Sequence record: OP123707.1
Length of the DNA stretch: 64,000 nucleotides
Direction: 5' to 3' (one strand)
The position numbers and the translations under genes are program-made. Each line of letters starts with the position of its first letter. Within the stretch, counting starts at the first letter, position 1. The notes below the pieces were generated by a model. It saw only the letters and a list, made by a program, of their open reading frames with translations. It had not been told where the DNA came from and made no database searches. Below are positions 1 to 64,000 of this stretch, piece by piece.

Positions 1-1
1 T

Positions 2-1984
2 CTGACGTACAACTACCAAGCGTTAATCGATGTATTAACACAATTGGACCAAGCTCAGCGTAATGAGTTCAACAACCCAACCGTAGCAACCGAATTAATT
101 GAACACATTAACAAGTCGTTCAAATTGGCTCACCCAAGCGCTACCGCTGAAGACTTTAACCTCGGTAAAGTGGCGAACTACGCTCCTGCAACCGACGCCG
201 ATCTAAACGGTAACTCCGATCAAGTGTATTTGACCTTAGCCAAGGGTCGTGCATTGACTGAGAAGATTCTTACTGATTTAGGGATGATGCCAGATCAACA
301 ACCTTTACCTCCGGGTTCTGAAGTCATCGACGATACGTTGACGACCAAAGATGCTCTAGCGATGTTCTTGAGTAAGAAAGGGTTGTTATCGGAAATCTAT
401 GAAGGTGGTAAGGTCGCCCAGCGTGCAGCGCGTTTGAACTTAGGTCTGAACACTGGTGCTTTGGCTCAGGTCGTTCAAGCGCTAGGTCAGTCTGTTGTAG
501 ATGTCGTTTCTCAAAAACTATTGACAGACGAGCTGGCAAAGAAAGTTCCGACTACTCGTAAGATCAACGGTAAGCCACTGACATCAGACATCACGATCGA
601 CGTGGAAACCATCGATACTTACACCAAAGAAGAAATCGATGTTAAGTTAAATACCAAGCTAAATAAGTCTCTAGTGGTGCAGACAACCGGTACCTCTACG
701 ACACAAGTCATGTCTCAAAAGATCGTCACGGATGAAATCGCTAAACGTGTCCATAACTCACGTACGATCAATGGTAAAGCGCTGACGTCGAATATCTCAT
801 TAAGTGCGGCGGATGTTGGCACTTATACGAAGTCTGAGATCGATAGTAAAGACACCTCAGTCCGTAATGCCGCGGTATTGAAATCAGCGTTAACTGAGTC
901 CACTGGTACTAACACTGAAATCGCGATGTCGCAGCGTGGTGTAACGAATGCCATCAACACCCGTGTCCCAACAGGGCGTAAGGTGAACGGTAAGACGTTA
1001 ACCACAGACATTTCCATTACAGCTGCTGATGTAGGTGCATACACTAAATCAGAAGCGGATTCTCGTTACAACAACTACATTCCGAAATCTCGTATGACGA
1101 ACTCTACCGGTTCTAGTACGGAATACGTAATGACTCAGCGTGGTGTGACGGATCAACTCAACACCAAAGTTCCGACCAGTCGTACCATCAACGGCAAAGC
1201 GTTGACCGGAAACATTTCATTGTCAGCCGGTAACGTGGGTGCGTACACCAAAACCGAAGTGGACAATGGTTTGGCTAACCGTGTTCCTAAAACTTGGATT
1301 CAACAAGGCACCGGGTCCAATACGTCTTATGTGATGTCACAGAAAGCCGTGACTGACCAGTTGAACACCAAAGTTCCTACTGGTCGTACGATCAATGGTA
1401 AGTCCTTAACTGCGAACATCTCACTGGGTGCAGGTGACGTTGGTACCTACACTAAAGCTCAGATCGATTCTAAGATCGGGACGAAGTTAGATAAAGCTAA
1501 ACTGGTGCAAGGTCTCGGGCCGTATGCCGACAACATCATGTCTCAGAAAGCAATAACAGATGCGATCTATGCTCGTGTACCGACAAGCCGCAAAGTGAAT
1601 GGTAAAGCTTTAACTGGTGACATTACCATCACTAAAGCGGATGTGGGTTTACCTCACGTAGAGGACAGGAGGTGGGCGTTAGTTAAATCAGGTTCTTTAG
1701 ATCTTGGTCTGGCGAACGGTAACTACGTATACCGTGGTTCGGTTTACACTGGTATTAAAACCAGCGGGCGTCGTTTTGACCCAATGCGTTATCGTGTAAT
1801 ATTGAAAACTGACGGTACGGTATCGTCATCGGCTCCAACAACCATGTGGTGGAATGCTTATCCTCGCTTGGATGCCCGACAATACTGGAGTGACGGTAAC
1901 CAGCTTTGGATAACCGTTTACAGTTCAGGTTACAAGGTTGCAGGTGGTAAAATCACTGGCTACGATTTGTACGAATGGCGATAA
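2..1984 (+). CDS. Tail fibre protein, 5'-truncated by the window edge
   Basis: The frame is open from base 2 (LTYNYQALIDVLTQLD...), so the track's TTG start at 44 is not the real start. It has six R-x-(I/V)NGK-x-LT-x-(D/N)I fibre repeats and a distinct ~105-aa C-terminal tip domain. Confidence 0.85.
   Translation: MTYNYQALIDVLTQLDQAQRNEFNNPTVATELIEHINKSFKLAHPSATAEDFNLGKVANYAPATDADLNGNSDQVYLTLAKGRALTEKILTDLGMMPDQQPLPPGSEVIDDTLTTKDALAMFLSKKGLLSEIYEGGKVAQRAARLNLGLNTGALAQVVQALGQSVVDVVSQKLLTDELAKKVPTTRKINGKPLTSDITIDVETIDTYTKEEIDVKLNTKLNKSLVVQTTGTSTTQVMSQKIVTDEIAKRVHNSRTINGKALTSNISLSAADVGTYTKSEIDSKDTSVRNAAVLKSALTESTGTNTEIAMSQRGVTNAINTRVPTGRKVNGKTLTTDISITAADVGAYTKSEADSRYNNYIPKSRMTNSTGSSTEYVMTQRGVTDQLNTKVPTSRTINGKALTGNISLSAGNVGAYTKTEVDNGLANRVPKTWIQQGTGSNTSYVMSQKAVTDQLNTKVPTGRTINGKSLTANISLGAGDVGTYTKAQIDSKIGTKLDKAKLVQGLGPYADNIMSQKAITDAIYARVPTSRKVNGKALTGDITITKADVGLPHVEDRRWALVKSGSLDLGLANGNYVYRGSVYTGIKTSGRRFDPMRYRVILKTDGTVSSSAPTTMWWNAYPRLDARQYWSDGNQLWITVYSSGYKVAGGKITGYDLYEWR
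545..1650 (+). repeat. Six tandem ~68-aa tail-fibre repeats
   Basis: R(K/T)(I/V)NGK starts at 557, 761, 977, 1181, 1385 and 1589 (period 204 nt, once 216). Each is preceded by a (V/I/A)(M/V)(S/T)Q(K/R)x(L/V/I)T(D/N) motif. Confidence 0.9.
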
Positions 1985-1997
1985 ACATTTAGCTTAC

Positions 1998-2039
1998 TAG
2001 GTTAGAGGGTCGCGTAGACCCTCTAACCTATTTATTTTT
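1998..2039 (+). terminator. Intrinsic terminator
   Basis: 14-bp stem TAGGTTAGAGGGTC/GACCCTCTAACCTA followed by TTTATTTTT, just after the fibre stop codon. Confidence 0.85.
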
Positions 2040-2050
2040 ACTGTCTTTAG

Positions 2051-2059
2051 GATTTTATG
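2051..2059 (+). promoter_or_regulatory. Putative late promoter GATTTTATG
   Basis: The same 9-mer recurs upstream of virion-type genes (29009, 39266, 57126; AATTTTATG at 51295-51303 on minus). phiKZ non-virion RNAP late promoters have a TATG core. Confidence 0.6.
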
Positions 2060-2142
2060 ATATTGACCAGACAAGGTTACTTTTTTATTAACTTTCCTTC
2101 CACCTTACGGTGTGGACAGGAATCGCCCCGTAAGGACAGATT

Positions 2143-5100
2143 ATGAATCTACCTGAAGTAAAACAGTTCCGACTCGACGTCTCCGGTAAGTCGAAGGAAA
2201 ACTTAATTCCGAGGGAACTTGTCTCCGCCAATGATGAATTAAGAAAGAAAATCATTGTACCTCGTTACGCCCCTTTCTTTATTTTATCTGTGCAAGTTTT
2301 TGCTGTCGGAAGCCCTACCCCATTAGTGCTCGATGAAGATTACGATTTCATCAGCATCGATAACGAATTATCAGAATACGCTGGTGCCCCAGTATCGTGG
2401 GTGTTGCGTAAATTAAAGACCGATCTTCCTGATTTAGAGATCACTTACCAAACCATGGGTACTGTTCCAGCTTTAACTGACACCACTAAGTCTTGGTACA
2501 CCGCTGCGGCGCTGGATCAACGTCCGGTGTGGTTCGACCAAATCATGGAACGTCCGGAACAATACATTCCTCAGCTACACAGTCACGATTTAGCAACGGG
2601 TTTCTACTATTTCCAGCGTTTAGTTCGTTATTACCAAGATCGTTTGGACACGTTGTTCGGCACGTCTGAAATGATCCCTTACCGTGATTGGTTCTTAGGT
2701 CAGTTAAGTAACTTAGAATCGTACATGTTGCCATTCCGTACGTTACTTAACTACTATACTGGTAAACACTACAGTCACAAAAAAGACCCTCACGGTACGA
2801 CCTCAAGAAAGGTCCCAGGGTTGGAACTCATCGACCCGGTAAAAACTGCCACCCTCGGTGACTTTAAAGAAAAAGACGTCTTAATCATGGGAATGTACCC
2901 AGCTAAGATGGGACCAACTTCTTCTTTACGAACAGTGTCGGGACACGCCACTAAACTCATTGAAGAAGCAGGACTTAATCCAGAAGACCACACCATCCCT
3001 CAGTTTGAAGAAAGAACGTTCATCGGGGACGAAACTCATTTAAAGACTGACCGCATTGCTTACGGTTTAGGTGATCTTAAAGTGTCGTGTTGGGTAGGTC
3101 GTGACGGTAAGGGCCGTGGCATGGCTGAATTCTGGGATGAGAAAGGTTCGGTGATCAACCACATCATCAACCATAACCCATTGGGGTTGTCATCTTCGGT
3201 TCACCCTAACCGCTGGATCAATACCCACAAAGCGTTCAAAGCAGACTCTCTCCCTTACCCAGCAACTCGTATGATCCCGGGTGGTAACGCACACGGTTCT
3301 GTCTTTTTCTCGGACAACCAATGGTACTTTTTAAGAAATCGAGATGCTACAATTTACGGTTTCGAGGAACCTTACCCACTCACACCATCGAATGATTTCA
3401 ACATCAACTGGAAAGATTACCATTTAACAGTATTAGGTGATAACATTTGGTTGACGAGAACCAGCGATTATACCACCAAGCCAACGGTGGTGTGGTACTT
3501 GATTAAAACTGCCGCTGGTCGTGCAACGATGGAGTCTTACACGTTTGTTTACAACACTGTTAGTGATGGAGCAGCTCGTAGTGAAACAGCTAAAGTAAAC
3601 TTGTTCTCTCGCGGGTTCCAATCGGGCAAATACTCATCTGGAGACTTAGTCTTCTCTAAAGGTGTGGACTTGGTTGATCTGAGACAACGCATTACACTAC
3701 TTCCGGCAATGATCGGTGGTCAGCTTTATGTAGAGTTCATGCTCCCTGAGTCATTCAAGTACAACGGAGAAACTCGTCACTATACCCACTCCCATATGGC
3801 GAAGTGCATTGTGAACGACACTAACCGTCGTATTACGTTACAATGGACCGACACACGTCCTCGTCCGTACATTCAGACGGACTTGTTGTTCCTACCTACT
3901 CCAGATGCCAATAACTACTTTGAACAAGTTGCGACTCCGTTCCCAACCAGTTTAAGTAATCACAATGCTTCTATCGTTATGATGGAGGAAGAAGGGTTCT
4001 TTGGTTTTGGTTACCGAGACCTCGTGGAAGGTGGTACATTCAGTTACACGTTCATGCCACAGCTCTATGAAGTGGAGTTGTCCGGTCGTGCGTGGAACTT
4101 AGACGGGGGGTCTCCATGGGAGACCGGTCGTTGTGGTGCGCGTATTGTCGAAGATCTTCCTCCTTTGGATGTTAACCATCCAGGTGGACTACAGCCGTAT
4201 TGTGGTGTGATGGCGGAGTCTGAAGAAGACCAACGCATGACGCTACTGAAAAGTTGGAACCGTGAAGGGAAACGTGCTTGGTTTGTGAAAACAGGGTATT
4301 ACAACGTCCGTGATAAAAACATCCTAGGTGCCGTTTACTCCACAACCGGTCAAAGTGAAGAGATCAGTGAAATCCGTAATATGGATAACGACCTCACCGC
4401 AGGTTCCTTTATTGGACCTATGGGAAGTCGTTTCTTCTTAACTACGTTGAACAGTGAAAGTGATACTGACTTAGCCCCAGTGAAAGCGATTGTGGATGCG
4501 GAAGCTTTCCACGCTTTTCAGTACGCTCAGATCACCGACAGCTTCTTATCGAAGTTCCCCCGCACCCCAACCCAGCAATGGACACTGGTGATAGGTAAGG
4601 ACTTTGAGATGCCGAACCTGTTGTACATTGATGATGTGTTAGCGGGTGTGGCTAAGACCACCGTTTACTCGTTCTCATTCAACAGTGCGGTGTTTGATCG
4701 TATTGATGCTTACCACGGTGAAACTCCAGTGACGGTGTTAACAGATCAAGATGCAATCACTATCCACAATAGCCGCGTGGTTCAACACAACATCCCTACG
4801 GGTATCAGACGGGCGTTAGTGGAAAACCCAGAGGTTGGCTTGCATGCAGGGTCCATTAACGTTTACCGTAACAATCAGGGCGTGTTTACGGTATCTCTGA
4901 ATCCTAAGACGCGTGTTGGTGATGTTTATGAGTATGTCAACCTACCGACCACGGTGACGTTGGCGGCAGACAAGACGGTTTCGGTGCTGGTGTCGGAAAG
5001 CTATTCCCACACTTACCAGAACCTACACTTGACCGACCGTTCAGGATGGATGACGACGAACATCGAACAACAAACCTCAGTGAAGGGCTTGTTGAACCCG

Positions 5101-5427
5101 AGCACACGTCACCCGAGTCTTCCATCTATCCCTGGGCAACTTAGCGTTGACGTCATGGCCCCGTTCCATGGGTTGATGAACGTGGATCAAAAGCTTTACG
5201 TTCCACCTAACATCTTAGTGGGTGAACATCGAAGCTTACGACCGATTGATTGGTTAACTTACGATTTCCGTAGTGACGTTCCGGCTTCGGGTACCGTGGA
5301 GTACGACATTTATCTTTGTTTTGGTCACGAAGGTCCGTATCTTCGTAAAGTGCCGACCGATACTTTCCTAGGTGACGCTATACACATCACTATGGTGACG
5401 TTGGATAAAAACGGGATTGTTAAATAA
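2143..5427 (+). CDS. Virion tail/baseplate structural protein (phiKZ gp145/146-like family)
   Basis: 1094 aa. The N-terminal ~250 aa is shared with 5465..7657 (RLDVSGKSKENLI..PRYAPFF vs ELDLLATNPDNYI..PDYSPFY; WFDQIMERPEQY..HSHDL vs WETQVLGKPQTY..HWHDI), followed by a beta-rich C-terminus. Confidence 0.7.
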   Translation: MNLPEVKQFRLDVSGKSKENLIPRELVSANDELRKKIIVPRYAPFFILSVQVFAVGSPTPLVLDEDYDFISIDNELSEYAGAPVSWVLRKLKTDLPDLEITYQTMGTVPALTDTTKSWYTAAALDQRPVWFDQIMERPEQYIPQLHSHDLATGFYYFQRLVRYYQDRLDTLFGTSEMIPYRDWFLGQLSNLESYMLPFRTLLNYYTGKHYSHKKDPHGTTSRKVPGLELIDPVKTATLGDFKEKDVLIMGMYPAKMGPTSSLRTVSGHATKLIEEAGLNPEDHTIPQFEERTFIGDETHLKTDRIAYGLGDLKVSCWVGRDGKGRGMAEFWDEKGSVINHIINHNPLGLSSSVHPNRWINTHKAFKADSLPYPATRMIPGGNAHGSVFFSDNQWYFLRNRDATIYGFEEPYPLTPSNDFNINWKDYHLTVLGDNIWLTRTSDYTTKPTVVWYLIKTAAGRATMESYTFVYNTVSDGAARSETAKVNLFSRGFQSGKYSSGDLVFSKGVDLVDLRQRITLLPAMIGGQLYVEFMLPESFKYNGETRHYTHSHMAKCIVNDTNRRITLQWTDTRPRPYIQTDLLFLPTPDANNYFEQVATPFPTSLSNHNASIVMMEEEGFFGFGYRDLVEGGTFSYTFMPQLYEVELSGRAWNLDGGSPWETGRCGARIVEDLPPLDVNHPGGLQPYCGVMAESEEDQRMTLLKSWNREGKRAWFVKTGYYNVRDKNILGAVYSTTGQSEEISEIRNMDNDLTAGSFIGPMGSRFFLTTLNSESDTDLAPVKAIVDAEAFHAFQYAQITDSFLSKFPRTPTQQWTLVIGKDFEMPNLLYIDDVLAGVAKTTVYSFSFNSAVFDRIDAYHGETPVTVLTDQDAITIHNSRVVQHNIPTGIRRALVENPEVGLHAGSINVYRNNQGVFTVSLNPKTRVGDVYEYVNLPTTVTLAADKTVSVLVSESYSHTYQNLHLTDRSGWMTTNIEQQTSVKGLLNPSTRHPSLPSIPGQLSVDVMAPFHGLMNVDQKLYVPPNILVGEHRSLRPIDWLTYDFRSDVPASGTVEYDIYLCFGHEGPYLRKVPTDTFLGDAIHITMVTLDKNGIVK

Positions 5428-5464
5428 ATCGGTGGGGTTCGCCCCACCTTAATCTGAGGTTTCT

Positions 5465-7657
5465 ATGGAAAACGTAAAGATATTAGAATTGGATCTCCTT
5501 GCGACAAATCCAGATAACTATATCGACGAAACACAGCCGGTAACCAACCGAACACGAGATTGGTACCGCCCGGATTACAGTCCGTTCTATGCTGAAGACT
5601 TCGAACTTTTCGATGGTCAAGGTATGTTGCTGAAACGAGGACGAGATTACGTCTTTGAATCACTAAGCGATGAGCTGGTTGGTAAGACGGGTAAACCGGT
5701 GTATCTTTTCTTCCGTATCATTGGAACGAACTTAAACAACAAAGGTTCGTACCGCATCAAATACCGCAGTGTGGGTAACACAGGTTTCCCTCGTTCGTTA
5801 ATCGGTAAGATGACAGAAGAGTTGATCAACAGCGAGTATTGGGTGGACTGGGAAACTCAAGTCCTAGGTAAACCTCAAACGTACCCAGCGTACCAGCACT
5901 GGCACGACATTGCGACGGAAGTTGCGAACTGGGATCAGTTCATCAGTTTTGCCCAAGCGCACTTGGATCATTTTACCGGTGGTCGTAAGTTACATTGGGA
6001 AGAAAACGAAGAGAAGATCGACGACGCAGAGCGCAGCTTCAGTCAACGTCATGATCGATTCTGGCGAATGTTGGACCGACACGACCAAGATTACGACAAC
6101 CCACACAAACTGGTTCGTTCTGATTTCCCTTTAGTGCATATCCCTAATTTTCCGTTGAGCACCATTCAACAAGATTTAGAAGGGAAGAGTGCGACGTCTT
6201 TCACCACCCCGCTAGGGTTGGAGACGGTAATAAAAGAACGTCGTCGTATCAACCCAGGGAACATTGCCGCTGGCCGTACCCGTTATCATTCTCCTATTGA
6301 CAACCTTGGGGTAAAACCGTACCTCAACGTCAACGTAATGAAACGCGGTAGTTGGATTAAATTCCCTAACGGTGACATGGATTTCATCACTGCTGCCGAG
6401 GGCGGCCTCTACCCAGCGAAAGTTAAGGTTCGTGATTCCAAACCGTATCTAACCGGGGTGACTTATCCATTAGAGCCTGTGTATCCTCAGGTCGGTGGTG
6501 AAGACCTCGTCATGGACCGGACCATTCGTGTCTTAGGATCAGGATTGGCGGTCAACCACCACTCTGACAACCTATCGTTGTTGTTCTACCCGAAAACAGA
6601 AAATTACGCCCATTCATCACAGACTGAGTGTTTCAAAGTCGACATGTCGGAAGTAGCGAAAGCTGCTCATTTGGGTGGTAGTTGGGTGGACAAAATTTGG
6701 TTGTTCCTAGTGGGTAACCGTTTGTTCGGGTTAGGGTTGGTGAATACGTACGCACGTCATTCCTACCGTTTGTTCTCTGCACAGACTGGTGAACTTGGGT
6801 CCAGCACAAGCATCAAGTTAATGCCACACAGCATCAACGTGGAAGATGAAGATGGGTTGTTTGGTCAACCAACGACCGCACCTAATTTGTTGGACATAAT
6901 AGTAGGTAGTGGGGCGAATGAATTCCAACAGTTCCATCACCGTTTCCCAAGCAGTGTGAAACCGCTGTTCACTAACCACATGTTGATGTTAACCGGGGAT
7001 TTAGATTTCCGTAAGGAAGATTGTTTCTTTATTAAGATCGTTTCAACTATGACTGTCAACGGAGTCGCACTTCCGGTGGAAATGTCTTGGACGTTGGATC
7101 TGAATGAGAACAAACTGCTCCGTAATATCTCGGGATCTAATGCGAGAACTTTTACGACCTTAGGAGAAATCAAAGCCTTCGATGAAATGTTGAGTAAGTA
7201 TTGTGAAGGTACCGGTAGCATCATCCCTGATTTTCAATTCACTCGAACAGGGAATCTGATTGCTAACAAAATCATCAACTTCCATTCTCAATCGACTCAT
7301 TTGAACAGTATCACTGAGTTACATTTAAAGGTAATCGGTCCGCACTTGTGGGATGATTATCTGCATAGTGGTGGGGACATTCAAAGTCCAACTTGGACGG
7401 TGAATAAGTGGGAACTTGCTTTAATGGAAACCACTCAAGTTATTTTCCGTGGTAAGTTGGAAATTCTGTATCCGCAGACTTGGGACATTCGTGATTACAT
7501 CGGTGATATGACCAGTGGGACTTTAGTCGTCTCCATCGGTTATTCAGCGGGTAAACTCAAACTAAGATTGAGTACGGGTGAATACCTTTCTCCAAAAGAG
7601 ACTTGGTTGGTTAATGTTGATTTTGATGGACAGGGTATCAGCGACGTTTGGTCATAG
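5465..7657 (+). CDS. Virion tail/baseplate structural protein, paralogue of 2143..5427
   Basis: 730 aa with the shared N-terminal domain and an H-x-x-D-x-x-NPH motif; same operon. Confidence 0.7.
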   Translation: MENVKILELDLLATNPDNYIDETQPVTNRTRDWYRPDYSPFYAEDFELFDGQGMLLKRGRDYVFESLSDELVGKTGKPVYLFFRIIGTNLNNKGSYRIKYRSVGNTGFPRSLIGKMTEELINSEYWVDWETQVLGKPQTYPAYQHWHDIATEVANWDQFISFAQAHLDHFTGGRKLHWEENEEKIDDAERSFSQRHDRFWRMLDRHDQDYDNPHKLVRSDFPLVHIPNFPLSTIQQDLEGKSATSFTTPLGLETVIKERRRINPGNIAAGRTRYHSPIDNLGVKPYLNVNVMKRGSWIKFPNGDMDFITAAEGGLYPAKVKVRDSKPYLTGVTYPLEPVYPQVGGEDLVMDRTIRVLGSGLAVNHHSDNLSLLFYPKTENYAHSSQTECFKVDMSEVAKAAHLGGSWVDKIWLFLVGNRLFGLGLVNTYARHSYRLFSAQTGELGSSTSIKLMPHSINVEDEDGLFGQPTTAPNLLDIIVGSGANEFQQFHHRFPSSVKPLFTNHMLMLTGDLDFRKEDCFFIKIVSTMTVNGVALPVEMSWTLDLNENKLLRNISGSNARTFTTLGEIKAFDEMLSKYCEGTGSIIPDFQFTRTGNLIANKIINFHSQSTHLNSITELHLKVIGPHLWDDYLHSGGDIQSPTWTVNKWELALMETTQVIFRGKLEILYPQTWDIRDYIGDMTSGTLVVSIGYSAGKLKLRLSTGEYLSPKETWLVNVDFDGQGISDVWS

Positions 7658-7668
7658 GAGAGCAGTAA

Positions 7669-10203
7669 ATGAAAATCATTAATGGTGGGATTCCGGGTAA
7701 ACCGCAAGACGCGGTGGAAATCGGTAACGTCTACGCGTTATTGGCTGAGATCGCCGCACGCCGTGGTGAACAAACCCGAGTGACGGATATAGAGACTCAG
7801 AAAGTCATCGACCGTATCACCGCCCAACAAACGTATGATTACGGGAACTTTGAAAAACGTCTTGAAGATCACGTAAAAACACACGGACTGAAACACGGGG
7901 AGAACTTAGAAACCTTAGGTATCCCTATGGTTAACGACTACCCTTTTGGTAACCGCCAAGACATTATCGATGGAGGGGTGTGGGATCATTACTTAGATCC
8001 TCGTTCTTTGATGGATGCTTTACGTGGTTGGGAGTACACCCCAGATCCAAACTTATTAGAACGTCGTAACGAATATTACACGGACACGTACTTCGAGCGT
8101 TTAACTGCATTCAATGGAAATCCTGTAACTACCGTCGCGGGGAACAGTGAATGGACTGACGTAACACCAGTTCACTTTGGTGCGGGTGTGATGGGGATAG
8201 CCAATGTTTCAGACACATTGACTTACTTACCGGTCTTGCCTTTCTATCGTAATTCTCAAATCTCAGAGAGTCAGTCTGCGGGTTTAGTGAACACCAAATA
8301 CGTGGCCTATGGTTGGAACGCCCAATCATTTACTCACACCGATGCACAAGGGGTAGTGACCTACTACATTCCGGATGATTTTAATGTGGATGTCGGTTAC
8401 CGTTTCGATCAAGCGGGAACAGCGAATAGCCTCATTAAAGAAGGAGCATGGTTGCATCAGTATGAAGATTTCAAGACTGGGGTGATTTCTACCATCTATA
8501 TTAGTACAGACGGTATCCACATTGGTGTAGCGGGAATTAAATTTAACGACACCACATTACAACTCGATACAGCTCAAAAGTTTTACCACAACAGTGTCCA
8601 ACTTACCGATCAAGTTATATTGATCCCTTGGTCTGATTTGTATCCAGGACAGACGGTCACGGTAGAACACACAGAGTCTCGTGTCTATGGTGAAATGTAC
8701 AATCCAGATAGAGAGTCGGGCGGTTCACTGTCTGTCTTTGCTAACCTTAATGTAGATGGTCAGTCTGGGTTACATATCTTTGGCTGGCATGTGCGTCCTC
8801 GCTTTGGTGACGACCCTGTGTATGATTTGATACAAGTCTTCGGTCCTGGAGACACAGTCATTGATTCATATCCAGACGATCATCCTTTCCATCCGGTGTA
8901 CGGTCGTGGGGTGTTTAAAAATGACGGAGGACACGTTAGTGCGAAACAGTACGGTCATAGAACTTACTTTATTGAACACTCACATGAGAGCCGTTCACTA
9001 AATGAGTCATTCCAAACTCGCACCCTCCCTGAACGCTACCCTGTGGTAAGTGAACAACGACTAGTGACCAACAAACACTATTCTCGATTGGGAATGCAGA
9101 TGGGTCGGATGTTTGTCAGTAACAACCGTACGGTCATTAATGGTCAAGTTCGTCCTAATGGTGAATGGACCCATTACTTGTGTTCGTACAATACCGTCCT
9201 AGGCGGTGGCACCACACACTGGTCGTACTACGCCCCTGAACGCATCTACCCAATGGCAGAAAACAAACTGCTCAGTCGTGAACTGGTAAACAGTGTAAAT
9301 GAATCCAAAACCTTTACGCTAACTGGTTTGGTGTGGTCCAACAAAAACGGTTACGAAGCCATCGGTAAAGCCAATGCCAAAGTAGGTGGGGACATCTACG
9401 GTAAACCGGCAAAACTGAAAGCGAGCGATTTAGCGAACTTCAAAGCTTCCCATGCGACGTGGTTAGCGGAACGTGATAACCTAGGCTACACCGGCGTCAT
9501 GTTGAGTCAAAATGGTGATGACTACATCGGGTTGGAAGTCCGCACAGACTATACCAACTACATGGACGTCACATTATTAGACGTGAAGCAAGATGCAGAT
9601 GGTGAATACTCCATCACCCGTATGGGGTCACCATTGGTGGTCCGTGCAGGGGAACCAGATTTACCAGCGTTGTGCAATGCTCGCTTGAATCTGATCACGG
9701 ATTATTACGTCACTTACTCAGGTGGTTCAGCTTACGTGATTGTTAAGCATCCGTTTGAACATCATCCGGCTAACTTCGAGTTTAAGATCTACGGCACGAA
9801 GTTAACGCTGAATAACGAGTATGACCCTGAGGTTAACGCTCAAGGTTTGTGTGCGTTTGAACCAGTAATCATGACCCCACTGGGTGCTTGCATGCCAACA
9901 AACGACACAGAGCCGGGTAGTGGCTTATATCGCAATGGTGCAGGGAAAACGGTGAACTTGTACGAAGGTCCTAAAAATGGACCTACTTTCTTAATGATTG
10001 ACCCGGATACTGAAGTGGTGATCAACGGTACTCCGTATGATGTTCCTCCTGGTTTAGTTGCCCGCTTTACTGCTGGCGAATTTACCCGCATCTATCTGGT
10101 CATTAAGAACGGTGTCTTAGACGCAGAAGTAGCTCAACCAGGTTTCAAACATGGTGTACTCTACGCAGTAATTGCACCTGACGGTACAGTCAATTACGAA
10201 TAA
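7669..10203 (+). CDS. Virion tail-associated structural protein
   Basis: 844 aa with a GGAG RBS. The N-terminal DHVKTHGLKHGENLETLGIPMVNDYP resembles the NPH-motif region of the two upstream paralogues; the remainder is beta-rich. Confidence 0.6.
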   Translation: MKIINGGIPGKPQDAVEIGNVYALLAEIAARRGEQTRVTDIETQKVIDRITAQQTYDYGNFEKRLEDHVKTHGLKHGENLETLGIPMVNDYPFGNRQDIIDGGVWDHYLDPRSLMDALRGWEYTPDPNLLERRNEYYTDTYFERLTAFNGNPVTTVAGNSEWTDVTPVHFGAGVMGIANVSDTLTYLPVLPFYRNSQISESQSAGLVNTKYVAYGWNAQSFTHTDAQGVVTYYIPDDFNVDVGYRFDQAGTANSLIKEGAWLHQYEDFKTGVISTIYISTDGIHIGVAGIKFNDTTLQLDTAQKFYHNSVQLTDQVILIPWSDLYPGQTVTVEHTESRVYGEMYNPDRESGGSLSVFANLNVDGQSGLHIFGWHVRPRFGDDPVYDLIQVFGPGDTVIDSYPDDHPFHPVYGRGVFKNDGGHVSAKQYGHRTYFIEHSHESRSLNESFQTRTLPERYPVVSEQRLVTNKHYSRLGMQMGRMFVSNNRTVINGQVRPNGEWTHYLCSYNTVLGGGTTHWSYYAPERIYPMAENKLLSRELVNSVNESKTFTLTGLVWSNKNGYEAIGKANAKVGGDIYGKPAKLKASDLANFKASHATWLAERDNLGYTGVMLSQNGDDYIGLEVRTDYTNYMDVTLLDVKQDADGEYSITRMGSPLVVRAGEPDLPALCNARLNLITDYYVTYSGGSAYVIVKHPFEHHPANFEFKIYGTKLTLNNEYDPEVNAQGLCAFEPVIMTPLGACMPTNDTEPGSGLYRNGAGKTVNLYEGPKNGPTFLMIDPDTEVVINGTPYDVPPGLVARFTAGEFTRIYLVIKNGVLDAEVAQPGFKHGVLYAVIAPDGTVNYE

Positions 10204-10208
10204 TAAAC

Positions 10209-10247
10209 AATAATAACTCCTACCCCCGAAAGGAGGTAGGAGTTATA
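10209..10247. terminator. Bidirectional terminator; exact 39-bp copy at 58291..58329
   Basis: Hairpin TAACTCCTACC-cccgaaagga-GGTAGGAGTTA lies between convergent genes. Confidence 0.85.
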
Positions 10248-10254
10248 TTGCATT

Positions 10255-11307
10255 TTAATTAGGAGGAGAAGTCGGCGAACCTTTGTTGCCCGTATGAGTG
10301 TGACCTTTTAAAGACACCCCACCGCCAACCACATCCACATCAGATTCGACTTTCCCTTTAGCCGCGATACCACCGGAGGTCGCTAAGTTACCCCCGCCAC
10401 CACCAGAACCGGCAGTACATGAGATCCCACCCGCTACCCCTAGGTTGCCTTGGATCCCCACGTTACCCGTGATGCTGTTGGTTGGACACGTAATATCTAT
10501 CGTGTCTCCTTTCCATGTGGTTTGTTTTGCATTCATGGATAGGGTGTTGGTGTTGATCGTGGTGTTCTTCGCATCCATCTTAAAGTCATTACACGTGATG
10601 AAGAACTTATCGGTTTTCATGTTGATCGATTTGTCGGCTTCGAATAACTGAGTCCCTTTGTTGATCATTGAAATGTTTTCACGATGGATATTGAATACAG
10701 ACCCTTCTCGGTTACGCATGACCCAAGAATGTTTCAATGAGTCTAAGGCAAAAGCATTCTTCTCGGTGTCTGTAAGCGCCCAGGTACCGTTTTTAGTATT
10801 GAAGCCTAAGCGATATGCCACTGGTTCGTTATTGGCCTGTGTGGTCTTAAAGACGACCTCCTGATGACGAGTAGAGAACACTAAGGTATAATAGTCATCG
10901 AAATTAAATGGTGCGTTCTTATCGAAGTTAGGATTGGCGTTCCAAGCGTACACCACGTGTTCTAAACGGAACGATTCGTTTCCGATTCCCCATGTCGTCC
11001 AGTAGAGTAAATCGTCATCACCAAGCTTATATATAGCAACCTTGGATCCCACTCGTACGTCTGGAGCTGTAATGCGGTTAGGGTTAAAAGAAATCCACTT
11101 CGCAGTATAGTAGTTGGACTTTAATACTTTACTGGTTTGATAACCGCCATCAGCGGTCGGATTAGAGATCGAGTCAGGGACCACATTAGAAAGACCACCA
11201 CCATCCGCCATCGGGAATTCACGTTTCAGCATGACGTTGATGTAATAGGATTTTTCAAGTTTGTTTTCTAATACGGTTCCCACACCAATGAAATTCAGTA
11301 AATTCAT
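10255..11307 (-). CDS. Baseplate central spike / membrane-piercing protein (P2 gpV, Mu gp45, phiKZ gp164-like)
   Basis: N-terminal OB-like region, beta-helix-type repeats and a C-terminal GGVSLKGHTHTG with the HxH metal-binding apex. Divergent from SbcC, as in phiKZ-like phages. Confidence 0.85.
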   Translation of the reverse strand: MNLLNFIGVGTVLENKLEKSYYINVMLKREFPMADGGGLSNVVPDSISNPTADGGYQTSKVLKSNYYTAKWISFNPNRITAPDVRVGSKVAIYKLGDDDLLYWTTWGIGNESFRLEHVVYAWNANPNFDKNAPFNFDDYYTLVFSTRHQEVVFKTTQANNEPVAYRLGFNTKNGTWALTDTEKNAFALDSLKHSWVMRNREGSVFNIHRENISMINKGTQLFEADKSINMKTDKFFITCNDFKMDAKNTTINTNTLSMNAKQTTWKGDTIDITCPTNSITGNVGIQGNLGVAGGISCTAGSGGGGGNLATSGGIAAKGKVESDVDVVGGGVSLKGHTHTGNKGSPTSPPN

Positions 11308-11356
11308 ACAACGGGGCCTATTGATAAGTGATGATTAAATTTAAAGAGTAAATAAG

Positions 11357-13834
11357 ATGATTGCAGAATTACGTTTAAAAAATAACGTGGGGTTATTGAC
11401 TAAGGGAACAAAGTCAGTGACCTTAGACTTAGCCGATCTGGTGAACATCTTCATGGGACGCAATGGCTTTGGTAAAACCAGTATCCTGAAAGAGTGTCAC
11501 CCACTTCCACCGGATAACAGTGACTACGCAAAAGGTGGATACAAATACGTCAAGTGGATTGTGTCTGCTCAAGAATTCTACATCATGGAATCCAACACTG
11601 GCACATCATCCACTCACTCGTTCAAAAAGAACGGGGTAGAGGAACTGAACACCGGTGGGACATTAACGGTGCAACGTGAGCTGTGTCAAGAATACTTCGG
11701 GTTAACACCTGCGCTAGTCAAGTACATGTCAGGACTAAAGATAAACAACCTGTTCACTACGTTAACCACGGCTACTCGTAAACAGTTGTTCATGGACATG
11801 TACCCGAACGACACACGTTACGCGTTAAATGTCTACAATAAAATCAAAGGAGAACTCCGCAACACAGTTGGTGCCCTTAAGAACCAACACAAACGTTTAG
11901 CAGAAGAAAACCAACGTAACGCAACATTAAGTTCTACGAGCATTCCGGAACTGGAAGAGAAAATCAATTCACTGGATGGTCGTATTAAAGAGGCCATGGT
12001 GTTGAGTGGTCGTCTGGCGAACGAAGTGAACGTTCAACAGGAAACTCGTGACATGATTCACCGTTTCATTAAGTTGACCAAAGATCTGGTAATTGGTTCG
12101 GTCACGTCGATAGAAGGCCCAGAGGAGTTGTACCAACAACGTGCTCAGTGTGAACGCATCATGGAGCGTACCGACCGTAACATCACGATCGTTCGTACCA
12201 AGCTTGCTACGTTGATGGAAACTTTAAGTGGGGTTAACTACGTCACGGAAACCCCTGAGATTCTGGAAGAACAACAACGTGCACTGATTGAAATCCAAAA
12301 CCACGACCAGCAAATCTTTGATGACTCAGCTCGTCAAGTGCATGCAGCGTTCGGGGAACTCGAAGACTACGCGATTGATTTGATTGCCAGTTCATCTGAT
12401 GCGTTGTGTGAGTCACTGGGACAAATAGTGGAAGCGTCGTCCCCTGACATTACGTTACTGAAATACAAGGCGTGGGAAGAACGTCAAGCTGAAGTTATCT
12501 CACAAGGTCGTAGTTTGAAGTACCAAGTGGAAGAACTCCGTCATGCGTTAAAACACTTTGATATGTCCGAAGACTTAAAGTGTCCAGAATGTGCTACCGA
12601 GTTTAAGCCTGGGTTTGATCTTAAAGACATCGAACTGAAACGTTCAGAGTTGGTACGGTTAGAACAACAACTCAAAGTGGCTACGAAAGAACACAATGAC
12701 CTGGATGCGAAGTTGAAGCTGGACGAGGAGTTTTTCTCTTCATTAAGTTCAGTCGTACAAAACGCACGTTATTTGGACAACAAAGAAAACACGTTGTTGA
12801 CCATATTAAAAGAGCACCGTGTGGGATATCAAGACCCGTCACCATTGATCAATGCATTTAAAGCCGCAACCTTATATCGCTCCAAGCGTAACTTGATCAA
12901 AGAACACCAAGCTGAGATCGATTCCCTAGGAAATCGTATCGCTTCGTTACGTCGTAACGATATCGTAGAACTGGGACGTCAATTAACAGAGCTAGAAAAT
13001 ATTCTTGCTAGCGATCAATCGACTTTAAAAACGTTTAACGAGCGTTTAAAGGACATTGACTATCGTCTAGAAGAAATCAACGCAAGGGATTCTAAAGTCG
13101 AACTACTTATTAATCTAAGGGATGAAATCGTAGAGTCGTACAAAAAACAAGGGCGGTGGTTATTAAAACAAGCCACCGATAAGGCGGTGTCAGAGTGGGT
13201 GCCTGCTAAAGATAGCTTTATGCAGATGTTGATCCGCGGTCGTAGTCTGGCATCAGTGATTGAGTCAATCGAACTGGACATCACACGTCTAGAGAAACGT
13301 CGAGACCAGTTGCAAATACTACAAGATAATATTTGTCCTAACAAAGGGCTTATTGGTAAGTTAATGGAGGACTTCATTAAAACCGTAACCGCAAACATGA
13401 ATGCGGTAATACGGGAAGTCTTTACTACTCCGTTATATGTACTTCCATGTGTTAATAAGAAAGGTGATCTGGATTACAACTTCCCTGTGATTAACTCCAT
13501 TGATGGGAAACCATCGAAAGACGTGAGTGATTGCAGTGGAGGCGAGCAAGACATGATTAACTTGGCGTTTCGTATGATTCTGTTACGTTACAAGGCTCGC
13601 AATCAGTTCCCGTTAATGCTGGACGAAGTAGGGGTTAAATTAGACGCGTTCCACCAACAACGTTTGTTTGATTACATCCTTAACTTATCGACGTCAGGTG
13701 AGGTAAACCAAATCCTAATGGTCTCACACTTTTTTGCACACACTAGCATGTTCAAAAACGCGAACGTCATCGCGTTGAACTCCGAAGGTATTTCGGTACC
13801 GACGGATGCTAATCAGAAGGCTAAATTCAAATAA
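11357..13834 (+). CDS. sbcC: SbcC/Rad50-like SMC ATPase
   Basis: Walker A GRNGFGKTS, coiled coils, CPEC zinc hook, signature CSGGE, Walker B LMLDE, H-loop VSH. Confidence 0.93.
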   Translation: MIAELRLKNNVGLLTKGTKSVTLDLADLVNIFMGRNGFGKTSILKECHPLPPDNSDYAKGGYKYVKWIVSAQEFYIMESNTGTSSTHSFKKNGVEELNTGGTLTVQRELCQEYFGLTPALVKYMSGLKINNLFTTLTTATRKQLFMDMYPNDTRYALNVYNKIKGELRNTVGALKNQHKRLAEENQRNATLSSTSIPELEEKINSLDGRIKEAMVLSGRLANEVNVQQETRDMIHRFIKLTKDLVIGSVTSIEGPEELYQQRAQCERIMERTDRNITIVRTKLATLMETLSGVNYVTETPEILEEQQRALIEIQNHDQQIFDDSARQVHAAFGELEDYAIDLIASSSDALCESLGQIVEASSPDITLLKYKAWEERQAEVISQGRSLKYQVEELRHALKHFDMSEDLKCPECATEFKPGFDLKDIELKRSELVRLEQQLKVATKEHNDLDAKLKLDEEFFSSLSSVVQNARYLDNKENTLLTILKEHRVGYQDPSPLINAFKAATLYRSKRNLIKEHQAEIDSLGNRIASLRRNDIVELGRQLTELENILASDQSTLKTFNERLKDIDYRLEEINARDSKVELLINLRDEIVESYKKQGRWLLKQATDKAVSEWVPAKDSFMQMLIRGRSLASVIESIELDITRLEKRRDQLQILQDNICPNKGLIGKLMEDFIKTVTANMNAVIREVFTTPLYVLPCVNKKGDLDYNFPVINSIDGKPSKDVSDCSGGEQDMINLAFRMILLRYKARNQFPLMLDEVGVKLDAFHQQRLFDYILNLSTSGEVNQILMVSHFFAHTSMFKNANVIALNSEGISVPTDANQKAKFK

Positions 13835-13841
13835 ATTTCAA

Positions 13842-13853
13842 ACCTATATTACT
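13842..13853 (+). promoter_or_regulatory. Putative early (virion RNAP) promoter ACCTATATTACT
   Basis: The motif recurs in intergenic positions at 25553, 30720, 39685, 56007 (and a variant at 20749) and matches the phiKZ early consensus TATATTAC. Confidence 0.75.
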
Positions 13854-13927
13854 AGGGTGTAGATAGTGAATTGTTACTAAGTGTACGTTCCTATAGACAC
13901 CCTCAAAAAGTTTAAGGAATCTACATC

Positions 13928-14212
13928 ATGAGTCAACAACAAACTGCTTACCGCGAGCCTACGTATTTGCGCGGTGCGTATAACGATATGGGAGTGATTC
14001 AACTTGACCCCAATGGATCGGAGTTAATCAAAGTTGAGTATTCTCGAATTCAATATCAGTGGCAGGCCAGTGTTTACGTCAACAACATCTGTAAAGGCTA
14101 CGTAACCTTTGGCATGAACGGAGAGCGTATCATCAGTACCTTTGCCCAAGGCTTCGGTGATGACATGATCGCGGAAACGTCCATCCACAATATCGTTAAC
14201 GGCATTCATTAA
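13928..14212 (+). CDS. Hypothetical protein (early)
   Basis: 94-aa ORF with AAGGA RBS, directly downstream of the early motif. Confidence 0.7.
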   Translation: MSQQQTAYREPTYLRGAYNDMGVIQLDPNGSELIKVEYSRIQYQWQASVYVNNICKGYVTFGMNGERIISTFAQGFGDDMIAETSIHNIVNGIH

Positions 14213-14271
14213 TAAGACTTGAAGCGTGGGGTGGGTCGTCCATCCTGCGGTTCTTTATTTGGAATTTGTTT

Positions 14272-14721
14272 ATGTCAAAGAGAAAGTTAAATGTTGTTCC
14301 TCTTATTCAAACCGGAGGAATACATAAAGAAGGAGCTTTATGGTTGAGCGTCGATTATAACCTCGGTTACGACGTAAACTTGGACTGCGCTCATACCCAC
14401 ATAAACTTTATCGTGGGCAAAGATTCGGCGTGGGTACATGAAGGCAAAATCATCCGTACGTTAGAAGCAGGATGGGTGCATCAAAATGGTTTCCCAGACG
14501 ACCCGTACAATCAAGTCATAGATGAATTCCTCGATGCCATCACTGGTAAAGAAGTAAGAATCATCGATGTGGGTCTTGATCACCAACAAGAATTTAAAGA
14601 CATGATTCGCCCTCTGATGGAGTCAGTAAAGAACCATCAAAACGATTACGTTAATAAACAGATCAGAAACGATCTGTACAACTTTCGTTTTAACAGTCAA
14701 TTCAACAAAACACTTAATTAG
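14272..14721 (+). CDS. Hypothetical protein
   Basis: ORF in operon order; ATG at 14272 is preferred over the track's 14266. Confidence 0.65.
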   Translation: MSKRKLNVVPLIQTGGIHKEGALWLSVDYNLGYDVNLDCAHTHINFIVGKDSAWVHEGKIIRTLEAGWVHQNGFPDDPYNQVIDEFLDAITGKEVRIIDVGLDHQQEFKDMIRPLMESVKNHQNDYVNKQIRNDLYNFRFNSQFNKTLN

Positions 14722-14729
14722 GAAAAATT

Positions 14730-15359
14730 ATGTTTCACATTAGTTTCGATATGGACGATACTTTAACCGCCACGCATTCTTATATCCGTGATAACTTAAC
14801 TCCCACTACGGACGACAACCTAGCAGCCATGCAAGAGTGCGATGAACGTGGTCACGCGTACATCAACGCAAGCAAAGATTTACAAACCGACATCTATCAT
14901 CAGATTCTTCATCCTGAAGAGTTCATGTTGAAAGCCGGTATCGCTCGTTGGGTGGAAAACCATTTCGAAGAGTTTTGTGAGTTGATTGCGGATTTAAAAG
15001 AGCTCGGTCACACGTTCAGCATTTGCACACACCGTGGGTGGACTGAGAGTGGTCACCAGAAAACCCAAACGTGGTTACTGGAAAAATGTTTGAACCTCTT
15101 TGAACAAATCCACTGTCTGGATTCTAAAGAGGTCCCTTGCAAACTCAACTACCTGCAAGGCATCTACGGTGATCGTTTCGTGATCGTTGATGATAACCCA
15201 TATCACGGGGTTGATCGTCAAAAGGAAGTGAAGTACCACGGCAACGTACTGCAATGTGTGGGCGAACATACGGTTCCAGAGTATGTGCACTTTACGACTT
15301 TCACCACATTCCCTGAATTCAAATCCAACCTATTAGAGAAACTAGGAGTTAGTCTATGA
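14730..15359 (+). CDS. HAD-family phosphatase, likely 5'(3')-deoxyribonucleotidase type
   Basis: Motif I FDMDDTL, motif II ICTHRG, motif IV IVDDNP. Stop overlaps the ligase start. Confidence 0.75.
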   Translation: MFHISFDMDDTLTATHSYIRDNLTPTTDDNLAAMQECDERGHAYINASKDLQTDIYHQILHPEEFMLKAGIARWVENHFEEFCELIADLKELGHTFSICTHRGWTESGHQKTQTWLLEKCLNLFEQIHCLDSKEVPCKLNYLQGIYGDRFVIVDDNPYHGVDRQKEVKYHGNVLQCVGEHTVPEYVHFTTFTTFPEFKSNLLEKLGVSL

Positions 15360-17323
15360 GTTTATACAAAGCTCGATTGGAATCCTTAGTCAAACAAATC
15401 CGTTACCATTCCGACATCTATTACCGACAAGACCATTCGGAAATCAGCGATGCGGATTACGATTTGTTGGTACAGGAATACAACCAGATCATCAATACTT
15501 ACCCAGAGCTCTTAACCGACGACACCGACTTATTTAAGAATCAAGCGGTCGCCCTCGATGATGTCTCACATCGTTTTGAAAAAGTAAACCACGAACCAGC
15601 AATGCTATCACTGGATAATGTGTTTTCTTTAGACCAATACAAAGAGTGGAAACAGAAACTCCCTGAATCCGTTCGTGAAGACATCGCCGAAGAATGGAAG
15701 TTTGATGGGATAGCACTCCGTCTGGTTTACGACTACGGTAAACTTAATCAGATTCTGACTCGCGGTACGGGGTTAATTGGTGAGGACGTGACCGAAGCGT
15801 TCTCTTATTATTCAAACATCCCAGAAGAGTTAACTGGGGAGCTCGCGGAACAAGAAACGGTCATGGTGGATGGTGAAGGTGTCATCCTCATTAAAACTTT
15901 CGACTACATCAATCAACTGCTTCCTGCACCTTACATGACGCCTCGTCATGCGGCATCAGGCATTACACGTAATCGTACGCTGGGCGAATCAGTGGGTGGG
16001 ACATTGGACTTCATTGCTCATACGTTCCCGAATTCCCCGAAACCAAATTACGATGAAACGCTGGACTTGTTCAGTAAAGCCGGATTCTTAACGACGGGCG
16101 CTTACCCAACCATGGTGGTTCGTAATACCGACCGTCCAACAAACTTCCCTTATGCGGTAGATGGGTTGGTTGGAAAGGTTAAAGATTACGACGTTCGAAA
16201 GGAACTGGGGGTCACGGGACACCACCCTAAATGGGCGATCGCTTACAAGTTCCCTACTTTAAAGGAAACCACTAAGTTAACCGACGTGGTATGGGAAACC
16301 GGTCGTACTGGAACAATAACCCCTGTGGCGGAATTCACCCCAGTTAATATTGCCGGGGTATCGGTCAGACGGGCAACGTTACATAACTTCCGTACGTTCC
16401 AACGAGAGTCCGAAGGATTACGTATCGGGAGTGAAATTACCGTCGGGATGGCAGGGGACATCATCCCTCAGTTTTTCTCTGTGGATAAAGTTGGGAAAGG
16501 GCGTCAGTGCAAACCACCTAAGTCCTGTCCGTCGTGTAATGAACCTTTGCATTACGAAGGGGCTGACCAAGTCCAAGTGTTCTTAACGTGCACAAACCAT
16601 TCTGGGTGTCCAGCGCAAGCTTACGGTCGTATCCTGAACTTTGGTAGTGAGCACGGAATGAACATTCGTGGATTAGGTCCAGTGGCCATCAGTCGTTTCA
16701 TGGAGATGGGTTATCTGAATCAGTTCAGTGATCTTTATAGTCTCCGTACGATGATGACTGGACAACCACTGAGTAAAAACGAGCTCAAGCTGTTGGATGA
16801 GATCGACCTCAGTAAAAAGACTACGTTAACTCGTTTTATCACCGCTTTAGGGATTAATGGAGTGGCTAAAGGGACCGCCCGTGTTTTGGCAGAAGAACTG
16901 AATAACCCTGAGACACTCTTAGACGATTTGTGTGACACGAAACGTTTGACTGAGATCAAAGATATCGGTTGGGGGATTGCGTTGAACTGTGCGGCTTACG
17001 TGCAGCAGAATCGTGCGGCGCTGGAGTTATTGATGAAGGAGTTGACCTTTGAAGACCTCCCTCCAATGACTAACTTGATTCCGGTATGTGTGACCGGTAA
17101 CTTCCCGTTCCGTCGTAAAGCTTTAGCGCACGAATTGCTGAAGCTTGGTGTGGAAGTCACGGATAGAGTAAACTCCAAAACCAAACTCGTGGTCTTAGGG
17201 GAGTACTTTACGAAACACAAAGAACAAACTGCGCTGGACATGGACATCCCTACCATGTTAGTCAGTGTGCATCCTGAGCTTACGGTTAGTGAGCTTGTAT
17301 CTACTATCATGGGTCGTCTATAG
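15356..17323 (+). CDS. ligA: NAD-dependent DNA ligase
   Basis: MLSLDN, adenylation motif EWKFDG, DGLVGK, WAIAYKF, GRTG, ATLHN, GDIIP, CPSC..C..C zinc finger, HhH repeats and a C-terminal BRCT (CVTGNF). Confidence 0.96.
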   Translation: MSLYKARLESLVKQIRYHSDIYYRQDHSEISDADYDLLVQEYNQIINTYPELLTDDTDLFKNQAVALDDVSHRFEKVNHEPAMLSLDNVFSLDQYKEWKQKLPESVREDIAEEWKFDGIALRLVYDYGKLNQILTRGTGLIGEDVTEAFSYYSNIPEELTGELAEQETVMVDGEGVILIKTFDYINQLLPAPYMTPRHAASGITRNRTLGESVGGTLDFIAHTFPNSPKPNYDETLDLFSKAGFLTTGAYPTMVVRNTDRPTNFPYAVDGLVGKVKDYDVRKELGVTGHHPKWAIAYKFPTLKETTKLTDVVWETGRTGTITPVAEFTPVNIAGVSVRRATLHNFRTFQRESEGLRIGSEITVGMAGDIIPQFFSVDKVGKGRQCKPPKSCPSCNEPLHYEGADQVQVFLTCTNHSGCPAQAYGRILNFGSEHGMNIRGLGPVAISRFMEMGYLNQFSDLYSLRTMMTGQPLSKNELKLLDEIDLSKKTTLTRFITALGINGVAKGTARVLAEELNNPETLLDDLCDTKRLTEIKDIGWGIALNCAAYVQQNRAALELLMKELTFEDLPPMTNLIPVCVTGNFPFRRKALAHELLKLGVEVTDRVNSKTKLVVLGEYFTKHKEQTALDMDIPTMLVSVHPELTVSELVSTIMGRL

Positions 17324-17357
17324 ACGACCCCCTTCCATTTATATAAAGGAAACCTCA

Positions 17358-17675
17358 ATGCGTCAAATTTATCTTGTGACCATTCATCTGAATGAAATGC
17401 CAGGTAACGAACTTTACAAACGTTTGGTTCAAACCTTGCCTAAGTTCCGTGTACACAAAGTGGACCAGCAAAGTGTGACCATTTATTCAATCACGGATAA
17501 CGAAGAGTCCATTCTTCGCGACACGGCGGTGATGGTTAATGGCGAACACCAAACGTACGAAGTGAGCCGACTCACCGACTCTCATTTCGTTGTATGGTTA
17601 AAGACCGAAGACTCCGGCGATGTTAAGTTCGGCCAACGTGATCACCAAATGGCCAACGATCTGTTTAACGGATAA
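17358..17675 (+). CDS. Hypothetical protein
   Basis: AAAGGA RBS precedes ATG 17358; the track's upstream extension overlaps ligA. Confidence 0.65.
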   Translation: MRQIYLVTIHLNEMPGNELYKRLVQTLPKFRVHKVDQQSVTIYSITDNEESILRDTAVMVNGEHQTYEVSRLTDSHFVVWLKTEDSGDVKFGQRDHQMANDLFNG

Positions 17676-17720
17676 CCCATTATTATAGTTACAAACCATC
17701 AGAAATAAGGAATAGTCATC

Positions 17721-18983
17721 ATGGCTAAGAAAACAAATAAAAATGAAGTAACAAAAGTACCAGGTAAAGAAACCGTTAAAGACGTTGTCGTGACTAAAGA
17801 AACGACCCCAGACGGTGTGGAAGTCACTAAGATCCAAACCTTTACTACCCCAAAAGGTTCCGTAACACTACCGAACGGTGATGGTTACGTAGTAGACACA
17901 AAAACCATGGAACAGAAGTCTTTACAAGATTTGATCATCATGCATTACCGGGTAGCGGAATTAATCCGTGGGCTTAAAGGTCCCAATTACAATTACAACG
18001 GAGAAAAGTTTGATCCAGACGAAGCGAAACTGTACAAAGTCGTGGACAACGACAAGTACGAGATCTGGATGGATGAAACGTCTACGTTGTCGATTGGTAC
18101 CCCAAACGACTCAAGTGAGTTCTCTCCATGGTACGGTGATGACCCACAACCTGTCTGGAAACCGAAGACCCAAATCGTGGTGTACAAATCTCGTGTGAAA
18201 GCACAAAACATCACGAGCACCCCTGAAAGTCAACCATACCAGTCGCTTAACTTGTTTGTAAACATCGAGGCGGATGTTAGGCAGTTCAGCAGTTCTGTTA
18301 TCGTGGCGTCTGATGAAGGGAGTACTTTCAAGGCCCAGAACATGAAGAACTCCTACGTGAGTGCGCGTTACGGAGTCATGGAAGTTGATTACCTGACAGA
18401 CGCTACATTGAAAAATTGCACTGGTGTGCTTAAAGGTAGCGTGAATTACAGTGAGTTAACGGATTCTTACATTCGCACCTCAAACTATTCTTCACTGAAC
18501 AACGTGAGAATGCAGAACTGTCACTTCTCAGTACAGGCGCTCAACGTAGGTGGTCAGCCTGATGCTTCTCGCTTCCACCGTCTAGCGATGAAAGATTTAA
18601 CCATCTATGAGGACGGCGAGTCTATCGATATTCAGAAACCATACGAGATCGGCAAAACTGGTGCGGGTCTTGGTCGTTACGAAATTACGTTCTACCCAAT
18701 CCGTGTAAACGGTAAAACGGTGATGCGTCTTTCTTCTATGGCGAACTCAGAAGAATACGAAACACCATCCACTCACATTGACTTTAAAGCAAACAAAATG
18801 GAGATTAGAAACAAAGTCACGGCTATCTTATTCCCGAAAGAGCGTAAGGTACCTGACGAAGACGGACTGCGCGGTCCAGTTATGCGCTCCACCATCGAAG
18901 CTTCCATCATAGACGAAGCCGTGGGCGTGTTACATGGTCGGTTGGCGATCATTAACCAATCCCGCTTAATAGCGTCCATTTAG
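17721..18983 (+). CDS. Hypothetical protein with beta-helix/pentapeptide-like repeats
   Basis: Central S/N/C-rich 5-residue periodicity (LKNCT..NYSELTDSYIRTSNYSSLNNVRMQNCHF). The C-terminal helix resembles that of 19559..20602. Confidence 0.6.
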   Translation: MAKKTNKNEVTKVPGKETVKDVVVTKETTPDGVEVTKIQTFTTPKGSVTLPNGDGYVVDTKTMEQKSLQDLIIMHYRVAELIRGLKGPNYNYNGEKFDPDEAKLYKVVDNDKYEIWMDETSTLSIGTPNDSSEFSPWYGDDPQPVWKPKTQIVVYKSRVKAQNITSTPESQPYQSLNLFVNIEADVRQFSSSVIVASDEGSTFKAQNMKNSYVSARYGVMEVDYLTDATLKNCTGVLKGSVNYSELTDSYIRTSNYSSLNNVRMQNCHFSVQALNVGGQPDASRFHRLAMKDLTIYEDGESIDIQKPYEIGKTGAGLGRYEITFYPIRVNGKTVMRLSSMANSEEYETPSTHIDFKANKMEIRNKVTAILFPKERKVPDEDGLRGPVMRSTIEASIIDEAVGVLHGRLAIINQSRLIASI

Positions 18984-19022
18984 AACCTTAAAGTCGATTA
19001 GGGGGTCCTACGGGGCCTTCTA

Positions 19023-19562
19023 ATGGATAAGGAGTACATTATGTTAGAAGATGACCTACCAACCACCATTAAAGAGCTAACCATTAATGGTGAAACAAAG
19101 CAGTATGAAGTTACGATTCTTTCTAACGACGCCGAGACACTTTCGGCTGTCATCTCGATGGGTATCATGACCTTAAGTGATAATGACCCTTTTGTGCAAC
19201 TCGGTATCAACGATTGGATCGAAAACCGAGAAGAGGACTTACCCGTATACTTTTACGAGTCGCCAGACGGCCTCTTAAGCATCGAGTTCGACGATTATTC
19301 GAAAGTGGATATTTTCATTGATGAAACACAACCGACGTCTGTTTGGCTGTTTAACAGCTCAGTAGAAGGCATGCTAAGAATAGAGGGACATGGTGGGTTA
19401 TTCAACACACATTTGGATTGTCAACGCGCTATCCTTAGGGATTCGTTTTTGTTCAATCAAGATCAGTTACCCGACACTGATTTGTTGATTAATACTACCA
19501 TGGTATTCTTAGGTGAGAGAAACCGGACGGTTGACATCAAAACCAAAATTGAGGAGGAATGA
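19023..19562 (+). CDS. Hypothetical protein, probable short paralogue of 19559..20602
   Basis: N-terminus LPTTIKELTINGE vs LPKELELKVMVNGE; short repeat segment near the C-terminus. Confidence 0.6.
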   Translation: MDKEYIMLEDDLPTTIKELTINGETKQYEVTILSNDAETLSAVISMGIMTLSDNDPFVQLGINDWIENREEDLPVYFYESPDGLLSIEFDDYSKVDIFIDETQPTSVWLFNSSVEGMLRIEGHGGLFNTHLDCQRAILRDSFLFNQDQLPDTDLLINTTMVFLGERNRTVDIKTKIEEE

Positions 19563-20602
19563 TGTCTAATATCAAGACACTGCCTAAAGAACTCGAACTT
19601 AAAGTCATGGTCAACGGTGAAGAACTCACCGTCGTAGGAAAGCCGATAAAGGCTGAATCATTGAAGTCGTTGGTGAAAACCACGCATGATTTAGACTTTT
19701 TAAACGCCACTTCTTTGAGTATGGAATTTCGTGGCAGCTTGGCTGACCACAATTTCTATCAAGGTAGTGTCACTACGAAGTATGGGAGTAAGCTCACGGT
19801 CAGCTTCACGGATTCAAAATCAAAAGTGGTCTTTAAAAATGACCCGGCGATGGGTGATAAAGAAGTTCATCTCGTTTTAATTGGGCGAAACCAATTGACC
19901 TGTCAAGGGATAATGGGATACGCGGTTCTGGAGAGCAGTCAAGTTGAAGCATCGTATTACATCGATAAGTGTTTCTTCCACAAATCCCGAGTAGAAGGAT
20001 GTCGATTCCAAGACTCCAAGTTTGTGGAGAGTGTTGTCTCTGTGGCAGATGAAAGTAGTATTAGGAAGTGTGAGTTCCAAGAGACAACCCTGGATTGTGA
20101 CGGTTATGCACTCATCGCTAAATCATTGTTCTGGCGTTCGGAGATAAGCTGTAGTGGTTACGCCAACATCATTGAGTTTGACTTAATAGGTTCTGCCTTG
20201 ACTGCGAATTCATTAATGGTGAACATGACCACGAAGTCTCGGACAATCAGAGATCTTTGTATCACGGTTCCTGGTGAATTAACCCTGTTCCACCCTATCT
20301 GTTATTTGACTTCCTTAGGGGAGTGGATCAACCCATTCTCAATCCAAATGGTAATGGGTCGTTATGAAAGAAAGAACGGGTACTGGGTGAAATTAGCGGG
20401 GGACCCTGATGGTATTAAGTTCTTTACAGAACAAGACATCGAGGGTCGCGGGATAGAAAACTACCTTTATGAAGCGTTATCACCAGCGTTAGAACAACCT
20501 GATGAGATCGTGGAGTCGATCATTGATCAACACCAATCAACGATCAGAAATCGGATAGATTTAATTAATTTAGTGTCGAGTTCAAATCGACTACTCAGCT
20601 AA
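19559..20602 (+). CDS. Hypothetical protein with beta-helix/pentapeptide-like repeats
   Basis: LESSQVEAS..IDKCFFHKSRVEGCRFQDSKFVES..IRKCEFQET; C-terminal ESIIDQHQSTIRNRIDLIN vs ASIIDEAVGVLHGRLAIIN in 17721. Confidence 0.6.
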   Translation: MMSNIKTLPKELELKVMVNGEELTVVGKPIKAESLKSLVKTTHDLDFLNATSLSMEFRGSLADHNFYQGSVTTKYGSKLTVSFTDSKSKVVFKNDPAMGDKEVHLVLIGRNQLTCQGIMGYAVLESSQVEASYYIDKCFFHKSRVEGCRFQDSKFVESVVSVADESSIRKCEFQETTLDCDGYALIAKSLFWRSEISCSGYANIIEFDLIGSALTANSLMVNMTTKSRTIRDLCITVPGELTLFHPICYLTSLGEWINPFSIQMVMGRYERKNGYWVKLAGDPDGIKFFTEQDIEGRGIENYLYEALSPALEQPDEIVESIIDQHQSTIRNRIDLINLVSSSNRLLS

Positions 20603-20608
20603 GATTAC

Positions 20609-20634
20609 CCTCCTGTTCCCTAGGGAACAGGAGG
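20609..20634. terminator. Terminator hairpin (perfect 26-bp palindrome)
   Basis: CCTCCTGTTCCC-TA-GGGAACAGGAGG after the 20602 stop, followed by a T-rich tract. Confidence 0.7.
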
Positions 20635-20748
20635 AGTCTTTAAGTTTATTATTTTTTAACTGTGTTACCACATATTTTAGGGGTAGGGGTTAAGTCTCCA
20701 ATCCGTAGGATAATTTAATTAATATATAAGAAAGATAAATAAATACAA

Positions 20749-20760
20749 ATCTATATTATC
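20749..20760 (+). promoter_or_regulatory. Variant early promoter ATCTATATTATC
   Basis: Close variant of the recurring motif, in an AT-rich intergenic region ~50 nt upstream of ATG 20807. Confidence 0.55.
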
Positions 20761-20806
20761 AAGTTGAACACCATTGGATCATTTAACCTTAATAAGGAAC
20801 AACGTC

Positions 20807-21775
20807 ATGAGAAAACTATCACCGGCTGCACAGGAACGGATGGAACGCGTACACCGTGAGCTAGGTCAACAAATCAAAGAACAACTTCATGCAAACCTAA
20901 CGGACATTAATTTGTGTGATGTTCGGGCAAACGTTAAGGTGAGTTATAAATTATTCCGTGCCGCCGTCGCAACCTTCACCGACTTACAGCCCGTTGATTA
21001 CCTGCAACACATTCGTAAAGAGTACATGGTGGAGTTGATTAAAGAACACGGAAAGGATATCCAAACGGTCACTCGCATGTTTAAGTTCAGCGACCCCAGT
21101 AGCCTTCGCAATTCGGTCTTACGATGGTTTGGGATTTCTTTCACCCAATTGGTTCATCTCATTGAGATCAACCGACTAGAAAAGTTCGAAGCTCAGTCTT
21201 CTCGTTATTACGAATTCGTATTCAATGAGATGGTAGAATTCATTGAAAAGAACAACGGCAGAGTTTCCGTCGACCCTGATCTTTTTAATGAATTCAAAAT
21301 AGGGTCGTACTTGATCTACTTCATCTGGAATAAGAACAACCCCAATGAGACCATTTTGGATTATTGTCAAATGACCCAACTTCAGTGGATTCGTAATAAC
21401 TTCAAAGAAAACCCGTGTACCATGGGAGAGTTATTAAAACGCACGGGTTACAAGCGGTCTTTCATCGACAAAATTCATAAGAACTTTTACGGTAAAACTC
21501 TGAACCGCTGGGTCAAAGAACACACTAATGCTCCGAAGTTCCGCCATCCTGACGGTGGGTACACGTTGGCTGACCCTAAGTATTTAGATCGAGTTAGAGA
21601 TGCCATTAAAACTGAAAGCGACACATTAGAAGAAGTGTCTAAACGCTCAGACATCAGCATTGGAAAATTGAGACGCATCATTACGGGATTCACTGGAATG
21701 AACTTTGGTGAATTTAAACGAGCTGTACTCAACCCACCAAAAGAGGAGTTTTCTACTGAGGCGTCTTATGTATGA
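20807..21775 (+). CDS. Multi-HTH AraC-like DNA-binding protein
   Basis: AraC-type segments: INLCDVRANVKVSYKLFRAAVATFTDLQPVDYLQHIR..DIQTVTRMFKFSDPSSLRNSVLRWFGISF; TMGELLKRTGYKRSFIDKIHKNFYGKTLNRW; TLEEVSKRSDISIGKLRRIITGFTGMNFGEF. AAGGA RBS before ATG 20807. Confidence 0.7.
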   Translation: MRKLSPAAQERMERVHRELGQQIKEQLHANLTDINLCDVRANVKVSYKLFRAAVATFTDLQPVDYLQHIRKEYMVELIKEHGKDIQTVTRMFKFSDPSSLRNSVLRWFGISFTQLVHLIEINRLEKFEAQSSRYYEFVFNEMVEFIEKNNGRVSVDPDLFNEFKIGSYLIYFIWNKNNPNETILDYCQMTQLQWIRNNFKENPCTMGELLKRTGYKRSFIDKIHKNFYGKTLNRWVKEHTNAPKFRHPDGGYTLADPKYLDRVRDAIKTESDTLEEVSKRSDISIGKLRRIITGFTGMNFGEFKRAVLNPPKEEFSTEASYV

Positions 21776-21800
21776 ACATGATTAAAAGGAAACGAACAAA

Positions 21801-22322
21801 ATGCTTATTATCAATACTGATGGATCCTGCATCGGTGTGTCTGGGCCCGGTCCCTCTGGTTACGGTGTGGTCATTCGAGATGGGGATGTCACCGTAGAGT
21901 TATCGGATGGCTACGCGTGGTCCACCAATAACCGTATGGAGTTATTGGCTCCGATTGTAGCACTAGAAGGACTCCCAGAGCGTCGTAACGTGTCTGTCAC
22001 GACTGATTCGCAATATGTCAAGCAAGGTATCGAACAATGGGTACATGGCTGGCGTAGACGAAACTGGAAGCGCGCAGACGGGGGTCCTGTTAAGAACGAA
22101 GACCTGTGGCGTCGATTATACGACATGACTCGTTATCACAATGTCGAATGGCATTGGGTGAAAGGACACTCTGGTGATCCCGATAACGAACGTTGCGATG
22201 CCATGGCTCAAGAAGCAGCCCGTGCTGAACCTACACAAATAGACCACGGCTATTACACGTACAATGAGAACTTACCGAAATACGACGGTCCTAAGTTCCA
22301 ATGGTGGAAGAAGAAACGATGA
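21801..22322 (+). CDS. rnhA: Ribonuclease HI, bacterial type
   Basis: TDGSC, TNNRMEL, TDSQYV, KGHSG and NERCD supply all E. coli D10/E48/D70/H124/D134 equivalents. Confidence 0.96.
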   Translation: MLIINTDGSCIGVSGPGPSGYGVVIRDGDVTVELSDGYAWSTNNRMELLAPIVALEGLPERRNVSVTTDSQYVKQGIEQWVHGWRRRNWKRADGGPVKNEDLWRRLYDMTRYHNVEWHWVKGHSGDPDNERCDAMAQEAARAEPTQIDHGYYTYNENLPKYDGPKFQWWKKKR

Positions 22323-22609
22323 GTGCAATTTCAAACCAAACGTTAAAGAAACTGTTGAAGAAAGTGAAAGCGGGTGAAACCTTGGACCCGAATGAACAGA
22401 GTGCGGTGTACCGTCATCCCCTGGTAGGTAGCACGATACGTTGCAATTTGTTAACTGAAGCGAATTACAGCCCGTATTGTCCGGTTGGTGAAAAGTGTTC
22501 TATGCCACGTACACACTGGAACGGTGAACAGTTCGAGTGTCCGAGTTGCGGTTGGGTGAGTGCTTTCCCAGACGACTTCATGGAACTGTACAAAGCGACA
22601 CACAAATAA
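22319..22609 (+). CDS. Small zinc-binding protein
   Basis: PYC..C..CPSCGW cysteine pattern; ATGA overlap with the rnhA stop. Confidence 0.7.
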   Translation: MSAISNQTLKKLLKKVKAGETLDPNEQSAVYRHPLVGSTIRCNLLTEANYSPYCPVGEKCSMPRTHWNGEQFECPSCGWVSAFPDDFMELYKATHK

Positions 22610-22667
22610 AGACACGTGAGGTGGGGTCACACCTACCTCACTTATTTTTGTTATTTAAGGATTTATC

Positions 22668-23186
22668 ATGTCTAAACGACTCATTAGTGACATCCATTAT
22701 CAAATCAGCAGTGAATCTTCAGCAGAAAGAATTCATCGCTCTTTTAAACAATTCGTTGGTCATCGTAGTTATGATCTTAAAACTAACCACAACTATTTAA
22801 ACCACCATCCGTGGTACCCGAACATCTGGCATGAATACCATGGCCAAACTTACGGGTCACGCTACGCTATCCGACTTAAAGATGGAACTGAGTTCGGTGG
22901 GCGTTTTGATGATATCTTAGTCAGTTGTTTCGCCGCAGGAGAACACTTCTTTATCCAGAAAGAAACCGCGGATGAAATGAGTGATACTCATAAAGTTCCG
23001 AAGAGTGAAGTGACGCACCTCCGTTTATTGAGCATGGAGGAATGCAAAGGAATCGATGCCGCGGAGACTGCCTGTTTGGAACACGCGAGTCATCAAGAAC
23101 TCCGCCAAGTCTACGGTACCCGTCTTCCAGAAATCGGGATTGGTGACACTGGCAATTTATTGTACTTTAAACCACGAGCACAATGA
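22668..23186 (+). CDS. Hypothetical protein
   Basis: 172-aa ORF with AAGGA RBS after the hairpin at ~22616-22641. Confidence 0.7.
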   Translation: MSKRLISDIHYQISSESSAERIHRSFKQFVGHRSYDLKTNHNYLNHHPWYPNIWHEYHGQTYGSRYAIRLKDGTEFGGRFDDILVSCFAAGEHFFIQKETADEMSDTHKVPKSEVTHLRLLSMEECKGIDAAETACLEHASHQELRQVYGTRLPEIGIGDTGNLLYFKPRAQ

Positions 23187-23187
23187 C

Positions 23188-23670
23188 ATGAAAACAAAGT
23201 TAGATTTAGAAAGTGGGACCGCTAAGGGTTACGTCTCCGTAGACTTGGCGTTCCATCAATGTGAACGCATCCGTGATGTGTTGATCGAACAAAACATCAC
23301 TCCCATCGACCAAGGTCATTTTCACTCTACAATAGCGTACGACAGAGAAGTTAATGGCTCGTGTTTAGAAATCGAGATCGACCCTACTAAGATTTATGAA
23401 GGGGAAGTAGTCGCGATTGAACTGTTGGGACCTATCAAAGATGGGAAACAATCCGCACTGGCATTCGTTCTTAAATCCGATCAATTGCGTGAAGAACATT
23501 TCAAATGGATGGCGGTTGGATTCGATCACGGGTGGGATGATTACATCCCCCATATGTCAGTGGCGTATGACATCGATGTTGAAGAAGGGGAACGCATGAA
23601 AGAGATCTTAAAACCTTTCATCGGAGAGACCTTCTATTTTGACAACTTAAGTGCTGAACCTGTTCAGTGA
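23188..23670 (+). CDS. acb1: 2H phosphoesterase, Acb1-like anti-CBASS nuclease
   Basis: Two HxS/T motifs (FHSTIAYDR, DDYIPHMSVAY) in the arrangement of T4 Acb1/gp57B (IHSTICYSR, DDYTPHITLSY). ATG 23188 follows the previous stop. Confidence 0.82.
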   Translation: MKTKLDLESGTAKGYVSVDLAFHQCERIRDVLIEQNITPIDQGHFHSTIAYDREVNGSCLEIEIDPTKIYEGEVVAIELLGPIKDGKQSALAFVLKSDQLREEHFKWMAVGFDHGWDDYIPHMSVAYDIDVEEGERMKEILKPFIGETFYFDNLSAEPVQ

Positions 23671-23723
23671 TTTTGTGCCCTACCTTAACGGGTAGGGTTT
23701 ATTTTTGTTTTAGGATTATAATA

Positions 23724-24371
23724 ATGAGTAGAAAACCAAAGGGCCGTCGTAACGTGCAAGTTGACCTTCGTCGTCGTCAGAGTCAAAAACGTAACCAAAG
23801 AACCATCGCATTGGTCGTGGCTAAAATCAATGACATGTTGTATTTCTCGGGTTCCCACGTTCACAAAATGGATGGGAAACATTGGTTTCCGTCCCTAAAA
23901 CACCTAGCGCGTCACGATGATCGTAAAACCGCCATTAAGGTCGCGATCCAAACGTTGTGTCAAGAAACCGAATGGCAGCTGCTCCACTTTATTGCAGTGG
24001 ACGTTGGTGACAGCGTTGAGTTGTTCTCGTTCACGAACGTTTTGCATAAGGCCACTTACCTCACCGCCCCAGAGAAAGTCATGGAGTTGATCGATGGTAC
24101 GTTGAAAATGACACAAAAGAACATCGATGACGAAGTAGAGGTTGAAGGCACTCAACTGACCAAATACGCGAAGATCACCGGGTTTGCTTATTACTTATTT
24201 AACTCCACCGGGTATGATATAAAGGGATCCGAAGACGACATCGCCGATTCGTTGTTTGAAACAGGAACATTCGATTACCCGTTTGATCCTAACGAATACG
24301 AACGTTTAACCCCTACTGATTTTTCTGAATTCTTCACTCGTCAAGAACAAGCTTGTATTAAACTATCTTAG
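23724..24371 (+). CDS. Hypothetical protein with basic N-terminus
   Basis: ATG 23724 (MSRKPKGRR) after the terminator hairpin CCCTACC/GGTAGGG and an AGGA RBS. Confidence 0.7.
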   Translation: MSRKPKGRRNVQVDLRRRQSQKRNQRTIALVVAKINDMLYFSGSHVHKMDGKHWFPSLKHLARHDDRKTAIKVAIQTLCQETEWQLLHFIAVDVGDSVELFSFTNVLHKATYLTAPEKVMELIDGTLKMTQKNIDDEVEVEGTQLTKYAKITGFAYYLFNSTGYDIKGSEDDIADSLFETGTFDYPFDPNEYERLTPTDFSEFFTRQEQACIKLS

Positions 24372-24381
24372 AGGAACCACT

Positions 24382-25542
24382 ATGTCTAACTACATTCATT
24401 CACTGGCACAAATCATTGCACAACTACCAACAATTACTGAACAAACTCCGGTACTCAACTTCCAACACCAATTTGTTGCGGACCAAGAAGGTTTCTTACC
24501 ACAATGGTCAGACGTAGCACGAATCGACGGGGTTAAACAAGCGGTCGGTGAATTGAACTGGTTATTTTCAGATCGACCTTCTTTAATGGACCTGCATCCT
24601 ACTGGTTGTCATCACCGCGACGGTTTAGCGGTGTACGAAGACTTGAACATCACTAATGAACTAACTGAAGCTGATCGACATAATCGCGTCATGGTGAAAT
24701 TCATCGAAGCGGGATTAGAGATCAAGAGCATAGAAGACGTTCGTCAGGCTTACATCGACAACGGTATGATGGCGAAACATCTAACCTTGGATAAATGCAT
24801 TGAAGAATCGGGCATCGGTTCTACAGAAACCATTCCAGTGGTGGGCGCTGGCGAAACTGGTCAAAACCACGGCATGTTCTTTTCCTCGGTGGCACCCAAC
24901 GGCGTGTTCTTCTTCCAACATCCTAGCATGATGCCAGATGCGGCTCTGACTTTAGAAGAGAACCTAATCCAAGGTCGTCTTGGTTACACACCAAAGCAAA
25001 CCACATTAAGTTTTGTTAAACTCCCAATCCCTTCTGATAAACGTCTCGAGTATTTCTTTAACGAATTCGAGTGCAACGATGAAGTGGCAGTTAATGTAGT
25101 GAAAGCATTAGTGGAGGGTAAATCGTTCGCTGAAACCCCTGGGTTAGACGTGTACATGGATGACGCCATGTTTGAATCATCAGGTTCTAGCGGTGCTATC
25201 AAACACGTACTAAATATCGTTGAGTGCCCGGAGTTCCATTTGCACGCTAAGTTGCATTTATCGAACCTGTTCCCGATTACAGAGTTCAGTTATGAAGTCC
25301 TGCCGTACATCATCTACGCTCGACAAGTTTCGGACTCCCTCAATGCGCTTTACCAATCATTCACGCTGGACGTCAATGCGATCATCTTGGATGAAGAAGA
25401 AGTTGACTTGGTCAATACGGTATTGGACGAGCATCAGTTCAGTGTTCCATCGGCCTCGTTCTCATTACCGGAAGACTTCAGTTTCGGCGATCGTCCTTTA
25501 ACCATGGACGACCTTAACTTAGTGGGTTACCACGGCAACTAA
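24382..25542 (+). CDS. Thymidylate synthase (ThyA)-fold protein lacking catalytic residues
   Basis: Aligns by eye to ThyA end to end: MSNYIHSLAQII, GELNWLFSD, PSMMPDAALTLEENLIQGRLGYTPKQ, LTMDDLNLVGY. PCH is replaced by PKQ and the QRS-x-D, N and H-x-Y motifs are absent. Confidence 0.7.
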   Translation: MSNYIHSLAQIIAQLPTITEQTPVLNFQHQFVADQEGFLPQWSDVARIDGVKQAVGELNWLFSDRPSLMDLHPTGCHHRDGLAVYEDLNITNELTEADRHNRVMVKFIEAGLEIKSIEDVRQAYIDNGMMAKHLTLDKCIEESGIGSTETIPVVGAGETGQNHGMFFSSVAPNGVFFFQHPSMMPDAALTLEENLIQGRLGYTPKQTTLSFVKLPIPSDKRLEYFFNEFECNDEVAVNVVKALVEGKSFAETPGLDVYMDDAMFESSGSSGAIKHVLNIVECPEFHLHAKLHLSNLFPITEFSYEVLPYIIYARQVSDSLNALYQSFTLDVNAIILDEEEVDLVNTVLDEHQFSVPSASFSLPEDFSFGDRPLTMDDLNLVGYHGN

Positions 25543-25552
25543 ATTAATTCAC

Positions 25553-25564
25553 ACCTATATTACT
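25553..25564 (+). promoter_or_regulatory. Putative early promoter ACCTATATTACT
   Basis: Exact copy of the 13842 motif, upstream of the chaperonin gene. Confidence 0.75.
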
Positions 25565-25628
25565 CAGGTGTCAAAGCCTGAGTAATAATTTTTATTACTT
25601 TTATATTAACCTTAATTAAGGAATCAAC

Positions 25629-27188
25629 ATGTACGTTAATTACAAAGAAACCAAAGACCTAAAAAGCACTGTCGTTAATGAAGTATGTGGTGCTGTTGTA
25701 GCGACCATGGGTCCCGACGGTCAAGTGGTGGTTTGTGATAAATCTGGTATTCCTCATCCAACCAAAGATGGGGTGACTGTTGCGAGAGCCATGCGCTTCG
25801 AAGACAAGTCAAAAGATTTGATCGCTACCATGATAGCTGAATGTTGTTTGCGCACTGACCGCATTTGTGGGGATGGTACGACAACCACTGCTTTCTTATT
25901 GAGAGAATTCTATCGTCGTTTCCACACAGACATTAACTTCCGTACTAAGAAGTTGTTGCGTCAATACACGGATGAAGTCATCGAGATACTGGACCAAATG
26001 GCTGTGCACGTTACCATCGACTCAACTCTGTTGCGTGACGTGATGTTAACCACCAGTAACAGTGATGAACGCATCGTGGACAAAGTGCTGGAGATCTATC
26101 GTGAAAACCCACATCTGCCTGAACTTGAACTGGCGGACTCTGGGGATGATGAAGACCACGTTCAATCGAAACAAGGTTGTACTTGGCCGGGTGGTTTCTC
26201 TTCACCAGACATGTCTAACCTAGGCACCGGTACCGTAGAGACGTTCACAGGTCGAGGTGATTACCGTCCGGTGTTGCTGTCGGATAAACTGGCGGGATTA
26301 GAGAGTAAAGATGAAATCAACAAATTCATGGAGCTGACTTCAGAGTTCATCAATGCAGGTGGCACATACTTAATCATTTGTCGTGGTACCGAACCACAAA
26401 CTGAGCAAATCATTAAGTCCATGAATGCTTCCATTGGTCGTGTGGGTTACAAAGTCATTAAGATCAATGCCGCGGGTTCATCTGGTGTGTCGATCATCAA
26501 TGACATCGCTTTGGTGTTAAACACAAAGATGCAGGTAACGTTGTTGGAAAACGAAGCAGTTTACGGACTGGATATCGTACGCCCTTCAATCGCAGTCAGC
26601 ATTTCTCAGTTCCGTGTTGCGGGTTACTTAGCAGAACACCAAGCGGCCCTCGACAAAGCCATCCTAGCGGTGAAGGATGTTATTGGGGAACTTGACGTAG
26701 AGCAACGTAATAGTGCGTTAGGTAAAATCATCAAGTCTCGCCTTCAAATCCTATCGGGTGGTAGCGTTAAGTTGTACGTTGGTGGTGTAACGGAATCTGA
26801 CATCAAAGAACGTCGTGACCGTTATGAAGACGTAGGTCGTGTTTGTAAGTCGGCGTTAACGAATGGCGTGCTGCAAGGTTGTGGTTACACGTTGGCACAA
26901 ATCGCTGCGGTATTAGAAACTAAATATCCAGAGTGTCACGTTGCTTCAACTTATGCGTCGGTATTACGTCAACAGGTCGTTTACTTGATGCAACAAGACT
27001 TCGACAAAATCACCGAGTACACAAACTTAGCGACCGGAGAAACAGGAGCCACTCCGGGTGAGATCAATGTATGGGATGCGGCACTGGCTACTCGCACGGC
27101 ATTAGAAGCGGGGGTATCTATGGCGATCATGCTGGCGGATACTAACTCACTGATTCTGAATTCTCGTTTGAGTGATGTGCGTTTTTAA
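25629..27188 (+). CDS. groEL: Phage chaperonin (GroEL-like)
   Basis: TMGPDG, TKDGVTVA, GDGTTTT, RYED (D398 equivalent), GVLQGCG. No GGM tail and no groES in the window. Confidence 0.93.
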   Translation: MYVNYKETKDLKSTVVNEVCGAVVATMGPDGQVVVCDKSGIPHPTKDGVTVARAMRFEDKSKDLIATMIAECCLRTDRICGDGTTTTAFLLREFYRRFHTDINFRTKKLLRQYTDEVIEILDQMAVHVTIDSTLLRDVMLTTSNSDERIVDKVLEIYRENPHLPELELADSGDDEDHVQSKQGCTWPGGFSSPDMSNLGTGTVETFTGRGDYRPVLLSDKLAGLESKDEINKFMELTSEFINAGGTYLIICRGTEPQTEQIIKSMNASIGRVGYKVIKINAAGSSGVSIINDIALVLNTKMQVTLLENEAVYGLDIVRPSIAVSISQFRVAGYLAEHQAALDKAILAVKDVIGELDVEQRNSALGKIIKSRLQILSGGSVKLYVGGVTESDIKERRDRYEDVGRVCKSALTNGVLQGCGYTLAQIAAVLETKYPECHVASTYASVLRQQVVYLMQQDFDKITEYTNLATGETGATPGEINVWDAALATRTALEAGVSMAIMLADTNSLILNSRLSDVRF

Positions 27189-27263
27189 TCAATAAAGATG
27201 TGGGTTCCTACGGGGACTCACATTTATTGAGGTTTATTTTTTTGTTAAAAGGAGAACAATAAC

Positions 27264-27539
27264 GTGAAGAAGTTTTTCAATTTTCTCGTCTGGTGGTGCA
27301 AAGAGAAACTGGCAGGCAAAGAATTAAAAGAATTAGAGACTTTAAAACTTCGTTTGAACGATCTGGAAACTTGGTGTTCCTATGACCCTTCAGTATCCGC
27401 TGGAGCGCGTTGGGTGAAAGATCCGAACTCTTACCCGAGTCAGTGTCATGGTCCACATGGTTCCATCGAGGACTTTCGTCGTTACTTATCGGAACATTTC
27501 CATCCATCCGCACCTGTTAAAAGTGCATGGAGGGAATAA
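27264..27539 (+). CDS. Hypothetical protein
   Basis: GTG start with AAGGAG RBS. Confidence 0.7.
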   Translation: MKKFFNFLVWWCKEKLAGKELKELETLKLRLNDLETWCSYDPSVSAGARWVKDPNSYPSQCHGPHGSIEDFRRYLSEHFHPSAPVKSAWRE

Positions 27540-27541
27540 CA

Positions 27542-27847
27542 ATGATGAAAGCCGTATTCGCTAAAGCACGATTAAACAACACCTACGAAGTGCTGACGGA
27601 TTCTCGTGAACTCAGCCGCATCATGAGTATGTTGACGGTCGGTGTAATAGCGGGAGCATTAGGATTCCTTTGGTTGCAGGGAGCAATCGCGTTGGGGGTC
27701 ATTTATTTACTGATTATGGTTTCTGTGGGGAATGTCTACGAAATAAGAATCAAACCTTTTCAAGAATTATGGTTTACTAAAATAGCAATGGTCTCTGCTT
27801 CGATCGTGGGGTGGGTGATCTGGTTAATATTGGAGCGACTTTTATGA
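27542..27847 (+). CDS. Small membrane protein (~3 TM)
   Basis: GGAGG RBS; three hydrophobic segments. Confidence 0.7.
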   Translation: MMKAVFAKARLNNTYEVLTDSRELSRIMSMLTVGVIAGALGFLWLQGAIALGVIYLLIMVSVGNVYEIRIKPFQELWFTKIAMVSASIVGWVIWLILERLL

Positions 27848-28137
27848 ACAAAATGACGGTATTATTAAAGACAGAACGTGAAGCTTGGGGTTTATGGATT
27901 TTGTCTTTAGTTGCGGTAGTCATGTGGGGGTTGGATCATGCATGGGTGATGAATGGATTAGCGATCGCCATTGCACTGGAATTGCTTTATGTCTTCTTTA
28001 ACCCTAAAGATACGTTCCATGAGATTTTAAGAAGCTCGGGTTTCTTTACGATTAAGGGTATGTGGTTCGACGTACCGATGTGGTTGGGGGTTTCTTGGTT
28101 GTTCCATAACGGGGAGATGCTGAGAGGCTTATTATGA
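27844..28137 (+). CDS. Small membrane protein (2-3 TM)
   Basis: ATGA-coupled to the previous gene; hydrophobic segments WGLWILSLVAVVMWGL and WVMNGLAIAIALELLYVFF. Confidence 0.7.
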   Translation: MNKMTVLLKTEREAWGLWILSLVAVVMWGLDHAWVMNGLAIAIALELLYVFFNPKDTFHEILRSSGFFTIKGMWFDVPMWLGVSWLFHNGEMLRGLL

Positions 28138-28406
28138 TCACCGACTTAGAAGGCAATCCTTCGAACTGGTTGCGTTGGACCATCGGGGTGGTGTTGTTGT
28201 GTCTTGGGATGATCTTCGGTCAATGGTGTATCGTGGTTGGAATTTTGTCTACCTATCTCACCGCGGTCGTTCTGGGGTTCACCACGTCCGGTGAAGAGTA
28301 CGCCTTGGACATCAGTAAAGACACCTTCATCACTTTCAACAATCTAGGCATTTCGATTGCGGTCGGATTATTAATTACTTTCACTTTACACATAGCGGGA
28401 CTCTAA
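28134..28406 (+). CDS. Small membrane protein (~3 TM)
   Basis: ATGA-coupled; three hydrophobic segments; stop overlaps the tdk start (TAATG). Confidence 0.7.
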   Translation: MITDLEGNPSNWLRWTIGVVLLCLGMIFGQWCIVVGILSTYLTAVVLGFTTSGEEYALDISKDTFITFNNLGISIAVGLLITFTLHIAGL

Positions 28407-29002
28407 TGAGCAAGATCTATTTTTACACTAGCGCCATGAACTCAGGCAAGACCACCACAGCCATCCAAACAGCCTTTAATTATAAAGAGCGTGGGATGTA
28501 CCCTTACGTCCTTAAACCGGTCGTGGATACTCGTGACGGCTGTCCTCGTACGCTATCTAGTCGTAGTGGAGCTAAATGGGATAACTGCATTCCTTTCCCG
28601 AAAGAAGGGTTGGGTGAGATGGAGTTGTGGTTACGTAATCCTGAGCAAGCTCCAGACGTCATCATTATCGATGAAGTGCAGTTCATCAGTGTTGAGCAAA
28701 TTGAAGCCCTGAGTTTGATTTGTGAAGAACGCGGTATCCCACTGTTATGTTACGGTCTGCGTAACAACTTCCAGGGTGGGGGTTTCCCAGCGTCTGATTG
28801 GCTATTGCGTCATGCATCGAGCATCAACATCGTGAAAGGGATGTGTTGGTGTGGGAAGAATGCAACCCACAACATGATGGTCATGGATGGGAAAGCGCAC
28901 TACGGTAACCCGGGTGAATCCGCAGTGGTGGTGGGCGGTAATGAAACGTATCATGCGGTGTGTTTAACCCACTTCCGTAGCGGTGAGTTCAAACGTCCTT
29001 AG
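28406..29002 (+). CDS. tdk: Thymidine kinase (TK1/bacterial type)
   Basis: SAMNSGKTT P-loop, IIDEVQF, CYGLRNNFQG, zinc ligands CWCG and YHAVCLTHF. Confidence 0.95.
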   Translation: MSKIYFYTSAMNSGKTTTAIQTAFNYKERGMYPYVLKPVVDTRDGCPRTLSSRSGAKWDNCIPFPKEGLGEMELWLRNPEQAPDVIIIDEVQFISVEQIEALSLICEERGIPLLCYGLRNNFQGGGFPASDWLLRHASSINIVKGMCWCGKNATHNMMVMDGKAHYGNPGESAVVVGGNETYHAVCLTHFRSGEFKRP

Positions 29003-29008
29003 CGGCAT

Positions 29009-29017
29009 GATTTTATG
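29009..29017 (+). promoter_or_regulatory. Putative late promoter GATTTTATG
   Basis: Recurring motif, ~100 nt upstream of the Ig-domain virion-type gene. Confidence 0.6.
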
Positions 29018-29120
29018 GTCTAGGGGCTGCTACCCAGCTCCTTGATTGCAGCTAAGTCCACTTAGAACTTTCCTGGGGAGGATTCGTTAAGAGTGTTCCC
29101 CAAGTTACAAGGAGATATTA
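29018..29120 (+). promoter_or_regulatory. Structured 5' leader with anti-SD
   Basis: Three consecutive stems, plus CTCCTTG (29038-29044) complementary to the RBS CAAGGAG (29108-29114). Confidence 0.45.
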
Positions 29121-30632
29121 ATGAAACACATCCGACAAATCCTTTTAGATAAAGCTGCGTTAATTCGTATTTCGCTAGCCGAATCCAAAGGGGATGCCGC
29201 TGACATCGCGCTTACTAAGTCTCGGTTTGAAAACCTAACCAATGACGAAGTTGAGTATTTAAGCATTACGGAGTCCCCGACGATCTCTCGCCGTTTTATC
29301 GGTAAGATTCGTATTTCAGCTCGAGACAGTTTCGAGTTTGTCCAGAAGTGGTCTCCAGGTGATCTCGTGACCATTCTTAACACCGAAGGAACTACTGTCA
29401 TTCCTTCTTACGACAGTTTCGATGAGTTCGTTGCAGTCCCAGGAAAATATTTGGTCGAAGACATTAATGAATTGTGTCTGGTGGTTAAAGACGTTTCTAC
29501 GATTGAAGAGATTCAAGAACTCTTAGGTTTTGAATTCGAACCGGGTGAATTAGAGTTAAATCTGAAACACCTGAAAATCGATTCTCCGATCGTCGAAGGT
29601 ACCATGCCGATTAAAGAGCAAATTGCTACTCCAGACGGCACCGTGACTGATGGCTCTGCTATTGACGTGGTGGATGAAACCGGTGGAACCTTCATCATTC
29701 CTGCCAACCCGCACGCCAGTGAACAACCGATTACCATTGAACGTATAAACGTTCCGCCTCCTTTCAGTGACGAGATCAACAACAAAGCAAAAGGTCGTTT
29801 TGTTGGAGATCACCGTAACAATGAAGTTATTGAAGGTACCTTGGACGCTGAGAAGAAATGGAAACCGGATCTTAAGGTTAAACACCAAAAAGGTAAAAAA
29901 GTAAAACTTGAAGTTACCGTTGGTGTGGATGCTGATAAAGTAACTAACGAATATTCAGTGGAATACATTAATGAAAATTGGCGTATCGATGCATACAGTG
30001 TGGAAGCACCTGTTCGTCGTGTCGGTCATCCATTTGATTTAGTGGGTACGGTTATTGGTGATCTAGGCTCGACTCCATGGGGTGACGATACTACAGACCC
30101 AGGCATTTTCATAGAAGAGGCTGGAGAAGACGCGGTTGAGTTTGCGTTTGAACCAGACGATTCGTTCGACCTTGCACACATCCCTGTGGTTGAGGGTGAC
30201 ATGACGGTTCGTTTTGTTTGTGGTTTGACTCAAGACCTCAACTACTTCACTGAAACCTTCACGATCTTGGGCCCTCTCCAAGAAACTGATTTGACGTTCG
30301 GTGCTTTAGCGGTAGATCAAACTGAAGTGGAAGTATCCGTACCGGTGACGTTCACAACCACATTGCTTTCAAGCGATGGTCTGACTATGGAGTCGGCGGT
30401 TGTAGACGTGGTGGTGGATGGTGTAGTGTTGGGTCAAGTCTCCCCGGATGCAGAAGGTAACATCACCTACGTGTTATCTTCTTCAGACACTCCATCAACT
30501 TATGACGTTTTACTACGCCTTGGTGCACAGGAATCAAATGCAGTTACCCTAACTGTAGGTGGTGGTGGTGCTGAAGGTCCTACTGGTGTAGAGATTGAAG
30601 ACAACGGTCAAACGTCTATTTTAGTTGAATAA
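29121..30632 (+). CDS. Acidic virion-type protein with C-terminal Ig-like domains
   Basis: The N-terminal ~165 aa resembles 33024..33479. The C-terminal half has Ig-like strand patterns (APVRRVGHPFDL; QTEVEVSVPVTF..STYDVLL..SNAVTLTV). Confidence 0.65.
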   Translation: MKHIRQILLDKAALIRISLAESKGDAADIALTKSRFENLTNDEVEYLSITESPTISRRFIGKIRISARDSFEFVQKWSPGDLVTILNTEGTTVIPSYDSFDEFVAVPGKYLVEDINELCLVVKDVSTIEEIQELLGFEFEPGELELNLKHLKIDSPIVEGTMPIKEQIATPDGTVTDGSAIDVVDETGGTFIIPANPHASEQPITIERINVPPPFSDEINNKAKGRFVGDHRNNEVIEGTLDAEKKWKPDLKVKHQKGKKVKLEVTVGVDADKVTNEYSVEYINENWRIDAYSVEAPVRRVGHPFDLVGTVIGDLGSTPWGDDTTDPGIFIEEAGEDAVEFAFEPDDSFDLAHIPVVEGDMTVRFVCGLTQDLNYFTETFTILGPLQETDLTFGALAVDQTEVEVSVPVTFTTTLLSSDGLTMESAVVDVVVDGVVLGQVSPDAEGNITYVLSSSDTPSTYDVLLRLGAQESNAVTLTVGGGGAEGPTGVEIEDNGQTSILVE

Positions 30633-30719
30633 CAAAATCCCTAACGGGAACAGTGGTTTAAAAAGACTATAAGTAGAATAAGGTAGGAGGATAAAACCTC
30701 CTACCTTATTTATTTTAAA

Positions 30720-30731
30720 ACCTATATTACT
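30720..30731 (+). promoter_or_regulatory. Putative early promoter ACCTATATTACT
   Basis: Exact motif, immediately after the terminator ATAAGGTAGGAGG/CCTCCTACCTTAT (30678-30709). Confidence 0.75.
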
Positions 30732-30772
30732 TGAGTGTAAAGGACGTCAATTTACACTTTTGGGGAAGAAAC

Positions 30773-31531
30773 ATGACCAAACAACATCATGAATTTTGTA
30801 GTGATTTTAAAGAGTTAATGGTTTCTTTATCGTGGCTAGGGCAGTTAGTGAGCTATGTTAAGGAATTCGGTGCTTATGAAGATCAACGTCTCTTAGTAAC
30901 CGACAACATCGCATTCGGCATCCATTATGAACCTTATGGTGCGCATTATTTTTATTTGGACGAACAAGGAATAAGAACTGAAATCGTACTGAATAAAAAT
31001 GGACGTGTTCCGTTGGTTAAGGTGATTACGGGATTACGAGAATTACTCGTTGGCAATCCAGAGTTATTCCGTTTGATGGTGGAGAATGCACAGGGCTTAA
31101 AGTACATCATCAAAAAGCAGTACGCAGAACTGATGCGTGAACACAGTGAAGATCTTTCTGACCGTTTGTTGTCCTTTGGTTTTTCGGATTACAAAAAGGT
31201 CGTAGAAACCGATCTGGTGACGAGTTCCCGTGACTGGGTAACATTATGGGCTTGGTTCTTTACTCGCCCGTATATCGCCGCACAGTTCGGATTAGGGCAT
31301 GATGAGTCCATTACGTTAGGTGTCTCAACTACCCAACCACGGACCCGATACTACCGAGAGTGTAAAGTGAACTTAATGCGAGGCGATATGGATCATTACT
31401 ATATCACATTGCATTTCGAAACGCTCAAGAGTACCGAGACCGCCATTCTTTACCGCCACCTAGAACCGTCCTTCTGGTCGGATAACGAAGTGGAAACTAT
31501 CCAACTTATCAAAAGCATTTGTAAAGGTTAA
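30773..31531 (+). CDS. Hypothetical protein (early)
   Basis: ATG 30773 with GGGGAAG RBS; the track's TTG start lies within the promoter. Confidence 0.7.
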   Translation: MTKQHHEFCSDFKELMVSLSWLGQLVSYVKEFGAYEDQRLLVTDNIAFGIHYEPYGAHYFYLDEQGIRTEIVLNKNGRVPLVKVITGLRELLVGNPELFRLMVENAQGLKYIIKKQYAELMREHSEDLSDRLLSFGFSDYKKVVETDLVTSSRDWVTLWAWFFTRPYIAAQFGLGHDESITLGVSTTQPRTRYYRECKVNLMRGDMDHYYITLHFETLKSTETAILYRHLEPSFWSDNEVETIQLIKSICKG

Positions 31532-31579
31532 GCGCTAAGGTTGTCGAAAGACAACCTTAGCCTACCACTAGGAGCTATC

Positions 31580-32614
31580 ATGGAAATTTTATCTAAAGTT
31601 ATTACTACCACTCTTGACGAATTGGACGAACAAGTCAAACCGTTTTTAATTGACAAAGAGTCCTTACACGAGTTCGGGGCAATCGATCACGTTCAGTGGC
31701 GATTTAAGTATTACCCTAAAACGGACATTGAACGTCAGTACACCAATCTGGATACCCACTACGACATCGATGATCAAGAACTCGATATCTTCGCTGGGTC
31801 TTTCCCTTTACGCATTGTGACTCGTTACGTGAGTGTGCAATCTCTGGCGGACTGGATCCCAAAGAGTCGTACCGCACCTTGGCTGGATGCGTATTTGGAT
31901 TACGCGGTGACCATGAAACAGATTTGTGATGTCATGGCAAAACTGGGACCGTTGGATGAACCATTGAAATACGAACTGAATCTGCACGGGTTTGTGAGTA
32001 TCGTGTTCAAACGTACCGCCGAAGGACGATTCCAAAACATCTTCCGCCCAACGCCATTAGTGAACTTGCTTTCACAATATGACGTGGAAAGAGGTTCTAT
32101 GTACCCTAGGAGGATAGCGGACTGGTTCCGATTGAATCCTGGGTTGGGTCGTGAGGTTGTTCTAGAGCTCCGTAAACAGTTCTTTTTATTGGAAGGTGTC
32201 GTAGCTGAAGAATATCGCGCTCCTAAAGCGTTGAGAGCGATGTTTGAGTTATTTAAAGGTAATGACTCACAGAAATACATGTCGACGTATGGGCACCTTC
32301 CTGCGCCTCGTATGGCATCGTCTCACCGTGGGGTAAAATACATTTGTGGGGTCGAGCGTCGGGATTACGATTTGGTCGTTTATGTGCGTTCAGATAAAGA
32401 GGATCTTTGGACGTTCAACATGAGCACTATGGAGTGGGACTACCCGTCGTCACAGCTCTTACCATCGGACTACTTATTTATCCAGAATTTAACTCACGTT
32501 TGTTTTGGGCATTACTTAAACCAATCCGAGGCTGAACCGATTCGTAAAGTTCAGCTTGCCCGTCAATTCAAAGATTTTATGATCTCACCAACAGAAGGAA
32601 ATGATCGTGTATAA
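31580..32614 (+). CDS. Hypothetical protein
   Basis: AGGAG RBS before ATG 31580. Confidence 0.7.
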   Translation: MEILSKVITTTLDELDEQVKPFLIDKESLHEFGAIDHVQWRFKYYPKTDIERQYTNLDTHYDIDDQELDIFAGSFPLRIVTRYVSVQSLADWIPKSRTAPWLDAYLDYAVTMKQICDVMAKLGPLDEPLKYELNLHGFVSIVFKRTAEGRFQNIFRPTPLVNLLSQYDVERGSMYPRRIADWFRLNPGLGREVVLELRKQFFLLEGVVAEEYRAPKALRAMFELFKGNDSQKYMSTYGHLPAPRMASSHRGVKYICGVERRDYDLVVYVRSDKEDLWTFNMSTMEWDYPSSQLLPSDYLFIQNLTHVCFGHYLNQSEAEPIRKVQLARQFKDFMISPTEGNDRV

Positions 32615-32936
32615 ACAAGATTTAGAGATTTACCGTGGAAACGTTGATACCTTTGGCACTCGTCCAACTGGAAAATACTTTCATGTGGACAAACATGAAG
32701 TGTTGATGATCACTCGTATGTGTGATGAGTCGGGGGAAGATAACCTACCTCCGGTAGAAGACGACAAACTCCCTAAACATTTGCAAGAGTTCTTTGGTCA
32801 AGTGAAAGAAGTCTTTGAATGTGAAGATGTGTTAGACATGGTTGGTGTTGCTCCTAACGACGCACCATTCGATCACATGTGGGTGTTGGGTGACTACGTT
32901 GTTTGTCTCAACGTTAAACCATTAAGCGATAAATAA
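32601..32936 (+). CDS. Hypothetical protein
   Basis: GAAGGA RBS; overlaps the previous gene end. Confidence 0.7.
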   Translation: MIVYKQDLEIYRGNVDTFGTRPTGKYFHVDKHEVLMITRMCDESGEDNLPPVEDDKLPKHLQEFFGQVKEVFECEDVLDMVGVAPNDAPFDHMWVLGDYVVCLNVKPLSDK

Positions 32937-33023
32937 GTTTTTACTCCGTGTACCGATTTTATTGATCGAAAAACTTCACTTCTCACAAACAGAAAATCAA
33001 TAAAAATCAATAAGGTACACATT

Positions 33024-33479
33024 ATGAAAACTTCTTTAGTAACAGCAATTCAAGGTCTGGTTAGTAAGCAGCAACCTGAAGTATTGGAAGGTGACTTCAA
33101 TGTCGACCTAGACACAATACAACAGAACTGCGACTACCCGGACCGTTTTACTGCTGAAGGGTTCTTAAACGGTAAACGTATTCCGTTGGCTTGGAAACGT
33201 GTTAGCTTCACGGCTCTGTTAAACTCTGTTTCACAAGGCTTTGTTGCTCGTGATGACGCGGACCAGGAAGGTGTGTTTTATGATGGTAAGATCATGCACC
33301 ACTACATCGCTGTTCGCCCTAACCACAACCTGGACGACGTTAACCGCATCTTAGGATCCCAATTTACAAAAGACCAATTGCTCTTTAAACCGGAGCGAAT
33401 GGAAGGACGATGGGTATTAGACCACCCATGTTACTACGGACGTATATTTACTCAAGTCTTGCTTCCTAAAGCGAGCTAG
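33024..33479 (+). CDS. Stand-alone paralogue of the N-terminal domain of 29121..30632 (probable virion protein)
   Basis: WKRVSFTALLNS vs WSPGDLVTILNT; AVRPNHNLDDVNRILGSQFTKDQL..LDHPCYYGRI vs VVKDVSTIEEIQELLGFEFEPGEL..IDSPIVEGTM. Confidence 0.6.
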   Translation: MKTSLVTAIQGLVSKQQPEVLEGDFNVDLDTIQQNCDYPDRFTAEGFLNGKRIPLAWKRVSFTALLNSVSQGFVARDDADQEGVFYDGKIMHHYIAVRPNHNLDDVNRILGSQFTKDQLLFKPERMEGRWVLDHPCYYGRIFTQVLLPKAS

Positions 33480-33499
33480 CTATGTAAGGTTTTACAACC

Positions 33500-34021
33500 A
33501 TGAAACAAGAACAAATATTCAATAAAGTGGTTTCAGATTTCAGCGCAGGCGTGTTAGGTTTCCGTAATGGTAATCAGACACAGGCTTTAAACAACATCGC
33601 CAATCATCTTCGATCGGCACGCCATGGGCTACGACGCAGCATTCAACCTATGGCAGGTAAACAACCTCTTACGGTGAGCAATTACTTGGAGATCTCGATT
33701 GACCTTAAGTCTTTTCGTACGGATCTTTGCAGTAAGCTGTCGCTAGGTGAGGGTGTTAACCTTCGTGAGTTACCAATCAAATCTCCACTTACTGAAGTCT
33801 TGCGTGAAGACTACTTCCGACACGTTTGCATTGAAGCTTATCGTAAAGCTAAACGCGAAGAAGAACACTACTTTACGGGAGAGACGTTGCATGAGCGTTT
33901 TATCGACGAGCTCAACAACCAACTCCCAGAAGGTGCACGCTTGGGCTTAAGTGGTTCGATCCATCGCCCTCATACTCCACACACCAGTTTCGTATTGAAG
34001 CTGACTGATCTCGTGGAGTAA
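33500..34021 (+). CDS. Hypothetical protein
   Basis: 173-aa ORF with AAGG RBS, co-directional cluster. Confidence 0.65.
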   Translation: MKQEQIFNKVVSDFSAGVLGFRNGNQTQALNNIANHLRSARHGLRRSIQPMAGKQPLTVSNYLEISIDLKSFRTDLCSKLSLGEGVNLRELPIKSPLTEVLREDYFRHVCIEAYRKAKREEEHYFTGETLHERFIDELNNQLPEGARLGLSGSIHRPHTPHTSFVLKLTDLVE

Positions 34022-34025
34022 GCTT

Positions 34026-34514
34026 ATGAACACCAATCTTTCAATTGATCTCGGAATCGAGGAAGGAGATTCCACGAAGTACGAAGTCGGTCAGTATTGG
34101 TGTGTCGTAAAAAGAGCAGGTGGTCAATTGACCGGAACGGTTGGTTCCTCTGGAAAGGGGAACCAGCTTACTAAATCTATTGCTTTTTCAATATTTCGTC
34201 CTGTTAGCGACGATGACCTCATAGCGGTATATAGTGAGTGGCTAACAAACGTCAAGTTGTACTACACACACTCAAAGCGAACGTATCGATTCGTTTTAAC
34301 TGTACTCAAGGCTTTACTTTCCAATTACACCCAACGCATTTGGCCTATCGTTTATCGTAATCGCAGCACCTCATTGTTGTTAACCGATAATCGCATGGTG
34401 ACCATCAAAATAGATGGACAACGTCCAACCTCGATGGCACTCGAACACTGGAATCCAGCTATACTGGAACATCGCTTATTCCCCTACGCCAAATTAAAAC
34501 AAACTCTTATTTAA
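34026..34514 (+). CDS. Hypothetical protein
   Basis: 162-aa ORF, 4 nt after the previous stop. Confidence 0.65.
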   Translation: MNTNLSIDLGIEEGDSTKYEVGQYWCVVKRAGGQLTGTVGSSGKGNQLTKSIAFSIFRPVSDDDLIAVYSEWLTNVKLYYTHSKRTYRFVLTVLKALLSNYTQRIWPIVYRNRSTSLLLTDNRMVTIKIDGQRPTSMALEHWNPAILEHRLFPYAKLKQTLI

Positions 34515-34524
34515 GGAATTTCCC

Positions 34525-35046
34525 ATGACAAACATTATTGAAACTATCGAACCTTTTGTAGGTCGCACCTTTATGTACTCCACCATGACTGAGTCTTCTA
34601 TCTCTGCTCATTATGATGGTCACAAAGCCCACCTAATGATCCAGATGGATGACGGGAAAACAGTCCGTACGATTCGTCGCCAATATTCCCGCAAGTTCCT
34701 AGACCAGTTCGCTGGCTTTGGTAAATGGAACGAAAACAATTTAACTCAAGTCTTGTTAGGGATTTACATTCTGGATCCTAAGGGTCTTTACCAATTAACT
34801 CGAGCGCCTCGTGAATGTTTATCAGCACTCATCGATACGTATCGTAAAGACTTCATGTTGACAGGCACGCTGTTCTACATGACCCTCGAACTCACCAAGG
34901 ACACATTGAAAGTCACCAGTCAACGTCAACCAGATATTTATATACAAACTCGCAGCATTAAAGAAGTCACTAAAACCACGTACGCTCCAGTGATGACGCT
35001 GGGGTTTAATCATACTCCTCGTCGTCGTGTTCACGTGGAAGCATAA
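34525..35046 (+). CDS. Hypothetical protein
   Basis: 173-aa ORF with AAGGA RBS. Confidence 0.65.
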   Translation: MTNIIETIEPFVGRTFMYSTMTESSISAHYDGHKAHLMIQMDDGKTVRTIRRQYSRKFLDQFAGFGKWNENNLTQVLLGIYILDPKGLYQLTRAPRECLSALIDTYRKDFMLTGTLFYMTLELTKDTLKVTSQRQPDIYIQTRSIKEVTKTTYAPVMTLGFNHTPRRRVHVEA

Positions 35047-35047
35047 A

Positions 35048-35079
35048 TAACTACCCCTCCTTAACAGGAGGGGTAGTTA
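35048..35079. terminator. Bidirectional terminator
   Basis: TAACTACCCCTCCT/AGGAGGGGTAGTTA stem between convergent genes. Confidence 0.8.
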
Positions 35080-35098
35080 CTTTCATTTCTTTATTTTT

Positions 35099-37864
35099 TT
35101 AGAACAAGTCCATGAGTGCTTTAACCGTCACCGCTTTCATTGGAACTTGTTTGACTTCTTCCCACAAATCGAAGTTTTCGTCAAACAGATCTTCCATGCC
35201 AGCCACACCTACCATGGTAATGTCATCACCGTGTTGTACCGACATGATCTCCGCCACTTGTTGTTTACTCCATTCCATGATGTCGAGGTTACGCCCAGTG
35301 ACGTTTTCACGACCTTGGGTATCGAGTTCAAAGATGTAAGCGAACGTAGGGGCTGTTTGTCCTTGACGGTGTACACGCGCAATGGTTTGAGTCAAGATGT
35401 ACTCACGCCACGGTGCGTTCATACACAACACTTGGTTCGCCATCAATAGAGGATAGCCTGTAGATAGAGATTTGAACGTAGTGATCAATGGGTTCTTACG
35501 GTCACTGACTTCAAACTCTTTGACCAGCTTATCACGTTCATTGGTGTTATCACCGTGAATGAAGATGGTGTCGTAACCTTGTTGGGTTAAGTGGTCATCA
35601 CATTCGTAGACGACGTCAATGTGATCGGTAAAGATCAAAGTCTTTTTCTCAACGTGATCAATATACTTCGGTAAGTCCGCGTATTCCACTAAAGCTTTTA
35701 CGGCTTCGATGCGGGCTTTACCCAATACGTTACCCAACGCTTCCCCTTGGATCTTCAGACCAACGTACTTCACGATAGACTTCGCATTACGGAAATGTTT
35801 GCGCTCTTTAGGCGGCATCCATTCTTCAATGTCCAGTTCAATTTTCTTAGCACGTTTGGAGAGCTCCGAATCCGTGAAGTTGTTGTACCCATCACGACGG
35901 AACTTGTTGACGATGCGCAGATACTCGTCCAATTCGTTCAACGCTTGTTGATCGTTGCGTTTGGTTAAGTAAAGGCGATAGTCGTCAATGATCCCGTTGA
36001 AGTAAGTTATGAACTTATCCATGTTGTTGGAGTAATACGTGTAACGGTCTTGGATGTAGGTTCGCATCTGATTACGGACCGCATCTAAGGTGAAGTGTTC
36101 CGCATGTGGGACTTTCACTTTAATGCGTTCAGCGGGAGGTGCTTCCCCTAATCCATCCAAAACCGCAATGGTGTATTTCTCTGCACCGATACGGTGAGCG
36201 AGCAATTCATTCAACTTATCACGAGAGCGCCCGTAACCGTCCAGGAAGGCTTTTCTGACATTACCTTTAAAGAAGGCATCGATTAAGCAGAACACCGCGT
36301 AGGATTCCTTACCGAGCCCTTTGATCGGGGTACCAGACATTGGAAGGGTGTCGGTGAACCCGTGTTCTTCATTGAACTGAATGAGTTTCTTCGTACGCTT
36401 AGAGTTTGGATCGTTGAAGTTATGACACTCATCGATGATCATTTTCAGAGCTGGGTTCCCACGGTTCCAGTCGGCGATCTGACGCATGTACTTATCGGCT
36501 CGTGGATCCAACATGAACTCGTAGTGGAAGAAGTAGTATTCATCGTCCTTAGCTGGCGGACGTTCCATCTTAGAGTTCCAGAACTTCGGTGGCTTTACCC
36601 ACACTTCATGTTTGATGTTGTTGGTCATGTGGTTTGACCAAACTTCATCAATTACGTTCAGTGGAACAAACGCCACGGTCTTTCCTTTAGGAAGGGATTC
36701 CGACCACATCAATGACAACGCCGTATTGTGAGTTACGATGTAATCATCGGTGATGTACAAATGCTCAGGATGGTCCACCATGATGCATTGGGTTAGTTCT
36801 TGATCCACGACTTCAATGGATTCGATCTTAAGACGATTAAACCCAAAGTGGGCTTCCACTAACCAACGATCGCCAGATGGGAAGATACGACACTGATGTC
36901 CCAGACCACGAGTAATGTCAACAATTAGACGTGCTAAACGTTCGTCGTTAAAATACCCGTGGCACTTTCCAGGTTCCAAAATACCGCGAACCCAAGAGTA
37001 CAGTTCGTCGTTAGTACACTTGTGATGGAACTCAGGGTCGTAATGAATCCCACCGACTCGCAACATCATGCCTTGATTGTACCAACTCGGAATGAGGTCT
37101 TCTGGTATCGTATGTTCGATCATTGGAATGTAGTACGTGGTATCCTGCATAGTGTCCATGATTTCATGGGTTTCTTTAACTGACCACTCTTTCCCATCGT
37201 ATACCTTCCACAGGTGCTCTGGGTTACACTTGGTCTTACGACCATCACGGAACGTAATCTCGACAACATCTGTTACGCCTTGTGGGTAAACACCCAGTAC
37301 CGTTGTATAACCACCGTCTGGAGTCTCTAGGACCTTACCCGGGCGCATGTTACCCATAGTCTCCCAGCCACCAGGAACTTTGATCTTAGCTGTTAACGGT
37401 TGCGCTTTACCCGATCCTGCTCGACCATCCAACAGCAATCCTTTTAGATGGTAAGATGCTTTACGTGCTGGATAGGTTTCTAAGAAACGCAACTGAGGTT
37501 CTAGGGGCTTCAGTTTAACACGTTGTTGCATCTGCTTCAGGTTAAACGTAGAGATCGCTGGAACGATGGTATCACGAATCCACGTTTCTTGTTGGATTAA
37601 CTCTTTGACTTTCACCAACTCACGACGATTAGTTCGGGTAGTTTTTAACTGAAGTAATTTAGTTATTAGGTGATTAAGCTCCAATAGGAAAAATGACTTA
37701 ACTTCGAACTTACGAGAATTAATGCGAGTCAACATGTATTTCGTTACGGTAGTGGTTCCGTAAAGTCTTACGATGTCTTGTTCTAGGTGACGCCATGAAA
37801 CGCCACTGATAATTGCTCTACGGTCGTCGACTTCAATAGACGGTCCGAATAAACCACTAAACAT
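35099..37864 (-). CDS. SF2 (SNF2/DEAD-like) helicase, intein-containing (phiKZ gp75-like)
   Basis: Walker A GRAGSGK|T split by the intein; IIDECHN, MSGTP, IHGD, QTIARVHRQGQ. Confidence 0.88.
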   Translation of the reverse strand: MFSGLFGPSIEVDDRRAIISGVSWRHLEQDIVRLYGTTTVTKYMLTRINSRKFEVKSFFLLELNHLITKLLQLKTTRTNRRELVKVKELIQQETWIRDTIVPAISTFNLKQMQQRVKLKPLEPQLRFLETYPARKASYHLKGLLLDGRAGSGKAQPLTAKIKVPGGWETMGNMRPGKVLETPDGGYTTVLGVYPQGVTDVVEITFRDGRKTKCNPEHLWKVYDGKEWSVKETHEIMDTMQDTTYYIPMIEHTIPEDLIPSWYNQGMMLRVGGIHYDPEFHHKCTNDELYSWVRGILEPGKCHGYFNDERLARLIVDITRGLGHQCRIFPSGDRWLVEAHFGFNRLKIESIEVVDQELTQCIMVDHPEHLYITDDYIVTHNTALSLMWSESLPKGKTVAFVPLNVIDEVWSNHMTNNIKHEVWVKPPKFWNSKMERPPAKDDEYYFFHYEFMLDPRADKYMRQIADWNRGNPALKMIIDECHNFNDPNSKRTKKLIQFNEEHGFTDTLPMSGTPIKGLGKESYAVFCLIDAFFKGNVRKAFLDGYGRSRDKLNELLAHRIGAEKYTIAVLDGLGEAPPAERIKVKVPHAEHFTLDAVRNQMRTYIQDRYTYYSNNMDKFITYFNGIIDDYRLYLTKRNDQQALNELDEYLRIVNKFRRDGYNNFTDSELSKRAKKIELDIEEWMPPKERKHFRNAKSIVKYVGLKIQGEALGNVLGKARIEAVKALVEYADLPKYIDHVEKKTLIFTDHIDVVYECDDHLTQQGYDTIFIHGDNTNERDKLVKEFEVSDRKNPLITTFKSLSTGYPLLMANQVLCMNAPWREYILTQTIARVHRQGQTAPTFAYIFELDTQGRENVTGRNLDIMEWSKQQVAEIMSVQHGDDITMVGVAGMEDLFDENFDLWEEVKQVPMKAVTVKALMDLF
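36725..37405 (-). mobile_element. Class 3 mini-intein (227 aa) with degenerate LAGLIDADG remnant
   Basis: Starts AQPLTAKI after Walker A Lys153. Block B CNPEHLW, block F TQCIMV, block G IVTHN, +1 Thr. Confidence 0.88.
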
Positions 37865-37908
37865 ACATACCTCTTATTTAGATTATTAAAAGTGAAAAGG
37901 AAACAATA

Positions 37909-39264
37909 ATGACTAAGTCTACTAAACCTAACCATGATCTTTGGAAACTGTTTATTTACCTAGCTGAAGGTCTGAACGAAATGACGTTCTTCTTGGAAGG
38001 TACAGATGACGAAGGCATGCCAACACTTAACCACACGGGTGTTGCTCACGAAGACATGCACATCACTATCCAACCTCACGCTTACTTACCAATGACCCAC
38101 ATCCACATGGACATCAACCTTCCGGTGGAACTAACCGATGCACTAGCGGGCGATCTAACAAACAATCCAGTAGCGATTCGTTTACGCGATTACCTAACGG
38201 AACGTGGTAGCATCGATTACTTGGTCTACAATGAAATGGCACCGAACATCTTGAAAGAGATCGCTGACATTCAAGCGGTACTGCACGAACAAGAGCGTCC
38301 TAACTTGGAAGCGGTTCAACAAATGATTCACTACCTCAGCAACTTGATGATGAATGAACTTGATGCAAAAGTAGCTAAGAAAGCGAACCGTTACTACCCA
38401 CTGGCAATCAATCGTCTTCCTCGTATTACGGTAGATGAACCGTCAGAAGAATGGATCGAACGTACTTTCGGTGACATGATGTCGGGTGACGTATTCCACG
38501 CTGGTCATGTAGTGGTTCGTAACGCGAAACGCGTAGGTCGTCGACTAGGCAACATTGCTGAGATGGTTAACCGTTGGGGTAAAGAGACTCAAACCGAAAA
38601 AGACTTCGATCTGTGGTTCTCTCTCAACATTGAAGATCATAAAATCTCTCTTGGCTTAGACCGTCAACCTTACCAATCGGAAGAGAGCTTTGTCATCGAA
38701 CGCACACCAGTAAACATGGACGAATGGGATGACGCTGTTGATCTAGGTTTCATTCACTCAATCCAAAAAGAGATTGACGAGATGAACATCACGATCGCTA
38801 ACCTGTTGAACTACAACACAGGTTACGAGATGCTGAATAAGGAAATCGAACAGCTTTACATCCGCAACATCCATCACCCGGTAGCGAAACATACTGTCCG
38901 TGTTTGGGAGTTCGATGATCTGTGTCCATCAGGTCGTGCTAAGATTGATGAAGAGATCGCAGCAATCATGCAATTGGTTGAAGACAAAGCTACTGAGCTA
39001 GACGCTGAAGTGAAGTTGGACATTTCTAATATGTACCTGCATCAGAAAGCTGAAGGTGAAAACTTCATTCTGAATCAAGAGCATCAGGTCGTGGCAAAAC
39101 GTTGTCAGACTTACGCAGGTACGTTCTTCGATTCTCTGCAACAGTACCTGTACGATGTGGAAACGCCGTTGTTCGGTCCTTACACTCACGTAACTCCAGC
39201 AGACCTAGGTAATCAAACAGTCATCTCTGAAACTGACCTTCTGGACGCTCCTACTCTACATTAA
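37909..39264 (+). CDS. Hypothetical protein
   Basis: 451-aa ORF with AAGGA RBS, divergent from the helicase. Confidence 0.75.
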   Translation: MTKSTKPNHDLWKLFIYLAEGLNEMTFFLEGTDDEGMPTLNHTGVAHEDMHITIQPHAYLPMTHIHMDINLPVELTDALAGDLTNNPVAIRLRDYLTERGSIDYLVYNEMAPNILKEIADIQAVLHEQERPNLEAVQQMIHYLSNLMMNELDAKVAKKANRYYPLAINRLPRITVDEPSEEWIERTFGDMMSGDVFHAGHVVVRNAKRVGRRLGNIAEMVNRWGKETQTEKDFDLWFSLNIEDHKISLGLDRQPYQSEESFVIERTPVNMDEWDDAVDLGFIHSIQKEIDEMNITIANLLNYNTGYEMLNKEIEQLYIRNIHHPVAKHTVRVWEFDDLCPSGRAKIDEEIAAIMQLVEDKATELDAEVKLDISNMYLHQKAEGENFILNQEHQVVAKRCQTYAGTFFDSLQQYLYDVETPLFGPYTHVTPADLGNQTVISETDLLDAPTLH

Positions 39265-39265
39265 G

Positions 39266-39274
39266 GATTTTATG
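39266..39274 (+). promoter_or_regulatory. Putative late promoter GATTTTATG
   Basis: Recurring motif upstream of the single-Ig-domain gene. Confidence 0.6.
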
Positions 39275-39317
39275 TGGTCGAGGCTATTTTCGGCCCATAA
39301 ATCAATAGGAGATTATA

Positions 39318-39608
39318 ATGTCAGCTCTATTAGCAGAACTGAACGCGCCAAGTAAAGTGAGTCGTAATGACGACATTGTACTTCGAGGTAAATTCGATGG
39401 TTTAGCTCAACCGCACTTAGTGAAGGTTTTCTTTAATGATGAAGAAATTGACGGTCATGTGTACACTGACCAACAAGGTTTCTTCCAAGCGGAATTCCCT
39501 GCTAAAGTAAACAAGGCGGGTAACTACCCTATCCGTATTGTAATGGTAGAGAATACTGAATCAGGTACAGAAGTCTCTGGTGAAACAACGATTCGTGTGA
39601 CTCGTTAA
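39318..39608 (+). CDS. Single Ig-like domain protein
   Basis: APSKVSRNDDIVLRG..VKVFFN..FQAEFP..AGNYPIRI..TTIRVT beta-sandwich pattern; AGGAG RBS; flanked by a late motif and a terminator (~39618-39649). Confidence 0.6.
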   Translation: MSALLAELNAPSKVSRNDDIVLRGKFDGLAQPHLVKVFFNDEEIDGHVYTDQQGFFQAEFPAKVNKAGNYPIRIVMVENTESGTEVSGETTIRVTR

Positions 39609-39684
39609 TTTAAGTTAATATCCTGTACCCTCATCGGGTACAGGATATTACTTTATTTTTTTTGCTTTTAGTAAATAAAAACAG

Positions 39685-39695
39685 ACCTATATTAC
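39685..39695 (+). promoter_or_regulatory. Putative early promoter ACCTATATTAC
   Basis: Recurring motif heading the 39755-46284 gene array. Confidence 0.72.
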
Positions 39696-39754
39696 CTATG
39701 TGTATGACCATCATACATAACCCATTTACTTCATTTAAAAGAAGGACAAACACC

Positions 39755-40543
39755 ATGTCAAACTACATCAAAGATTTTATCAGCGAAGGCACTTACTTTG
39801 AAGAAGGCCAACCAATCAACTTCATGTTCTCAGTTATTGATGCTGAGGGTGCGAGTGTCACTATTACCGCGGAAGGCAACCAAGTCCTCAAAGAAGACGT
39901 GACTGACTACAAACAAAAGTTTCGAGTCTCCTTCCCGGCAAATAAAGAATCAACTCAAGTTGAAATCAGCGTGGATTACTTAACGGGTCAGATCGATAAG
40001 AAGACCTTACGGTTCCAAGCCGTGGATCCTACCGTCTACCGATCACAACAGTTGATCAACATCGGTTTCAAAATCGAAGACATCAATAAACTGATTTCGG
40101 TTTTCACACACAGTGCTTGGTCTGAGTGTTTGAAACGTCCAATGGAAGAACAAGAGCGACGCGAACTATTAGCGTTTGCAACGCCGTCCTTTGAATATTG
40201 CGTCGAACTGTTTCAAGACGAGATTCCTTACTTGGAAATCAAGCTAACCAATCATTCTGGCGAGACACATACGGTTCGCACGGAATTAAAAGGTTGGGGA
40301 GTAACCGCGTATTCTCTATTGGGACAAATAGCCACAGAAGCGGGACTTATTTTAGCAAAAGACCTTTCCCATAAGTCTACCCTTAATGTGGTCTTGGCGT
40401 TGGCGAAAGACCCGTGTTACTCGGACTCGGTAAAAGAAGCACTGGTGGCGACCTTCACTTTAGCGTCACCGAAACCGATTATTGGGATGCGCCGTATCGT
40501 AAAGACCACCGACCTCTTCAAAAACGAAGAATCATCTATCTAA
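39755..40543 (+). CDS. Hypothetical protein with N-terminal Ig-like domain
   Basis: ATG 39755 with AAGGA RBS; VTDYKQKFRVSFPAN resembles YTDQQGFFQAEFPAK of 39318. Confidence 0.6.
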   Translation: MSNYIKDFISEGTYFEEGQPINFMFSVIDAEGASVTITAEGNQVLKEDVTDYKQKFRVSFPANKESTQVEISVDYLTGQIDKKTLRFQAVDPTVYRSQQLINIGFKIEDINKLISVFTHSAWSECLKRPMEEQERRELLAFATPSFEYCVELFQDEIPYLEIKLTNHSGETHTVRTELKGWGVTAYSLLGQIATEAGLILAKDLSHKSTLNVVLALAKDPCYSDSVKEALVATFTLASPKPIIGMRRIVKTTDLFKNEESSI

Positions 40544-40562
40544 CTTTAAATAAGGAAATACC

Positions 40563-42053
40563 ATGGATAAGCATTTAAGAATCTTCATGAACAACATGAT
40601 CGCACTAACCGATGAAATAGCGAGAAACACATCTTGTCGCTCCCCGTACTTAAACATGCTCAAAGCCAACTTTGAAGACGCGTTACTTCCGGTCGAGTTC
40701 CAGTGCATCAACGACGTCAACCAAGTGGGGATTATTCGATATGGATTCACTAACGGTCAATTCCCTGAATGGGCTGAGCGTGATCTCCCTGACTCAATCA
40801 AAGCGTGGGAAGAATTGATCAACAACAGTGAAGATAGCAGATGGTTCATTGAAGAAAAACATGTGGTTTTTGATCTGGGTTGGTGTAAGGCCCGTCTGAA
40901 CACAGGTTTCAGTGGCTGGCATTACCATCTGTCCTTCCCGGATCAAGAGATCACAACCCTTCAAAAATGGTTGGAACCTAACAATAAGTTAACGAATGAA
41001 TTCAACCGTCATTTGGCTAACTTGGTTGGGATTGAACATCCGCTGTTTGAAGAAGATGTGATTAAAGAACACGGTGCAGCGGTTCAAAAATTCCGTGATG
41101 GGGTGTTGCATATCTTAAACACCTTCGTCAAACAAGACCGTCTTCCTTTCTTTACCAACAACCGTATAAAAGTTTCTTACGGTAATGTGGATAAATCCAT
41201 GCCACAAACTGGTGAAGAACAAAGCGATGAGTTCTTCTTATCCTTACACTACGGGGAGTGGCACATCCGTGTATTCCAAGATGGTGAGGTGGGAGTTCAG
41301 CGCTACGTCTCAGGGAACTGGTCAATCTTTGATTTGAACAACCCTAAAGTGGCGACACGCCGTTTGATGGGGCATTTGTCTCAGGTACTCGATGTCGATG
41401 TCGATGTGGAATCAGAGCTCGTTCATCCTACTTTAAGTGCGATTGAGGCTTGTAGTGATGCTCGTCCTGATTATGGGTTCTTCCCAGCCGCGAGCTTCAC
41501 CACTAATGTGACAGATGAAACCAGTTTGTCCATGAGCAAAACCACCTCGGTGTACAGCAAAAACCCACTTCCAGAAGATCGTCTGGTCGACCTTAAAAAG
41601 GTATGCAGTCTCTTAAGTAAATCCGCCAACTTGAAAGGAGCGCAAACGGATAAGCTATTTAGATTGAGCATGAAGGTGGGGGCAGAGCACGTGATTGATT
41701 TTGCACGTGATTATGATTTGGATTTCGAAGTAATGGGCGCGCACCGCTTTACTGTTTACGAACCGAATAATAACGAACCTCTGTTCCGTTGGTCGGTGAA
41801 CCCTGGAAACATCGAAGCACTCCGTAAAACACTGTCCACATTAATCGGAGCCGAGGTGGAGTATCTTCATTCTTACGAAGGTGATCTAGAAGAACCGTTG
41901 GATAACTTACGTAAGCTTCAGAATGACCATTCCACGACGTTCTACATTCCTAACCCACCTAGATCTTTTGATGTGGACCGCATCAATGCTGCGATCGCTA
42001 ACATCAACAAACTGGGTACTTTGAAAAAGTTTGTTTCTTGCATCTTACTGTAA
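40563..42053 (+). CDS. Hypothetical protein
   Basis: 496-aa ORF with AAGGA RBS. Confidence 0.75.
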   Translation: MDKHLRIFMNNMIALTDEIARNTSCRSPYLNMLKANFEDALLPVEFQCINDVNQVGIIRYGFTNGQFPEWAERDLPDSIKAWEELINNSEDSRWFIEEKHVVFDLGWCKARLNTGFSGWHYHLSFPDQEITTLQKWLEPNNKLTNEFNRHLANLVGIEHPLFEEDVIKEHGAAVQKFRDGVLHILNTFVKQDRLPFFTNNRIKVSYGNVDKSMPQTGEEQSDEFFLSLHYGEWHIRVFQDGEVGVQRYVSGNWSIFDLNNPKVATRRLMGHLSQVLDVDVDVESELVHPTLSAIEACSDARPDYGFFPAASFTTNVTDETSLSMSKTTSVYSKNPLPEDRLVDLKKVCSLLSKSANLKGAQTDKLFRLSMKVGAEHVIDFARDYDLDFEVMGAHRFTVYEPNNNEPLFRWSVNPGNIEALRKTLSTLIGAEVEYLHSYEGDLEEPLDNLRKLQNDHSTTFYIPNPPRSFDVDRINAAIANINKLGTLKKFVSCILL

Positions 42054-42104
42054 TTGAATCAAAGGGGAGTTAATAGCTCCCCCATTATTAAAGGATTTAT
42101 AACA

Positions 42105-42959
42105 ATGAACAATTTGGCTACTGAAATCATCTACACTGACCACACTCGTAAATCCGCTAACGGTATTTATATTTACGCGGACTCAAGTTTGTATGGCAAT
42201 CGATTAAACGTCATTGTTTCAGATGACGAAACGGAACAAACCGAGTTGGGGATGGAAATCGATAACGTGGATTGCGGCTTAACCGTTTACGATGAAATCT
42301 TAGAGACCAACATCGTACTGGCTACGATCTCCACCCGCAGTTTAAGTAAACTGAGTGACAACTATTTCATCAAAGTTCGTTTGTTTGATAATGAAGATCA
42401 GTTGGTGGGAGAAGCGGGCCCATTTTACGCGACCATTGATGAAGAGATTGACGTGGGTTCTATCATCGTTGAACGTCGCACTAAATCGTTGTTGCGTTTA
42501 AGCACAATGTTGAGTGCGTTGGACTACATGGTGGGTGAAGAACAAGTGACCGTAATGGACACTTACATCGGTGGATGTCACTTTGAACTGAACATTACTG
42601 AGGGCAACTACGTCGCCACCATCAGCGAAGAACTGGACATCCAGTTGGAAACTATTCGTGCGTTAACTTCGGTAGATTTGATCCGTAAGTTGAACGACAG
42701 TGACCACGGTGGGTTCATACTAGACTCGGGATTGATCTTTGATCGATTCATTAAACCGGTTCAGTTTGGCGAAGACCGATGTTTAGCTAACCGTTATCGA
42801 ATGATGGAGGACTTTACTTACAAAAACATCGACATGGTGTACACGTTCGGTCTAGCGAAAACAAAGCGAGATTCTGCGTTCCTAAAAGAACTTAACTCAC
42901 GTCCTTACAAATACGCTTTTGTAAAAGAAAAGGAATCGGTGGATGAATCAGATGTCTGA
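42105..42959 (+). CDS. Hypothetical protein with N-terminal Ig-like domain
   Basis: ATG 42105 with AAGGA RBS; beta-rich N-terminus with DNYFIKV strand. The C-terminal RLS..L..G..FE pattern is shared with 43844. Confidence 0.6.
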   Translation: MNNLATEIIYTDHTRKSANGIYIYADSSLYGNRLNVIVSDDETEQTELGMEIDNVDCGLTVYDEILETNIVLATISTRSLSKLSDNYFIKVRLFDNEDQLVGEAGPFYATIDEEIDVGSIIVERRTKSLLRLSTMLSALDYMVGEEQVTVMDTYIGGCHFELNITEGNYVATISEELDIQLETIRALTSVDLIRKLNDSDHGGFILDSGLIFDRFIKPVQFGEDRCLANRYRMMEDFTYKNIDMVYTFGLAKTKRDSAFLKELNSRPYKYAFVKEKESVDESDV

Positions 42960-43266
42960 ACCTTTTGAAATTGTCGACTTCCAAGATTTCTTAGCCAAAG
43001 AACTCAGTAAGTTGGGGCAGCCTTCTAAATACACTACGTTACCGGAGTTGTATGAGGAGTATTCGGTTCCTTTTGGGAAATCCATGTTAGGTTACTTAAA
43101 ACAGTTTGATGTGGATTCTCGTTGGTTACACGACGCTTACGGATTAGATTTCCGTAAGAACAAGAAAGGGAATTGGGACGTGTTTTTGAATGAGATGGTG
43201 GGAGAGTTTCTTCATTTCAATTCAGGGGACCAACCAATCATGACTTTAACTTTAACTGGTGAATAA
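42943..43266 (+). CDS. Hypothetical protein
   Basis: 107-aa ORF overlapping the previous gene end; AAGGA RBS. Confidence 0.65.
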   Translation: MNQMSEPFEIVDFQDFLAKELSKLGQPSKYTTLPELYEEYSVPFGKSMLGYLKQFDVDSRWLHDAYGLDFRKNKKGNWDVFLNEMVGEFLHFNSGDQPIMTLTLTGE

Positions 43267-43326
43267 GTTTTAATGGAGTGGTCAATTAATAGGTCACTCC
43301 TTATTTTTTTAATCATAGGACGTATT

Positions 43327-43851
43327 ATGAAAGTCGATCTTCGACCAGCCGAGGCGTTGTTCTTAACGTTAGATGCCGCGGTTAAAATGCTAAGCAACCC
43401 TGAGTCCAAATTGAAAGAACTCGTGATGGAATCCCATCAACGTAAATACAACATGGTCTTGGTGGATGGGTTCAATCCTAAAGAGTGTTGGTTCCGTGAT
43501 TTTAACATCACGTTGTGTTTGTCGTATGACTCTATACGACAAGAACGCATTGCTTTATTTACACTCCGAGATGAGGACTTAGCGAACCACGAAAATGTCA
43601 TCAGCATTGACATCAGTGACAACACACGTCCTTTGTCGGAACACTGGGAAGCGTTGTTGCGCATCATGGCGTATCATTACCCAGAAACTTTACAACGTAT
43701 TGCGGAGTCCGGGGATCACATCGATCGACACCGCGTGTACGACGAAATAGACCGAGAACGCGGTCTTTACAAATTTTGTGATTTCCAAAAATCGCAGTAC
43801 GAATCTTTAGTAAGTTTATTTACAGACTTAGAGGAACCAGAACATGACTAA
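43327..43851 (+). CDS. Hypothetical protein
   Basis: ATG 43327 with AGGA RBS; HWEALLRIM resembles QFEALLRLL of 44652. Confidence 0.65.
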   Translation: MKVDLRPAEALFLTLDAAVKMLSNPESKLKELVMESHQRKYNMVLVDGFNPKECWFRDFNITLCLSYDSIRQERIALFTLRDEDLANHENVISIDISDNTRPLSEHWEALLRIMAYHYPETLQRIAESGDHIDRHRVYDEIDRERGLYKFCDFQKSQYESLVSLFTDLEEPEHD

Positions 43852-44671
43852 ACGTTTATTCTCATTCACCACCAGCAAAGAACTCCACCATCGTGGTGAA
43901 ACCATTTCCGTTCACCCTAACCACCGTACCTTAGGTGAATTGGAAAACTCTTACGAACTCCATGCCGAAGTTCTTATCAACGGGGAACCGATTGGTGGTG
44001 GAATGGGGTTGCATGATATCAACTACTGTCTTATGGATTACGAAGAAGATCTATTGGGTAAGACTTACCAACTGAACGTTCGCATCAAACGCGGGGATGA
44101 GATTGTCCGTGTCAGTGATACGATGGAGATGGAGTGTGGCACTCTATTGTCGGTCGAGACGCAAGACACTATGGCGCTAGCTTCGGGCTACGATTGGATC
44201 AGTCGTTTATCTCGCGCACTGGCGTTGATTCATGAGTCTTACAGTAAACGTGAAGACGAAGACCGAATTAAGTTATTCGGTTGGGAAGTTGGTCCTTACT
44301 ACTTTGAGTTTTACTGGGGTGGTGAGCAGATGGGTGTGAAAGGCATTGAGCTGGATGTTTCTCCAACTCACAACATGGATAACATCACCTCGTTCTTCAT
44401 TGACTCTTCTAGTATTCTCTCTGTTTCTCGTAGCTTCAATGAGATTTTCTATCATGAAGTGAAAGCGTGGATGGTTCATCCGGCGTTCCGTATTATGATG
44501 GTGGAACAACCCATCGGGAATGACCTTATTCACCACTACCAATTCTTAGTGGCGATTATCGCGGCCGATTCCCCAGCGTTATCTCTTCCAATGGGTCTGC
44601 GAACACTGAGTCGTGTAGCTTCTGAAGAATCAAGAAAAATTGGAGTGACTAATGGATATCAAGCTGGCTAA
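43844..44671 (+). CDS. Hypothetical protein with N-terminal Ig-like domain
   Basis: ELHHRGETISV..AEVLING..KTYQLNVRI strand pattern; GAGGA RBS. Confidence 0.6.
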   Translation: MTKRLFSFTTSKELHHRGETISVHPNHRTLGELENSYELHAEVLINGEPIGGGMGLHDINYCLMDYEEDLLGKTYQLNVRIKRGDEIVRVSDTMEMECGTLLSVETQDTMALASGYDWISRLSRALALIHESYSKREDEDRIKLFGWEVGPYYFEFYWGGEQMGVKGIELDVSPTHNMDNITSFFIDSSSILSVSRSFNEIFYHEVKAWMVHPAFRIMMVEQPIGNDLIHHYQFLVAIIAADSPALSLPMGLRTLSRVASEESRKIGVTNGYQAG

Positions 44672-45317
44672 CCCGACGGTACAGTTGGGTTCGTATTTGC
44701 GTTTCCGGTTATCGAACTTTGAAAGCAATAAACGTACCACGGTAAATGCGGGGTTGGCGTTACATGGTCAGGGTCGTCCAAAAGCGTGTTCCATACTGCG
44801 TTACCCAATCAATGGACAATACGTTTGTTTCTTGGATACTTCTGGGTTGCCTATCGGGAATCATAAGTTAACCCTATGGCCAAGCACCGGGTATTCTGAA
44901 CACGTCAATGTTCACTTCGATGTACTGATCCAAACTCCGATGAGCCATGAACTCGGGGCCCAACTAAAACGACTTTACTGGTATTTAGAACAATGGTTAG
45001 AACGGGTGGAGGAACTGGATACCACGATAGTGTTGTCCAGACTCAAGATCACTCCTAATCCGGTAACTAAAATGTTGGTGTGCAGTCTCCCGAACTCTCA
45101 GTATTACGTGGAACTTTATCCATCCGAATTCCTTACTCAGTTTGAAGCGTTGTTGCGTTTACTGGGTTCGCGATTCGATACGTTTGAGAAAGGATTCACC
45201 GATACCGATTTTGTAGAGTTACGTGCTCACTTACCGGGGTTAGGGACGTTGAACATTCCTAAAAATTTGAATGGGAATCGACTCGTTTCTATCTTCAATC
45301 GTTTTAACTTGGCTTAG
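44652..45317 (+). CDS. Hypothetical protein with N-terminal Ig-like domain
   Basis: NPTVQLGSYLRF..YVCFLDTSGLPIGNHKLTL..VHFDV strand pattern. Confidence 0.6.
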   Translation: MDIKLANPTVQLGSYLRFRLSNFESNKRTTVNAGLALHGQGRPKACSILRYPINGQYVCFLDTSGLPIGNHKLTLWPSTGYSEHVNVHFDVLIQTPMSHELGAQLKRLYWYLEQWLERVEELDTTIVLSRLKITPNPVTKMLVCSLPNSQYYVELYPSEFLTQFEALLRLLGSRFDTFEKGFTDTDFVELRAHLPGLGTLNIPKNLNGNRLVSIFNRFNLA

Positions 45318-45326
45318 GGGTGCAAA

Positions 45327-45950
45327 GTGTTAATCAAGAAAATCGGAAGCATCGTGGATCTTCCATGCAACATCAAGGACTATCGTAAAGGGTCTATCCT
45401 TCAAACGGAAGGTGGAGAGTTGGTCATTCAAGTCGCGATGGATAATCGTCCTGTTTACTTCCATTTCCCTACATCTGTGTGTGGTGACCCTGAGTTGTCT
45501 TTACTCTACATTCGCGGTGTCGCTAACCATTGTCCTGAAGCGGAAGTTTATGGTGACTTTTCTCCAGAGGTGGTGAGTTTTCTAAGAGACCACGATCTTT
45601 ACGTGAACATCATTCCTCCAGCGGTCTTCCATGTGATCAAACAGTTTAAGTTGGTCCACACTGATGACTTGGAATGGTTGAACATGGACTGTGGGTCGAA
45701 GGTGGGTTTCGTTAACCGTATCGATGGACATATCGTGGTGTCTTACGATGAAATGCGAGATTTTCCAGTCACTATCGTTGGGACAGGGGTGCTGTCGGAC
45801 TACGTAAGTTTGATCAATGCGTTAACCAATCTCAAAGTCTACACCAAGAGCTCCACGGTGTATGGGGTGTTCCCATTAGGACTCCTTCGTCAATTAAAAG
45901 AAAAAGGTATTCCTTTTGAAACGTTAGAGGAAAGCTCTGATGAATACTGA
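45327..45950 (+). CDS. Hypothetical protein with two copies of a ~100-aa alpha/beta domain
   Basis: GTG start. Halves align (RPVYFH..LLYIRGVANH..VYGDF..FLRDHDL / FPVTIV..SDYVSLINAL..VYGVF..QLKEKGI). Confidence 0.6.
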   Translation: MLIKKIGSIVDLPCNIKDYRKGSILQTEGGELVIQVAMDNRPVYFHFPTSVCGDPELSLLYIRGVANHCPEAEVYGDFSPEVVSFLRDHDLYVNIIPPAVFHVIKQFKLVHTDDLEWLNMDCGSKVGFVNRIDGHIVVSYDEMRDFPVTIVGTGVLSDYVSLINALTNLKVYTKSSTVYGVFPLGLLRQLKEKGIPFETLEESSDEY

Positions 45951-46284
45951 AGCTCCTGTTCGTTGGAAGGGGGTGGAGTTCTGGACGTATGACCCCGAGC
46001 GTGAAGACGATCGCAGAGAGATCCGTGGTTTGGACATCGATAACTTCATCTATTGCGGGATGGGAGAAGACACACACGAAGAACGAGTCTATCTTTATCT
46101 GGCGGATGAAGAACGTCGTATCCCGGTAGTGATTTGGGAATACATGGGACGAGCATCTTTAGAACGATACCTAGGATGTTTGGCTCAGGTCGATCGAGAG
46201 CGTATCGTGGTGTTTGTTCCGAACCTCATTGCTTTTACTGTGATGTTAGATGACATGAACATTCCGTACCAGCCTTGTGCATAA
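45940..46284 (+). CDS. Hypothetical protein, third copy of the 45327 domain
   Basis: IPVVIW..LERYLGCLAQ..IVVFV..MLDDMNIPY. Confidence 0.6.
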   Translation: MNTEAPVRWKGVEFWTYDPEREDDRREIRGLDIDNFIYCGMGEDTHEERVYLYLADEERRIPVVIWEYMGRASLERYLGCLAQVDRERIVVFVPNLIAFTVMLDDMNIPYQPCA

Positions 46285-46290
46285 TGCAGA

Positions 46291-46334
46291 CATAATCCTA
46301 CCCTCCCTGCCTTTCGGTGGGGAGGGTAGTTATG
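46291..46334. terminator. Bidirectional terminator
   Basis: CTACCCTCCC/GGGAGGGTAG stem between convergent genes. Confidence 0.8.
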
Positions 46335-46347
46335 CTGTTTATTTTTT

Positions 46348-46980
46348 TTATTGCTGACCACGAATTTGTTCTTCGAGTAATGCAATATATTTCCGGTCTT
46401 CGATCTGTTCTTTTTCTAACTGTTTGATGCGGATAGCGTCAGAAGCAGACTTAGTCACTTGGGACTTACGTTTGTTTTCAAAGACTTCGGCTTGTTCACG
46501 GGAGACGTAGGATTTGGTTGGAACGGTCCCAACAAACACTTCTGGGTCGTCAACACCCGTGATGGCTTTGGTTTGGTCTTTAAGGAACACGCGGTAAGTG
46601 TTCAGCTGATCTTTCAACGACGGTGGTACCGCACCCAAGTCTACGATGAAACAGAGACGCTCATAAAGCACCCCATCGATCAAAGGGAATGACTTGAAGT
46701 AAGTAGAAGGAATGTGTAACGTCGGGAGACCATCGGCTACTAACGTCACCACCACACCTTTGGATGACTCTAAGTCGTTCATTAAACTGGCGGATTCGGC
46801 AGACGTGAGTCCGACTGGGTTACCCACTAACAGATGCGTGTTAACTTTAGCGATGTTCAGTTCATCGACGGTACGGAGGGCCTCTACCGTGTACATCAGG
46901 TTGGGATCACAAACCTGATCAAACGGCTCCAATGCCTCAAATGAACCACTCGCTCCTATTTCAGGAATGATGTTATTCAT
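46348..46980 (-). CDS. Conserved phiKZ-like protein, probably virion structural
   Basis: 210 aa, coupled to the upstream virion-type gene; C-terminal coiled coil. Confidence 0.55.
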   Translation of the reverse strand: MNNIIPEIGASGSFEALEPFDQVCDPNLMYTVEALRTVDELNIAKVNTHLLVGNPVGLTSAESASLMNDLESSKGVVVTLVADGLPTLHIPSTYFKSFPLIDGVLYERLCFIVDLGAVPPSLKDQLNTYRVFLKDQTKAITGVDDPEVFVGTVPTKSYVSREQAEVFENKRKSQVTKSASDAIRIKQLEKEQIEDRKYIALLEEQIRGQQ

Positions 46981-48304
46981 TAATTACCCCGTCTTGAACC
47001 ATCTGCCAGTACGTTGGGCACAAGTAGTTGACTTTACCGATACGTTTCGTAACATAAAGAATGCCATTACGTTCCAAACGTTTTACCCCCGCCGGTGGAA
47101 TACCATCTGGTTTCACGATTTCACCTGCCGCCAACAACCCTTCCATCTGACGAATGAAGTAGAACGTATCCAGTTCCAAACGACCATTGTCGTAATCGTC
47201 CGCGCTCAAGATTTGGTAATCTGGGTAGATCTCACGAATCTTGATCTTACCACCGTAGTTTTTCGTCTTCGCAACAAAGGCCACTAGGGTGTTATTGTAC
47301 ATGAACGGAACGGTCTGCAAAGATTTTATGAGATCTTGGCTATTAATGGTCGGACAGTACTTGGTAGGGAGTTCTAGCATTTGTTCAAAATCTCCGATAG
47401 GAGAAAAAGAACTGGCTGCTTTGGTTTCATTGATCATCCCCACCGTGTTCCAATAAGGGACACAAGTAAACTCGAGAGGGTTGAACAAGTCAGGCAAATG
47501 AGGTTCCCAGGTCGTCTCGTCGAAATTCGAGTTCTTCAGAATTTCTTCTTTGATGGTTTCGTACAATTGCTCATCAACGTCAGAGGCATTGCCGTAAATG
47601 ATTGCGGTGAAATAGATCGGTACCGTTTGACCATTCGTTGTGTCAATGAATTCGAATTTCACTGGTTTACGCGCAGTGTACGGGTACTTCTGGTCACCGG
47701 TTAAATCATTAATGCGCTCTTGAATGATGTCGGGTGTTTCTTTCATCAAACGCTCTTGGATTTCCAAGTGGTTGTGATTGATGAGGTAGTCCATGTCTTC
47801 AGGAGGGAGAGGTAACGCCACTAGGATTTCACGGAACGGATATTCAGCAGTGAAGTAACCCGTTGCATACCAAATACGGGCTGTGACGACGTCTTCTTCG
47901 GTGGTGAATTTCATTTCTACGAACGAAGGTAAGTAGATCGCTCCGTTGGTTACCATTTCACCAACGCTAACAATTTCTATATCTAACGTGAACGTAGCGC
48001 GGAGCTGCTGCAAACACGAGCTGGCATCGGCGGTGAGGTTTCCTCGTTTGCCTTGATCGAGCAACCAAACACTGATTTCGTTTTGGCGATCAATCATGGC
48101 TTGATCAATGAACACTTCCACTTCTTCGGAATCGCGGGAGTAGAAGTTGATTAAGATCGTTGTTCCATCTTTACTAGGGTAATGGTTAGGATCTTTACTA
48201 AAGGTGAGTTCCGACCCCGTTGGTTCGCCAATGGGAGACGTTACCAAAGGGTGTCGATCGTGTAGTTCCGGAATGCTTCCGAACGATAAGAAGTTAACAA
48301 GCAT
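46973..48304 (-). CDS. Probable virion structural protein (phiKZ core block)
   Basis: ATG 48304 (MLVNFLSF; SPIGE motif) with GTGGGA RBS; GATTCTATG late-like motif at 48380-48388. Confidence 0.6.
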   Translation of the reverse strand: MLVNFLSFGSIPELHDRHPLVTSPIGEPTGSELTFSKDPNHYPSKDGTTILINFYSRDSEEVEVFIDQAMIDRQNEISVWLLDQGKRGNLTADASSCLQQLRATFTLDIEIVSVGEMVTNGAIYLPSFVEMKFTTEEDVVTARIWYATGYFTAEYPFREILVALPLPPEDMDYLINHNHLEIQERLMKETPDIIQERINDLTGDQKYPYTARKPVKFEFIDTTNGQTVPIYFTAIIYGNASDVDEQLYETIKEEILKNSNFDETTWEPHLPDLFNPLEFTCVPYWNTVGMINETKAASSFSPIGDFEQMLELPTKYCPTINSQDLIKSLQTVPFMYNNTLVAFVAKTKNYGGKIKIREIYPDYQILSADDYDNGRLELDTFYFIRQMEGLLAAGEIVKPDGIPPAGVKRLERNGILYVTKRIGKVNYLCPTYWQMVQDGVINE

Positions 48305-48344
48305 AATAGTTTCCCACTTATAAAAACAATAAGGTGTGTTAGCG

Positions 48345-48767
48345 ATGTTTATAGTTCTAAGAGAACTGGCGGACCGTTTCATAGAATCCACGGTCCCTAA
48401 GGTTCAAGGAGAGACATACGAAGAGAAGATTCGGGTAGTTTTAAGGTGGACTATCTTTTACGCAACCATCATGACGTGGTTAGTCGTGGGCCTAGGCGTG
48501 CAGTACACTCATGCCATGTTGGGGAAGCAAGAATGGGAGGAGACCAGTGCGGTCATCCAACAAATTTTTGCAGTAGAAGATAACCCTTTAAAGTCATTCG
48601 TGACGATTAACCGGAGCCTAACGGCCCGCTTAGAAACCATTCAGGATGAGCACATAGCTACGTTAAAAGAGCGTGCCATTTTAATCAGAGATATCGAAAG
48701 GTTGTCCCAAGATAACTTAGAGCTGAAACGGTTCATAGAGACCGGTCAATGCACAAAGAAGGATTGA
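48345..48767 (+). CDS. Single-TM protein with C-terminal coiled coil
   Basis: VLRWTIFYATIMTWLVVGLGV hydrophobic span; AAGGTG RBS. Confidence 0.6.
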   Translation: MFIVLRELADRFIESTVPKVQGETYEEKIRVVLRWTIFYATIMTWLVVGLGVQYTHAMLGKQEWEETSAVIQQIFAVEDNPLKSFVTINRSLTARLETIQDEHIATLKERAILIRDIERLSQDNLELKRFIETGQCTKKD

Positions 48768-48872
48768 TCGATTTACCGATTACTCGAGGTGTTCTCCTTT
48801 AGGGAGGGCACCTCAGTATTTTGTTACCTATCAGTCAATATATTGGTCATCAAAATAACTAGTGGTAAAACA

Positions 48873-50405
48873 ATGGCGACACTAAAAAGAAACATGGTAG
48901 TTTACATTGGCATGGGAACTACCACCTTCGCTGCTAAACGTAATAAGCCTGAGCATAAAGAGTTTTACACCGCACTGCATGCTTATACTTATGACCCGAC
49001 AGTAGAAGGAAAGAAACAGTTAAAGAAAAACGTCCCGGCGACAATGGGTTATTGGACATCCACCACGACCACAGCAGGCACCGTCGTTAACCAACAAGAT
49101 ATCCTCAGCGGGTATTCTTCCAGTTGTGCTACGGAGTGGGAAGCGTGGATTTCTCTATTAGAACAGTTGCGCATTTACATCGAGTCTGTAAAGAAAGAAA
49201 CTGTGATTGAGAAAAAAGAAGAAGTGGAGTACGACGTAGAATGGACTCGCATCCTCTTTATTCCTAATGACCCGTGGTTCTACCGTATCATGGAAATGAC
49301 GGCGGCACGCAACAACAAATGCCCTGATGGTATTTGGGACCGCATCAAAGCATTGCAAGAGTTCTTTAAGGATTACTTACCGACCTCGAATAGTGTGGAT
49401 GTGAAAGTCTCGTTAGCGAAAGGTGGGTTAGGTGCTAAACGCTTAGCGGAAGAGATGGGCTTAAGTGACGTCATGACTTTATGGGGCGACAAACCAGAGT
49501 GTTATCTGACCGCACAACCGTTAAAGCAATACGAAAACCCAGAAACCGGTTTACCTAAGATCATCAGTGGTAACCGTTGGTACTTCCGTACAGGAATGGG
49601 TACTGATTACTGGGAAGAAATCGAAGGCCACCGTCGTTACCAATTCGGTAAGGTGGAGAAAGGGAAACACTACTACGGGAAACTGACACCGGACGTGACC
49701 TACTCAGCTCTGTTTGTCAAAGAACCGATTTCCTACTTCGACCGTTTGTTCCGCTTTACGGAAGAACGCACAGAGAACCCACGTGAGCTGTTGTGTACCG
49801 GAAATATGCAGTACGTAACCAGTAAAGGTGTGGCGCGTTTGATTGACACGTACCCAGGGGTTCGAAAAGGGAAAGACTTGGTGGTGCCATTCGTGGTAGG
49901 TACTAAAGAAGACCCTACGTTGATTGAACTGATTGATCCACCGGGGTTGTCGTTCATGATTGTGGAATCCATGGACCGTATTGACTTAACGTTCCAGTGT
50001 TGGACCAACCGTGATGAAAATAACCGTTACGGGGACAAACAAGAGTACGTGGACATCACTGACATGTTCTATGTAAAAGAAGAGAACAAGAAAGGTGACG
50101 TGAAGCTGAAATTGAATCCAGCGTTCAAGCCTAACGAGATGGTCATGCGTTATACGGCACATCACCCTAATGCGAAGTGTCCGGTTCCGATCATGTTGAG
50201 TGTGGGTTACGATGTACCAGAACGCAACTGTTTTAACTCGGTAACCGACCCAGACGTAAAAGTGTGGCTGAACTTAGACTTCACCAATGATCGTTGTTTG
50301 ATCTATCGTACCATCATCGAGACCAAAGAGTGGACGTATGTGTTCACTTCGGCTTCGGCGAACGTGCGTGTGTTGAACAAGAAAGAATTGGGTGAAAGCA
50401 AATAA
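48873..50405 (+). CDS. phiKZ gp155-type long RNase H homologue with degenerate active site
   Basis: Family motifs recognised from recall: HAYTY, ATEWEA, LIDPPGL, VDITDMFY, YDVPERN. The canonical D-G, T-D-S and N-x-x-A-D acidic residues are missing. Confidence 0.6.
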   Translation: MATLKRNMVVYIGMGTTTFAAKRNKPEHKEFYTALHAYTYDPTVEGKKQLKKNVPATMGYWTSTTTTAGTVVNQQDILSGYSSSCATEWEAWISLLEQLRIYIESVKKETVIEKKEEVEYDVEWTRILFIPNDPWFYRIMEMTAARNNKCPDGIWDRIKALQEFFKDYLPTSNSVDVKVSLAKGGLGAKRLAEEMGLSDVMTLWGDKPECYLTAQPLKQYENPETGLPKIISGNRWYFRTGMGTDYWEEIEGHRRYQFGKVEKGKHYYGKLTPDVTYSALFVKEPISYFDRLFRFTEERTENPRELLCTGNMQYVTSKGVARLIDTYPGVRKGKDLVVPFVVGTKEDPTLIELIDPPGLSFMIVESMDRIDLTFQCWTNRDENNRYGDKQEYVDITDMFYVKEENKKGDVKLKLNPAFKPNEMVMRYTAHHPNAKCPVPIMLSVGYDVPERNCFNSVTDPDVKVWLNLDFTNDRCLIYRTIIETKEWTYVFTSASANVRVLNKKELGESK

Positions 50406-50457
50406 GACGGAGGTAGGGGATCCCCTACCTCATCTTTTTCGTTTCGTTATTTTTTTG

Positions 50458-51264
50458 CTAGTCGGCTAGGACATTGCATTGGTCTTGTAGGACCGAAGAC
50501 GTTTCATTCAACAGACCAACTAACGCGCCAGTCAGGTTCATGTAACGTTCAAAATCATCAAAGACGCGCTTAATGATCTCCACGTCAGATTCATTCAACA
50601 CAATGTCGTTAGAGATGATGCGCTGCAACACGAGTTCACCAAGTTCTGCATTCAACTTTAATTGACGGGCGATGATTTCAGCATCACGAGCTTTGATCAT
50701 GCTCACGTTGACGTTGAAGTCATTAATGGTCTTAAACATCACGTTAAACGACGGGTACAGTGTTTTAAGCGGTTGAGTGAGGTCTTTCTTGTTGTTACCT
50801 AAAGATTGAATGAACGACTCCACACGATCGATCTGAGCGCTTGTTGAGCTAATGGTATAACGGAACGTACCAGAGACTTTACCCTTAGCGGCAATCTCTT
50901 TCATCCAGTCGTAAAAACGACCCGAATCGGTTTTAAACGCATCCACCAAAGAAACCGCACCATAACACGATTTAATGTAGTCTTCCCATTTCATTTTTCG
51001 TGGGTCGAAATGAACAGGTACTGCTAACTGCTTTTTAGCCATATCGATGTAAGAAAGCGAAGCAGAACGACGTTGAGCAGCGTCGTATTTAACAACGTGC
51101 ACTGAACTAGACATTGAAGCGATCTTCTTATCCAGTTCCAGTGACAAATTGCTAAAGCGCATGCGGAAACCTTCAACTGGAGTGAGAAACTTAGGGATAC
51201 CAAACGCCTCGTTTCCAGTCACGTCTGATGGTTGTAGCAATAAATTCAAGTAATAATTTTCCAT
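50458..51264 (-). CDS. Probable virion structural protein (phiKZ gp153-like position)
   Basis: 268-aa helical protein between the RNase H-like and UvsX genes; late motif upstream. Confidence 0.55.
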   Translation of the reverse strand: MENYYLNLLLQPSDVTGNEAFGIPKFLTPVEGFRMRFSNLSLELDKKIASMSSSVHVVKYDAAQRRSASLSYIDMAKKQLAVPVHFDPRKMKWEDYIKSCYGAVSLVDAFKTDSGRFYDWMKEIAAKGKVSGTFRYTISSTSAQIDRVESFIQSLGNNKKDLTQPLKTLYPSFNVMFKTINDFNVNVSMIKARDAEIIARQLKLNAELGELVLQRIISNDIVLNESDVEIIKRVFDDFERYMNLTGALVGLLNETSSVLQDQCNVLAD

Positions 51265-51294
51265 GACTGTAATGCCTTAATATAGGTTAACTAA

Positions 51295-51303
51295 CATAAA
51301 ATT
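51295..51303 (-). promoter_or_regulatory. Putative late promoter AATTTTATG
   Basis: Minus-strand copy of the recurring motif, ~30 nt upstream of the 51264 start. Confidence 0.55.
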
Positions 51304-51318
51304 CATTTAGAGGTAAAT

Positions 51319-52755
51319 ATGTCAATTCCGAATTTCGGCTTCTTGAACAAAATCGAGTCTTCAGAATCAATTCAGATTGGTTTGAACATCTCCCCGATTT
51401 ACGACATCAACAACGGTCGTTTCTTTGTCGGTAAAGATGACCTCGCTTATTGTAACGGTGGTATGACGCCGAACAACGCTGTTACGGGTGGTTCAAACAC
51501 CCAGAAAACAGGTATGCTTATCTTAGCATGTTTAAGCTTCCTAGAACGCATCCCACAGGGCGTTATCATCTATGGTGATACTGAGGCTACTCTGGACATT
51601 GGTCGTCTGTCAGAAGCCGTAGACAAACGTTTTGGTGAAAACGGTTACTTCGAACGAGAAATTCTAAACAAACGTTTCATCTACCTAAGTTCTGCGGATG
51701 GTTACGACGGTACTCAACTACACAACATCATCAAAGACGCGTACACGGATTTCAAAGAAAATAAAAATGACCGTCAGCGTTACCTAGAAACCCCATTCTT
51801 TGATAAGAACAAAAAGTCGGTAGAGATTTACACTCCTATCGTGGTCATCACAGACTCCTTAGGTGAGCTTCGCTTTAACGAAGCATCGGTTAAGTTCCAA
51901 GAAGGTGATGTGGACGAAGGTGGTAAAAAGCGTACTCGTGATATGGAATTCGGTAACTTAAAACGTATCGTCTTCGAAGACGCTCACCACTTAGGTGGTA
52001 TCGCTGGTCTGAAACTGTGGTGGGTCGGTCAAATTTCTGACATGATCAACATGGACGGCAAACCGCAAGAAAAACAATCGACGTTCATTCGTCAAGGCAA
52101 AAAGATTGCGAAGTGTCCTAAAGCCATTCTTCAGTTACCAGCCCAAGGTTACGAAATCATTCGTGGCTCTGCGCTGAAGTCCGAACAACAATGGATGTAC
52201 CCGAACCCGCTTGGTCGTGACGTGGTGATCTCAGCGGATGCTCGTGAAAACCCAGACTTACTGCAATACTCTTACACCATGTTCCGTAACAAAGGTGGTC
52301 CGTCTGGTCTGAGTGGTACGTTCTTGGGCTCTCAGTCTGACGGTATCCAAGAAGGTCTGACAATGTATCATTCACTGAAGACCAACGGTTACTTTGCACT
52401 GGACGGTTCTAAAGTATCACACGAGTGTACATTCCTACCGGGTGTTAAAGTGGGTCGTACTACCGTACGTAAAGTGATTGCGGACAACCCTAAGTTTTAC
52501 CGCGCTCTAACTATCGCTTACCACATCATGAAAATGCAACGCGAGTGGTTGCGTCTACCAGAACAATACCGCATGACTCCAGAAGAAATCTACAAGGCGG
52601 TGAAGGACCGTGGTTTCGACTGGGACGAGTTGTTGGATTCTGTAGACTTCTGGCACTGTAATAAAGATATCGATAAACCGACCATCACGGCTTATCAAAT
52701 CTTCCGCTTGGCAACAGGCGAATCAACAGCGACAGGACGTCCTGCAAAAAAATAA
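51319..52755 (+). CDS. uvsX: RecA-like recombinase UvsX (phiKZ gp152-like)
   Basis: P-loop TGGSNTQKTG, YGDTE, Walker B VITDSL. Confidence 0.85.
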   Translation: MSIPNFGFLNKIESSESIQIGLNISPIYDINNGRFFVGKDDLAYCNGGMTPNNAVTGGSNTQKTGMLILACLSFLERIPQGVIIYGDTEATLDIGRLSEAVDKRFGENGYFEREILNKRFIYLSSADGYDGTQLHNIIKDAYTDFKENKNDRQRYLETPFFDKNKKSVEIYTPIVVITDSLGELRFNEASVKFQEGDVDEGGKKRTRDMEFGNLKRIVFEDAHHLGGIAGLKLWWVGQISDMINMDGKPQEKQSTFIRQGKKIAKCPKAILQLPAQGYEIIRGSALKSEQQWMYPNPLGRDVVISADARENPDLLQYSYTMFRNKGGPSGLSGTFLGSQSDGIQEGLTMYHSLKTNGYFALDGSKVSHECTFLPGVKVGRTTVRKVIADNPKFYRALTIAYHIMKMQREWLRLPEQYRMTPEEIYKAVKDRGFDWDELLDSVDFWHCNKDIDKPTITAYQIFRLATGESTATGRPAKK

Positions 52756-52819
52756 ATGACAAATATTATGGGGGTGTCTACGGACACCCTTTATTTTAAG
52801 CTTTGGAGATAAAAATAAA

Positions 52820-53188
52820 ATGTCAGTGAACACTAAGAACATCCTAGTAATATGTGATTCAGGCTTTGGTGGACTGTGTGCCGAACCGCTTAACTACTTA
52901 GAGCGTCTACGTACCATGGTGGGTACAAGAACCAATAACGATTACGAGCTTCATACCGTCAGCGGTAAATACGGGCTCAGTGAACTAGATCCGAACATTA
53001 ATACTCTGGACATCGAAGATCGCAATAAGACGTCTTTTGTCCAAACCATTGAAAACATGGTGGACCTCACGAGCGAACTTATCATCATCTCGGTAGTGGA
53101 TCACGATCCTCACATCGAAGCTTTGGCGGCTGCACTCAGTGAGCGTTGCATCACCATCCGTCGATACAAATATCAAAGGAAAGAGTAA
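52820..53188 (+). CDS. Hypothetical Rossmann-like small protein
   Basis: ILVICDSG N-terminal strand; position in the uvsX-vRNAP operon. Confidence 0.55.
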   Translation: MSVNTKNILVICDSGFGGLCAEPLNYLERLRTMVGTRTNNDYELHTVSGKYGLSELDPNINTLDIEDRNKTSFVQTIENMVDLTSELIIISVVDHDPHIEALAAALSERCITIRRYKYQRKE

Positions 53189-53883
53189 TGGCTGAAAAAA
53201 GAAACCGTAAAGCCGCGGAGAAGGTTTGGCTCGATCTCATGAAGGAGATCACAGAAGGTGGATACAACCACACCGTCTACAGTCAACTCTTTAAAGAAAT
53301 GAACGATGAACAGTTCGAAGAGTTCATCAACAAAATCGAAGCCGGTGGTCAGTTATCGGTTTGGGTTGATAACCACAATCCAAAAGAATACCCGGTTTAC
53401 GACAAATTGTTAGAGTCTTGTCGTAAGCGCGGATTGGTGATCGAACAACATTTGGTGTTTTATGATCAAGATACTGGATTGGAATACGAGACCCCGGAGA
53501 CCTTTGTGGTTGGTACAGCAGAAACTCGTAAGCAACGTCAGATGTGGGTGAAAAAATTTGGTGCGGCTAAAGATGACACGAAGATCGATGACTTAACCGG
53601 TCAGGTGTTCGGGGATTCTCGCGGTACTGGTATCTCTATTCCTGAAGTACGTGTGTTGAAAACCTTAGGGTTGGATTTAATGGCCCGAGAACTGTACGAC
53701 GTAAAAGGTGGTGACCTAGGTGCCTTAGACGAATACCGTCGTAGCATTCAGGAAACCGGTCAAGCTACCGTGCGTGGCTCGCTGCGTCGAGGTACGGGTG
53801 TGCGTTCATTGATGACCGCTGGGATCTTGATGCGTGGTCGTCACTTAGAAAACAACGTGGGGGAACGAGAACGTGAAGACTAA
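53188..53883 (+). CDS. Virion RNA polymerase beta subunit, C-terminal fragment (phiKZ gp149-like)
   Basis: IDDLTGQ..DSRGTGISIPE corresponds to the beta C-terminal T-x-Q..GQRFGEME region, with ELYDVKGGD; TAATG overlap start. Confidence 0.85.
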   Translation: MAEKRNRKAAEKVWLDLMKEITEGGYNHTVYSQLFKEMNDEQFEEFINKIEAGGQLSVWVDNHNPKEYPVYDKLLESCRKRGLVIEQHLVFYDQDTGLEYETPETFVVGTAETRKQRQMWVKKFGAAKDDTKIDDLTGQVFGDSRGTGISIPEVRVLKTLGLDLMARELYDVKGGDLGALDEYRRSIQETGQATVRGSLRRGTGVRSLMTAGILMRGRHLENNVGERERED

Positions 53884-54391
53884 ATTCCCTACCGTGGATA
53901 TGTGGTTGGACGTATGGACTCGAGAGCTGGCATTGCAAAAGTGGTCTGTCTCTAAGGAAACGGATCCTCAACACGCCATCTTTGGTTTGACGTCAGCCAT
54001 GCAACACCACCCATTGCTTTCTTTCGACGAAGAGTTCAAAACCCAAATCAACGTCATGGTGAACGAACAAGTCGCAGTGAGTGATAATGTGTCCGAATTA
54101 ATGGAACTTACGTTGCGCGTTGCTGCTAGTGTAGACATTGATCTGCTGAACCAAGAAACGGAAGAGTTAAGAAAGATCCTAGAACCTGACTTTAAGAGTC
54201 TGGGTATGGCGGAACTCAAAGACGTCTCTCCGTTGAAGCTGTTCGTTTATTTACATCGTGTTTACGCCGTAGAGATTTCTGCCCGCATCAAAGCTTACGA
54301 ACCGGCGATCCATAACCCGGTCTTAGGTTACCACCGTCCAATGGTGGAAGAGATGTTACTGGGCATGGCTAACCAAACGAAAGGAGAGTAA
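53873..54391 (+). CDS. Conserved hypothetical protein
   Basis: GTG start overlapping the vRNAP gene end. Confidence 0.6.
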   Translation: MKTKFPTVDMWLDVWTRELALQKWSVSKETDPQHAIFGLTSAMQHHPLLSFDEEFKTQINVMVNEQVAVSDNVSELMELTLRVAASVDIDLLNQETEELRKILEPDFKSLGMAELKDVSPLKLFVYLHRVYAVEISARIKAYEPAIHNPVLGYHRPMVEEMLLGMANQTKGE

Positions 54392-54392
54392 G

Positions 54393-55124
54393 ATGGCGTT
54401 TCGAGTCTTAACTGATTTAGATACGTTACTGGATACTCGTCAAGGGACTCTGGATGTATTACTGGAACCGAGTAAAGAAACCTTTGATAATGTGTACGCT
54501 GATACTTATTTTGATCGGGTACTGGATAAGTTCGACCGTCAACCTTTTGGCATCACTATGGCTCGCTATCGTGATGCTTTTGAGAGACGGGGCATTGATA
54601 CCATACTGAAATCCCGGCCTACTCGTTTACTGCGAAACCTCTTTAAGGTGGTAGTGGATGCGGAAGCATTAACTGGGAAACCGATTCGTGTGGAAGCCAT
54701 CGAGATCACAGTGTTAGTCGCACCTTATGATCTGGATGATGCGATTTTGGATGAGCTCCGAGTTATCTTAGAAGGGAACTTAGGGTACCGTTGTAAGATC
54801 ACCTTTGATCGTCGTCCTGCTAAAGAGGTGACGGGTTCTTTCGTTTCTGGGTTTACTCACGTTTTCATCTATCACTTGTTAGGGGAAGCGTACCCTGAGT
54901 TCACTAAGACGTTTGATGCTCGACCAAGTCCAGACACAAAGTTGTTCATTCCTGCGGTCTTTTTGAAAGAGCCGGATGAAACGGGGATCACCCCTACTGC
55001 TCAAATTCAACGTATTGGGTTATTGTGGGCGGTTCTGTGGACCGTGGTTCCGTTATCTTTAACGTTCTTCGATGCCATGACCAAACAAGAACGAGAAGCC
55101 ATGGAGAAGAAGCATGCAAAATAA
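54393..55124 (+). CDS. Conserved phiKZ-like hypothetical protein (HAD-like N-terminal DLDTLLDTR)
   Basis: AGGAG RBS; DxD-like motif. Confidence 0.6.
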   Translation: MAFRVLTDLDTLLDTRQGTLDVLLEPSKETFDNVYADTYFDRVLDKFDRQPFGITMARYRDAFERRGIDTILKSRPTRLLRNLFKVVVDAEALTGKPIRVEAIEITVLVAPYDLDDAILDELRVILEGNLGYRCKITFDRRPAKEVTGSFVSGFTHVFIYHLLGEAYPEFTKTFDARPSPDTKLFIPAVFLKEPDETGITPTAQIQRIGLLWAVLWTVVPLSLTFFDAMTKQEREAMEKKHAK

Positions 55125-55440
55125 ACCAAAACCACCCCCATCGTTTGCCCCGGCGTATTGCGCCATGTACCCAGAACTGGCAACCATTGCTCGTGAGAAC
55201 GGTTGGGGGTTGAGCATTTTGGGTAGCATGCAACGTGACTTTGATCTGGTTGCAATCCCGTGGACTGAAACTCCACATGACCCTGAAGTGGTCATCGATG
55301 GGTTCTGTGATTACTTTGCACTAGAACGTGTTGGGGAACCGGACGTGACTCACCATGGTCGTCAACGCTTCACATTGAGTGTAGGGTGGGGTGAATGTTT
55401 CTTAGACTTGTCGTTCATGCCTCGAGAAGAAACAGTATAA
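55114..55440 (+). CDS. Small putative nucleotidyltransferase-fold protein
   Basis: ILGSMQRDFDLVAIPW with GS and DxD, and a later FLDLS. Confidence 0.45.
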   Translation: MQNKPKPPPSFAPAYCAMYPELATIARENGWGLSILGSMQRDFDLVAIPWTETPHDPEVVIDGFCDYFALERVGEPDVTHHGRQRFTLSVGWGECFLDLSFMPREETV

Positions 55441-55496
55441 ATCATACCTATCCCTACTCCCGTCAAAAGGAGTAGGGATATTATGTTGTTTTCTGT

Positions 55497-55994
55497 TTAA
55501 ATTGGATTTCCATCGAAGTCTAGAGGAATCACACCTTGCACCAATTCATCTTCACGAATCTTAGGTTGATCGTCTAAGAGTTCTTCCAGTTCCGCATCCA
55601 TGTTGATGAGGAACGAGCCTTCGCCCCATGATGGTACAGGGAGCGTGTTGTTGTTCATTTGTTGCATGGCTTCAATCAATTGGTTAAAGCTGGCGCGGTT
55701 CTCTTCTTTATCTTTAGATCGTTCTGCTTCTTTACGATCATCACGAACCGATTTTTCTAACGCCCCCACCAAGGAGTTTAAAGCGTCTAACAGTTTCGGG
55801 TCATTAGGACGTTTTAAATATGCTGCCGTGGCATTATCGAGGATGAGTCCACGAAGTTGTTGAATCGTGCTAACTAAGTTACGTTGACTAGGATCTTCTT
55901 CGTCTTTCTTGTTAGCGTTAAAGAGTTGCTGGAGAATGCCTCGTACGGTTTGGTCGGAGGCGTCAGCATGATACGGTTTGAATTCTTCGGACAT
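55497..55994 (-). CDS. Conserved hypothetical protein
   Basis: 165-aa helical acidic ORF; convergent terminator at ~55449-55480. Confidence 0.65.
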   Translation of the reverse strand: MSEEFKPYHADASDQTVRGILQQLFNANKKDEEDPSQRNLVSTIQQLRGLILDNATAAYLKRPNDPKLLDALNSLVGALEKSVRDDRKEAERSKDKEENRASFNQLIEAMQQMNNNTLPVPSWGEGSFLINMDAELEELLDDQPKIREDELVQGVIPLDFDGNPI

Positions 55995-56006
55995 AAATTA
56001 TTTTAA

Positions 56007-56017
56007 ACCTATATTAT
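56007..56017 (+). promoter_or_regulatory. Putative early promoter ACCTATATTAT
   Basis: Motif variant upstream of 56061. Confidence 0.65.
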
Positions 56018-56060
56018 CTAGGTAGTAGCCTACCTTATTAAAAGAAAAAGGAGCAAATCC

Positions 56061-56687
56061 ATGAGATTTATTCAGCGTCTTTTAGGTTACTTTAAACCTA
56101 AACAGAAACCTAGAGACCTGCCCGATTACATAAACGCACTGGAAGCGATTAAGGAATTATTAAAGCCTAGTAGTATGACGCCCGTCAGCGAGGTATTACT
56201 TGCTCTATACAATTTCCAAACAGAGCTCCCGTATAGCTTCAAGGAGGACTTTAACACACTGAGTGGTAAACAGATCAAAGTAAATTCTAAGACATCTCAG
56301 AGACTCGCTCAGCTGGTCATAGAGTGTTTTGAAAACCCTCATGAACGGATCGGTAGTTATTACGATGTGTTCGGAACCGGTAGAGAAACTAAACCGGTAT
56401 TAGACTGGTATGCTAATGAAGAATCCATAACCGAAATCGTAGAGCACATGGCGGTTTGGTTTCAGTTAGGGATGCGTGTGCATTATGAAAGAAACGAAGA
56501 AGGCCCGACCGGTGATTACGATATGCCCGTTACCAGTCACCAGCGCAACTTCGTATTTTCCAGTATGTTCATGAAAGTCCTCAGCGACTATATTAGTTTA
56601 CTTGAATTGATTTTACACTGTCAGCCGAGAGGTGACGATTTTGAAAAAGCCAACCAAACCCACCAAGCCAACGTCCCTACCACCTAA
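56061..56687 (+). CDS. Hypothetical protein
   Basis: AAGGAG RBS; 208 aa. Confidence 0.7.
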   Translation: MRFIQRLLGYFKPKQKPRDLPDYINALEAIKELLKPSSMTPVSEVLLALYNFQTELPYSFKEDFNTLSGKQIKVNSKTSQRLAQLVIECFENPHERIGSYYDVFGTGRETKPVLDWYANEESITEIVEHMAVWFQLGMRVHYERNEEGPTGDYDMPVTSHQRNFVFSSMFMKVLSDYISLLELILHCQPRGDDFEKANQTHQANVPTT

Positions 56688-57069
56688 TCATTTGGACTTA
56701 AGTGGGATAACCAAAAACTACACGGAGGATCGAGACCTGAAAGATCCACCGTCGCGTTTGTTCAGAGCCATTCTAAGAAAACTGGCACCGAACATGGCAC
56801 AGTTAGTTTTGTTGCTAAAAGAGTATGTGGAGTGGGAAGTAACCACGGAAGATCCTAAGAAAGCCAAAGTGGAGCGTACGACATTAATGGGGAACATTCG
56901 ATCAGTGTTCTTCAAGAATGACACCATGACGTTTCCAAAGCTCTTGACGGGATTGAGCATACTGCAAGTTAAGCGATACAAGTTCACCATCGAAGTGGAA
57001 TTCGAAAACGGTGAGAAAGTTAGCGTTTCTGAATCGGGTCGTGTGCACAACGCCCGGAACACGAAATAG
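56632..57069 (+). CDS. Conserved hypothetical protein
   Basis: GTG start with GAGAGG RBS; 56-nt overlap with the previous gene. Confidence 0.6.
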   Translation: MTILKKPTKPTKPTSLPPNHLDLSGITKNYTEDRDLKDPPSRLFRAILRKLAPNMAQLVLLLKEYVEWEVTTEDPKKAKVERTTLMGNIRSVFFKNDTMTFPKLLTGLSILQVKRYKFTIEVEFENGEKVSVSESGRVHNARNTK

Positions 57070-57125
57070 TAACTGAGTCAATTATTACGTAATAAGAGAC
57101 CGCGGGAGTCCTTCGGGGCTCTCGC

Positions 57126-57134
57126 GATTTTATG
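57126..57134 (+). promoter_or_regulatory. Putative late promoter GATTTTATG
   Basis: Recurring motif right after a UUCG-loop hairpin (~57100-57126). Confidence 0.6.
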
Positions 57135-57161
57135 TTCCTTTATTTTTTGATGGTGAGTGAA

Positions 57162-58292
57162 ATGAGCGACAGCCCAACTTCCCTCGATTCCTTTGATCCC
57201 TTTGAGGGAATAGGTGAGACCGACCCGATTACCCGCACCTCTGAACAGATCAGCGATGGTGTGAGTGGGATTCGGAAAATGGCCACCAACCCAATCGACT
57301 CGAGTAGTATAGACAACTATTTAGGTATAGAGTCCATCATGCCAGAAATGGATGGCATGAGTGACGTTCTGAACGATTTTAAAAGTAACACCCTTGGACG
57401 TATGTCCGAGGTATACCAAACCAAGACCGAAAACTTCAAGCTGAGTGATCTGAAAGATCTTGCAGACATTGAAGGCGGTAAGATTAAATTAAACAAAGAT
57501 AAGATGTTGGGGGAATTGTCCGATGTCTTAGGTTACAACATCACCGACAAAGATGCGTTCTTTGGTCAAGCCGGGGATGAACTGTTTGAGTTGTTCACCC
57601 AACTAACCGACCCGGATGGTGGTGCGCTGTTAGATAAGAACGGTGATCAGCTGAGCTTTAAAGATGGCTGGCGAGAAGGCACAACCGAAGGGTTGATTTA
57701 CTCACTAGCTCGGTCTGGGGTGGAGCTCTATAATGAGGTCAAAGACTCAGCCATGCAGGATGCGTACGATGCCACGGTATTGTATTCCGCTGCACGAGCT
57801 GGGATGGTCGAAGCGTATGCTCCGATACATGAGAAAATCAAACCCAAAGAAAAAGCGGACTCCATGATGATCAATGCGTTAAAGTACGTCATTGGAAATG
57901 GGGACTATTTCAGCTTCCGTGAGATGCTCCGCATTTTAGGAATTGAACACTATCCAAAGATCCGTTCAACTTACCCAACCTTACCGATCACTTTATTGGC
58001 GGCGTATTACTTAGACAAAAGTGTTTATCAACATGAACACGAAGCGTTGTGTCTTGAGCTCGATGGTCACTTAAGTACGATCTATGGAACGGAGTGGTAC
58101 TTGACAGACACCGCACACGGTAAAGCGTACAATGCGCTCATTGGAAGTGGGCTCAGTGACGATGCGGTCACGCTGCTGATGAATGTGGATCGTTTATCGG
58201 TCCTCGTATCTTTGCGTAATACGTTCGATGAAATGATGGCCAGTGAAGTCTTTTTCAGTCAATTCCCAGAAACCCCAGAAATCAAATTGTAA
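57162..58292 (+). CDS. Probable virion structural protein
   Basis: ATG 57162 downstream of the late motif; acidic helical protein in the tail gene neighbourhood. Confidence 0.55.
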   Translation: MSDSPTSLDSFDPFEGIGETDPITRTSEQISDGVSGIRKMATNPIDSSSIDNYLGIESIMPEMDGMSDVLNDFKSNTLGRMSEVYQTKTENFKLSDLKDLADIEGGKIKLNKDKMLGELSDVLGYNITDKDAFFGQAGDELFELFTQLTDPDGGALLDKNGDQLSFKDGWREGTTEGLIYSLARSGVELYNEVKDSAMQDAYDATVLYSAARAGMVEAYAPIHEKIKPKEKADSMMINALKYVIGNGDYFSFREMLRILGIEHYPKIRSTYPTLPITLLAAYYLDKSVYQHEHEALCLELDGHLSTIYGTEWYLTDTAHGKAYNALIGSGLSDDAVTLLMNVDRLSVLVSLRNTFDEMMASEVFFSQFPETPEIKL

Positions 58293-58329
58293 TAATAACT
58301 CCTACCCCCGAAAGGAGGTAGGAGTTATA
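58291..58329. terminator. Bidirectional terminator; exact 39-bp copy of 10209..10247
   Basis: AATAATAACTCCTACCCCCGAAAGGAGGTAGGAGTTATA between convergent genes. Confidence 0.85.
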
Positions 58330-58346
58330 ACGGTTTTCTATTTTTT

Positions 58347-60527
58347 TTATCTTGCGATAGGTCGAGCAAACACTTTGGCAATATCCCCAACCACAGAGTC
58401 GGCAACCATGCCCGCAATGTTACCCGGAGCCACACTTTGTTTCCAAGCCGTGGTCTGAGTGGTCAAGCGTCTCGATAATTGACTCCAACGTAAAACGGTG
58501 TCCAAGTAGTCAGTACCCGTGATACGAGCCACGTAAGCGTTGTATGGACCCACGTCAGTCAACATACGAGACACCGCTGCCGCTGGGTTAGTGATGGACG
58601 CCAATAGACCTGAAGCACGAGTGATCGGGATACTCATGTATTTCTCCATGTCCACAAACGTTAGTTCCACCGTGATGTTCAAACACTTACGATCTTTCGT
58701 CCAACCCCCAGGCCCATCACCGAAACGAATGGTTGCGGATTCCACCATCCCCGTACGAATGATTTGACGACCTTTAGAAAAGACCTTACATAAGAACGGT
58801 GACGTTTGTGCAGAACCACCCGCGGAGTTCGGGAGGATTAATGGCAACAGCATGCAGAACGGAGCCCACATGGTGGTGATTTGAGAATACATAGTCGCGT
58901 AAGTGGATTTAAACTCAAACTTGTACGTTTCTCGATGTAGGTTAGCTGACGATTCAGACCAGTGATCTGGAATGTTGATGTGGGCGTTGTTCGTTAAGGC
59001 CAATGGGATGTTCACGATACTAACAGAGCTTGCGATACCTTCTACCGTATCTCGCATCATGTTCACCAACCCATCTACAACATCTAGTCCCGTTTGCATG
59101 TCCGCCATGTCAAAACGGAAATCGTTCACCGATTTCACCGCAGAGTTAAACTTAGAGGCCATCGGAGAAGCCGTGGTTGTGTTAGAGAAATTATCACTCA
59201 CTGCACCTTGATGATCACATCGTAACGTGATGGCATCAAAGCCCCCGTACAAAGACGTTTCCAACAAATCCACGATGTCACCCATCCAACTCCGGTCTTG
59301 CGTGTTGTCTTCATAAGTGGCTTGGAATCGTTGTGTATCGTAAATGTTAGGGGTCGTTCCCGTTAACGGAGGACGTTGCGAATCCCCAGGATGACCCGGT
59401 GCCGCAGACCCTACGGAGTTATCGCTGCCCGGTGGTCGTCCCGCACCACCTGCGTCCCCACCAAATAAACCTGGTAACGTCCCACTCCCAGAAGTGGTGG
59501 TGGATTTAGGATCCCCACTCGCCATTGGGTCATTATAGACATCCTGGTTTAAGAAAGACGAATGACGTTCAGGTGAGTTCTGTTCTGTTGAACCGTCTCC
59601 ACGAATACGTCCGGTGGTACTCAGCTCTTTATTCAAAAGTTTCTCTAACGGGATGTCGTAGGTGTTCCCATCGCCAGGACGGAAGTTGCGAAGCTTTTCT
59701 TCTATCGAATCCAGTTTCTGATTTGGAGAGTCAATGGCCGCATCATCCAGTTTCTTCACTTCTTTAACAAAGTGACGGAACTTACGAACACCACGAGTCA
59801 TCATTCGAGCTAAGTCGATTGTTCCATCTTCGTTGATCACATCACCGAAGGTTTTAGATAACCGAGCAATCTCTTCTTGATACTCTTTTTTGTACGCCGG
59901 ATCGATACCATTCACTGGAGCCACGTCATCGTACTTCATAGGTAATACTGGTTTGATTGCCCCTAACGATACCATGATGTCATTCAGTAAGTTATTCGCC
60001 GATTGCAAGTAATGCCCTACTGCCGGCTTAACGTAGTAGAATTGGTTCTTTGGTGTGTTGGACAACCAATAAAGGAACTGCATTCCGATACTGATCAATT
60101 GCAATGGAGCAAAAGCAACCGTACCAATTGCTTGCCCTACGTAAAACATGAACCCCGGAGCACGACCTTTGTTCGCCATGATCGCAGCCGCAGGGTCAAA
60201 CATGTTGGTGATGAAAGTTAACAGACCCGTAAACTCAGCCACCCCTGGAGTGATGGTGACCAGAGACGCGTTGTCATCGAACACCCGTTTGTACTGGGTT
60301 CCCATGCCACCTTCTTTGGTGGTCATGAATTGACTGAAGCGAGGGTCCGCTGACGGAGAAAACTGAGGGAGAGGGTTAATGTAACGGTTGTCTCCCGGTG
60401 AACTAGAGAAAAAGTTGTAATACAAATCTTTGTTGATGTGATCGCGGATAGTGACGTTTTCGACACCACTCGCCATCAGACGGAAAGACTTCTTAATGAG
60501 GTCTCGGTCTGTCACGGATACACTCAC
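58347..60527 (-). CDS. Virion tail/baseplate hub protein (phiKZ gp182-like position)
   Basis: GTG at 60527 with AGGAG RBS 7 nt upstream (the track start at 60677 overlaps the next gene); lies immediately downstream of the tape-measure/lysozyme gene. Confidence 0.6.
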   Translation of the reverse strand: MSVSVTDRDLIKKSFRLMASGVENVTIRDHINKDLYYNFFSSSPGDNRYINPLPQFSPSADPRFSQFMTTKEGGMGTQYKRVFDDNASLVTITPGVAEFTGLLTFITNMFDPAAAIMANKGRAPGFMFYVGQAIGTVAFAPLQLISIGMQFLYWLSNTPKNQFYYVKPAVGHYLQSANNLLNDIMVSLGAIKPVLPMKYDDVAPVNGIDPAYKKEYQEEIARLSKTFGDVINEDGTIDLARMMTRGVRKFRHFVKEVKKLDDAAIDSPNQKLDSIEEKLRNFRPGDGNTYDIPLEKLLNKELSTTGRIRGDGSTEQNSPERHSSFLNQDVYNDPMASGDPKSTTTSGSGTLPGLFGGDAGGAGRPPGSDNSVGSAAPGHPGDSQRPPLTGTTPNIYDTQRFQATYEDNTQDRSWMGDIVDLLETSLYGGFDAITLRCDHQGAVSDNFSNTTTASPMASKFNSAVKSVNDFRFDMADMQTGLDVVDGLVNMMRDTVEGIASSVSIVNIPLALTNNAHINIPDHWSESSANLHRETYKFEFKSTYATMYSQITTMWAPFCMLLPLILPNSAGGSAQTSPFLCKVFSKGRQIIRTGMVESATIRFGDGPGGWTKDRKCLNITVELTFVDMEKYMSIPITRASGLLASITNPAAAVSRMLTDVGPYNAYVARITGTDYLDTVLRWSQLSRRLTTQTTAWKQSVAPGNIAGMVADSVVGDIAKVFARPIAR

Positions 60528-60579
60528 GATTAGTCTCCTGTGGATGGTAAAGATGAGGGAGGTGTTACCCCCCTTTAAG

Positions 60580-63500
60580 TTAGAACGCATTAACGCCGAT
60601 CTGACGGTCGCGTTTCGCGTTTTGGTTTCCTTCATTAATGGCGTTGAGGATTTGAGCCAAGATTTGAGATTGGGCACCGATCGCTGCTTCTGTCTCTGGC
60701 TTCATGGTTACCTCTGAAGGCGGGGTTGGTTGAACTTGAACGACTGGAGCTACGGCTTCTTTCACTACGCTTGGTACTGGTGGTTCTTCTTTGAAGATCG
60801 ATTTGGTCGAAGTCTTCTGAGCTTGAGCCACCTTATCCATCACCTTCGTTTCTTTAACCGCGGCGGTCGCTTGCGCTGCCGTGTCTTCTAACGTTGGTGC
60901 GGTATCAGGTTTCGGCATGGTAGCCATGCGTTCTTCCAGTTTCAATCGAGCTTGATCACCGCTGTTCGCTAAAGAGTTGGCGTACTTCGCGCGTTTCGCT
61001 TCCAACTTACGTCGGACTCGAGGATCCACACGATCGTTCACCAAACCTTTCGACGTCTCCACCGGACCATCAATGATGCTGTATGGTTGATCTTCAGCTT
61101 CAGCGACTTGGGTATCACCTCCGTCTTCTGGTTTAAGATCTTTCGTCAGGTCTCCCGTTAATAGTCCTTCCAAGTATTGCTTGTAAAGACCTTCACGTTT
61201 GTCCATTCCCGGTAGAGCTTTACCACCATTCAACCCACGAGCTGCGTAAGTAAAGTCACCGTGTTCTTTGATCGATTGCATTTGCTTGGAGTTCTTAAAG
61301 AACCAAATGGCGGTTTTCGCCATGGTCTCTGGATCTTCCGACACCATTTTTGGATTATTAACGATATCCAAACCTAGGTCTGCGCCTGCACGTTCATAGT
61401 TGTCTTTACCCGTCAGCTGCACCAAACCACGACCACGGTATAACCAACCGTCGTTCGGACTGTCCGTATTCCCCAACCAACCATTGTACACAGCATTGGC
61501 AAACGCCACTGGGCCTTGACGAATGATTTCTTGGATTTGAGGGATATTGTATTTCTTCAATTTACGGAAGATGGAACGAGCACGACTTGCATTGGTATAA
61601 CGCATGTTCTCTGCGGTGTTGCGGAACCCACCTGTTTCGTAATCCGTTAAGGCCAACATCTCTGCGATTTGACGAGGGTCGTCATAACCTTGTTTCACCA
61701 TTTCCTGGATCAAGGTCTGAACGATCTGGTCTTTATTGAGAGACACCCCTTTATCGTCCCCAGGCTTCATCGTAACGTCGTTTTCTATCTTACGAGTAGT
61801 ATCGACGGACACCTCTTTTAAATCTCGGCTAAGGAGATCTTGAGGACCGTTACCGGAAGCGTTGGTTTGAGGACGGTTACTCTGACCTGTCTTGGTATTG
61901 ACATTACCGGAACGCAATTCCTGGAAATCCGGTTTTGCGTTTGGATCGGCAGTCATGGTACCTGGGGTCGGAGCATAGATCGAATTATCACGTTTGCTTG
62001 GAGCCGTAGTTTGACGTTCGAAATCTGGATCACGAAGCTTCGCTTCATTCGCCTTTCCTTCTAACGCAATCAACATGCGTTTAATGCGAGTATTCGCACC
62101 AGTGGACAATTCACCTTCAAACGGCGCTTCATCCACGTTGAAGACCGAACGGACTTTCTCATCGATCAACACACTCAGCTCATTCACGCGTTGAGAGAAA
62201 CGCATTTGTGCAGTTGCTGATAATGTACGCCACACTTTCGATGGATCACCACCACGTTGCTCACGACACGTTTCAAACCATACAGTGTAAACCGGTAGGA
62301 AACGGTAGTTAAACCAACGTAACGCTAACTCACGACCTTTCTTCGATGTAATGCGGAACGTCATTGCGAACGCTTTCCAGAACGCTTCATCGGTGTCGTT
62401 GTACTCGGCTTTACCGGAGGCGTAGGTCATACGTTTCTCCATCCAGCGTTCAAGCTTCAACACCGCTTCCACACGCCATGGCATGTTCTCATCGTTACCA
62501 TACGCTGCCAAGCGATAGGCGGTGATGAGGGCCACAGGTTTATCTCCTGGAAGCATGTCGGACACGTCAATGCCTTTAATCACTTCCGGTTGTTTAAACC
62601 ACGTATCCAGTTTGTCTTGTTTCTCTTGATCAACGTAGTTACCTGTGAGTTTGTCCCACGCGGTTTCCAACATGCCTTTCTTTTCGTTCTCTTTAATCTG
62701 GGTCTTCGTATCACGAATCATCAGATCGTCAGGGAGCTTAGTAAAGACGTTGGTTTTGTCGGTGGTCTTTTTCAATTCTTCAAAGTAACGGTTAATCTGA
62801 GCTAACGTGTCGGAATAATCCAACGCATACACATCTGCGTTAATCCAGACTTGAATACGGTACGGTGGTGGGTTCAGTGCTATAACGTCATTGTGCACGT
62901 CTTTCGCCACCACAGCCAGATTCAACGTGTCTGCTGTATCGTACTGTTCAAAGTTACGACAATGCAGAGTTTTCATGGCCGCTTGGTACATCAAGAAGAT
63001 CGGCTTGAAACGTTTGCCAAACCACGTTACGCCATCTTGCAATCCTTGTTCAGTCTTACGAGACGCAAAGAACGGAGACAAGATTTTGTTGAATGGAGTG
63101 GAGTCAGCAAAGCTCGCTTCTTTCTCTTTAAGGAGCACGTAGTTCTCTAACTGCTTTTCCAGTTTAAGGACGTCGTTAATGAGTTCTTCGTGTTGAGCGT
63201 CAATACCGTACTGTGCCATACGAAGTTTCTGTTGAACAGACAAATCGCTGGAGCTGAAGTATTTGTACGCCGCGTAACCCGCTAGCCCTACTCCTGCAAT
63301 ACCTAACGTAACCGGATTCAACAAGAATGGAGCAGCAGCGGCTGCAATCCCGCCTAATGACGTTCCCGCCATCCCAGCGACTGCTGAAGCTGTCATCCCC
63401 ATCCCAGCCACGTCTAAGCCTACCGAACCGTAATCCAGTAGTTTATCTGTCACTGATCCTTCTTCTGGGTCTAGAGAGTCTCTGACGGCTCCTAACGCCA

Positions 63501-64000
63501 TATCCCCACCGATCATTAGACCAGCACCCAAACCAAGTTTGGTCATGCCACTCATCTTACCCAGTTTAGGGAAACGTCCACGTTTACCGCCTTTCTTATT
63601 ACGACGATTACCAGACCCGTCCATGCCATCAGCCATGTCTCCGAGTGCATCAGTAGTCTTCCGACCCAACAACGCACTACCCAAGACTTTACCCAATGAG
63701 ACCAAACCTTTAGTGATAGTCCCACCCAGACCTACCATGGTTTTGAAACCCGTTACACCGATGCTCAAGAACTTCTGAAGTAACGTCGCCAAACCACCGC
63801 CAGCTAAACCTAAGAGACTGCCTAAGATGCCGCCGTCTTTCTTTGGTTTACCATTTTTGTCATTTGGTTGTAAGCTTTCTGCGATATCGATCACCGAGTC
63901 TTGGAACTTAGCTTTCTTCGCTTCTTTCTTACGACGGATTTTGTCCGCTAATGAGTTCAAACGGAAACCTGATTTCTCTGGCTGGACGTCCGCGTCTTCA
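60580..64000 (-). CDS. Tape-measure / tail-associated cell-wall hydrolase (phiKZ gp181-like) with GH19 domain, 5'-truncated by the window edge
   Basis: The frame is open to the window end. Gly/Ala-rich hydrophobic segments, repeated R-x-A-x-YG units, GH19 motifs DYETGGF..AEN..YRGRGLVQLTGKDNY..LNGG (~61160-61740). Confidence 0.85.
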   Translation of the reverse strand, partial: EDADVQPEKSGFRLNSLADKIRRKKEAKKAKFQDSVIDIAESLQPNDKNGKPKKDGGILGSLLGLAGGGLATLLQKFLSIGVTGFKTMVGLGGTITKGLVSLGKVLGSALLGRKTTDALGDMADGMDGSGNRRNKKGGKRGRFPKLGKMSGMTKLGLGAGLMIGGDMALGAVRDSLDPEEGSVTDKLLDYGSVGLDVAGMGMTASAVAGMAGTSLGGIAAAAAPFLLNPVTLGIAGVGLAGYAAYKYFSSSDLSVQQKLRMAQYGIDAQHEELINDVLKLEKQLENYVLLKEKEASFADSTPFNKILSPFFASRKTEQGLQDGVTWFGKRFKPIFLMYQAAMKTLHCRNFEQYDTADTLNLAVVAKDVHNDVIALNPPPYRIQVWINADVYALDYSDTLAQINRYFEELKKTTDKTNVFTKLPDDLMIRDTKTQIKENEKKGMLETAWDKLTGNYVDQEKQDKLDTWFKQPEVIKGIDVSDMLPGDKPVALITAYRLAAYGNDENMPWRVEAVLKLERWMEKRMTYASGKAEYNDTDEAFWKAFAMTFRITSKKGRELALRWFNYRFLPVYTVWFETCREQRGGDPSKVWRTLSATAQMRFSQRVNELSVLIDEKVRSVFNVDEAPFEGELSTGANTRIKRMLIALEGKANEAKLRDPDFERQTTAPSKRDNSIYAPTPGTMTADPNAKPDFQELRSGNVNTKTGQSNRPQTNASGNGPQDLLSRDLKEVSVDTTRKIENDVTMKPGDDKGVSLNKDQIVQTLIQEMVKQGYDDPRQIAEMLALTDYETGGFRNTAENMRYTNASRARSIFRKLKKYNIPQIQEIIRQGPVAFANAVYNGWLGNTDSPNDGWLYRGRGLVQLTGKDNYERAGADLGLDIVNNPKMVSEDPETMAKTAIWFFKNSKQMQSIKEHGDFTYAARGLNGGKALPGMDKREGLYKQYLEGLLTGDLTKDLKPEDGGDTQVAEAEDQPYSIIDGPVETSKGLVNDRVDPRVRRKLEAKRAKYANSLANSGDQARLKLEERMATMPKPDTAPTLEDTAAQATAAVKETKVMDKVAQAQKTSTKSIFKEEPPVPSVVKEAVAPVVQVQPTPPSEVTMKPETEAAIGAQSQILAQILNAINEGNQNAKRDRQIGVNAF

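Follow-up and report, generated by a model that had tools for sequence, protein, structure and literature searches.

Why does a phage that encodes a large protein of the RNase H family also carry a compact RNase HI? The question is raised by Vibrio phage phiKT1028 (OP123707.1), a nucleus-forming jumbo phage. Both genes lie in the window analysed here, a stretch of 64,000 nucleotides from this record. A preliminary description, made from the sequence, placed the large gene in the position of phiKZ gp155 and proposed that catalysis had passed to the small enzyme, leaving the large protein with a non-catalytic role.

The phiKZ-type proteins, Rhc (RNase H-clamp), were characterised only in 2025-2026 and the models disagree. 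The nuclease is dispensable in phiKZ, whereas late transcription in Goslar requires it, and requires it on one chain with the clamp (PMC12571901, PMC13648687, PMC13648698). In phiKZ, the essential role of Rhc is independent of the nuclease. The C-terminal clamp domain serves as a subunit of the DNA polymerase and binds both DNA and the polymerase C-subunit (PMC12571901, PMC13648687, PMC13648698).

Identity and folds of the large protein

The large gene (48873..50405, plus strand) encodes a protein of 510 aa, UVD32180.1, annotated as 'hypothetical protein'. The match to phrog_3265 ('ribonuclease') spans the protein from end to end (residues 4-506, E 3e-134). Aligned by HHalign to an alignment of intact Rhc that included phiKZ gp155 and Goslar gp190, it gave a probability of 100% and an E-value of 9e-73 over 479 columns. 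The protein is homologous to Rhc (phiKZ gp155, Goslar gp190) over its full length, as the preliminary description had assumed. UvsX is not the direct neighbour that it was taken for: a UvsX-like recombinase (51319..52755, plus strand; phrog_97, E 7e-40) is encoded nearby as a context gene, but a gene on the opposite strand (50458-51264, phrog_7524) intervenes.

Both folds were recovered by VIA-align from an AlphaFold2 model with a mean pLDDT of 90. The N-terminal domain, a putative pseudo-RNase H (residues 1-215; 48873..49517, plus strand), adopts an RNase HI fold over residues 2-208, with Z 9.2-10 to 4ibn, 3aly, 1goa (E. coli) and 2qk9 and rmsd 3.3-4.8 over 131-166 aligned residues. Prp8 domains were also among the structural matches of the model (Z 5.3-6). 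The C-terminal sliding-clamp-like domain (residues 222-510; 49536..50402, plus strand) has a clamp-like fold at residues 223-500, with Z 6.8 to the 9-1-1 subunit 3ggr_B and Z 6.5 to the ASFV clamp 8i6g. Clamps of the 9-1-1 and ASFV type are the same relatives that the published Rhc papers name for this domain. Foldseek with the whole model gave 9-1-1, beta clamp and PCNA as best rows, weak at E ~2e-3, and no RNase H among its rows.

The phiKZ polymerase-interface residues M346 and F478 align to L359 and V498, which are hydrophobic and conserved across the clade of degenerate Rhc described below. A polymerase C-subunit orthologue is encoded in the phage, outside the window. It was recovered with phiKZ gp50 as query; Pfam DNA_pol_B missed these divergent polymerases.

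Active site and constraint of the RNase H domain

In all RNase H enzymes, D10 coordinates both metal ions, as established for E. coli RNase HI. MAFFT and HHalign agree on the catalytic columns of phiKT1028 Rhc: D10 is replaced by G13, D70 by N132, H124 by A182 and D134 by A192, so the alignment contains no complete DED(D) site. The acidic site is degenerate as previously described, except that the E48 equivalent is retained (E88). The N132 column corresponds to phiKZ D102 and Goslar D119, the sites of the laboratory catalytic-dead mutations D102N and D119N. In the motif LFIPND, the aspartate D133 follows the D70 column by one residue and is not conserved among close relatives. The basic-protrusion motif is gone from the N-domain. 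A six-frame scan of the whole phage record with PF00075 (Pfam RNase_H; E<=1) matched the small gene only and not Rhc. When a profile of the degenerate-clade Rhc was run against PDB sequences, human RNase H1 came no closer than E 0.3.

The same state was found throughout the lineage. In 96 distinct degenerate-lineage Rhc, H124 is kept in 0/96, D10 in 3/96, D134 in 5/96 and D70 in 10/96. At most two of the four carboxylates are retained in any of them, and which ones differs between subclades. Intact Rhc have D-E-D-H-D in 27/27. From these residues, the N-domain in phiKT1028 and its clade is predicted to be a pseudo-enzyme.

Omega of the N-domain is 0.03-0.08, a range from three close pairs only because dS was saturated in most pairs; purifying selection persists. 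What degenerate Rhc retain under purifying selection is the RNase H fold, together with the clamp domain and the lysine-rich hairpin between beta2 and beta3 that is specific to Rhc. N-domain identity divided by clamp identity gives 0.58 for the degenerate clade versus 1.34 for intact Rhc, a decrease of relative constraint of about 2.3-fold. The dead RNase H domain is strongly constrained and therefore has some function. Since the basic protrusion was lost as well, hybrid binding, a role proposed previously, is not favoured.

The function could be nucleolytic. The N-domain may still be an RNase H or other nuclease that uses non-canonical residues, with the small enzyme merely redundant. Strong purifying selection fits this reading. 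The retained E88 and the D133 beside the D70 column would count against a dead site, and D76 (89%) and E45 (82%) are fairly conserved acidic residues elsewhere in degenerate N-domains. The top structural match, 4ibn, is itself an RNase H1 whose active-site motif is rearranged. An alternative active site is nevertheless very unlikely: D10 is missing in 93/96 and H124 in 96/96 sequences, the few carboxylates left form a set that varies by subclade, the basic protrusion is gone and the relative constraint has dropped.

The stand-alone RNase HI: neighbourhood, distribution and origin

The small gene (21801..22322, plus strand) encodes an RnhA-type RNase HI of 173 aa. It matches PF00075 with E 1e-41 and 142.8 bits (cut-off 25.8), the Shewanella RNase HI 2e4l with E 3e-55 and the E. 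coli RNase HI with E 9e-51. The catalytic residues D7, E47, D69, H123 and D133 are all intact, in agreement with the preliminary description. Based on 55-60% identity to characterised cellular RnhA, the enzyme is expected to cleave the RNA strand of RNA:DNA hybrids. A basic C-terminal tail (about residues 153-173) is phage-specific.

The gene is not part of an accessory block, as had been thought; it belongs to a neighbourhood of ligase, RNase HI and 2H-phosphoesterase that is conserved across the degenerate clade. An NAD-dependent DNA ligase (15356..17323, plus strand; Pfam DNA_ligase_aden E 4e-43, phrog_3869 E 1e-188) is encoded upstream, and the order of ligase and RNase HI is the same in EL, G026 and G011. 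Two ORFs further downstream, at a distance of about 0.9 kb, lies a 2H phosphoesterase of the Acb1-like, anti-CBASS type (23188-23670; Pfam Acb1 E 2e-13), which other clade members have in synteny. The sister genome G034, which has an intact Rhc, was checked for an empty RNase HI site; its ligase lies at the contig end.

The two states of Rhc have complementary distributions. Exactly one stand-alone RNase HI ORF, together with an Rhc that has no PF00075 match, was present in 31/31 near-complete genomes of the degenerate clade. The PF00075 match was located inside Rhc only, with no stand-alone RNase HI, in 16/16 intact-Rhc genomes, a set of G034 and 15/15 named phages. This is complemented by a collection-wide tblastn search with the small RNase HI, a query that also detects intact Rhc N-domains: 1222 records had 1222 places, and no phage record had two. 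Among the complete genomes examined, no chimallivirus was entirely without RNase H. A flap-endonuclease scan (PF02739) yielded no match, not even in Goslar, and is therefore uninformative.

The phylogeny placed the 96 distinct Rhc of the lineage, all degenerate, in a single clade (SH-aLRT 100) that is nested among intact Rhc. The clade takes in EL, OBP, RisingSun and vibriophages similar to pTD1 and Aphrodite1. A dead Rhc with a separate RNase HI is thus a trait of a whole old clade, beyond phiKT1028 alone; no description of this arrangement was found in the literature searched. The stand-alone copies have D-E-D-H-D in 32/32 examined. They form a single phage-only clade (SH-aLRT 90) inside bacterial RnhA and apart from Rhc N-domains, and were inherited vertically in phages whose Rhc diverged down to about 32% identity. 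The correlation between dead Rhc and RNase HI rests on a single evolutionary event with no independent repeats: the loss and the gain fall on one branch, once each.

These patterns bear on two further explanations of the small gene. The preliminary description had offered an anti-defence alternative, in which the enzyme is an accessory gene that destroys RNA:DNA hybrids of retrons or similar systems and is unrelated to the decay of Rhc. The Acb1-like neighbour lends this some weak support, and a cytoplasmic enzyme of bacterial type would not have to reach the phage nucleus. Against it stand a presence in 31/31 near-complete genomes with a dead Rhc versus 0/16 genomes with an intact Rhc, with no phage record carrying two copies, vertical inheritance in a single clade, unlike typical patchy defence-related genes, and the linkage to the NAD ligase. 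A counter-defence gene is unlikely.

The second explanation is that RNase H activity is dispensable in the clade or supplied by the host, and the phage rnhA is a neutral passenger. In its favour, titre and replication of phiKZ are fully restored by the D102N dead mutant (PMC12571901). However, all five catalytic residues would not persist in every genome of so old a clade, and an RNase H is present in every complete chimallivirus examined. A passenger gene is hardly credible.

Probable displacement of catalysis

A dead Rhc is probably kept for its polymerase role, while the stand-alone RNase HI supplies RNase H activity in trans. The complementary distribution and the published Rhc experiments support the displacement proposed in the preliminary description. 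The term non-orthologous does not apply; the displacement is xenologous, because the two enzymes are members of one family, RNase HI.

The proposed scheme is as follows. The 510-aa protein is the Rhc of phiKT1028, the protein that in chimalliviruses forms the RNase H-clamp subunit of a split DNA polymerase. In the degenerate clade, Rhc has lost the carboxylates that bind metal, the histidine of the catalytic site and, with the basic protrusion, its handle on the substrate. It may still perform the nuclease-independent job known from phiKZ and Goslar, boosting replication by binding to the polymerase C-subunit and to the duplex as it emerges. The bacterial-type RNase HI, encoded near the NAD-dependent ligase, would have been acquired once from a bacterium by the clade ancestor and inherited vertically since. 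It could remove primers and R-loops in trans, presumably acting on phage DNA within the phage nucleus.

Transcription in Goslar was not rescued by an RNase H domain that was targeted to the nucleus without the clamp (PMC13648698). By analogy, this would count against the sufficiency of a free enzyme here. The dead domain could re-link both pieces: at the polymerase, it may act as a docking site or as a hybrid sensor for the stand-alone RNase HI, forming a two-piece Rhc, and the basic tails may carry the captured enzyme onto Rhc or into the phage nucleus. Such an assembly is speculative. If true, it would account for the selection on the dead domain, for the need of Goslar for nuclease and clamp together and for the RNase H in every chimallivirus.

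Displacement to a separate enzyme has consequences beyond this locus. A clade with a dead Rhc nuclease yet always one RNase HI elsewhere suggests that RNase H activity was never given up in nucleus-forming phages. The same large, old and natural clade suggests that RNase H need not be fused to a polymerase subunit. Its members are ready-made systems to separate the two functions, for example EL on Pseudomonas aeruginosa. The label 'ribonuclease H' mis-states the chemistry of degenerate Rhc; the phiKT1028 copy does not carry it.

Comparison with known systems

The Rhc of phiKZ (gp155 = PHIKZ155/Nlp2), Goslar (gp190) and PhiPA3 (gp176) combine, like phiKT1028 Rhc, an RNase HI fold with a clamp-like domain. 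The Rhc-specific lysine-rich beta2-beta3 hairpin is common to all, and the phiKT1028 residues aligned to the phiKZ polymerase interface are hydrophobic and conserved in the degenerate clade. The characterised Rhc are active RNases H with D-E-D-H-D, from genomes without a second RNase HI. In contrast, phiKT1028 Rhc reads G-E-N-A-A, has neither the basic-protrusion motif nor a Pfam match, and has a separate RNase HI alongside it in the genome. The RNase H-like domain of Prp8 is likewise an RNase H fold under selection without a complete metal site, within a larger nucleic-acid machine. It has no sequence relationship to the Rhc N-domain and the likeness is one of principle only.

The small protein aligns with bacterial RnhA (E. 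coli 2rn2/1rch and Shewanella oneidensis 2e4l) over residues 3-152, and the sole gap is two residues after the DGS motif. It resembles these enzymes in sequence identity, in all catalytic residues and in the basic protrusion. Unlike bacterial RnhA, it is encoded by a phage and falls in a clade of phage proteins only, and its basic C-terminal tail of about 20 residues is missing from the aligned cellular RNase HI.

The RNase H-clamp homologue and its catalytic columns

Vibrio phage phiKT1028 (OP123707.1; Gorgonvirinae, Tidunavirus) matches the sequence at 100% identity; window positions are record positions minus 62000. The large gene (48873-50405, + strand) encodes 510 amino acids. The ATG at 48873 is the preferred start, because homologues begin at the same MATLK... 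residues and the GenBank start of this 'hypothetical protein' is identical. The protein matched phrog_3265 'ribonuclease' along its entire length (E 3e-134) and had no Pfam RNase_H match. A profile of its relatives aligned over 479 columns with a profile of intact RNase H-clamp proteins (Rhc) including phiKZ and Goslar (probability 100%, E 9e-73). The small gene (21801-22322, + strand) encodes a stand-alone RNase HI of 173 amino acids, matching PF00075 (E 1e-41) and the RNase H part of phrog_3265 (E 2e-24). Scanning the entire phage record with PF00075 in six frames, even at E<=1, gave no other match.

Rhc is a core chimallivirus protein (phiKZ gp155/PHIKZ155/Nlp2, Goslar gp190), described in three recent papers. 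The N-terminal domain, an RNase HI, has activity in vitro. The C-terminal domain, kin to PCNA and the 9-1-1 clamp, boosts polymerisation and binds both the emerging duplex and the split B-family DNA polymerase, the latter at its C-terminal subunit (PMC12571901, PMC13648687, PMC13648698). The AlphaFold2 model of the phiKT1028 protein (mean pLDDT 90) shows both of these folds. With Z 9.2-10, residues 2-208 resembled RNase HI structures, E. coli 1goa and human 2qk9 among them; residues 223-500 resembled a 9-1-1 subunit at Z 6.8 and the ASFV clamp at Z 6.5. Foldseek returned clamp matches alone, all weak.

Intact Rhc served as the bridge in the MAFFT alignments that gave the catalytic columns, and the HHalign columns were concordant. 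In E. coli RNase HI numbering, D10, H124 and D134 are lost (G13, A182 and A192) and E48 is kept (E88). D70 is replaced by N132, in the column of phiKZ D102, the site of the published dead mutation. The directly following D133 is not conserved among close relatives. The basic protrusion motif W..NW...VKN.DLW, present in intact Rhc and bacterial RNase HI, is gone. The small protein has all catalytic residues (D7, E47, D69, H123, D133), and its residues 3-152 align with Shewanella RNase HI with only a two-residue gap. The preliminary description, which had placed the large protein in the gp155 family with a degenerate RNase H site alongside an intact small enzyme, was confirmed. Of its proposed structural alignment, the RNase HI fold was recovered from the model, and the absence of a complete site comes from the sequence columns.

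Among 123 distinct Rhc sequences, 27 have D-E-D-H-D and 96 do not. All 96 have lost H124; E48 is kept in 29, D70 in 10, D134 in 5 and D10 in 3, and at most two of the four carboxylates remain in any of them. In a tree of the clamp domain only, degenerate Rhc form one clade (SH-aLRT 100) nested among intact Rhc. Its long stem (1.19 changes per column) indicates that the clamp domain also changed fast on the branch of nuclease loss. The clade's nearest neighbours in the tree have intact Rhc: the phage G034 from IMG/VR is the sister, and Desertfox, Proteus phage 10 and SA002 come next. Members of the clade include EL, OBP, RisingSun, pEt-SU and the vibriophages pTD1/PDCC-1/Aphrodite1; by similarity, many phages of Aeromonas, Klebsiella and Shewanella also belong to it.

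Distribution and origin of the stand-alone RNase HI

PF00075 scans covered 32 near-complete IMG/VR records with relatives of this Rhc. In 31, the Rhc had no match and exactly one small stand-alone ORF, far from Rhc, did (open frames of 160-206 amino acids). In G034, the 32nd, Rhc is intact and holds the only match. Matches were likewise confined to Rhc in 15 named intact-Rhc phages (Goslar, phiKZ, RSF1, SPLA3, Desertfox, BUCT660, Noxifer, pir03, Machina, RP12, Proteus phage 10, SA002, Xoo-sp14, RTH11 and Asesino). A tblastn search of 50,697 phage records with the small enzyme, a query that picks up intact Rhc N-domains in sampled phiKZ-, SPN3US- and Agrican-like phages, found 1222 places in 1222 records, and never two in one record.

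The small enzyme shares 55-60% identity with cellular RnhA of Shewanella, Alteromonas, Vibrionaceae and Enterobacterales. A tree rooted on Rhc N-domains unites 25 stand-alone copies from phages in a single clade (SH-aLRT 90), which falls among proteobacterial RnhA and well away from those N-domains. Its pTD1-like, OBP-like and combined EL/RisingSun-like subgroups broadly agree with those of the clamp tree. An intermediate with intact Rhc and a stand-alone RNase HI was not seen among the genomes and records compared. The simplest history is that one and the same branch captured a bacterial rnhA once and lost the Rhc site once, with vertical descent thereafter. The co-occurrence and RnhA phylogeny suggested in the preliminary description came out in its favour.

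EL and the clade members G026 and G011 share the gene order NAD-dependent ligase, RNase HI, Acb1-like 2H phosphoesterase with phiKT1028; RisingSun has the RNase HI and phosphoesterase part. In phiKT1028, the ligase lies at 15356-17323 (+) and the 160-aa phosphoesterase at 23188-23670 (+; Pfam Acb1 (anti-CBASS) E 2e-13; phrog_755), and homologues of the latter follow RNase HI at a similar short distance in these four phages. The ligase is common to the dead-Rhc clade and G034; Desertfox, Proteus phage 10, SA002 and phiKZ had no match.

Phage stand-alone enzymes (loci L060-L090) carry basic extensions absent from aligned cellular RNase HI: a C-terminal W-plus-K/R tail in pTD1- and OBP-like copies (QWWKKKR, PWFRYKR; residues ~153-173, 22257-22319, in phiKT1028) and a K/P-rich N-terminal extension in EL- and RisingSun-like copies. 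They may be an adaptation for import or nucleic-acid binding. Directly upstream of RNase HI, a 333-aa protein (20774-21775, +) has an AraC-type HTH_18 domain (E 1e-9), unusual for a phage bringing its own RNA polymerases. A 102-aa ORF (22301-22609, +) with two CxxC pairs overlaps the 3' end of the RNase HI gene by 22 bases and had no Pfam or PHROG match. A 386-aa protein (24382-25542, +) matched no Pfam family at E<=0.01. Further away, a large tail-fibre-like protein (60580-63960, - strand; phrog_3201) contains an endolysin/lysozyme-like segment (residues 743-942, phrog_181 E 1e-41).

Constraint on the dead domain and the probable role of Rhc

The dead N-domain is not in decay: omega in unsaturated-dS pairs was 0.03-0.08, versus 0.013-0.025 for the clamp. 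Its relative constraint has dropped: the N-domain/clamp identity ratio is 0.58 in the degenerate clade versus 1.34 in intact Rhc. The best-conserved part is the Rhc-specific lysine-rich beta2-beta3 hairpin (consensus EGKKKL.KDVPTT.GYYTGN), common to dead and intact Rhc. In phiKZ, M346 and F478 lie at the polymerase interface; the residues aligned with them here are L359 and V498, hydrophobic clade-wide.

Most likely, Rhc has lost its activity and retains a nuclease-independent role as polymerase subunit, while the captured RNase HI would act in the nucleus and supply hybrid cleavage in trans. It could plausibly team with the neighbouring ligase for primer removal and sealing. Directly shown are sequence state, fold, distribution and phylogeny; that Rhc is inactive, that it binds the polymerase and that the small enzyme works in the nucleus is inferred. 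The displacement of catalysis to the small enzyme, with a non-catalytic large protein, as the preliminary description had proposed, is supported.

Rhc itself is known, and a 2021 jumbo-phage survey reported RNase H1 in all group 1 phages. The Rhc papers, that survey, the core-genome paper and a review from 2025 are silent on any lineage whose Rhc is naturally dead and on a separate RNase HI accompanying it; this silence holds for a limited literature and is no proof of absence. In phiKZ, the catalytic-dead D102N fully rescued a knockdown. In Goslar, D119N rescued replication partially and late transcription not at all, and an RNase H domain targeted to the nucleus but lacking the clamp did not rescue either (PMC12571901, PMC13648687, PMC13648698). 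Here lies the main tension: Goslar transcription requires nuclease and clamp on one chain, whereas the enzyme of phiKT1028 is free. A bacterial-type enzyme brings its own basic protrusion and may manage without the clamp; alternatively, the dead Rhc domain may recruit the small enzyme.

Follow-up and report, generated by a model that had tools for sequence, protein, structure and literature searches.

Judged from its sequence, the 386-residue product of an uninterrupted open reading frame at positions 24382-25542 (+) of the window, meaning the whole 64,000-nucleotide stretch of OP123707.1 analysed here, is a catalytically dead descendant of the long (~390 aa) thymidylate synthase (ThyA) of nucleus-forming jumbo phages (Chimalliviridae). 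The protein, UVD32150.1, has been deposited as a 'hypothetical protein' of Vibrio phage phiKT1028, itself a nucleus-forming jumbo phage, and both an origin and a fold can now be assigned to its family, PHROG 26020, which appears to be undescribed in the literature. A preliminary description of this DNA had recognized the frame as intact, with the boundaries that we recover, and had read its product as a ThyA pseudoenzyme. That core reading is supported by homology and fold, by residue loss in 15 family members, by omega values of 0.067 and 0.036, and by a second thyA in the genome, while the origin of the protein as the positional orthologue of the long jumbo-phage ThyA had gone unseen. Taken jointly, we regard the identity, the origin and a functional, non-catalytic character of the protein as likely.

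24382..25542 (+), coding sequence of the ThyA-derived pseudoenzyme, 386 aa, UVD32150.1, PHROG 26020 (function unknown), from homology and fold

The homology of this protein to ThyA is real but remote. The curated Pfam profile for ThyA (PF00303, EC 2.1.1.45) gives no match even at E<=10, a scan against NCBIfam returned no ThyA model, PADLOC and Pfam scans of the frame gave nothing useful, and no ThyA was found among the matches of phmmer and hmmsearch against the PDB. The sole NCBIfam match was a chance match of 25 residues and was discarded, and weak PDB phmmer matches to the integrin I-domain (E 0.02) vanished with the family profile. Since the curated models miss the protein, its relationship to ThyA becomes visible only through the profile of the long ThyAs, exemplified by OBP gp234, YUBABA_01030 of Serratia phage Yubaba, Erwinia phage RAY gp67, the ThyA of 201phi2-1 and the metagenomic P0011. 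BLASTP aligns the pseudoenzyme with the long ThyA of Yubaba at E 1e-10, the latter being a bona fide ThyA (PF00303 E 2.8e-60), and hhalign matches the family profile to the long-ThyA profile at 98.55%, E 1.5e-15, over 290 columns. The family HMM gives long ThyAs 43-66 bits and short ThyAs, including the phage's own, -1 to -3 bits. A search of 1.8 billion representative proteins returned only nine family members and three long ThyAs, and a search for sequencing runs turned up one wastewater DNA run only and no RNA run.

Structure prediction gives a compact, confident ThyA alpha/beta fold, with the AF2 model built from 15 sequences reaching a pLDDT of 88.5 and the strands of the central sheet modelled with high confidence; it replaces an earlier model from eight sequences that had low confidence precisely at the former active-site loops. 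The best 50 Foldseek matches in the PDB are all ThyA. VIA-align superimposes the model from 15 sequences on solved ThyAs with a Z of 20.4 and an rmsd of 2.9 A over 225 residues, and on E. coli ThyA with a Z of 19.4 at 3.0 A, where residues 2-386 of the model span residues 2-255 of the chain and cover 225 of 264 E. coli residues. In the predicted structure, then, the whole ThyA core is kept. The relationship to ThyA proposed beforehand is borne out by hhalign, Foldseek and VIA-align, and the prediction yields the very fold on which that proposal depended. A look-alike search in the ESM Atlas was uninformative, the Atlas's own model having a pLDDT of 0.28 and all TM scores being <0.32.

The residues that carry out the chemistry of this fold have been lost. 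The correspondence between E. coli ThyA and the pseudoenzyme was linked by hand from several alignments, and the positions most relevant here are as follows.

24550..24552 (+), codon of E57, the counterpart of E58, nearly invariant in the family alignment
24991..24999 (+), P204-K205-Q206 in place of P-C146-H147, from the sequence and the family alignment
25294..25296 (+), codon of E305 at the N177 position (pyrimidine-specificity residue), Glu in 15/15 members

The nucleophile C146 is replaced by K205 and H147 by Q206, so that PCH reads PKQ, as had been noticed in the preliminary description. PKQ occurs in 12/15 members, including 8/8 isolates, with PNQ in two distant members and PNP in one; the nucleophile position is accordingly Lys or Asn in every member, and Asn in P0008, P0009 and P0010, the last of which also has Pro at the Q206 position. 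In ThyA, an obligate dimer, the partner subunit supplies R126' and R127', and in the pseudoenzyme all four of the arginines that hold the dUMP phosphate are replaced: R21 falls at a gap or at P16, R166 is S294, and R126/R127 are N173/G174. Replacement extends to S167 (N295) and to the pyrimidine and folate contacts, with D169 as F297, N177 as E305, H207 as I335, Y209 as D337, the folate tryptophans W80 and W83 as R79 and L82, and the closing C-terminus missing. Y94, at the general-base position, becomes H163, which is not conserved in the family. All of the catalytic residues listed are lost across the 15 members. Among the mapped substrate-contacting residues only E58 is kept, as E57 in the ELNW motif at 24550-24561, and outside this set P145, Y181 and the GxxGxxxG loop are retained as well. 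Our map thus agrees with the earlier statements that R21, R166, D169, N177 and H207/Y209 have no counterparts and that E58 persists, and no shifted alignment was found that would give back the Cys, Arg or Asn.

Three insertions, at residues ~84-156, 185-197 and 214-284, are common to the pseudoenzyme and the long jumbo-phage ThyAs.

24631..24849 (+), insertion 1, residues 84-156, helical, as in long jumbo-phage ThyAs, from alignments and family conservation
24850..24885 (+), GxxGxxxG loop (G157, G160, G164, F167), GDLGPxYG in real ThyA, from alignments
24934..24972 (+), insertion 2, residues 185-197, a 13-residue 'phage-type' insertion just before the former catalytic strand, as in long ThyAs, from alignments
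25021..25233 (+), insertion 3, residues ~214-284, helical, as in long ThyAs, from alignments and the model

The phage-type insertion that had been described before the catalytic loop is therefore present, as the second of three rather than the only one. Collinearity over the full length, which had also been claimed, holds for the ThyA core but not strictly, for ~22 residues are deleted (roughly E. coli 99-125, the helix ahead of the DPxSRR loop), and the C-terminal ~9 residues (PxIKxPVAI) are missing, the chain stopping at the equivalent of E. coli ~255. Conservation within the family peaks at the former active-site cleft, where the polar residues E57, H78, D80, Q206 and E305 are conserved, and at insertion 1, which holds a family-specific block, NGMMxKHLTLxxC...G, with N127, T135, C139 and G144 invariant in 15/15. 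Insertion 3 shows the lowest conservation in the family, with R221 invariant. The conserved residues of the cleft also pack the core of the ThyA fold and could be conserved for that reason rather than for binding. The large insertions in the long ThyAs of all nucleus-forming phages raise the question of whether they confer a second, non-catalytic function that is retained alone here.

The position of the gene points to the same ancestor as its sequence. It lies within a conserved block, of which the neighbouring elements in the window are listed below.

23188..23670 (+), Acb1-like 2H phosphoesterase of the anti-CBASS family PF23474, in the conserved block, from the conserved locus
23677..23698 (+), terminator-like hairpin with U tail, 5' of the two-gene pair, dG -14.6, z -3.6
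23724..24371 (+), 215-aa gene, PHROG 24995 (unknown function), basic N-terminus, from synteny
25555..25563 (+), promoter-like CTATATTAC motif 5' of the chaperonin gene, kept here in most relatives
25558..25587 (+), terminator-like 12-bp hairpin with U tail, directly 3' of the pseudoenzyme stop, dG -17.1, z -6.0
25629..27188 (+), GroEL-like phage chaperonin, 519 aa, homologous to the 519-aa YUBABA_01110
28406..29002 (+), thymidine kinase (TK), downstream anchor of the thyA ... chaperonin ... TK block

The slot that the pseudoenzyme occupies can be written as RNase HI, Acb1-like, ..., thyA, [DHFR], GroEL-like chaperonin, ..., TK. In OBP and Yubaba the order is long thyA ... DHFR ... ClpP ... chaperonin ... 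TK, with the 519-aa chaperonin-like YUBABA_01110 sitting in the slot of OBP gp246, and on the metagenomic contig L029 a long ThyA of catalytic type (P0011) lies inside the RNase HI/Acb1 ... chaperonin ... TK block. On another contig, L030, the stop of the dead copy overlaps the start of DHFR, which is followed by the chaperonin. In none of the isolates or other metagenomic contigs examined does DHFR still adjoin the dead copy, and, L030 excepted, the chaperonin lies directly 3' of the dead copy in every member with downstream sequence. The 215-aa gene, which ends 10 bp before the start of the pseudoenzyme, is directly 5' of it wherever upstream sequence is seen (8 isolates, L023, L024, L030, L031 and L032). 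By position, then, the pseudoenzyme is the orthologue of the long jumbo-phage ThyA, with which it shares fold, insertions and slot relative to chaperonin and TK, and which provides its closest neighbours in profile, structure and tree. The dead copies form one clade with 100/100 support, joined next to P0011. Thymidylate synthase is not listed in the supplementary tables of the Chimalliviridae core-genome paper.

An intact thyA elsewhere in the genome, which had been suggested as a thing to look for, is found about 60 kb from the dead copy, at 146028-148069 of OP123707 and beside DHFR. This second, short thyA is of a kind known from unrelated Vibrio phages and is interrupted by a GIY-YIG homing-endonuclease gene, with no group I intron detected by Rfam in the interruption. 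Its product groups 100/100 with ThyAs of Vibrio siphophages and a Halocynthia phage, and the short gene is present in 8/8 isolates carrying the dead copy. DHFR sequences compared for signs that the phage's DHFR had moved, or been acquired, together with the short thyA were all 30-45% identical in pairs. We infer that catalysis was handed over to the acquired short thyA, a displacement by a xenologue, and that the short gene would have been gained before the old copy lost its activity. The old protein would then have been kept for a non-catalytic activity that may have been present in the long ThyA already or gained later.

The dead family comprises at least 15 members, the alignment counts given here resting on 15, and a dead copy is present in every Gorgonvirinae isolate examined. 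Purifying selection on the dead copy is as strong as on the neighbouring enzymes, with omega at 0.067 (Aphrodite1 versus USC-1) and 0.036 (PDCC-1 versus 2 TSL-2019), against 0.025-0.067 for RNase HI, chaperonin and TK. The dN/dS comparison proposed beforehand therefore gives values of about 0.04-0.07, far under 1 and with no sign of decay. With homology to ThyA, loss of the catalytic residues and purifying selection found together, the protein can, as far as sequences can tell, be classed as a pseudoenzyme. At long range the dead copy diverges faster than true enzymes, its identity to pTD1 and Aphrodite1 being 47% and 31%, compared with 70% and 57% for the chaperonin and 96% and 84% for TK. 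The family is strongly acidic, with net charges from -23 to -42, and the pseudoenzyme ranks 9th most acidic among 161 ORFs of at least 150 aa. The isolates with a dead copy include phages proposed for aquaculture therapy.

As to its present role, we tentatively favour a binding or scaffold subunit, probably dimeric, that works with the dNTP-precursor enzymes. Such a subunit would retain ThyA-type protein contacts with the phage DHFR, the short ThyA and TK in the cytoplasm, and its interaction surface would be the conserved, now acidic former active-site cleft together with insertion 1. The gene remains within the nucleotide-metabolism block, and the overlap with the DHFR start in L030 argues for the same role; the dNTP-synthetase complex of T4 includes both thymidylate synthase and DHFR, and protozoa and plants have the two enzymes as a TS-DHFR fusion. 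Since dead copy and DHFR adjoin only in L030, the DHFR link comes from one metagenomic contig, and the fast long-range divergence would be expected of a binder that co-evolves or is under loose constraint rather than of a specific conserved complex. Folate binding is unlikely, since neither W80, W83 and D169 nor the C-terminal tail has been kept. There is a smaller chance that the cleft has been rebuilt, the four-arginine phosphate pocket having become a conserved acidic pocket (E57, D80, E305, H78 and Q206) for a new ligand or a basic peptide. In that case the protein would act as a sensor or sponge with a ThyA fold, or would regulate phage dTMP synthesis allosterically in the manner of a 'prozyme'. 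If this were true, nucleus-forming phages would hold the first regulatory or counter-defence module derived from ThyA. The anti-defence gene nearby makes a host-directed role equally compatible with the locus, and a remodelled, acidic ThyA fold could serve in anti-defence or host takeover as a decoy, sponge or mimic for a host factor or small signal, much as other early accessory proteins do in jumbo phages. The Acb1-like anti-CBASS gene is two genes away in one conserved block, and the acidity, the quick divergence alongside low local omega and the conserved polar residues of the cleft would all suit such a binder. We nevertheless think it rather doubtful, because anti-defence genes are usually patchy whereas this one holds a fixed place in 15/15 members, because PADLOC and Pfam give no match, and because the loss of 4/4 phosphate arginines speaks against a nucleotide ligand.

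The remaining explanations are less probable than the subunit of dNTP-precursor metabolism favoured above. That the protein serves the downstream chaperonin specifically, as client, adaptor or co-factor, is suggested by their adjacency in every locus examined except L030, an adjacency that persists in a member diverged to 26% identity, and to 41% in its chaperonin. We consider this unlikely: the whole block is syntenic, so that the two genes are neighbours largely because the ancestral order was already thyA ... chaperonin, catalytic long ThyAs are likewise accompanied by phage chaperonins of this kind, the DHFR gene lies in between in L030, and a hairpin and the promoter-like CTATATTAC motif separate the two genes. 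From this motif the chaperonin probably has its own transcription start. There are four copies of TATATTAC in the window, all intergenic and all on the + strand; this motif may be a phiKZ-type early promoter, and a literature search on it returned irrelevant papers only. A comparably strong hairpin follows the pseudoenzyme stop in pTD1, VP4B, L024, L031, L032 and L022, and it is weak or absent in Aphroditevirus members and phiKT1019. A partnership in heterodimers, either as a dominant-negative of host ThyA or as a 'prozyme'-like regulator of the short ThyA, would draw on the obligate dimer with its partner arginines, on an interface sheet that is confidently modelled, and on the precedent of trypanosomatids, where dead paralogues activate a catalytic partner (PMC6221367, PMC3663545). 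It seems quite improbable, as the family stands at an extreme distance from short ThyAs, could only cripple the site of a partner for lack of R126 and R127, and changes fast against a highly conserved host ThyA. Pairing with the host enzyme is disfavoured in particular by the -1 to -3 bits of short ThyAs and the 31-47% identity among phages of similar hosts, and it is not obvious what a phage that makes dTMP itself would gain by blocking host ThyA. That the protein is still an enzyme, its old cleft now performing a different chemistry in which K205 might be the nucleophile and E57, E305 and H163 might take part, is hardly to be expected either. PKQ is invariant in the isolates, E305 and E57 are invariant or nearly so, and conservation peaks at the cleft, but K205 gives way to Asn and Q206 to Pro in distant members, H163 varies, and phosphate arginines, folate-binding residues and closing C-terminus are gone. 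Finally, loss of all catalytic residues, the missing Pfam match and long-range evolution faster than that of neighbouring enzymes might suggest a decaying remnant without function. This is the least credible explanation, contradicted by omega of 0.036-0.067, by a frame intact in all 15 members down to chaperonin identities of 41%, with length conserved, and by the confident compact fold predicted.

Comparison with known systems helps to place the protein. Whereas the long jumbo-phage ThyAs pass PF00303 and keep DRTGTG, SRR, PCH, RSxD...N and HxY, the pseudoenzyme has neither the profile match nor any of these motifs, is missing the C-terminal tail as well as the ~22 residues, and is much more acidic. 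With canonical ThyA (that of E. coli and the phage's short thyA) it shares the core fold, but it lacks the nucleophile and the dUMP and folate contacts, carries three large insertions, and has a similarity that HMMs cannot detect. The dCMP/dUMP hydroxymethylases of the T4 gp42 type likewise belong to the ThyA fold superfamily with a diverged function, and dCMP hydroxymethylase has an Asp at the N177 position, of which the acidic E305 is reminiscent. This specificity position is the only point in common with the hydroxymethylase branch, whose members keep the Cys nucleophile, phosphate arginines and folate binding, none of which the pseudoenzyme has, and gp42 comes up in BFVD as a weak match (E 1.6e-3, TM 0.16). 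Viral pseudoenzymes include the herpesvirus dUTPase-related proteins and inactive homologues of the ribonucleotide-reductase R1. In these, as in the 'prozymes' of trypanosomatid parasites (PMC6221367, PMC3663545), a nucleotide or polyamine enzyme loses catalysis and is selected for a binding or regulatory role, although the enzyme family and host domain differ. No example of a ThyA-derived pseudoenzyme was found in the literature searched. In the present case it is the dead copy that is orthologous by position, and the newcomer is the catalytic one; this would provide a clean, datable phage case of an essential nucleotide enzyme being replaced by an acquired gene with the original kept for another purpose. 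Living intermediates accompany it, namely a syntenic phage with a still-catalytic copy and another in which the dead copy still overlaps DHFR.

The reading frame at 24382-25542 (+), here termed dead ThyA, is intact, encodes 386 residues and comes from Vibrio phage phiKT1028 (OP123707.1, 238,838 bp, Tidunavirus, Gorgonvirinae; window positions are record positions minus 62,000), which has been described as a nucleus-forming vibriophage (PMC10587174). It is deposited as a "hypothetical protein" (UVD32150.1), as is every deposited relative, and falls in PHROG 26020, which has no function assigned. Pfam gave no match to it, even at E<=10, and NCBIfam and PADLOC scans returned nothing relevant; its sequence matches in the PDB were weak and attributable to chance only. 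A tblastn search of phage genomes recovered 15 full-length relatives from Vibrio and Photobacterium jumbo phages at 31-47% identity, together with weak matches (E 1e-4) to a 396-residue "thymidylate synthase" that the Serratia phages Yubaba and Sureiya encode. PF00303 recognises the Yubaba protein at E 2.8e-60; it is a genuine ThyA with three insertions relative to E. coli ThyA: about 60 residues past residue 84, 13 residues ahead of the catalytic cysteine and about 50 past residue 154. This long type is found in many nucleus-forming jumbo phages, including OBP, RAY, N1M2, AH04 and 201phi2-1. Pairwise BLASTP of dead ThyA with Yubaba ThyA (E 1e-10) pairs ELNW with EINW and TPKQ with TPCH, and hhalign, run between an eight-member dead-family profile and a five-member long-ThyA profile, aligns 290 columns, insertions 1-3 included, at 98.55% probability (E 1.5e-15). 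The phage-type insertion noted in the preliminary description is therefore present, as one of three.

Structure prediction leads to the same fold. From eight sequences AlphaFold2 gave a middling model (pLDDT 76.9) whose former active-site loops scored poorly, and all top 50 PDB matches in a Foldseek search with it were ThyA. The model built from 15 family sequences reached pLDDT 88.5 and pTM 0.79, and superimposes on the M. tuberculosis enzyme over 225 residues (Z 20.4, rmsd 2.9 Å), and on E. coli ThyA with Z 19.4 over 225/264 residues (model 2-386 to chain 2-255). The active site was mapped by chaining the Yubaba-to-E. coli and Yubaba-to-dead-ThyA alignments; these alignments are remote, yet every key position comes out the same from two independent aligners and from the structural superposition.

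Residues of E. coli ThyA and their counterparts in dead ThyA
R21: gap/P16
E58: E57 (retained)
W80: R79
W83: L82
Y94: H163
R126/R127: N173/G174
C146: K205
H147: Q206
R166: S294
S167: N295
D169: F297
N177: E305
H207: I335
Y209: D337

In addition, about 22 residues are deleted ahead of the DPxSRR loop, and the C-terminal PxIKxPVAI is absent. The map upholds in substance the earlier view of a dead full-length ThyA, which had missed the deletion and the C-terminal truncation; the folate binding it had offered as an option is unlikely, since every folate contact has been lost. The dead copy is a ThyA-fold protein without any of ThyA's chemistry.

An HMM search run exhaustively over 1.8 billion representative proteins gave 12 matches only, nine of them family members and three genuine long ThyAs, and with isolates the known distinct members number 15, with identity down to 26%. 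Sixteen positions are invariant in 15/15 members (N127, T135, C139, G144, G157, G160, G164, F167, F178, P185, P204, R221, L291, E305, P308 and Y312), and E57, W60, H78, D80 and Q206 are among those nearly so. The best-conserved regions are the surroundings of the former cleft and, within insertion 1, the NGMMxKHLTLxxC block; insertion 3 and the C-terminal part are conserved least. All members are strongly acidic (net charge -23 to -42, pI 4.5-5.0), compared with -1 to -19 for eleven real ThyAs, and the phiKT1028 protein ranks 9th in acidity among the 161 ORFs of at least 150 residues. Two metagenomic members (P0008 and P0009, loci L023/L030) carry an extra acidic Pro/Thr-rich C-terminal tail ending ...AEVNQAYEG.

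A second, short thyA lies outside the window as two ORFs (record 146028-146633 and 147758-148069, covering PF00303 positions 2-169 and 169-265), with a GIY-YIG/NUMOD3/I-TevI-like endonuclease gene between them (record 146763-147620) and a DHFR gene (record 144666-145193) and an HD phosphohydrolase gene just upstream. The span OP123707.1 146028-148069 corresponds to 46028-48069 of phage locus L010, and is interrupted between "...STQRS" and "ADLGLG...". Rfam gave no group I intron at this interruption at E<=0.01; it may be a divergent intron, or the gene may be split into two polypeptides. The short ThyA retains the R21-loop arginine, the PC motif, QRS/ADLG...N and HxY, matches the NCBIfam ThyA equivalog and, on these sequence features, would be the working ThyA of phiKT1028. 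Its first part is 89-90% identical across 8/8 isolates with the dead copy, and its next relatives (54-56%) are not long ThyAs but those of unrelated Vibrio siphophages and Halocynthia phage JM-2012.

Features of the dead ThyA block, with motif copies elsewhere in the window
13845-13852 (+), copy of the (C)TATATTAC motif
23188-23670 (+), Acb1-like gene, 160 residues, annotated "hypothetical"
23677-23698, hairpin with U-rich tail (dG -14.6, z -3.6)
25555-25563 (+), copy of the (C)TATATTAC motif
25558-25587, hairpin with U-rich tail (dG -17.1, z -6.0)
25629-27188 (+), GroEL-like phage chaperonin, 519 residues
30723-30730 (+), copy of the (C)TATATTAC motif
39688-39695 (+), copy of the (C)TATATTAC motif

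HMM scores, insertions, synteny and phylogeny identify the dead copy as this genome's original resident and the short thyA as the newcomer. Against the dead-family HMM, long ThyAs (P0011, Yubaba, P0012, OBP and P0013) reach 43-66 bits and short ThyAs, that of phiKT1028 among them, -1 to -3 bits, and the three insertions of dead ThyA are common to long ThyAs only. OBP and Yubaba share the order long thyA, about six genes, DHFR, ClpP, one gene, chaperonin (OBP gp246), two small genes and thymidine kinase (TK); the 519-residue Yubaba gene, positioned as gp246, and the chaperonin gene of the window are homologues (E 2e-52, 28% identity), and Pfam Cpn60_TCP1 covers residues 23-146 only of the window's protein. 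The window and most other members have RNase HI, ..., the Acb1-like gene, a 215-residue gene, dead ThyA, chaperonin, small genes and TK. On metagenomic contig L029 (169 kb) the RNase HI/Acb1 ... chaperonin ... TK block recurs with a catalytic long ThyA (P0011, PF00303) and DHFR inside it, and on the 18-kb contig L030 the stop codon of a dead copy (PNQ) overlaps the DHFR start, followed by chaperonin and TK; the two look like successive stages. Maximum-likelihood analysis unites the 15 dead copies in a single clade (100/100) whose long stem joins next to P0011, and the short ThyA of phiKT1028 groups with Vibrio siphophage and Halocynthia phage ThyAs (100/100). Because of that long stem the attachment point is open to long-branch effects, and indels and synteny are the stronger evidence of origin.

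The Acb1-like protein takes its name from a match (E 2.1e-13) to PF23474, the Acb1 family of anti-CBASS phosphodiesterases, and also gives a weak 2H/2'-5' RNA ligase signal; its gene is kept in place in every relative whose sequence covers the region, metagenomic ones included. The 215-residue protein (PHROG 24995, no function assigned) has a net charge of +10 over its first 40 residues; its gene lies 10 bp from dead ThyA, and two stable hairpins flank the pair. As consensus-level evidence on transcription, a CTATATTAC motif at 25555-25563 stands just upstream of the chaperonin, in the same place in most relatives, and 4/4 window copies of TATATTAC are intergenic, on the + strand and upstream of + strand genes, with a variant near 20750. 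The motif, whose extended consensus is roughly CTATATTACTNNAGTGT, is likely a phage promoter element.

Selection was estimated as dN/dS (Nei-Gojobori), restricted to the two pairs in which synonymous sites fall short of full saturation. For Aphrodite1 and USC-1, dead ThyA gives dN 0.013, dS 0.201 and omega 0.067; for PDCC-1 and 2 TSL-2019, dN 0.062, dS 1.74 (near saturation) and omega ~0.036. The same pairs, in that order, give 0.027 and 0.033 for RNase HI, 0.025 and 0.067 for the chaperonin, and 0.039 and 0.046 for TK. The values match, so dead ThyA is constrained like its functional neighbours; that it is simply decaying is hardly credible. Over longer range it diverges more quickly than they do: dead ThyA is 47% identical to its pTD1 counterpart and 31% to that of Aphrodite1, where the chaperonin reaches 70% and 57%, RNase HI 87% and 77%, and TK 96% and 84%. 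This combination is expected for a protein without catalytic constraint that is still needed. The dead copy is ancient, of single origin, constrained and acidic, and occupies the old thyA slot.

Fold and evolutionary route are clear; as to present role, we infer a non-catalytic binding or scaffold protein, and tentatively suggest one in contact with dNTP-precursor enzymes. Such a protein would probably be dimeric, like its ancestors, and would retain ThyA-type contacts with the phage deoxynucleotide-precursor enzymes in the cytoplasm. We favour this because dead ThyA holds a fixed position in all members, as a housekeeping gene would, remains in a nucleotide-metabolism block and overlaps the DHFR start in one lineage, and because ThyA is known to associate with DHFR elsewhere, in the dNTP-synthetase complex of T4 and in bifunctional DHFR-TS enzymes. 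This view has an appealing corollary: the long-ThyA insertions may already have held a second function, the sole survivor in the dead copy.

A host-directed decoy or sponge would suit the acidity, the quick divergence and the Acb1 neighbour, and we consider it unlikely. A chaperonin-linked role is quite improbable. The TATATTAC motif presumably resembles the early-promoter motif of phiKZ-like phages; if that likeness holds, the chaperonin would be transcribed from a promoter of its own, which leaves the 215-residue protein as the closest co-expressed neighbour of dead ThyA. Heterodimer formation with a catalytic ThyA seems very improbable, and we give equally little weight to new chemistry; the catalytic cysteine is present in 0/15 members and the motif reads PKQ in 12, PNQ in two and PNP in one, so the lysine is not a conserved new nucleophile.

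Full-text searches for thymidylate synthase together with Chimalliviridae, pseudoenzyme or jumbo phage turned up no account of a dead ThyA in phages, and neither a jumbo-phage comparative review nor a core-genome paper describes it. Herpesvirus dUTPase-related and inactive R1 proteins are dead enzyme homologues kept for binding or regulation. The same is true of trypanosomatid prozymes (PMC6221367, PMC3663545), and dead ThyA resembles both in being a retained dead homologue, a well-known kind.

The chaperonin is deposited as "hypothetical protein" in several relatives, and phiKT1019 (phage locus L006, 8604-9155) has an HNH homing endonuclease gene where relatives have TK, with no TK match within the retrieved stretch. 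On L030, the DHFR after dead ThyA (2048-2785) has 245 residues, with a C-terminal extension of about 70. In phiKT1028, the hairpin 3' of the pseudoenzyme gene has the motif copy at 25555 as its 5' arm. A mechanical ORF call starts the 215-residue gene at GTG 23667 (23667-24371, 234 residues); the deposited ATG at 23724 is more plausible because the hairpin at 23677-23698 falls inside the GTG extension. The intergenic hairpins at 22616-22641, 23677-23698 and ~27195-27230 are each followed by a recurring TTATTTTTGT tract and then by AGGA-type ribosome sites, and hairpin plus tract is, to judge by sequence, a terminator-like unit that repeats between this block's short operons.

Follow-up and report, generated by a model that had tools for sequence, protein, structure and literature searches.

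A class 3 mini-intein with a degenerate LAGLIDADG domain splits the Walker A motif of a Vibrio phage phiKT1028 helicase

On the minus strand of the stretch of 64,000 nucleotides of record OP123707.1 analysed here (hereafter the window) lies an open reading frame for a protein of 921 aa (Table 1), which is 100% identical to positions 97099-99864 of OP123707.1 and whose GenBank entry, UVD32165.1, carries no intein annotation. The encoded protein is an SF2 helicase with a SNF2/Rad54-like C-terminal lobe: Pfam recognises Helicase_C (3.1e-10) and, weakly, SNF2-rel_dom and ResIII, and the protein matches the DNA helicase family PHROG 62 (6.9e-119). The intein-free orthologue of phage pTD1 gives a ResIII match above the Pfam threshold and also matches SNF2 proteins of the PDB. 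This helicase is conserved throughout the chimalliviruses. phiKT1028, a nucleus-forming jumbo phage and chimallivirus of marine Vibrio, is a viable isolate (PMC10587174).

Table 1. Features of the helicase gene and of its intein, in window positions
Feature	Position	Strand	Remarks
Host helicase gene	35099..37864	minus	ORF, 921 aa; GenBank UVD32165.1 'DNA helicase', Vibrio phage phiKT1028
N-extein	37406..37864	minus	aa 1-153, ending in GRAGSGK; from alignment with intein-free alleles
Walker A part GRAGSGK	37406..37426	minus	Protein aa 147-153
Class 3 mini-intein	36725..37405	minus	227 aa, protein aa 154-380, in-frame
Intein residue 1, Ala	37403..37405	minus	Non-nucleophilic block A1; Ala in 81/100 aligned family members
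Block B NPEHLW	37208..37225	minus	His64 (B10) and Trp66 (B12, W of WCT); H and W in 100/100
Degenerate LAGLIDADG domain	36836..37180	minus	Intein aa 76-190, between the splicing halves; aligned (MAFFT) with full-length inteins of FishSpeaker/CF8 and of metagenomes
LAGLIDADG motif remnant IPSWYNQGMMLRVGG	37049..37093	minus	Catalytic Asp lost
LAGLIDADG motif remnant LYSWVRGILEPGK	36965..37003	minus	Catalytic Asp lost
Block F TQCIMV	36776..36793	minus	Cys207 (F4) at 36785..36787; predicted initiating nucleophile
Block G Thr225-His226-Asn227	36725..36733	minus	G5-G7: T of WCT, penultimate His, terminal Asn; 100/100 each
+1 Thr (Thr381 of precursor)	36722..36724	minus	Walker A Thr of GxxxxGK[T]; C-extein nucleophile
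C-extein	35099..36724	minus	aa 381-921 and stop codon; rest of helicase core including Helicase_C

The Walker A motif of the helicase, GRAGSGK|T, is interrupted between its Lys and its Thr by an insert of 227 aa that begins with Ala and ends in VTHN, directly followed by the Thr. A reading made from the letters of the DNA alone (the sequence-only reading) had placed the insertion here, and its boundaries proved exact (window 37405..36725); likewise, all the motifs that it quoted are present, namely EHLW (intein aa 63-66), TQCIMV (205-210), VTHN (224-227), LYSWVRGILE (135-144) and RLARLIVDITRGLG. A survey of intein-free alleles in relatives, which it had proposed as a check, yielded four related phages, pTD1, Aphrodite1, USC-1 and Miami, with a precise empty site in which GSGK and T are contiguous, so that the insertion can be delimited against them at the codon level. 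The frame is open in all five intein copies found among the Gorgonvirinae. A group I intron or another element acting at the RNA level is ruled out by the open frame and by the HINT fold of the product. A six-frame scan of the window detected no further intein of the same family.

The residues expected of a class 3 intein are all in place. In a residue-by-residue alignment, H64, W66, C207, T225, H226 and N227 correspond to H65, W67, C118, T137, H138 and N139 of the characterised class 3 intein Msm DnaBi1, and the claimed WCT triplet (B12, F4 and G5) is invariant in 100 aligned relatives, including Cys F4 (100/100). Of these relatives, 97 have Thr and 3 have Ser at +1. Residue 1 is indeed Ala, as it is in 204 of the 290 copies of the family, and therefore the standard N-terminal acyl shift is not possible, as had been argued; a class 1 assignment fails on this position, which is not Cys, Ser or Thr. 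The full class 3 signature is found in 270 of the 290 copies, and GK precedes the insert in 230. At B7 the phiKT1028 intein has Asn where Thr is usual, and a second Cys, Cys60 (B6), lies just upstream of NPEHLW, as it does in 58 of the 100 relatives; the other Cys residues are at positions 130, 148 and 172.

The homologues and the predicted fold of the insert support its interpretation as a class 3 intein. Among solved inteins, phmmer matched the WCT variant of gp41-1 (3.8e-8), the class 3 intein Msm DnaBi1 (6e-6) and also Mch DnaB1. The AlphaFold (AF2) model of the intein has a pLDDT of 95.1 and a pTM of 0.90, and nearly all of its 51 PDB matches at E<=1e-3 are HINT-fold proteins, namely inteins, BIL or hedgehog domains; the best structural matches (Foldseek, VIA) are class 3 inteins (6riy, 2.5e-8; 6bs8, Z 19.9 and rmsd 1.5 A over 123 aa). 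Yet when scanned alone and with its flanks against Pfam and NCBIfam, the insert gave only sub-threshold noise, such as SH3-C_UBE2O, and the intein families of these collections (Intein_splicing/Hint and the TIGR N- and C-terminal models) did not match it even at E<=10. As an argument against an intein, this absence is outweighed by the evidence from pairwise comparison, profiles and structure; it reflects the limited sensitivity of the curated models and not a defining biological feature. In PHROG the insert matches profiles of a DnaC-like loader, a terminase and a primase, but this is due to intein segments contained in those profiles and does not indicate function. At E<=1e-3, an exhaustive HMMER scan retrieved 8,507 cluster representatives, 4,234 of them with E<=1e-10, and relatives of the intein occur in 207 of 50,697 phage records. 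The statement that class 3 inteins are uncommon needs correcting for this family, which is very abundant in phage-like metagenomic proteins. Class 3 inteins were already known from phage and SNF2-type helicases, mostly in P-loops; the phiKT1028 insert is real and unannotated, but within a large intein family that has been described before it is a member like many others. phiKT1028 itself carries three class 3 inteins of this family, in the P-loops of the SNF2-like helicase, of a second helicase and of the large terminase. The terminase intein, which is of the TerL1-a 'classic' P-loop kind, lies outside the window.

The interior of the insert derives from a LAGLIDADG homing endonuclease that has shrunk and decayed, and on this point the eroded remnant noticed earlier is borne out by the agreement of three lines of evidence: the alignment to full-length inteins of the same site, hhalign (probability 89.6%, E 1.9e-6 for the insert against the endonuclease region of 14 full-length family inteins) and structural superposition, in which PI-SceI superposes on 224-232 of the 235 model residues and PI-SceI domain I alone on 137. 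The phiKT1028 intein lacks about 128 aa that the intein of Shewanella phage FishSpeaker has. In 14 full-length relatives Asp53 and Asp150/Asp152 never vary, whereas the phiKT1028 intein has LRVGG and ILEPGK in their place and no catalytic acid; moreover, PF14528 (Pfam LAGLIDADG_3) finds no match in the phiKT1028 insert and matches full-length relatives, among them the inteins of FishSpeaker and Aeromonas phage CF8. What remains of the domain is confidently folded in the AF2 model (pLDDT >90). With neither catalytic acid left, the earlier description of the intein as probably immobile is reasonable, and judging from these residues it is most likely no longer self-mobile. It may still be mobilised in trans by the active endonuclease of a related intein during co-infection.

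The identities of intein and extein, taken from the multiple alignment, are congruent, and the intein appears to have been inherited vertically since before the split of Tidunavirus and Aphroditevirus, with precise losses probably having occurred in the pTD1 and Aphrodite1/USC-1 lineages. Between phages VP4B and phiKT1028 the intein is 89% identical and the extein 85%, a slight excess that could hint at recombinational exchange. dN is low across the intein, with the splicing halves as low as the exteins; dS is saturated and dN/dS ratios are therefore unreliable, so that only dN values were compared.

Taken together, these data point to a class 3 mini-intein that is competent to splice and occupies the 'classic' site in the P-loop, with an endonuclease relic that most likely no longer confers mobility and a vertical inheritance, a reading to which we assign a probability of about 0.87. 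Splicing and the order of its chemical steps are proposed here after the homologous inteins MP-Be DnaB, Msm DnaBi1 and Mch DnaB1. Cys207, activated with His64/Trp66 and Thr225, would attack the Lys153-Ala154 peptide bond, and the N-extein would then be held on this Cys as a block-F branched thioester until it is received by the hydroxyl of Thr+1; His226 would assist the cyclisation of Asn227, by which the intein would be released, and an O-to-N shift would restore the GRAGSGKT P-loop. As the ATPase site is split before splicing, no activity is expected of the precursor. For relatives, experiments have established class 3 chemistry and its association with the P-loops of helicases, SNF2 proteins and terminases (PMC2807308, PMC6195587, PMC7664689, PMC5050341). 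The grafting of WCT onto gp41-1 has been reported to give no productive splicing (PMC7664689), and the triplet alone is therefore no guarantee of activity.

A further suggestion of the sequence-only reading was that dependence on a single Cys could make the intein a redox- or metal-sensitive switch. In such a switch, oxidants or zinc would reversibly block splicing through Cys207 and so gate the helicase, and perhaps also the other two intein-bearing ATPases of the phage, according to the state of the infected cell. This is a speculation by analogy with mycobacterial DnaBi1, a homologous class 3 P-loop intein that is reversibly inhibited both by H2O2, via a Cys48-Cys118 disulfide, and by zinc, which binds Cys118, Tyr128 and the backbone of Val119 (PMC6195587, PMC7360933). 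The zinc ligands Cys118 and Tyr128 correspond to Cys207 and Tyr217 of the phiKT1028 intein, and are kept in 100 and 99 of 100 relatives, respectively; Cys60 offers a second thiol. However, the disulfide partner Cys48 is replaced by Val47 in phiKT1028 and by Ile or Val across the family, the closest relatives pTD1, Aphrodite1 and USC-1 thrive without the intein, which speaks against its being required for regulation, and sensitivity to oxidants or zinc is the chemistry of any catalytic thiol and need not be an adaptation. We thus regard such a switch as unlikely. It is very unlikely that the three P-loop inteins constitute a common post-translational checkpoint, or, in a related version, that the endonuclease relic has been re-used; if the former were true, thiol oxidation, zinc or reactive chlorine would gate three single-thiol inteins, and ATPases of transcription/replication and packaging would stay inactive until the conditions in the infected cell allowed splicing. 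In the latter case, a folded relic still under purifying selection would have been put to a new use.

It is highly improbable that the insert is a splicing-dead relic, which would either be retained as an insertion domain or inactivate a dispensable helicase. Inactive class 3-like inteins do exist, as illustrated by the Arthrobacter Arth_1007 'intein pseudogene' (PMC3196547), and the silence of the standard intein HMMs on this insert would fit such a state; but every catalytic position is intact and none varies between lineages in which synonymous sites have reached saturation, the open frames of the Gorgonvirinae copies and the extein-like dN of the splicing halves speak for maintenance, and with 227 unspliced residues between the Walker A Lys and Thr, a helicase on which purifying selection is otherwise strong would lose its nucleotide site. 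There is hardly any likelihood of a class 2-like route, in which the +1 residue would attack the N-terminal peptide bond directly and no block F intermediate would form, since the Ala1 shared with KlbA-type class 2 inteins goes together in the latter with a Cys+1 that attacks the N-terminal junction directly and with the absence of WCT (PMC2807308), whereas here +1 is Thr, WCT is present and co-varies as a rule with a missing N-terminal nucleophile and Thr/Ser+1 (PMC2807308), Cys F4 is invariant and class 3 inteins provide the nearest solved structures.

For the splicing-competent class 3 mini-intein, the first consequence is a corrected annotation: the mature form of this core helicase should be about 694 aa, accompanied by a free intein of 25 kDa, and not 921 aa, in a phage under development for aquaculture therapy. 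Moreover, a P-loop family of class 3 that is very abundant escapes the curated intein HMMs, and such inteins are therefore systematically unannotated in phage genomes. At one site, inteins with an intact endonuclease, degenerate mini-inteins and empty alleles form a natural series that is well suited to the study of intein decay, persistence and loss in jumbo phages. The phiKT1028 helicase intein does not open a new mechanism; Thr+1 class 3 mini-inteins are of some use as protein-engineering parts.

Among known systems, the nearest in structure are Msm DnaBi1 and the DnaB1 intein of M. chimaera (6bs8, 6own, 6rix, 6riy), with Z 19.7-19.9, rmsd 1.5-1.8 A and 27-28% identity over the aligned core. 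Similarly to the phiKT1028 intein, they occupy a helicase P-loop whose hydroxyl residue is the +1 nucleophile, and they share the catalytic set of His B10, Trp B12, Cys F4, Thr G5 and the final His-Asn. They differ in their host, a bacterial DnaB instead of a phage SF2/SNF2-like helicase, in having Ser instead of Thr at +1, and in being minimal inteins of about 139-145 aa without counterpart to the relic of about 115 aa; overall sequence similarity to the DnaB class 3 inteins is low (E 6e-6). For the N-terminal half, the solved intein closest in sequence is gp41-1 (6qaz; WCT variant 6riz), with E 7e-6 for the natural protein and 3.8e-8 for the variant. This cyanophage-like metagenomic intein has Thr at G5 in common with that of phiKT1028 but is a naturally split class 1 intein with Cys1, Phe at B12 and Asp at F4.

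The allelic inteins of FishSpeaker, CF8 and Pseudomonas phage EL lie in the same helicase gene at the same GK|T(S) site and share Ala1 and the HLW (HVW), QC and VTHN motifs. Those of FishSpeaker and CF8 are 355-358 aa long, with intact LAGLIDADG motifs and PF14528 matches, whereas that of phiKT1028 is degenerate; identity to these same-site inteins is only 29-37%. The EL intein, which is shorter, presumably has an entry in InBase.

Class 3 was itself founded on inteins in the P-loops of phage, SNF2 and DnaB helicases (PMC2807308), the original hosts being DnaB, RecG, SNF2 and phage terminase ATPases, mostly at the P-loop (Tori et al. 2010, PMC2807308), and the Deinococcus radiodurans Snf2 intein (Brace et al. 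2010, cited in PMC5222942) belongs to that set. As in the original set, residue 1 of the phiKT1028 intein is non-nucleophilic and is combined with WCT and Thr/Ser+1; the DnaB intein of mycobacteriophage Bethlehem (MP-Be) belongs to another phage lineage and has Pro1 where that of phiKT1028 has Ala1. The TerL1-a inteins that mycobacteriophages carry at the 'classic' P-loop site (Kelley et al. 2016, PMC5050341) are likewise phage-borne, those of class 3 having a conserved WCT; their host is the terminase, whereas that of the phiKT1028 intein studied here is a helicase.

The insert in the Walker A motif of the phiKT1028 helicase is confirmed as an unannotated class 3 P-loop mini-intein of a known kind, lodged in a phage SNF2-like helicase, and by analogy with characterised relatives it would be expected to splice. 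The sequence-only reading had placed it at exactly the coordinates, with the length and every quoted motif, that ORF and residue mapping return. Vibrio phage phiKT1028 ('Ariel', OP123707.1), whose record is 100% identical to the window (record coordinate = window coordinate + 62000), is a Tidunavirus (Gorgonvirinae) jumbo phage for which formation of a phage nucleus has been experimentally shown (PMC10587174). GenBank labels the 921-aa ORF plainly 'DNA helicase'; in the paper that describes the phage there is no mention of helicase or intein (PMC10587174). The extein belongs to SF2; its C-terminal lobe resembles SNF2/Rad54-type proteins of the PDB (ATRX, the Sulfolobus Rad54-like protein, DDM1), and it also matches PHROG 62 'DNA helicase'. 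Pfam ResIII scores 38.8 bits in the intein-free phage pTD1 versus a sub-threshold 21.4 bits in phiKT1028, so that the N-terminal helicase lobe becomes recognisable again without the element. In the GenBank annotation the helicase gene is the sole minus-strand gene amid about 40 plus-strand genes (window 11357..46284), and it probably has a divergent promoter of its own, facing the gene at 37909.

Features of the phiKT1028 helicase and the related inteins of the same phage
Feature	Location	Strand	Remarks
Helicase ORF, 921 aa	window 35099..37864	minus	single long ORF
GRAGSGK heptad	protein residues 147-153	minus	directly before the intein
Intein, 227 aa	residues 154-380, window 37405..36725	minus	AQPL start, VTHN end; then Thr and the remaining helicase core
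Cys60, block B6	window 37226..37228		four residues ahead of the block B His
Second-helicase intein, ~290 aa	UVD32233.1 'ATP-dependent DNA helicase'		PRQQGK-ELSV ... VCIEVDHPDHLYITNDFIVTHN-T
Large-terminase intein, 198 aa	UVD32274.1		QTGQGK-AQPL ... MQCIEIDHPEHLYVTDRYVVTHN-T; motifs DEHLW, QC, THN-T
Loci of the two preceding inteins	OP123707.1 185882-189088 (L019:1383-4589) and 227958-230084 (L020:1459-3585)		outside the window

Curated intein HMMs of Pfam and NCBIfam do not match the insert, which is probably why it lacks an intein annotation. In a phmmer search of PDB sequences the only significant matches were inteins, namely gp41-1 (7e-6) and its engineered WCT variant (3.8e-8), and the class 3 inteins Msm DnaBi1 (6e-6) and Mch DnaB1 (4.6e-5), the identity of these entries being taken from PMC7664689. 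In the alignment with Msm DnaBi1, its His65/Trp67, catalytic Cys118, Tyr128 and Thr137-His138-Asn139 correspond to His64/Trp66, Cys207, Tyr217 and Thr225-His226-Asn227. An AlphaFold2 model, computed from a 100-member family alignment for the intein with four extein residues per side (mean pLDDT 95.1, pTM 0.90), ranked class 3 inteins first in Foldseek (6riy, 2.5e-8; 6bs8, 9.7e-8), and VIA-align superposed it on 6bs8 with Z 19.9 and rmsd 1.5 A over 123 residues, and on 6riy with Z 19.7. Tori et al. define class 3 by a first residue that cannot act as nucleophile and co-varies with Trp at B12, Cys at F4 and Thr at G5, together with Thr or Ser at +1 (PMC2807308; also PMC5050341); the insert carries Ala1, Trp66, Cys207, Thr225 and Thr+1. 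Class 1 is rejected because residue 1 is Ala, and class 2 (KlbA type) because +1 is Thr instead of Cys and the WCT triplet is present. The class 3 assignment made from the sequence is thus supported by these residues and by the best structural matches.

That the element is a precise insertion is seen in an alignment of orthologues from 12 phages. GSGK-T(A/S/F) is unbroken in pTD1, Aphrodite1, USC-1 and Klebsiella phage Miami; a 227/228-aa version of the element is present in VP4B, PDCC-1, Vibrio phage 2 TSL-2019 and phiKT1019; and elements of 262, 355 and 358 aa occupy the identical position in Pseudomonas phage EL, Shewanella phage FishSpeaker and Aeromonas phage CF8, respectively. In DNA the empty site reads GGTAA(G)-AC(G/C), and the element sits between the two codons. 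Two annotations of orthologues deserve mention. In phiKT1019 (MZ622713.1; L006:301-3060) the helicase CDS is annotated from locus position 430 (876 aa); in-frame homology to other phages begins at 301 (919 aa), and the true start therefore probably lies upstream of the annotated one. The orthologue of Pseudomonas phage PA1C (MK599315.1; L013:289-3443) is annotated as overlapping CDS 289-1332 and 1272-3443, suggesting that the gene is frameshifted, was sequenced with an error, or contains an intein and was mis-annotated.

Intein residues 76-190 form the stretch between the two splicing halves, and the earlier proposal of an eroded, probably immobile LAGLIDADG remnant is well supported there. 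In MAFFT alignments with full-length allelic inteins, IPSWYNQGMMLRVGG pairs with the first LAGLIDADG motif (e.g. ...PYLMGVLLGDGSLSG), LYSWVRGILEPGK with the second (...LLQGLLDTDGTSG) and RLARLIVDITRGLG with the conserved helix ...LA..VQ.LVRSLGG; the Asp of both motifs, invariant in full-length relatives, is substituted, and about 128 residues are missing. Pfam LAGLIDADG_3 is above threshold in the inteins of FishSpeaker (2.7e-9) and CF8 (4.9e-7) and has no match in the phiKT1028 or EL inserts. Profile-profile comparison by hhalign of the insert (6 sequences) with the endonuclease part of 14 full-length relatives gave a probability of 89.6% (E 1.9e-6); the second motif and the helix after it anchor the match, and the first motif is left unpaired. 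Of the 235 model residues, 224-232 can be superposed with full-length PI-SceI and only 137 with its domain I alone, hence the extra ~90 residues match endonuclease-domain structure. The relic is confidently folded (AlphaFold2 pLDDT >90), and its non-synonymous divergence is 0.07 from VP4B and 0.31-0.42 from the Aphroditevirus copies, above that of the exteins (0.09-0.16) and far under the saturated synonymous divergence; on these grounds it is not in free decay.

Intein and extein identities are congruent, at 89% and 85% between phiKT1028 and VP4B, 92% and 96.5% between PDCC-1 and TSL-2, and 60-66% and 81-84% between genera. All five Gorgonvirinae copies share the reduced architecture, the intein resembles its surroundings in GC content (46.8% and 45.2%, respectively), and the exteins of intein-free pTD1 and intein-bearing VP4B share 91.6% identity. 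Most simply, these identities suggest that the element was acquired once, long ago, and that its endonuclease decayed, both before Tidunavirus and Aphroditevirus diverged; pTD1 and the Aphrodite1/USC-1 lineage would later have lost it precisely or had it replaced by an empty allele.

An exhaustive HMMER search with the 227-aa insert, covering 1.84 billion cluster representatives, gave 8,507 matches at E<=1e-3, of which 4,234 also passed E<=1e-10 and 45 passed E<=1e-30; the weaker ones surely include other intein classes. The 246 best proteins held 290 intein copies, with H-x-W in 289, Cys F4 in 288, Thr G5 and Asn G7 in all 290, Thr/Ser +1 in 288 and the complete class 3 signature in 270; at least two copies lie in one polypeptide in 45 of 243 metagenomic proteins. 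Across 100 aligned members no variation occurs at His64, Trp66, Cys207, Thr225, His226 or Asn227; Tyr217 is conserved in 99% and Ala1 in 81%. Gly-Lys immediately precedes 230 of the 290 copies, and precomputed Pfam assignments show as hosts, among others, SNF2 and DEAD-type helicases, DnaB, PhoH, ClpB/AAA+, SMC/RecN-like, TraD-like and RecA proteins; the family therefore targets P-loops, in which Lys/Thr is the 'classic' intein position (PMC5050341). A minority of copies follow Pro-Gly and begin with Pro, for example in PhoH-like proteins, a second target site. The phiKT1028 intein thus typifies a known kind that abounds in sequence space, and the description of class 3 as uncommon holds for curated collections only.

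Relatives occur in 207 of 50,697 phage records, in helicases, terminases and replication proteins, and none of the features listed in those 207 is annotated as an intein. About 50 records of Stx2-converting phages carry a related segment (e.g. LC616031.1 18449-19429; HM208303.1 14548-14808), either where no feature is annotated or inside replication protein P, which places the family also in lambdoid replication genes. The intein is matched (E 2e-13 to 8e-10) by the PHROG profiles 'DnaC-like helicase loader', 'terminase large subunit' and 'DNA primase'; intein segments are evidently built into these profiles, which could lead annotation astray. No further copy was found inside the 64-kb window; elsewhere in the phiKT1028 record, two unannotated class 3 family inteins lie in P-loops between Gly-Lys and Thr, the one in UVD32233.1 beginning with Glu and carrying AEHLW, VC and THN-T. 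The phiKT1028 intein would not surprise a specialist; its worth lies in correcting the helicase annotation, in a series of alleles whose site is full, degenerate or empty, in a nucleus-forming phage that carries three inteins, and in the blind spot that it exposes in standard intein HMMs, as the Pfam and NCBIfam models overlook the whole of this abundant family.

Modelled on experimentally dissected class 3 relatives (PMC2807308, PMC7664689, PMC6195587), splicing would start with attack of Cys207 on the Lys153-Ala154 bond to give a block-F branched thioester; the N-extein would then pass to Thr+1, Asn227 would cyclise, and an O-N shift would regenerate GRAGSGKT. Since the Walker A Lys and Thr stand 227 residues apart in the unspliced precursor, it should lack ATPase activity, as has been stated analogously for RadA and DnaB P-loop inteins (PMC6195587).

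Whether splicing also serves as a switch is a speculative matter. In Msm DnaBi1, H2O2 inhibits reversibly by way of a disulfide between Cys48 and Cys118 (PMC6195587), and zinc, bound by Cys118, the Val119 backbone and Tyr128, is inhibitory as well (PMC7360933). As Cys207 and Tyr217, the equivalents of its zinc ligands, are conserved, inhibition by zinc or thiol oxidants is plausible in vitro. The disulfide partner Cys48, however, is replaced by Val47; Cys60, a candidate redox partner, might or might not be near enough to pair with Cys207. Of 100 family members, 58 have a Cys at block B6 and 45 have one at block B7, where the usual Thr is absent. Because sister phages thrive without the intein, a physiological regulatory role seems improbable, and the default reading is that of a selfish relic that splices constitutively.

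Follow-up and report, generated by a model that had tools for sequence, protein, structure and literature searches.

Virion Ig domains of phages (Ig, Big_2 or FN3 domains of decoration proteins and tail fibres, as in T4 Hoc) are appended to late structural proteins, and bacterial Ig-like domains are mostly extracellular or exposed at the cell surface. Cytoplasmic proteins in which a beta-sandwich precedes a second domain are also known: these include Bacillus subtilis Spo0M and the appendage ('ear') domains of the clathrin adaptors (alpha- and beta2-adaptin), protein-binding hubs in which the sandwich is followed by an alpha/beta platform. In phiKZ-type early operons, small genes of unknown function are clustered downstream of promoters with a TATATTAC core, the promoters of the virion RNA polymerase. 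Here we describe a gene block in a window of 64,000 nucleotides (record OP123707.1) from Vibrio phage phiKT1028, a nucleus-forming jumbo phage of the Gorgonvirinae (Chimalliviridae). Unlike the Ig domains of virions, the Ig-like module of this block heads small proteins under an early-promoter-type motif and has no structural domain attached (Table 1).

Table 1. The block and its predicted regulatory elements, in window positions
Feature	Position	Strand	Length (aa)	Description	Source
Gene B	39318..39608	+	96	Free-standing Big_7-like Ig domain; final gene in the upstream A-B unit, before the terminator	
Intrinsic terminator	39616..39660	+		15-bp stem followed by a T-run; closes the A-B unit	Terminator scan
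Early-promoter-type motif	39671..39702	+		GTAAA..ACA..CTATATTAC....GTG; core TATATTAC; upstream of gene C	
Short hairpin	39701..39717	+		Directly 3' of the promoter core; inverted repeat kept in relatives despite sequence changes	
Gene C	39755..40543	+	262	Ig-like sandwich and alpha/beta rear domain	AlphaFold2, Foldseek
Gene D	40563..42053	+	496	Operon member; own PHROG of unknown function	
Gene E	42105..42959	+	284	Probable paralogue of H	hhalign, merged Ig profile
Gene F	42943..43266	+	107	Small module; in relatives also present as a C-terminal fusion on E	
Hairpin and T-run	43275..43310	+		Between F and G	Terminator scan
Gene G	43327..43851	+	174	Without Ig module	
Gene H	43844..44671	+	275	Full-length structural paralogue of C	AlphaFold2, Foldseek
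Gene I	44652..45317	+	221	Beta-rich N-terminal ~95 aa, then helix, strands, helices	
Gene J	45327..45950	+	207	Operon member	
Gene K	45940..46284	+	114	Final operon gene	
Operon-end terminator	46299..46349	+		GC-rich hairpin and T-run, facing the convergent DUF7194 gene	Read from sequence

Genes B to K (39318-46284) form a block of about 7 kb that, judged by sequence comparison, is specific to the Gorgonvirinae. It is flanked by gene 37909 and the DUF7194 gene (46348), both of which are conserved in other chimalliviruses. No homologues of the block were found in phiKZ, 201phi2-1, EL, Miami or RisingSun; in Miami and RisingSun, two chimalliviruses outside the Gorgonvirinae, the homologue of gene A directly adjoins the convergent neighbour gene. 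In the Miami annotation, this neighbour is named as the equivalent of the Vibrio-phage gene found at the corresponding position (DUF7194 in phiKT1028); the one in RisingSun was identified by size and position only. The block shows strict synteny in all of eight isolates and two metagenomic contigs. Copy-number variation among relatives, which a first-pass annotation of this DNA had listed as a point to check, did not appear, each phage having one orthologue per gene in a constant order. The block proteins share 18–59% identity with their relatives (18–53% for the proteins of the early operon), and the flanking genes 54–86% (gene A, 54–65%; DUF7194, 70–80%; helicase, 74–86%). The fast divergence of the block could reflect weak constraint instead of an arms race.

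The first-pass annotation had placed an early motif ahead of gene C, and this motif is real (39687-39695). Its sequence, CTATATTAC, occurs four times in the window against an expectation of 0.23, and the looser TATATTA[CT] occurs six times, always on the plus strand and always with the extended consensus. For five of the six copies, the first ATG to start an ORF of 60 aa or more follows 10–83 nt downstream; no such ATG was found after the copy at 25556. For the copy at 39688, the first such ATG belongs to the long frame 39662; gene C has its annotated start 67 nt downstream. Upstream of gene C, the core is invariant in seven phages and lies 3' of the terminator hairpin of the A-B unit. The motif corresponds to the early-promoter consensus of phiKZ and 201phi2-1 (PMC7058600, Table 2; PMC7598289). 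In its TATATTAC core, extended consensus, AT-rich composition and position on the coding strand it has the sequence features of chimallivirus virion-RNA-polymerase promoters, and we predict that 39671-39702 is an early promoter of this type. Genes C to K would then constitute a single early operon, running from this promoter to the terminator at 46299-46349; we call the operon early because of the promoter motif. It resembles phiKZ-type early operons in its promoter and in its cluster of small genes of unknown function, and differs from them in that its gene content is specific to the Gorgonvirinae.

Three further elements appear to structure this region. The pairing of the terminator hairpin at 39616-39660 is kept by compensatory changes in seven phages. 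The stem at 43275-43310 is likewise kept through compensatory changes, with a conserved loop (8–9 phages), and is predicted to be an internal terminator or attenuator that divides the operon into C-F and G-K. The short hairpin at 39701-39717 probably lies at the start of the early transcript, and inspection by eye shows hairpins of a similar kind behind several other copies of the motif.

All ORFs and peptide motifs named by the first-pass annotation were recovered at their reported positions, and its statement that the proteins lack signal peptides proved correct, as the block proteins have no signal-peptide-like or transmembrane segments, an absence that distinguishes them from most bacterial Ig-like proteins. 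Apart from that of gene I, these proteins are acidic, with a net charge of -9 to -23 (gene C, -9). Searches of the operon proteins against Pfam, PHROGs, NCBIfam and PDB sequences identified no enzyme or effector domain.

The AlphaFold2 model of gene C is confident (pLDDT 85.7, pTM 0.79) and comprises an Ig-like sandwich (residues 1–90, nt 39755-40024), two helices (92–127), a four-strand sheet (135–177) and a helical bundle (181–235), followed by a disordered tail. Eight strands of the sandwich lie within residues 5–90, where pLDDT is about 86–94. When the N-domain was compared with the PDB by Foldseek, it matched 2kl6, 3idu, 2xwx, 5axh and 2ox5 with probability 1.0 (96–108 columns, rmsd 2.4–5.0 A, target TM up to 0.68); about 100 residues superpose on sandwich domains of CARDB (2kl6, 3idu), GbpA, dextranase and Wzt at 3.5–5 A. 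The Ig-like assignment made from the letters alone is thus borne out by the model, in which the N-domain is an Ig-like sandwich of the E-set/CARDB-like kind. The fold class is also that of phage virion Ig domains, and BFVD matches include tail proteins as well as Ig-like, Big-1 and FN3 phage proteins. Large proteins of pTD1 and VP4B are among these BFVD matches. At the sequence level, only six clusters among 1.84 billion representatives are related to gene C at E<=1e-3.

The best PDB match of the whole gene C model is Spo0M (5cl2; 281 columns, E 4e-5, probability 0.99), which spans both parts, although the TM-score is only 0.24–0.25 with an rmsd of 16 A and the similarity may be confined to the separate domains. 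We tried and rejected membership in the Spo0M/arrestin-like group, since gene C has no Pfam Spo0M match and its TM-score falls short of the required >0.5. The ears of the clathrin adaptors (1w80, 1e42, 2iv9) share the order of sandwich and platform and may offer the nearest parallel to the way in which the family could act; the matches themselves are weak (E ~3e-3, probability 0.5–0.75, TM ~0.19) and give no sign of common descent.

Gene H was modelled with low confidence (pLDDT 57) and has the same order of elements as gene C: a beta N-domain (6–98, nt 43844-44137), two helices (104–133), four strands (142–186) and then helices. An independent BFVD model of an H orthologue (A0A513PWD4) is matched by the gene C model over 247 columns (E 5.7e-10, TM 0.45), and the reverse search, from H to the C family, gives E 1.8e-7. 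The two families are reciprocal best non-orthologous BFVD matches over their full length (247–277 columns), with low Foldseek TM-scores (0.26–0.45). On these models, genes C and H are whole-length paralogues with an Ig-like front and a common alpha/beta rear. The far C-terminal helices of the two differ, residues ~205–260 of H, the most conserved, having no visible counterpart in C.

Gene B had been described as a bare Ig module, and the Pfam matches are consistent with this reading: six of its seven orthologues match Big_7 (PF17957; matches counted at E<=5, best E 7.2e-5), while the copy in the window scores 15.2 bits (E 0.035), below the curated gathering cut-off of 24.1 bits. When an HMM of the gene C N-domain was run against the 94 ORFs of the window, gene B was the best non-self match (E 0.0014, collinear), and hhalign aligns residues 1–79 of B with 1–76 of C (P=0.002).

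The claim that at least four genes begin with an Ig module stands for gene C and, with a low-confidence model, for gene H; the evidence for genes E and I is weak but consistent. All-against-all hhalign comparison of the families gave marginal links, and reversed decoys reach similar scores. It is worth asking whether only genes B, C and H are related, the beta-rich N-termini of E and I being unrelated or convergent and the family of four partly an artefact of pattern matching. In favour of this view, reversed-sequence decoys equal the profile-profile P values of the E and I links (0.005–0.04) in 3–5 of 121 comparisons; the HMMs of the E and I N-domains match no other family member among the ORFs of the window; and orthologues of E and I are not among the best 50 Foldseek BFVD matches of C or H. 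The alignments are nonetheless long and collinear, that of E and H extending over 148 columns from residue 1 (P=0.013), and with a merged N-domain profile of B, C and H both E (P=0.005) and I (P=0.039) outrank all 20 decoy windows. Furthermore, the gene I family has sub-threshold Ig-type matches in Pfam (Lmo2445-like_C in two of seven orthologues, E 0.007; Ig_ADGRF3) and in the PDB (2B4 Ig domain, a surface protein). A crude secondary-structure call finds the first 95 residues beta-rich in both E and I (75% strand in I), in an order that agrees with C and H. We consider the restriction to three genes unlikely, and the N-terminal region of gene I is probably Ig-like. Two additional Ig modules that had been suggested in gene 29121 found no support from Pfam or HMMs.

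Among the remaining operon members, gene D has no match in Pfam, the PDB or NCBIfam and no paralogue link (hhalign to the other families, P>=0.13). Gene G aligns with gene I over 19–32 columns around a shared helix (FEALLRLL/WEALLRIM; P=0.002–0.01, weak), and may be a free-standing rear alpha/beta module. The gene F family corresponds to a C-terminal extension of E orthologues (probability 97.3%, E 1.9e-11), present in seven of nine and missing from gene E of phiKT1028. Gene J is half-size in one metagenomic relative (L014).

The explanation that we favour is that old tandem duplications and module shuffling within the block would have given rise to a paralogue family whose architecture is an N-terminal Ig-like sandwich of ~90–100 aa followed by a helical hairpin, an antiparallel sheet of four strands and a bundle of helices. 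This architecture is evident in the models of genes C and H, probable for E and I, and possible, without the Ig part, for G; at least two of the genes, and probably four, are old duplicates. We regard this structural and evolutionary part as likely to be right. The paralogues would be made within minutes of infection and would remain soluble in the cytoplasm as acidic proteins without a catalytic domain, each with its own host or phage partner, which it would bind by way of the sandwich's variable loops and the alpha/beta platform. They would thus be early binders for host takeover or counter-defence, neither enzymes nor carriers of separate effectors. We put forward this binding mechanism tentatively, as a doubtful though reasonable proposal; the explanation taken as a whole (early operon, paralogue family and binders) has, in our estimate, an even chance of being correct. 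In a more specific form, which we think improbable, the duplicated scaffold would serve as an intracellular set of binders, each copy neutralising a different host factor, of defence or of housekeeping, before the phage nucleus is built.

Paralogous families of inner-body proteins exist in phiKZ, and the block proteins might similarly be late proteins packaged in the virion (inner-body, ejected or decoration), like the arrays of paralogous head proteins in phiKZ-like phages. They are acidic, fast-evolving, paralogous and arrayed; the RisingSun homologue of the convergent neighbour is annotated as a putative virion structural protein; and gene B lies outside the early unit and resembles a small decoration-type Ig protein. 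However, an early-promoter motif lies directly upstream of genes C to K and terminators bound the unit, no protein is similar to any structurally annotated PHROG, and other chimalliviruses, which share the virion core genes, do not have the block. In addition, no sequence relationship to known phiKZ-type inner-body or head paralogue families was found, and we think it quite improbable that the proteins are packaged. Assignment of the block proteins to the virion-surface Ig class was likewise rejected, as they have neither a structural domain nor a structural PHROG and are predicted to follow an early promoter.

The first-pass annotation had instead proposed that diverse effectors, as payloads, are docked by a common Ig module on one scaffold, for example the nuclear shell, an early vesicle or the capsid. 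Ig-like N-domains do head several operon proteins, and the differing C-terminal ends of C and H, with the conserved segment of H that is unmatched in C, would suit such an arrangement. The variable payloads themselves were not borne out: the rear parts of C and H are alike in the order of their elements and in the full-length Foldseek alignment, and therefore are not diverse payloads. As the entire architecture is common to C and H, searches revealed neither an effector nor an enzyme domain, and the Ig domains belong to the most diverged parts, contrary to expectation for modules that dock on one common site, we consider docking very unlikely. That the rear domain is instead a PUR/Whirly-type module (four strands, then a helix) that binds RNA or DNA of the host or the phage early in infection is equally hard to credit: the gene C model matches the PUR repeats of human PURA (149 columns, E 9e-4, probability 0.98–0.99) and Arabidopsis WHY1 in Foldseek, and chimalliviruses encode the Whirly-fold RNA-binding protein ChmC, but query TM is 0.16–0.24 with an rmsd of ~15 A, gene C has a single four-strand unit where PUR and Whirly have paired beta-beta-beta-beta-alpha repeats with a basic surface for nucleic acids, its charge and that of the other proteins bar gene I is acidic, and ChmC is absent from the results of both PDB sequence and fold searches, so that we rejected the PUR/Whirly fold for gene C.

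The family had been thought undescribed, and our literature searches found no paper on such a family, nor did a proteome for this phage group turn up. Before their protective shell has formed, nucleus-forming jumbo phages have to get through the first minutes of infection, and the early genes of this interval are mostly uncharacterised and lineage-specific. Since the block is a clearly bounded unit, with predicted promoter, attenuator and terminator, and contains fast-evolving paralogues on a protein-binding-type fold, it provides a concrete candidate set of early host-interaction factors, in the vibriophages that are being tried in shrimp aquaculture. If the proteins are indeed a set of binders, they would represent an early role for the Ig fold in the cytoplasm, previously undescribed for phages. 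As a structural and evolutionary finding drawn from sequences and models, the block suggests that the Ig-like modules of phages are not confined to virion surfaces.

The sequence is identical (100%) to that of Vibrio phage phiKT1028 (OP123707.1; window position equals record position minus 62,000), a Tidunavirus of the Gorgonvirinae that has been reported to be a nucleus-forming chimallivirus, in a study that also followed the localisation of other proteins of this phage in infected cells (PMC10587174). The 11 genes considered here, which we refer to as A to K, are all annotated as hypothetical proteins, and each belongs to a separate small PHROG of unknown function. An all-against-all BLASTP comparison detected no similarity among them, nor did BLASTP reveal paralogy for four upstream genes of 151–173 aa (33024–35046). 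No enzyme or effector domain was found with Pfam, PHROGs, NCBIfam or PDB sequence searches; the NCBIfam search returned no match, and PDB sequence-profile searches with five families yielded nothing significant.

Genes, regulatory elements and predicted secondary structure of the array (window positions, or residues for proteins)
Feature	Position	Strand	Remark
A	37909-39264	+	
B	39318-39608	+	
C	39755-40543	+	
D	40563-42053	+	
E	42105-42959	+	
F	42943-43266	+	
G	43327-43851	+	
H	43844-44671	+	
I	44652-45317	+	
J	45327-45950	+	
K	45940-46284	+	
Terminator hairpin, 15 bp, and T-run	39616-39660		between B and C; terminator scan
Early-promoter-type motif, core CTATATTAC	39687-39695		after B/C terminator
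Short hairpin	39701-39717		downstream of motif core
Hairpin and T-run	43275-43310		between F and G
GC-rich hairpin and T-run	46299-46349		after K
Early-promoter-type motif copies	13845, 20752, 25556, 30723, 39688, 56010	+	
C, eight strands	residues 5-90		AlphaFold2 model
C, helices	residues 92-105 and 107-127		AlphaFold2 model
C, four strands	residues 135-177		AlphaFold2 model
C, four helices	residues 181-235		AlphaFold2 model
C, disordered tail	following the helices		AlphaFold2 model
H, strands	residues 6-98		low-confidence model
H, helices	residues 104-133		low-confidence model
H, four strands, then helices	residues 142-186 (strands)		low-confidence model

Genes C to K form a bounded operon behind an early-type promoter; from the sites of the motif and the hairpins, we read the unit as promoter, C-D-E-F, putative attenuator, G-H-I-J-K and terminator. 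Across seven aligned phages, substitutions in the stem of the B/C terminator are compensatory and the motif core does not vary; CTATATTAC occurs four times in the window as against 0.23 expected. The form TATATTA[CT] is present in six copies in the window, exclusively on the + strand and each inside the same extended AT-rich consensus. An ATG that opens an ORF of 60 aa or more lies 10–83 nt downstream of five copies, and no such ATG was found after the copy at 25556. The published early-promoter core of phiKZ is TATATTAC, the extended form agrees with that of 201phi2-1 (PMC7058600 Table 2), and transcript profiling has identified such motifs as early promoters wherever tested (PMC7598289). The early motif that the first-pass annotation had placed upstream of C is thus borne out, its invariant core matching that of phiKZ, and, judging from this motif, the operon is probably transcribed early. 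Within it, compensatory changes preserve the stem of the F/G hairpin in most aligned phages, in which its ATTRATAG-like loop is also conserved, and this element is a candidate attenuator or RNA-processing site. By eye, a short inverted repeat can be seen within about 5–10 nt after several of the motif copies, so early transcripts in this phage group may typically carry a stem-loop at their 5' end.

Searching with B, C and H by tblastn recovered the same 15 phage records, representing eight isolates of Tidunavirus and Aphroditevirus; IMG/VR contained no relatives beyond known isolates, and scans of JGI metagenomes found none. The order of A to K is identical in six related isolates and on a 244-kb metagenomic scaffold (L014). 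On the latter, J is half-length (115 aa versus 207 aa; L014 13983–14330), and a 47-kb metagenomic contig (L015) has no B between A and C (L015 6536–8822), so that B and half of J are dispensable in some lineages. In Klebsiella phage Miami (L016 8644–10647) and Erwinia phage RisingSun (L017 3605–5495), the convergent neighbour gene comes immediately after a helicase gene and an A homologue; in Miami this neighbour is the annotated counterpart of the gene at the DUF7194 position of the Vibrio phages, and in RisingSun it was assigned by size and position. B to K therefore constitute a block of about 7 kb that is specific to the Gorgonvirinae, and the junction between A and the convergent gene may serve more widely as a site for accessory genes. 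The phiKT1028 proteins share 18–53% (C to K) and 41–59% (B) identity with their relatives, whereas values for the flanking genes are higher (A, 54–65%; DUF7194, 70–80%; helicase, 74–86%), and by these comparisons the block is both lineage-restricted and fast-diverging. Copy-number variation, which the first-pass annotation had suggested looking for, was absent from the relatives compared; the duplications are older than the subfamily.

Two irregularities concern individual records. In Aphrodite1 (MG720308.1 / NC_042100.1), the match to B spans 71% of the query, while nearly identical phages match in full, and no gene is annotated in the region that matches C. Either an annotation gap or one or more breaks in the record could account for this pattern. 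The annotation of the I orthologue of phiKT1019 (L004 12009–12686) omits 27 aa at the N-terminus; since tblastn with a full-length relative revealed one continuous frame starting further upstream, the start has probably been placed too far downstream.

The relatives of C comprise only six clusters among 1.84 billion representatives (exhaustive HMMER search), and an AlphaFold2 model computed from the sequences of these six clusters was confident (pLDDT 85.7, pTM 0.79). In Foldseek searches of the PDB, the N-domain of this model resembled the Ig-like sandwiches of CARDB (2kl6 and 3idu), GbpA, dextranase, Wzt and SoxYZ over about 100 columns (rmsd 2.4–5 Å, probability 1.0), and on this evidence C has an Ig-like N-domain. 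The top PDB match of the model was Spo0M (5cl2; 281 columns, E 4e-5), with a TM of only 0.24.

For H, word-index protein searches found only four close sequences, and the AlphaFold2 model built from only these four was poor (pLDDT 57); the order of its elements is that of the C model. The best non-orthologous BFVD match of the C model was A0A513PWD4, a protein of 259 aa from phage 2 TSL-2019 (12% identity, 247 columns, E 5.7e-10, TM 0.45), which is the H orthologue, as the H model matches it at 35% identity. The second BFVD match of the H model was the orthologue of C from VP4B (E 1.8e-7, 277 columns). We consider these reciprocal Foldseek matches decisive: on the models, C and H are structural paralogues over their full length, rather than one Ig module with two payloads. 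The model of the first-pass annotation, in which a shared Ig docking module carries different C-terminal payloads, finds no support in this pair and is an unlikely rival reading. Pseudomonas phage EL protein Q2Z0T6 (229 aa) appears in the BFVD lists of both C and H, in near full-length alignments of about 250 columns with a low Foldseek probability (0.33–0.35), and may represent a highly remote family member from another chimallivirus. The best-conserved stretch of the H family (residues ~205–262; window 44456–44630) contains many invariant residues, with W, P, F, R, E, P, G, H and Y positions among them, has very low AlphaFold confidence and no visible counterpart in C, and may be a family-specific functional site.

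Six of seven B orthologues match Pfam Big_7 (best E 7.2e-5), and B was the best non-self match of the C N-domain HMM among 94 window ORFs (E 0.0014, collinear); hhalign related B to C (P=0.002) and to H (P=0.006). B is thus a Big_7-like gene, in line with its earlier reading as a bare Ig module, although the window copy scores below the Pfam curated cut-off. E aligned with H over 148 collinear columns starting at residue 1 (P=0.013), and I, whose Ig-type matches were all sub-threshold, aligned with B (P=0.03). Because reversed-sequence decoys reached comparable hhalign scores in 3–5 of 121 comparisons, these values, obtained on alignments of seven and nine sequences, are marginal and no proof of homology by themselves; a less likely rival view takes E and I as partly non-homologous to the family. 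Against it, when the N-domains of B, C and H were combined in a merged profile, those of E and I scored 19.7 and 14.8, respectively, more than any of the 20 decoy windows (maximum 12.5). A home-made caller using Chou-Fasman-type propensities gave both beta-rich N-termini, then helix, strands and helices; as it agrees with the AlphaFold models at 54–64% of residues and calls the opposite state at 13–15%, this is weak support. G has only a short helix motif in common with I (hhalign, P 0.002–0.01). Taken together, E and I are probably, and G possibly, members of the paralogue family. The Ig-like N-terminal modules of the first-pass annotation stand for C, by a confident model; they are probable in H, by a low-confidence model with reciprocal Foldseek matches, and in E and I, by the merged profile. 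The two further modules proposed in gene 29121 found no support in Pfam and HMM searches. A kinship of J and K, suspected by eye, was unsupported (P 0.47).

E is also involved in an exchange of modules. In seven of nine phages (the L002–L007 and L014 regions; for example, L002 9372–10764), E is about 360 aa long, and the last ~95 residues of this long form are homologous to the adjoining gene F (hhalign probability 97.3%, E 1.9e-11), a kinship of which PHROGs had given an earlier hint. phiKT1028 and contig L015 have an E without this module. The F-type module thus occurs both fused and free within one operon, having been duplicated.

Consistent with the first-pass annotation, none of the array proteins has a signal-peptide-like N-terminus; clear transmembrane segments are likewise absent from them, and their net charge ranges from -4 to -23, with the exception of I (+3). 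As a best-supported working model, we propose that the operon products would be early, soluble, non-catalytic binding proteins, each paralogue being aimed at a different partner. The C model also weakly matched adaptin appendages, the PUR repeats of PURA, and WHY1 (Foldseek, PDB), and the latter two would favour a less likely reading of the array proteins as PUR/Whirly-like nucleic-acid binders; a further, likewise less likely alternative is that they are packaged virion proteins. For a set of early binders, the nearest functional analogies, which are not relatives, are Spo0M and the adaptin appendages, in each of which a sandwich is joined to an alpha/beta domain.

Ig-like folds are very common, and chimalliviruses typically carry lineage-specific early operons of unknown genes. 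Our literature search found no paper on such an Ig-fronted paralogue family; what is new here is a documented family of paralogues with a cytoplasmic Ig-like front domain, encoded in a lineage-specific operon of early type.
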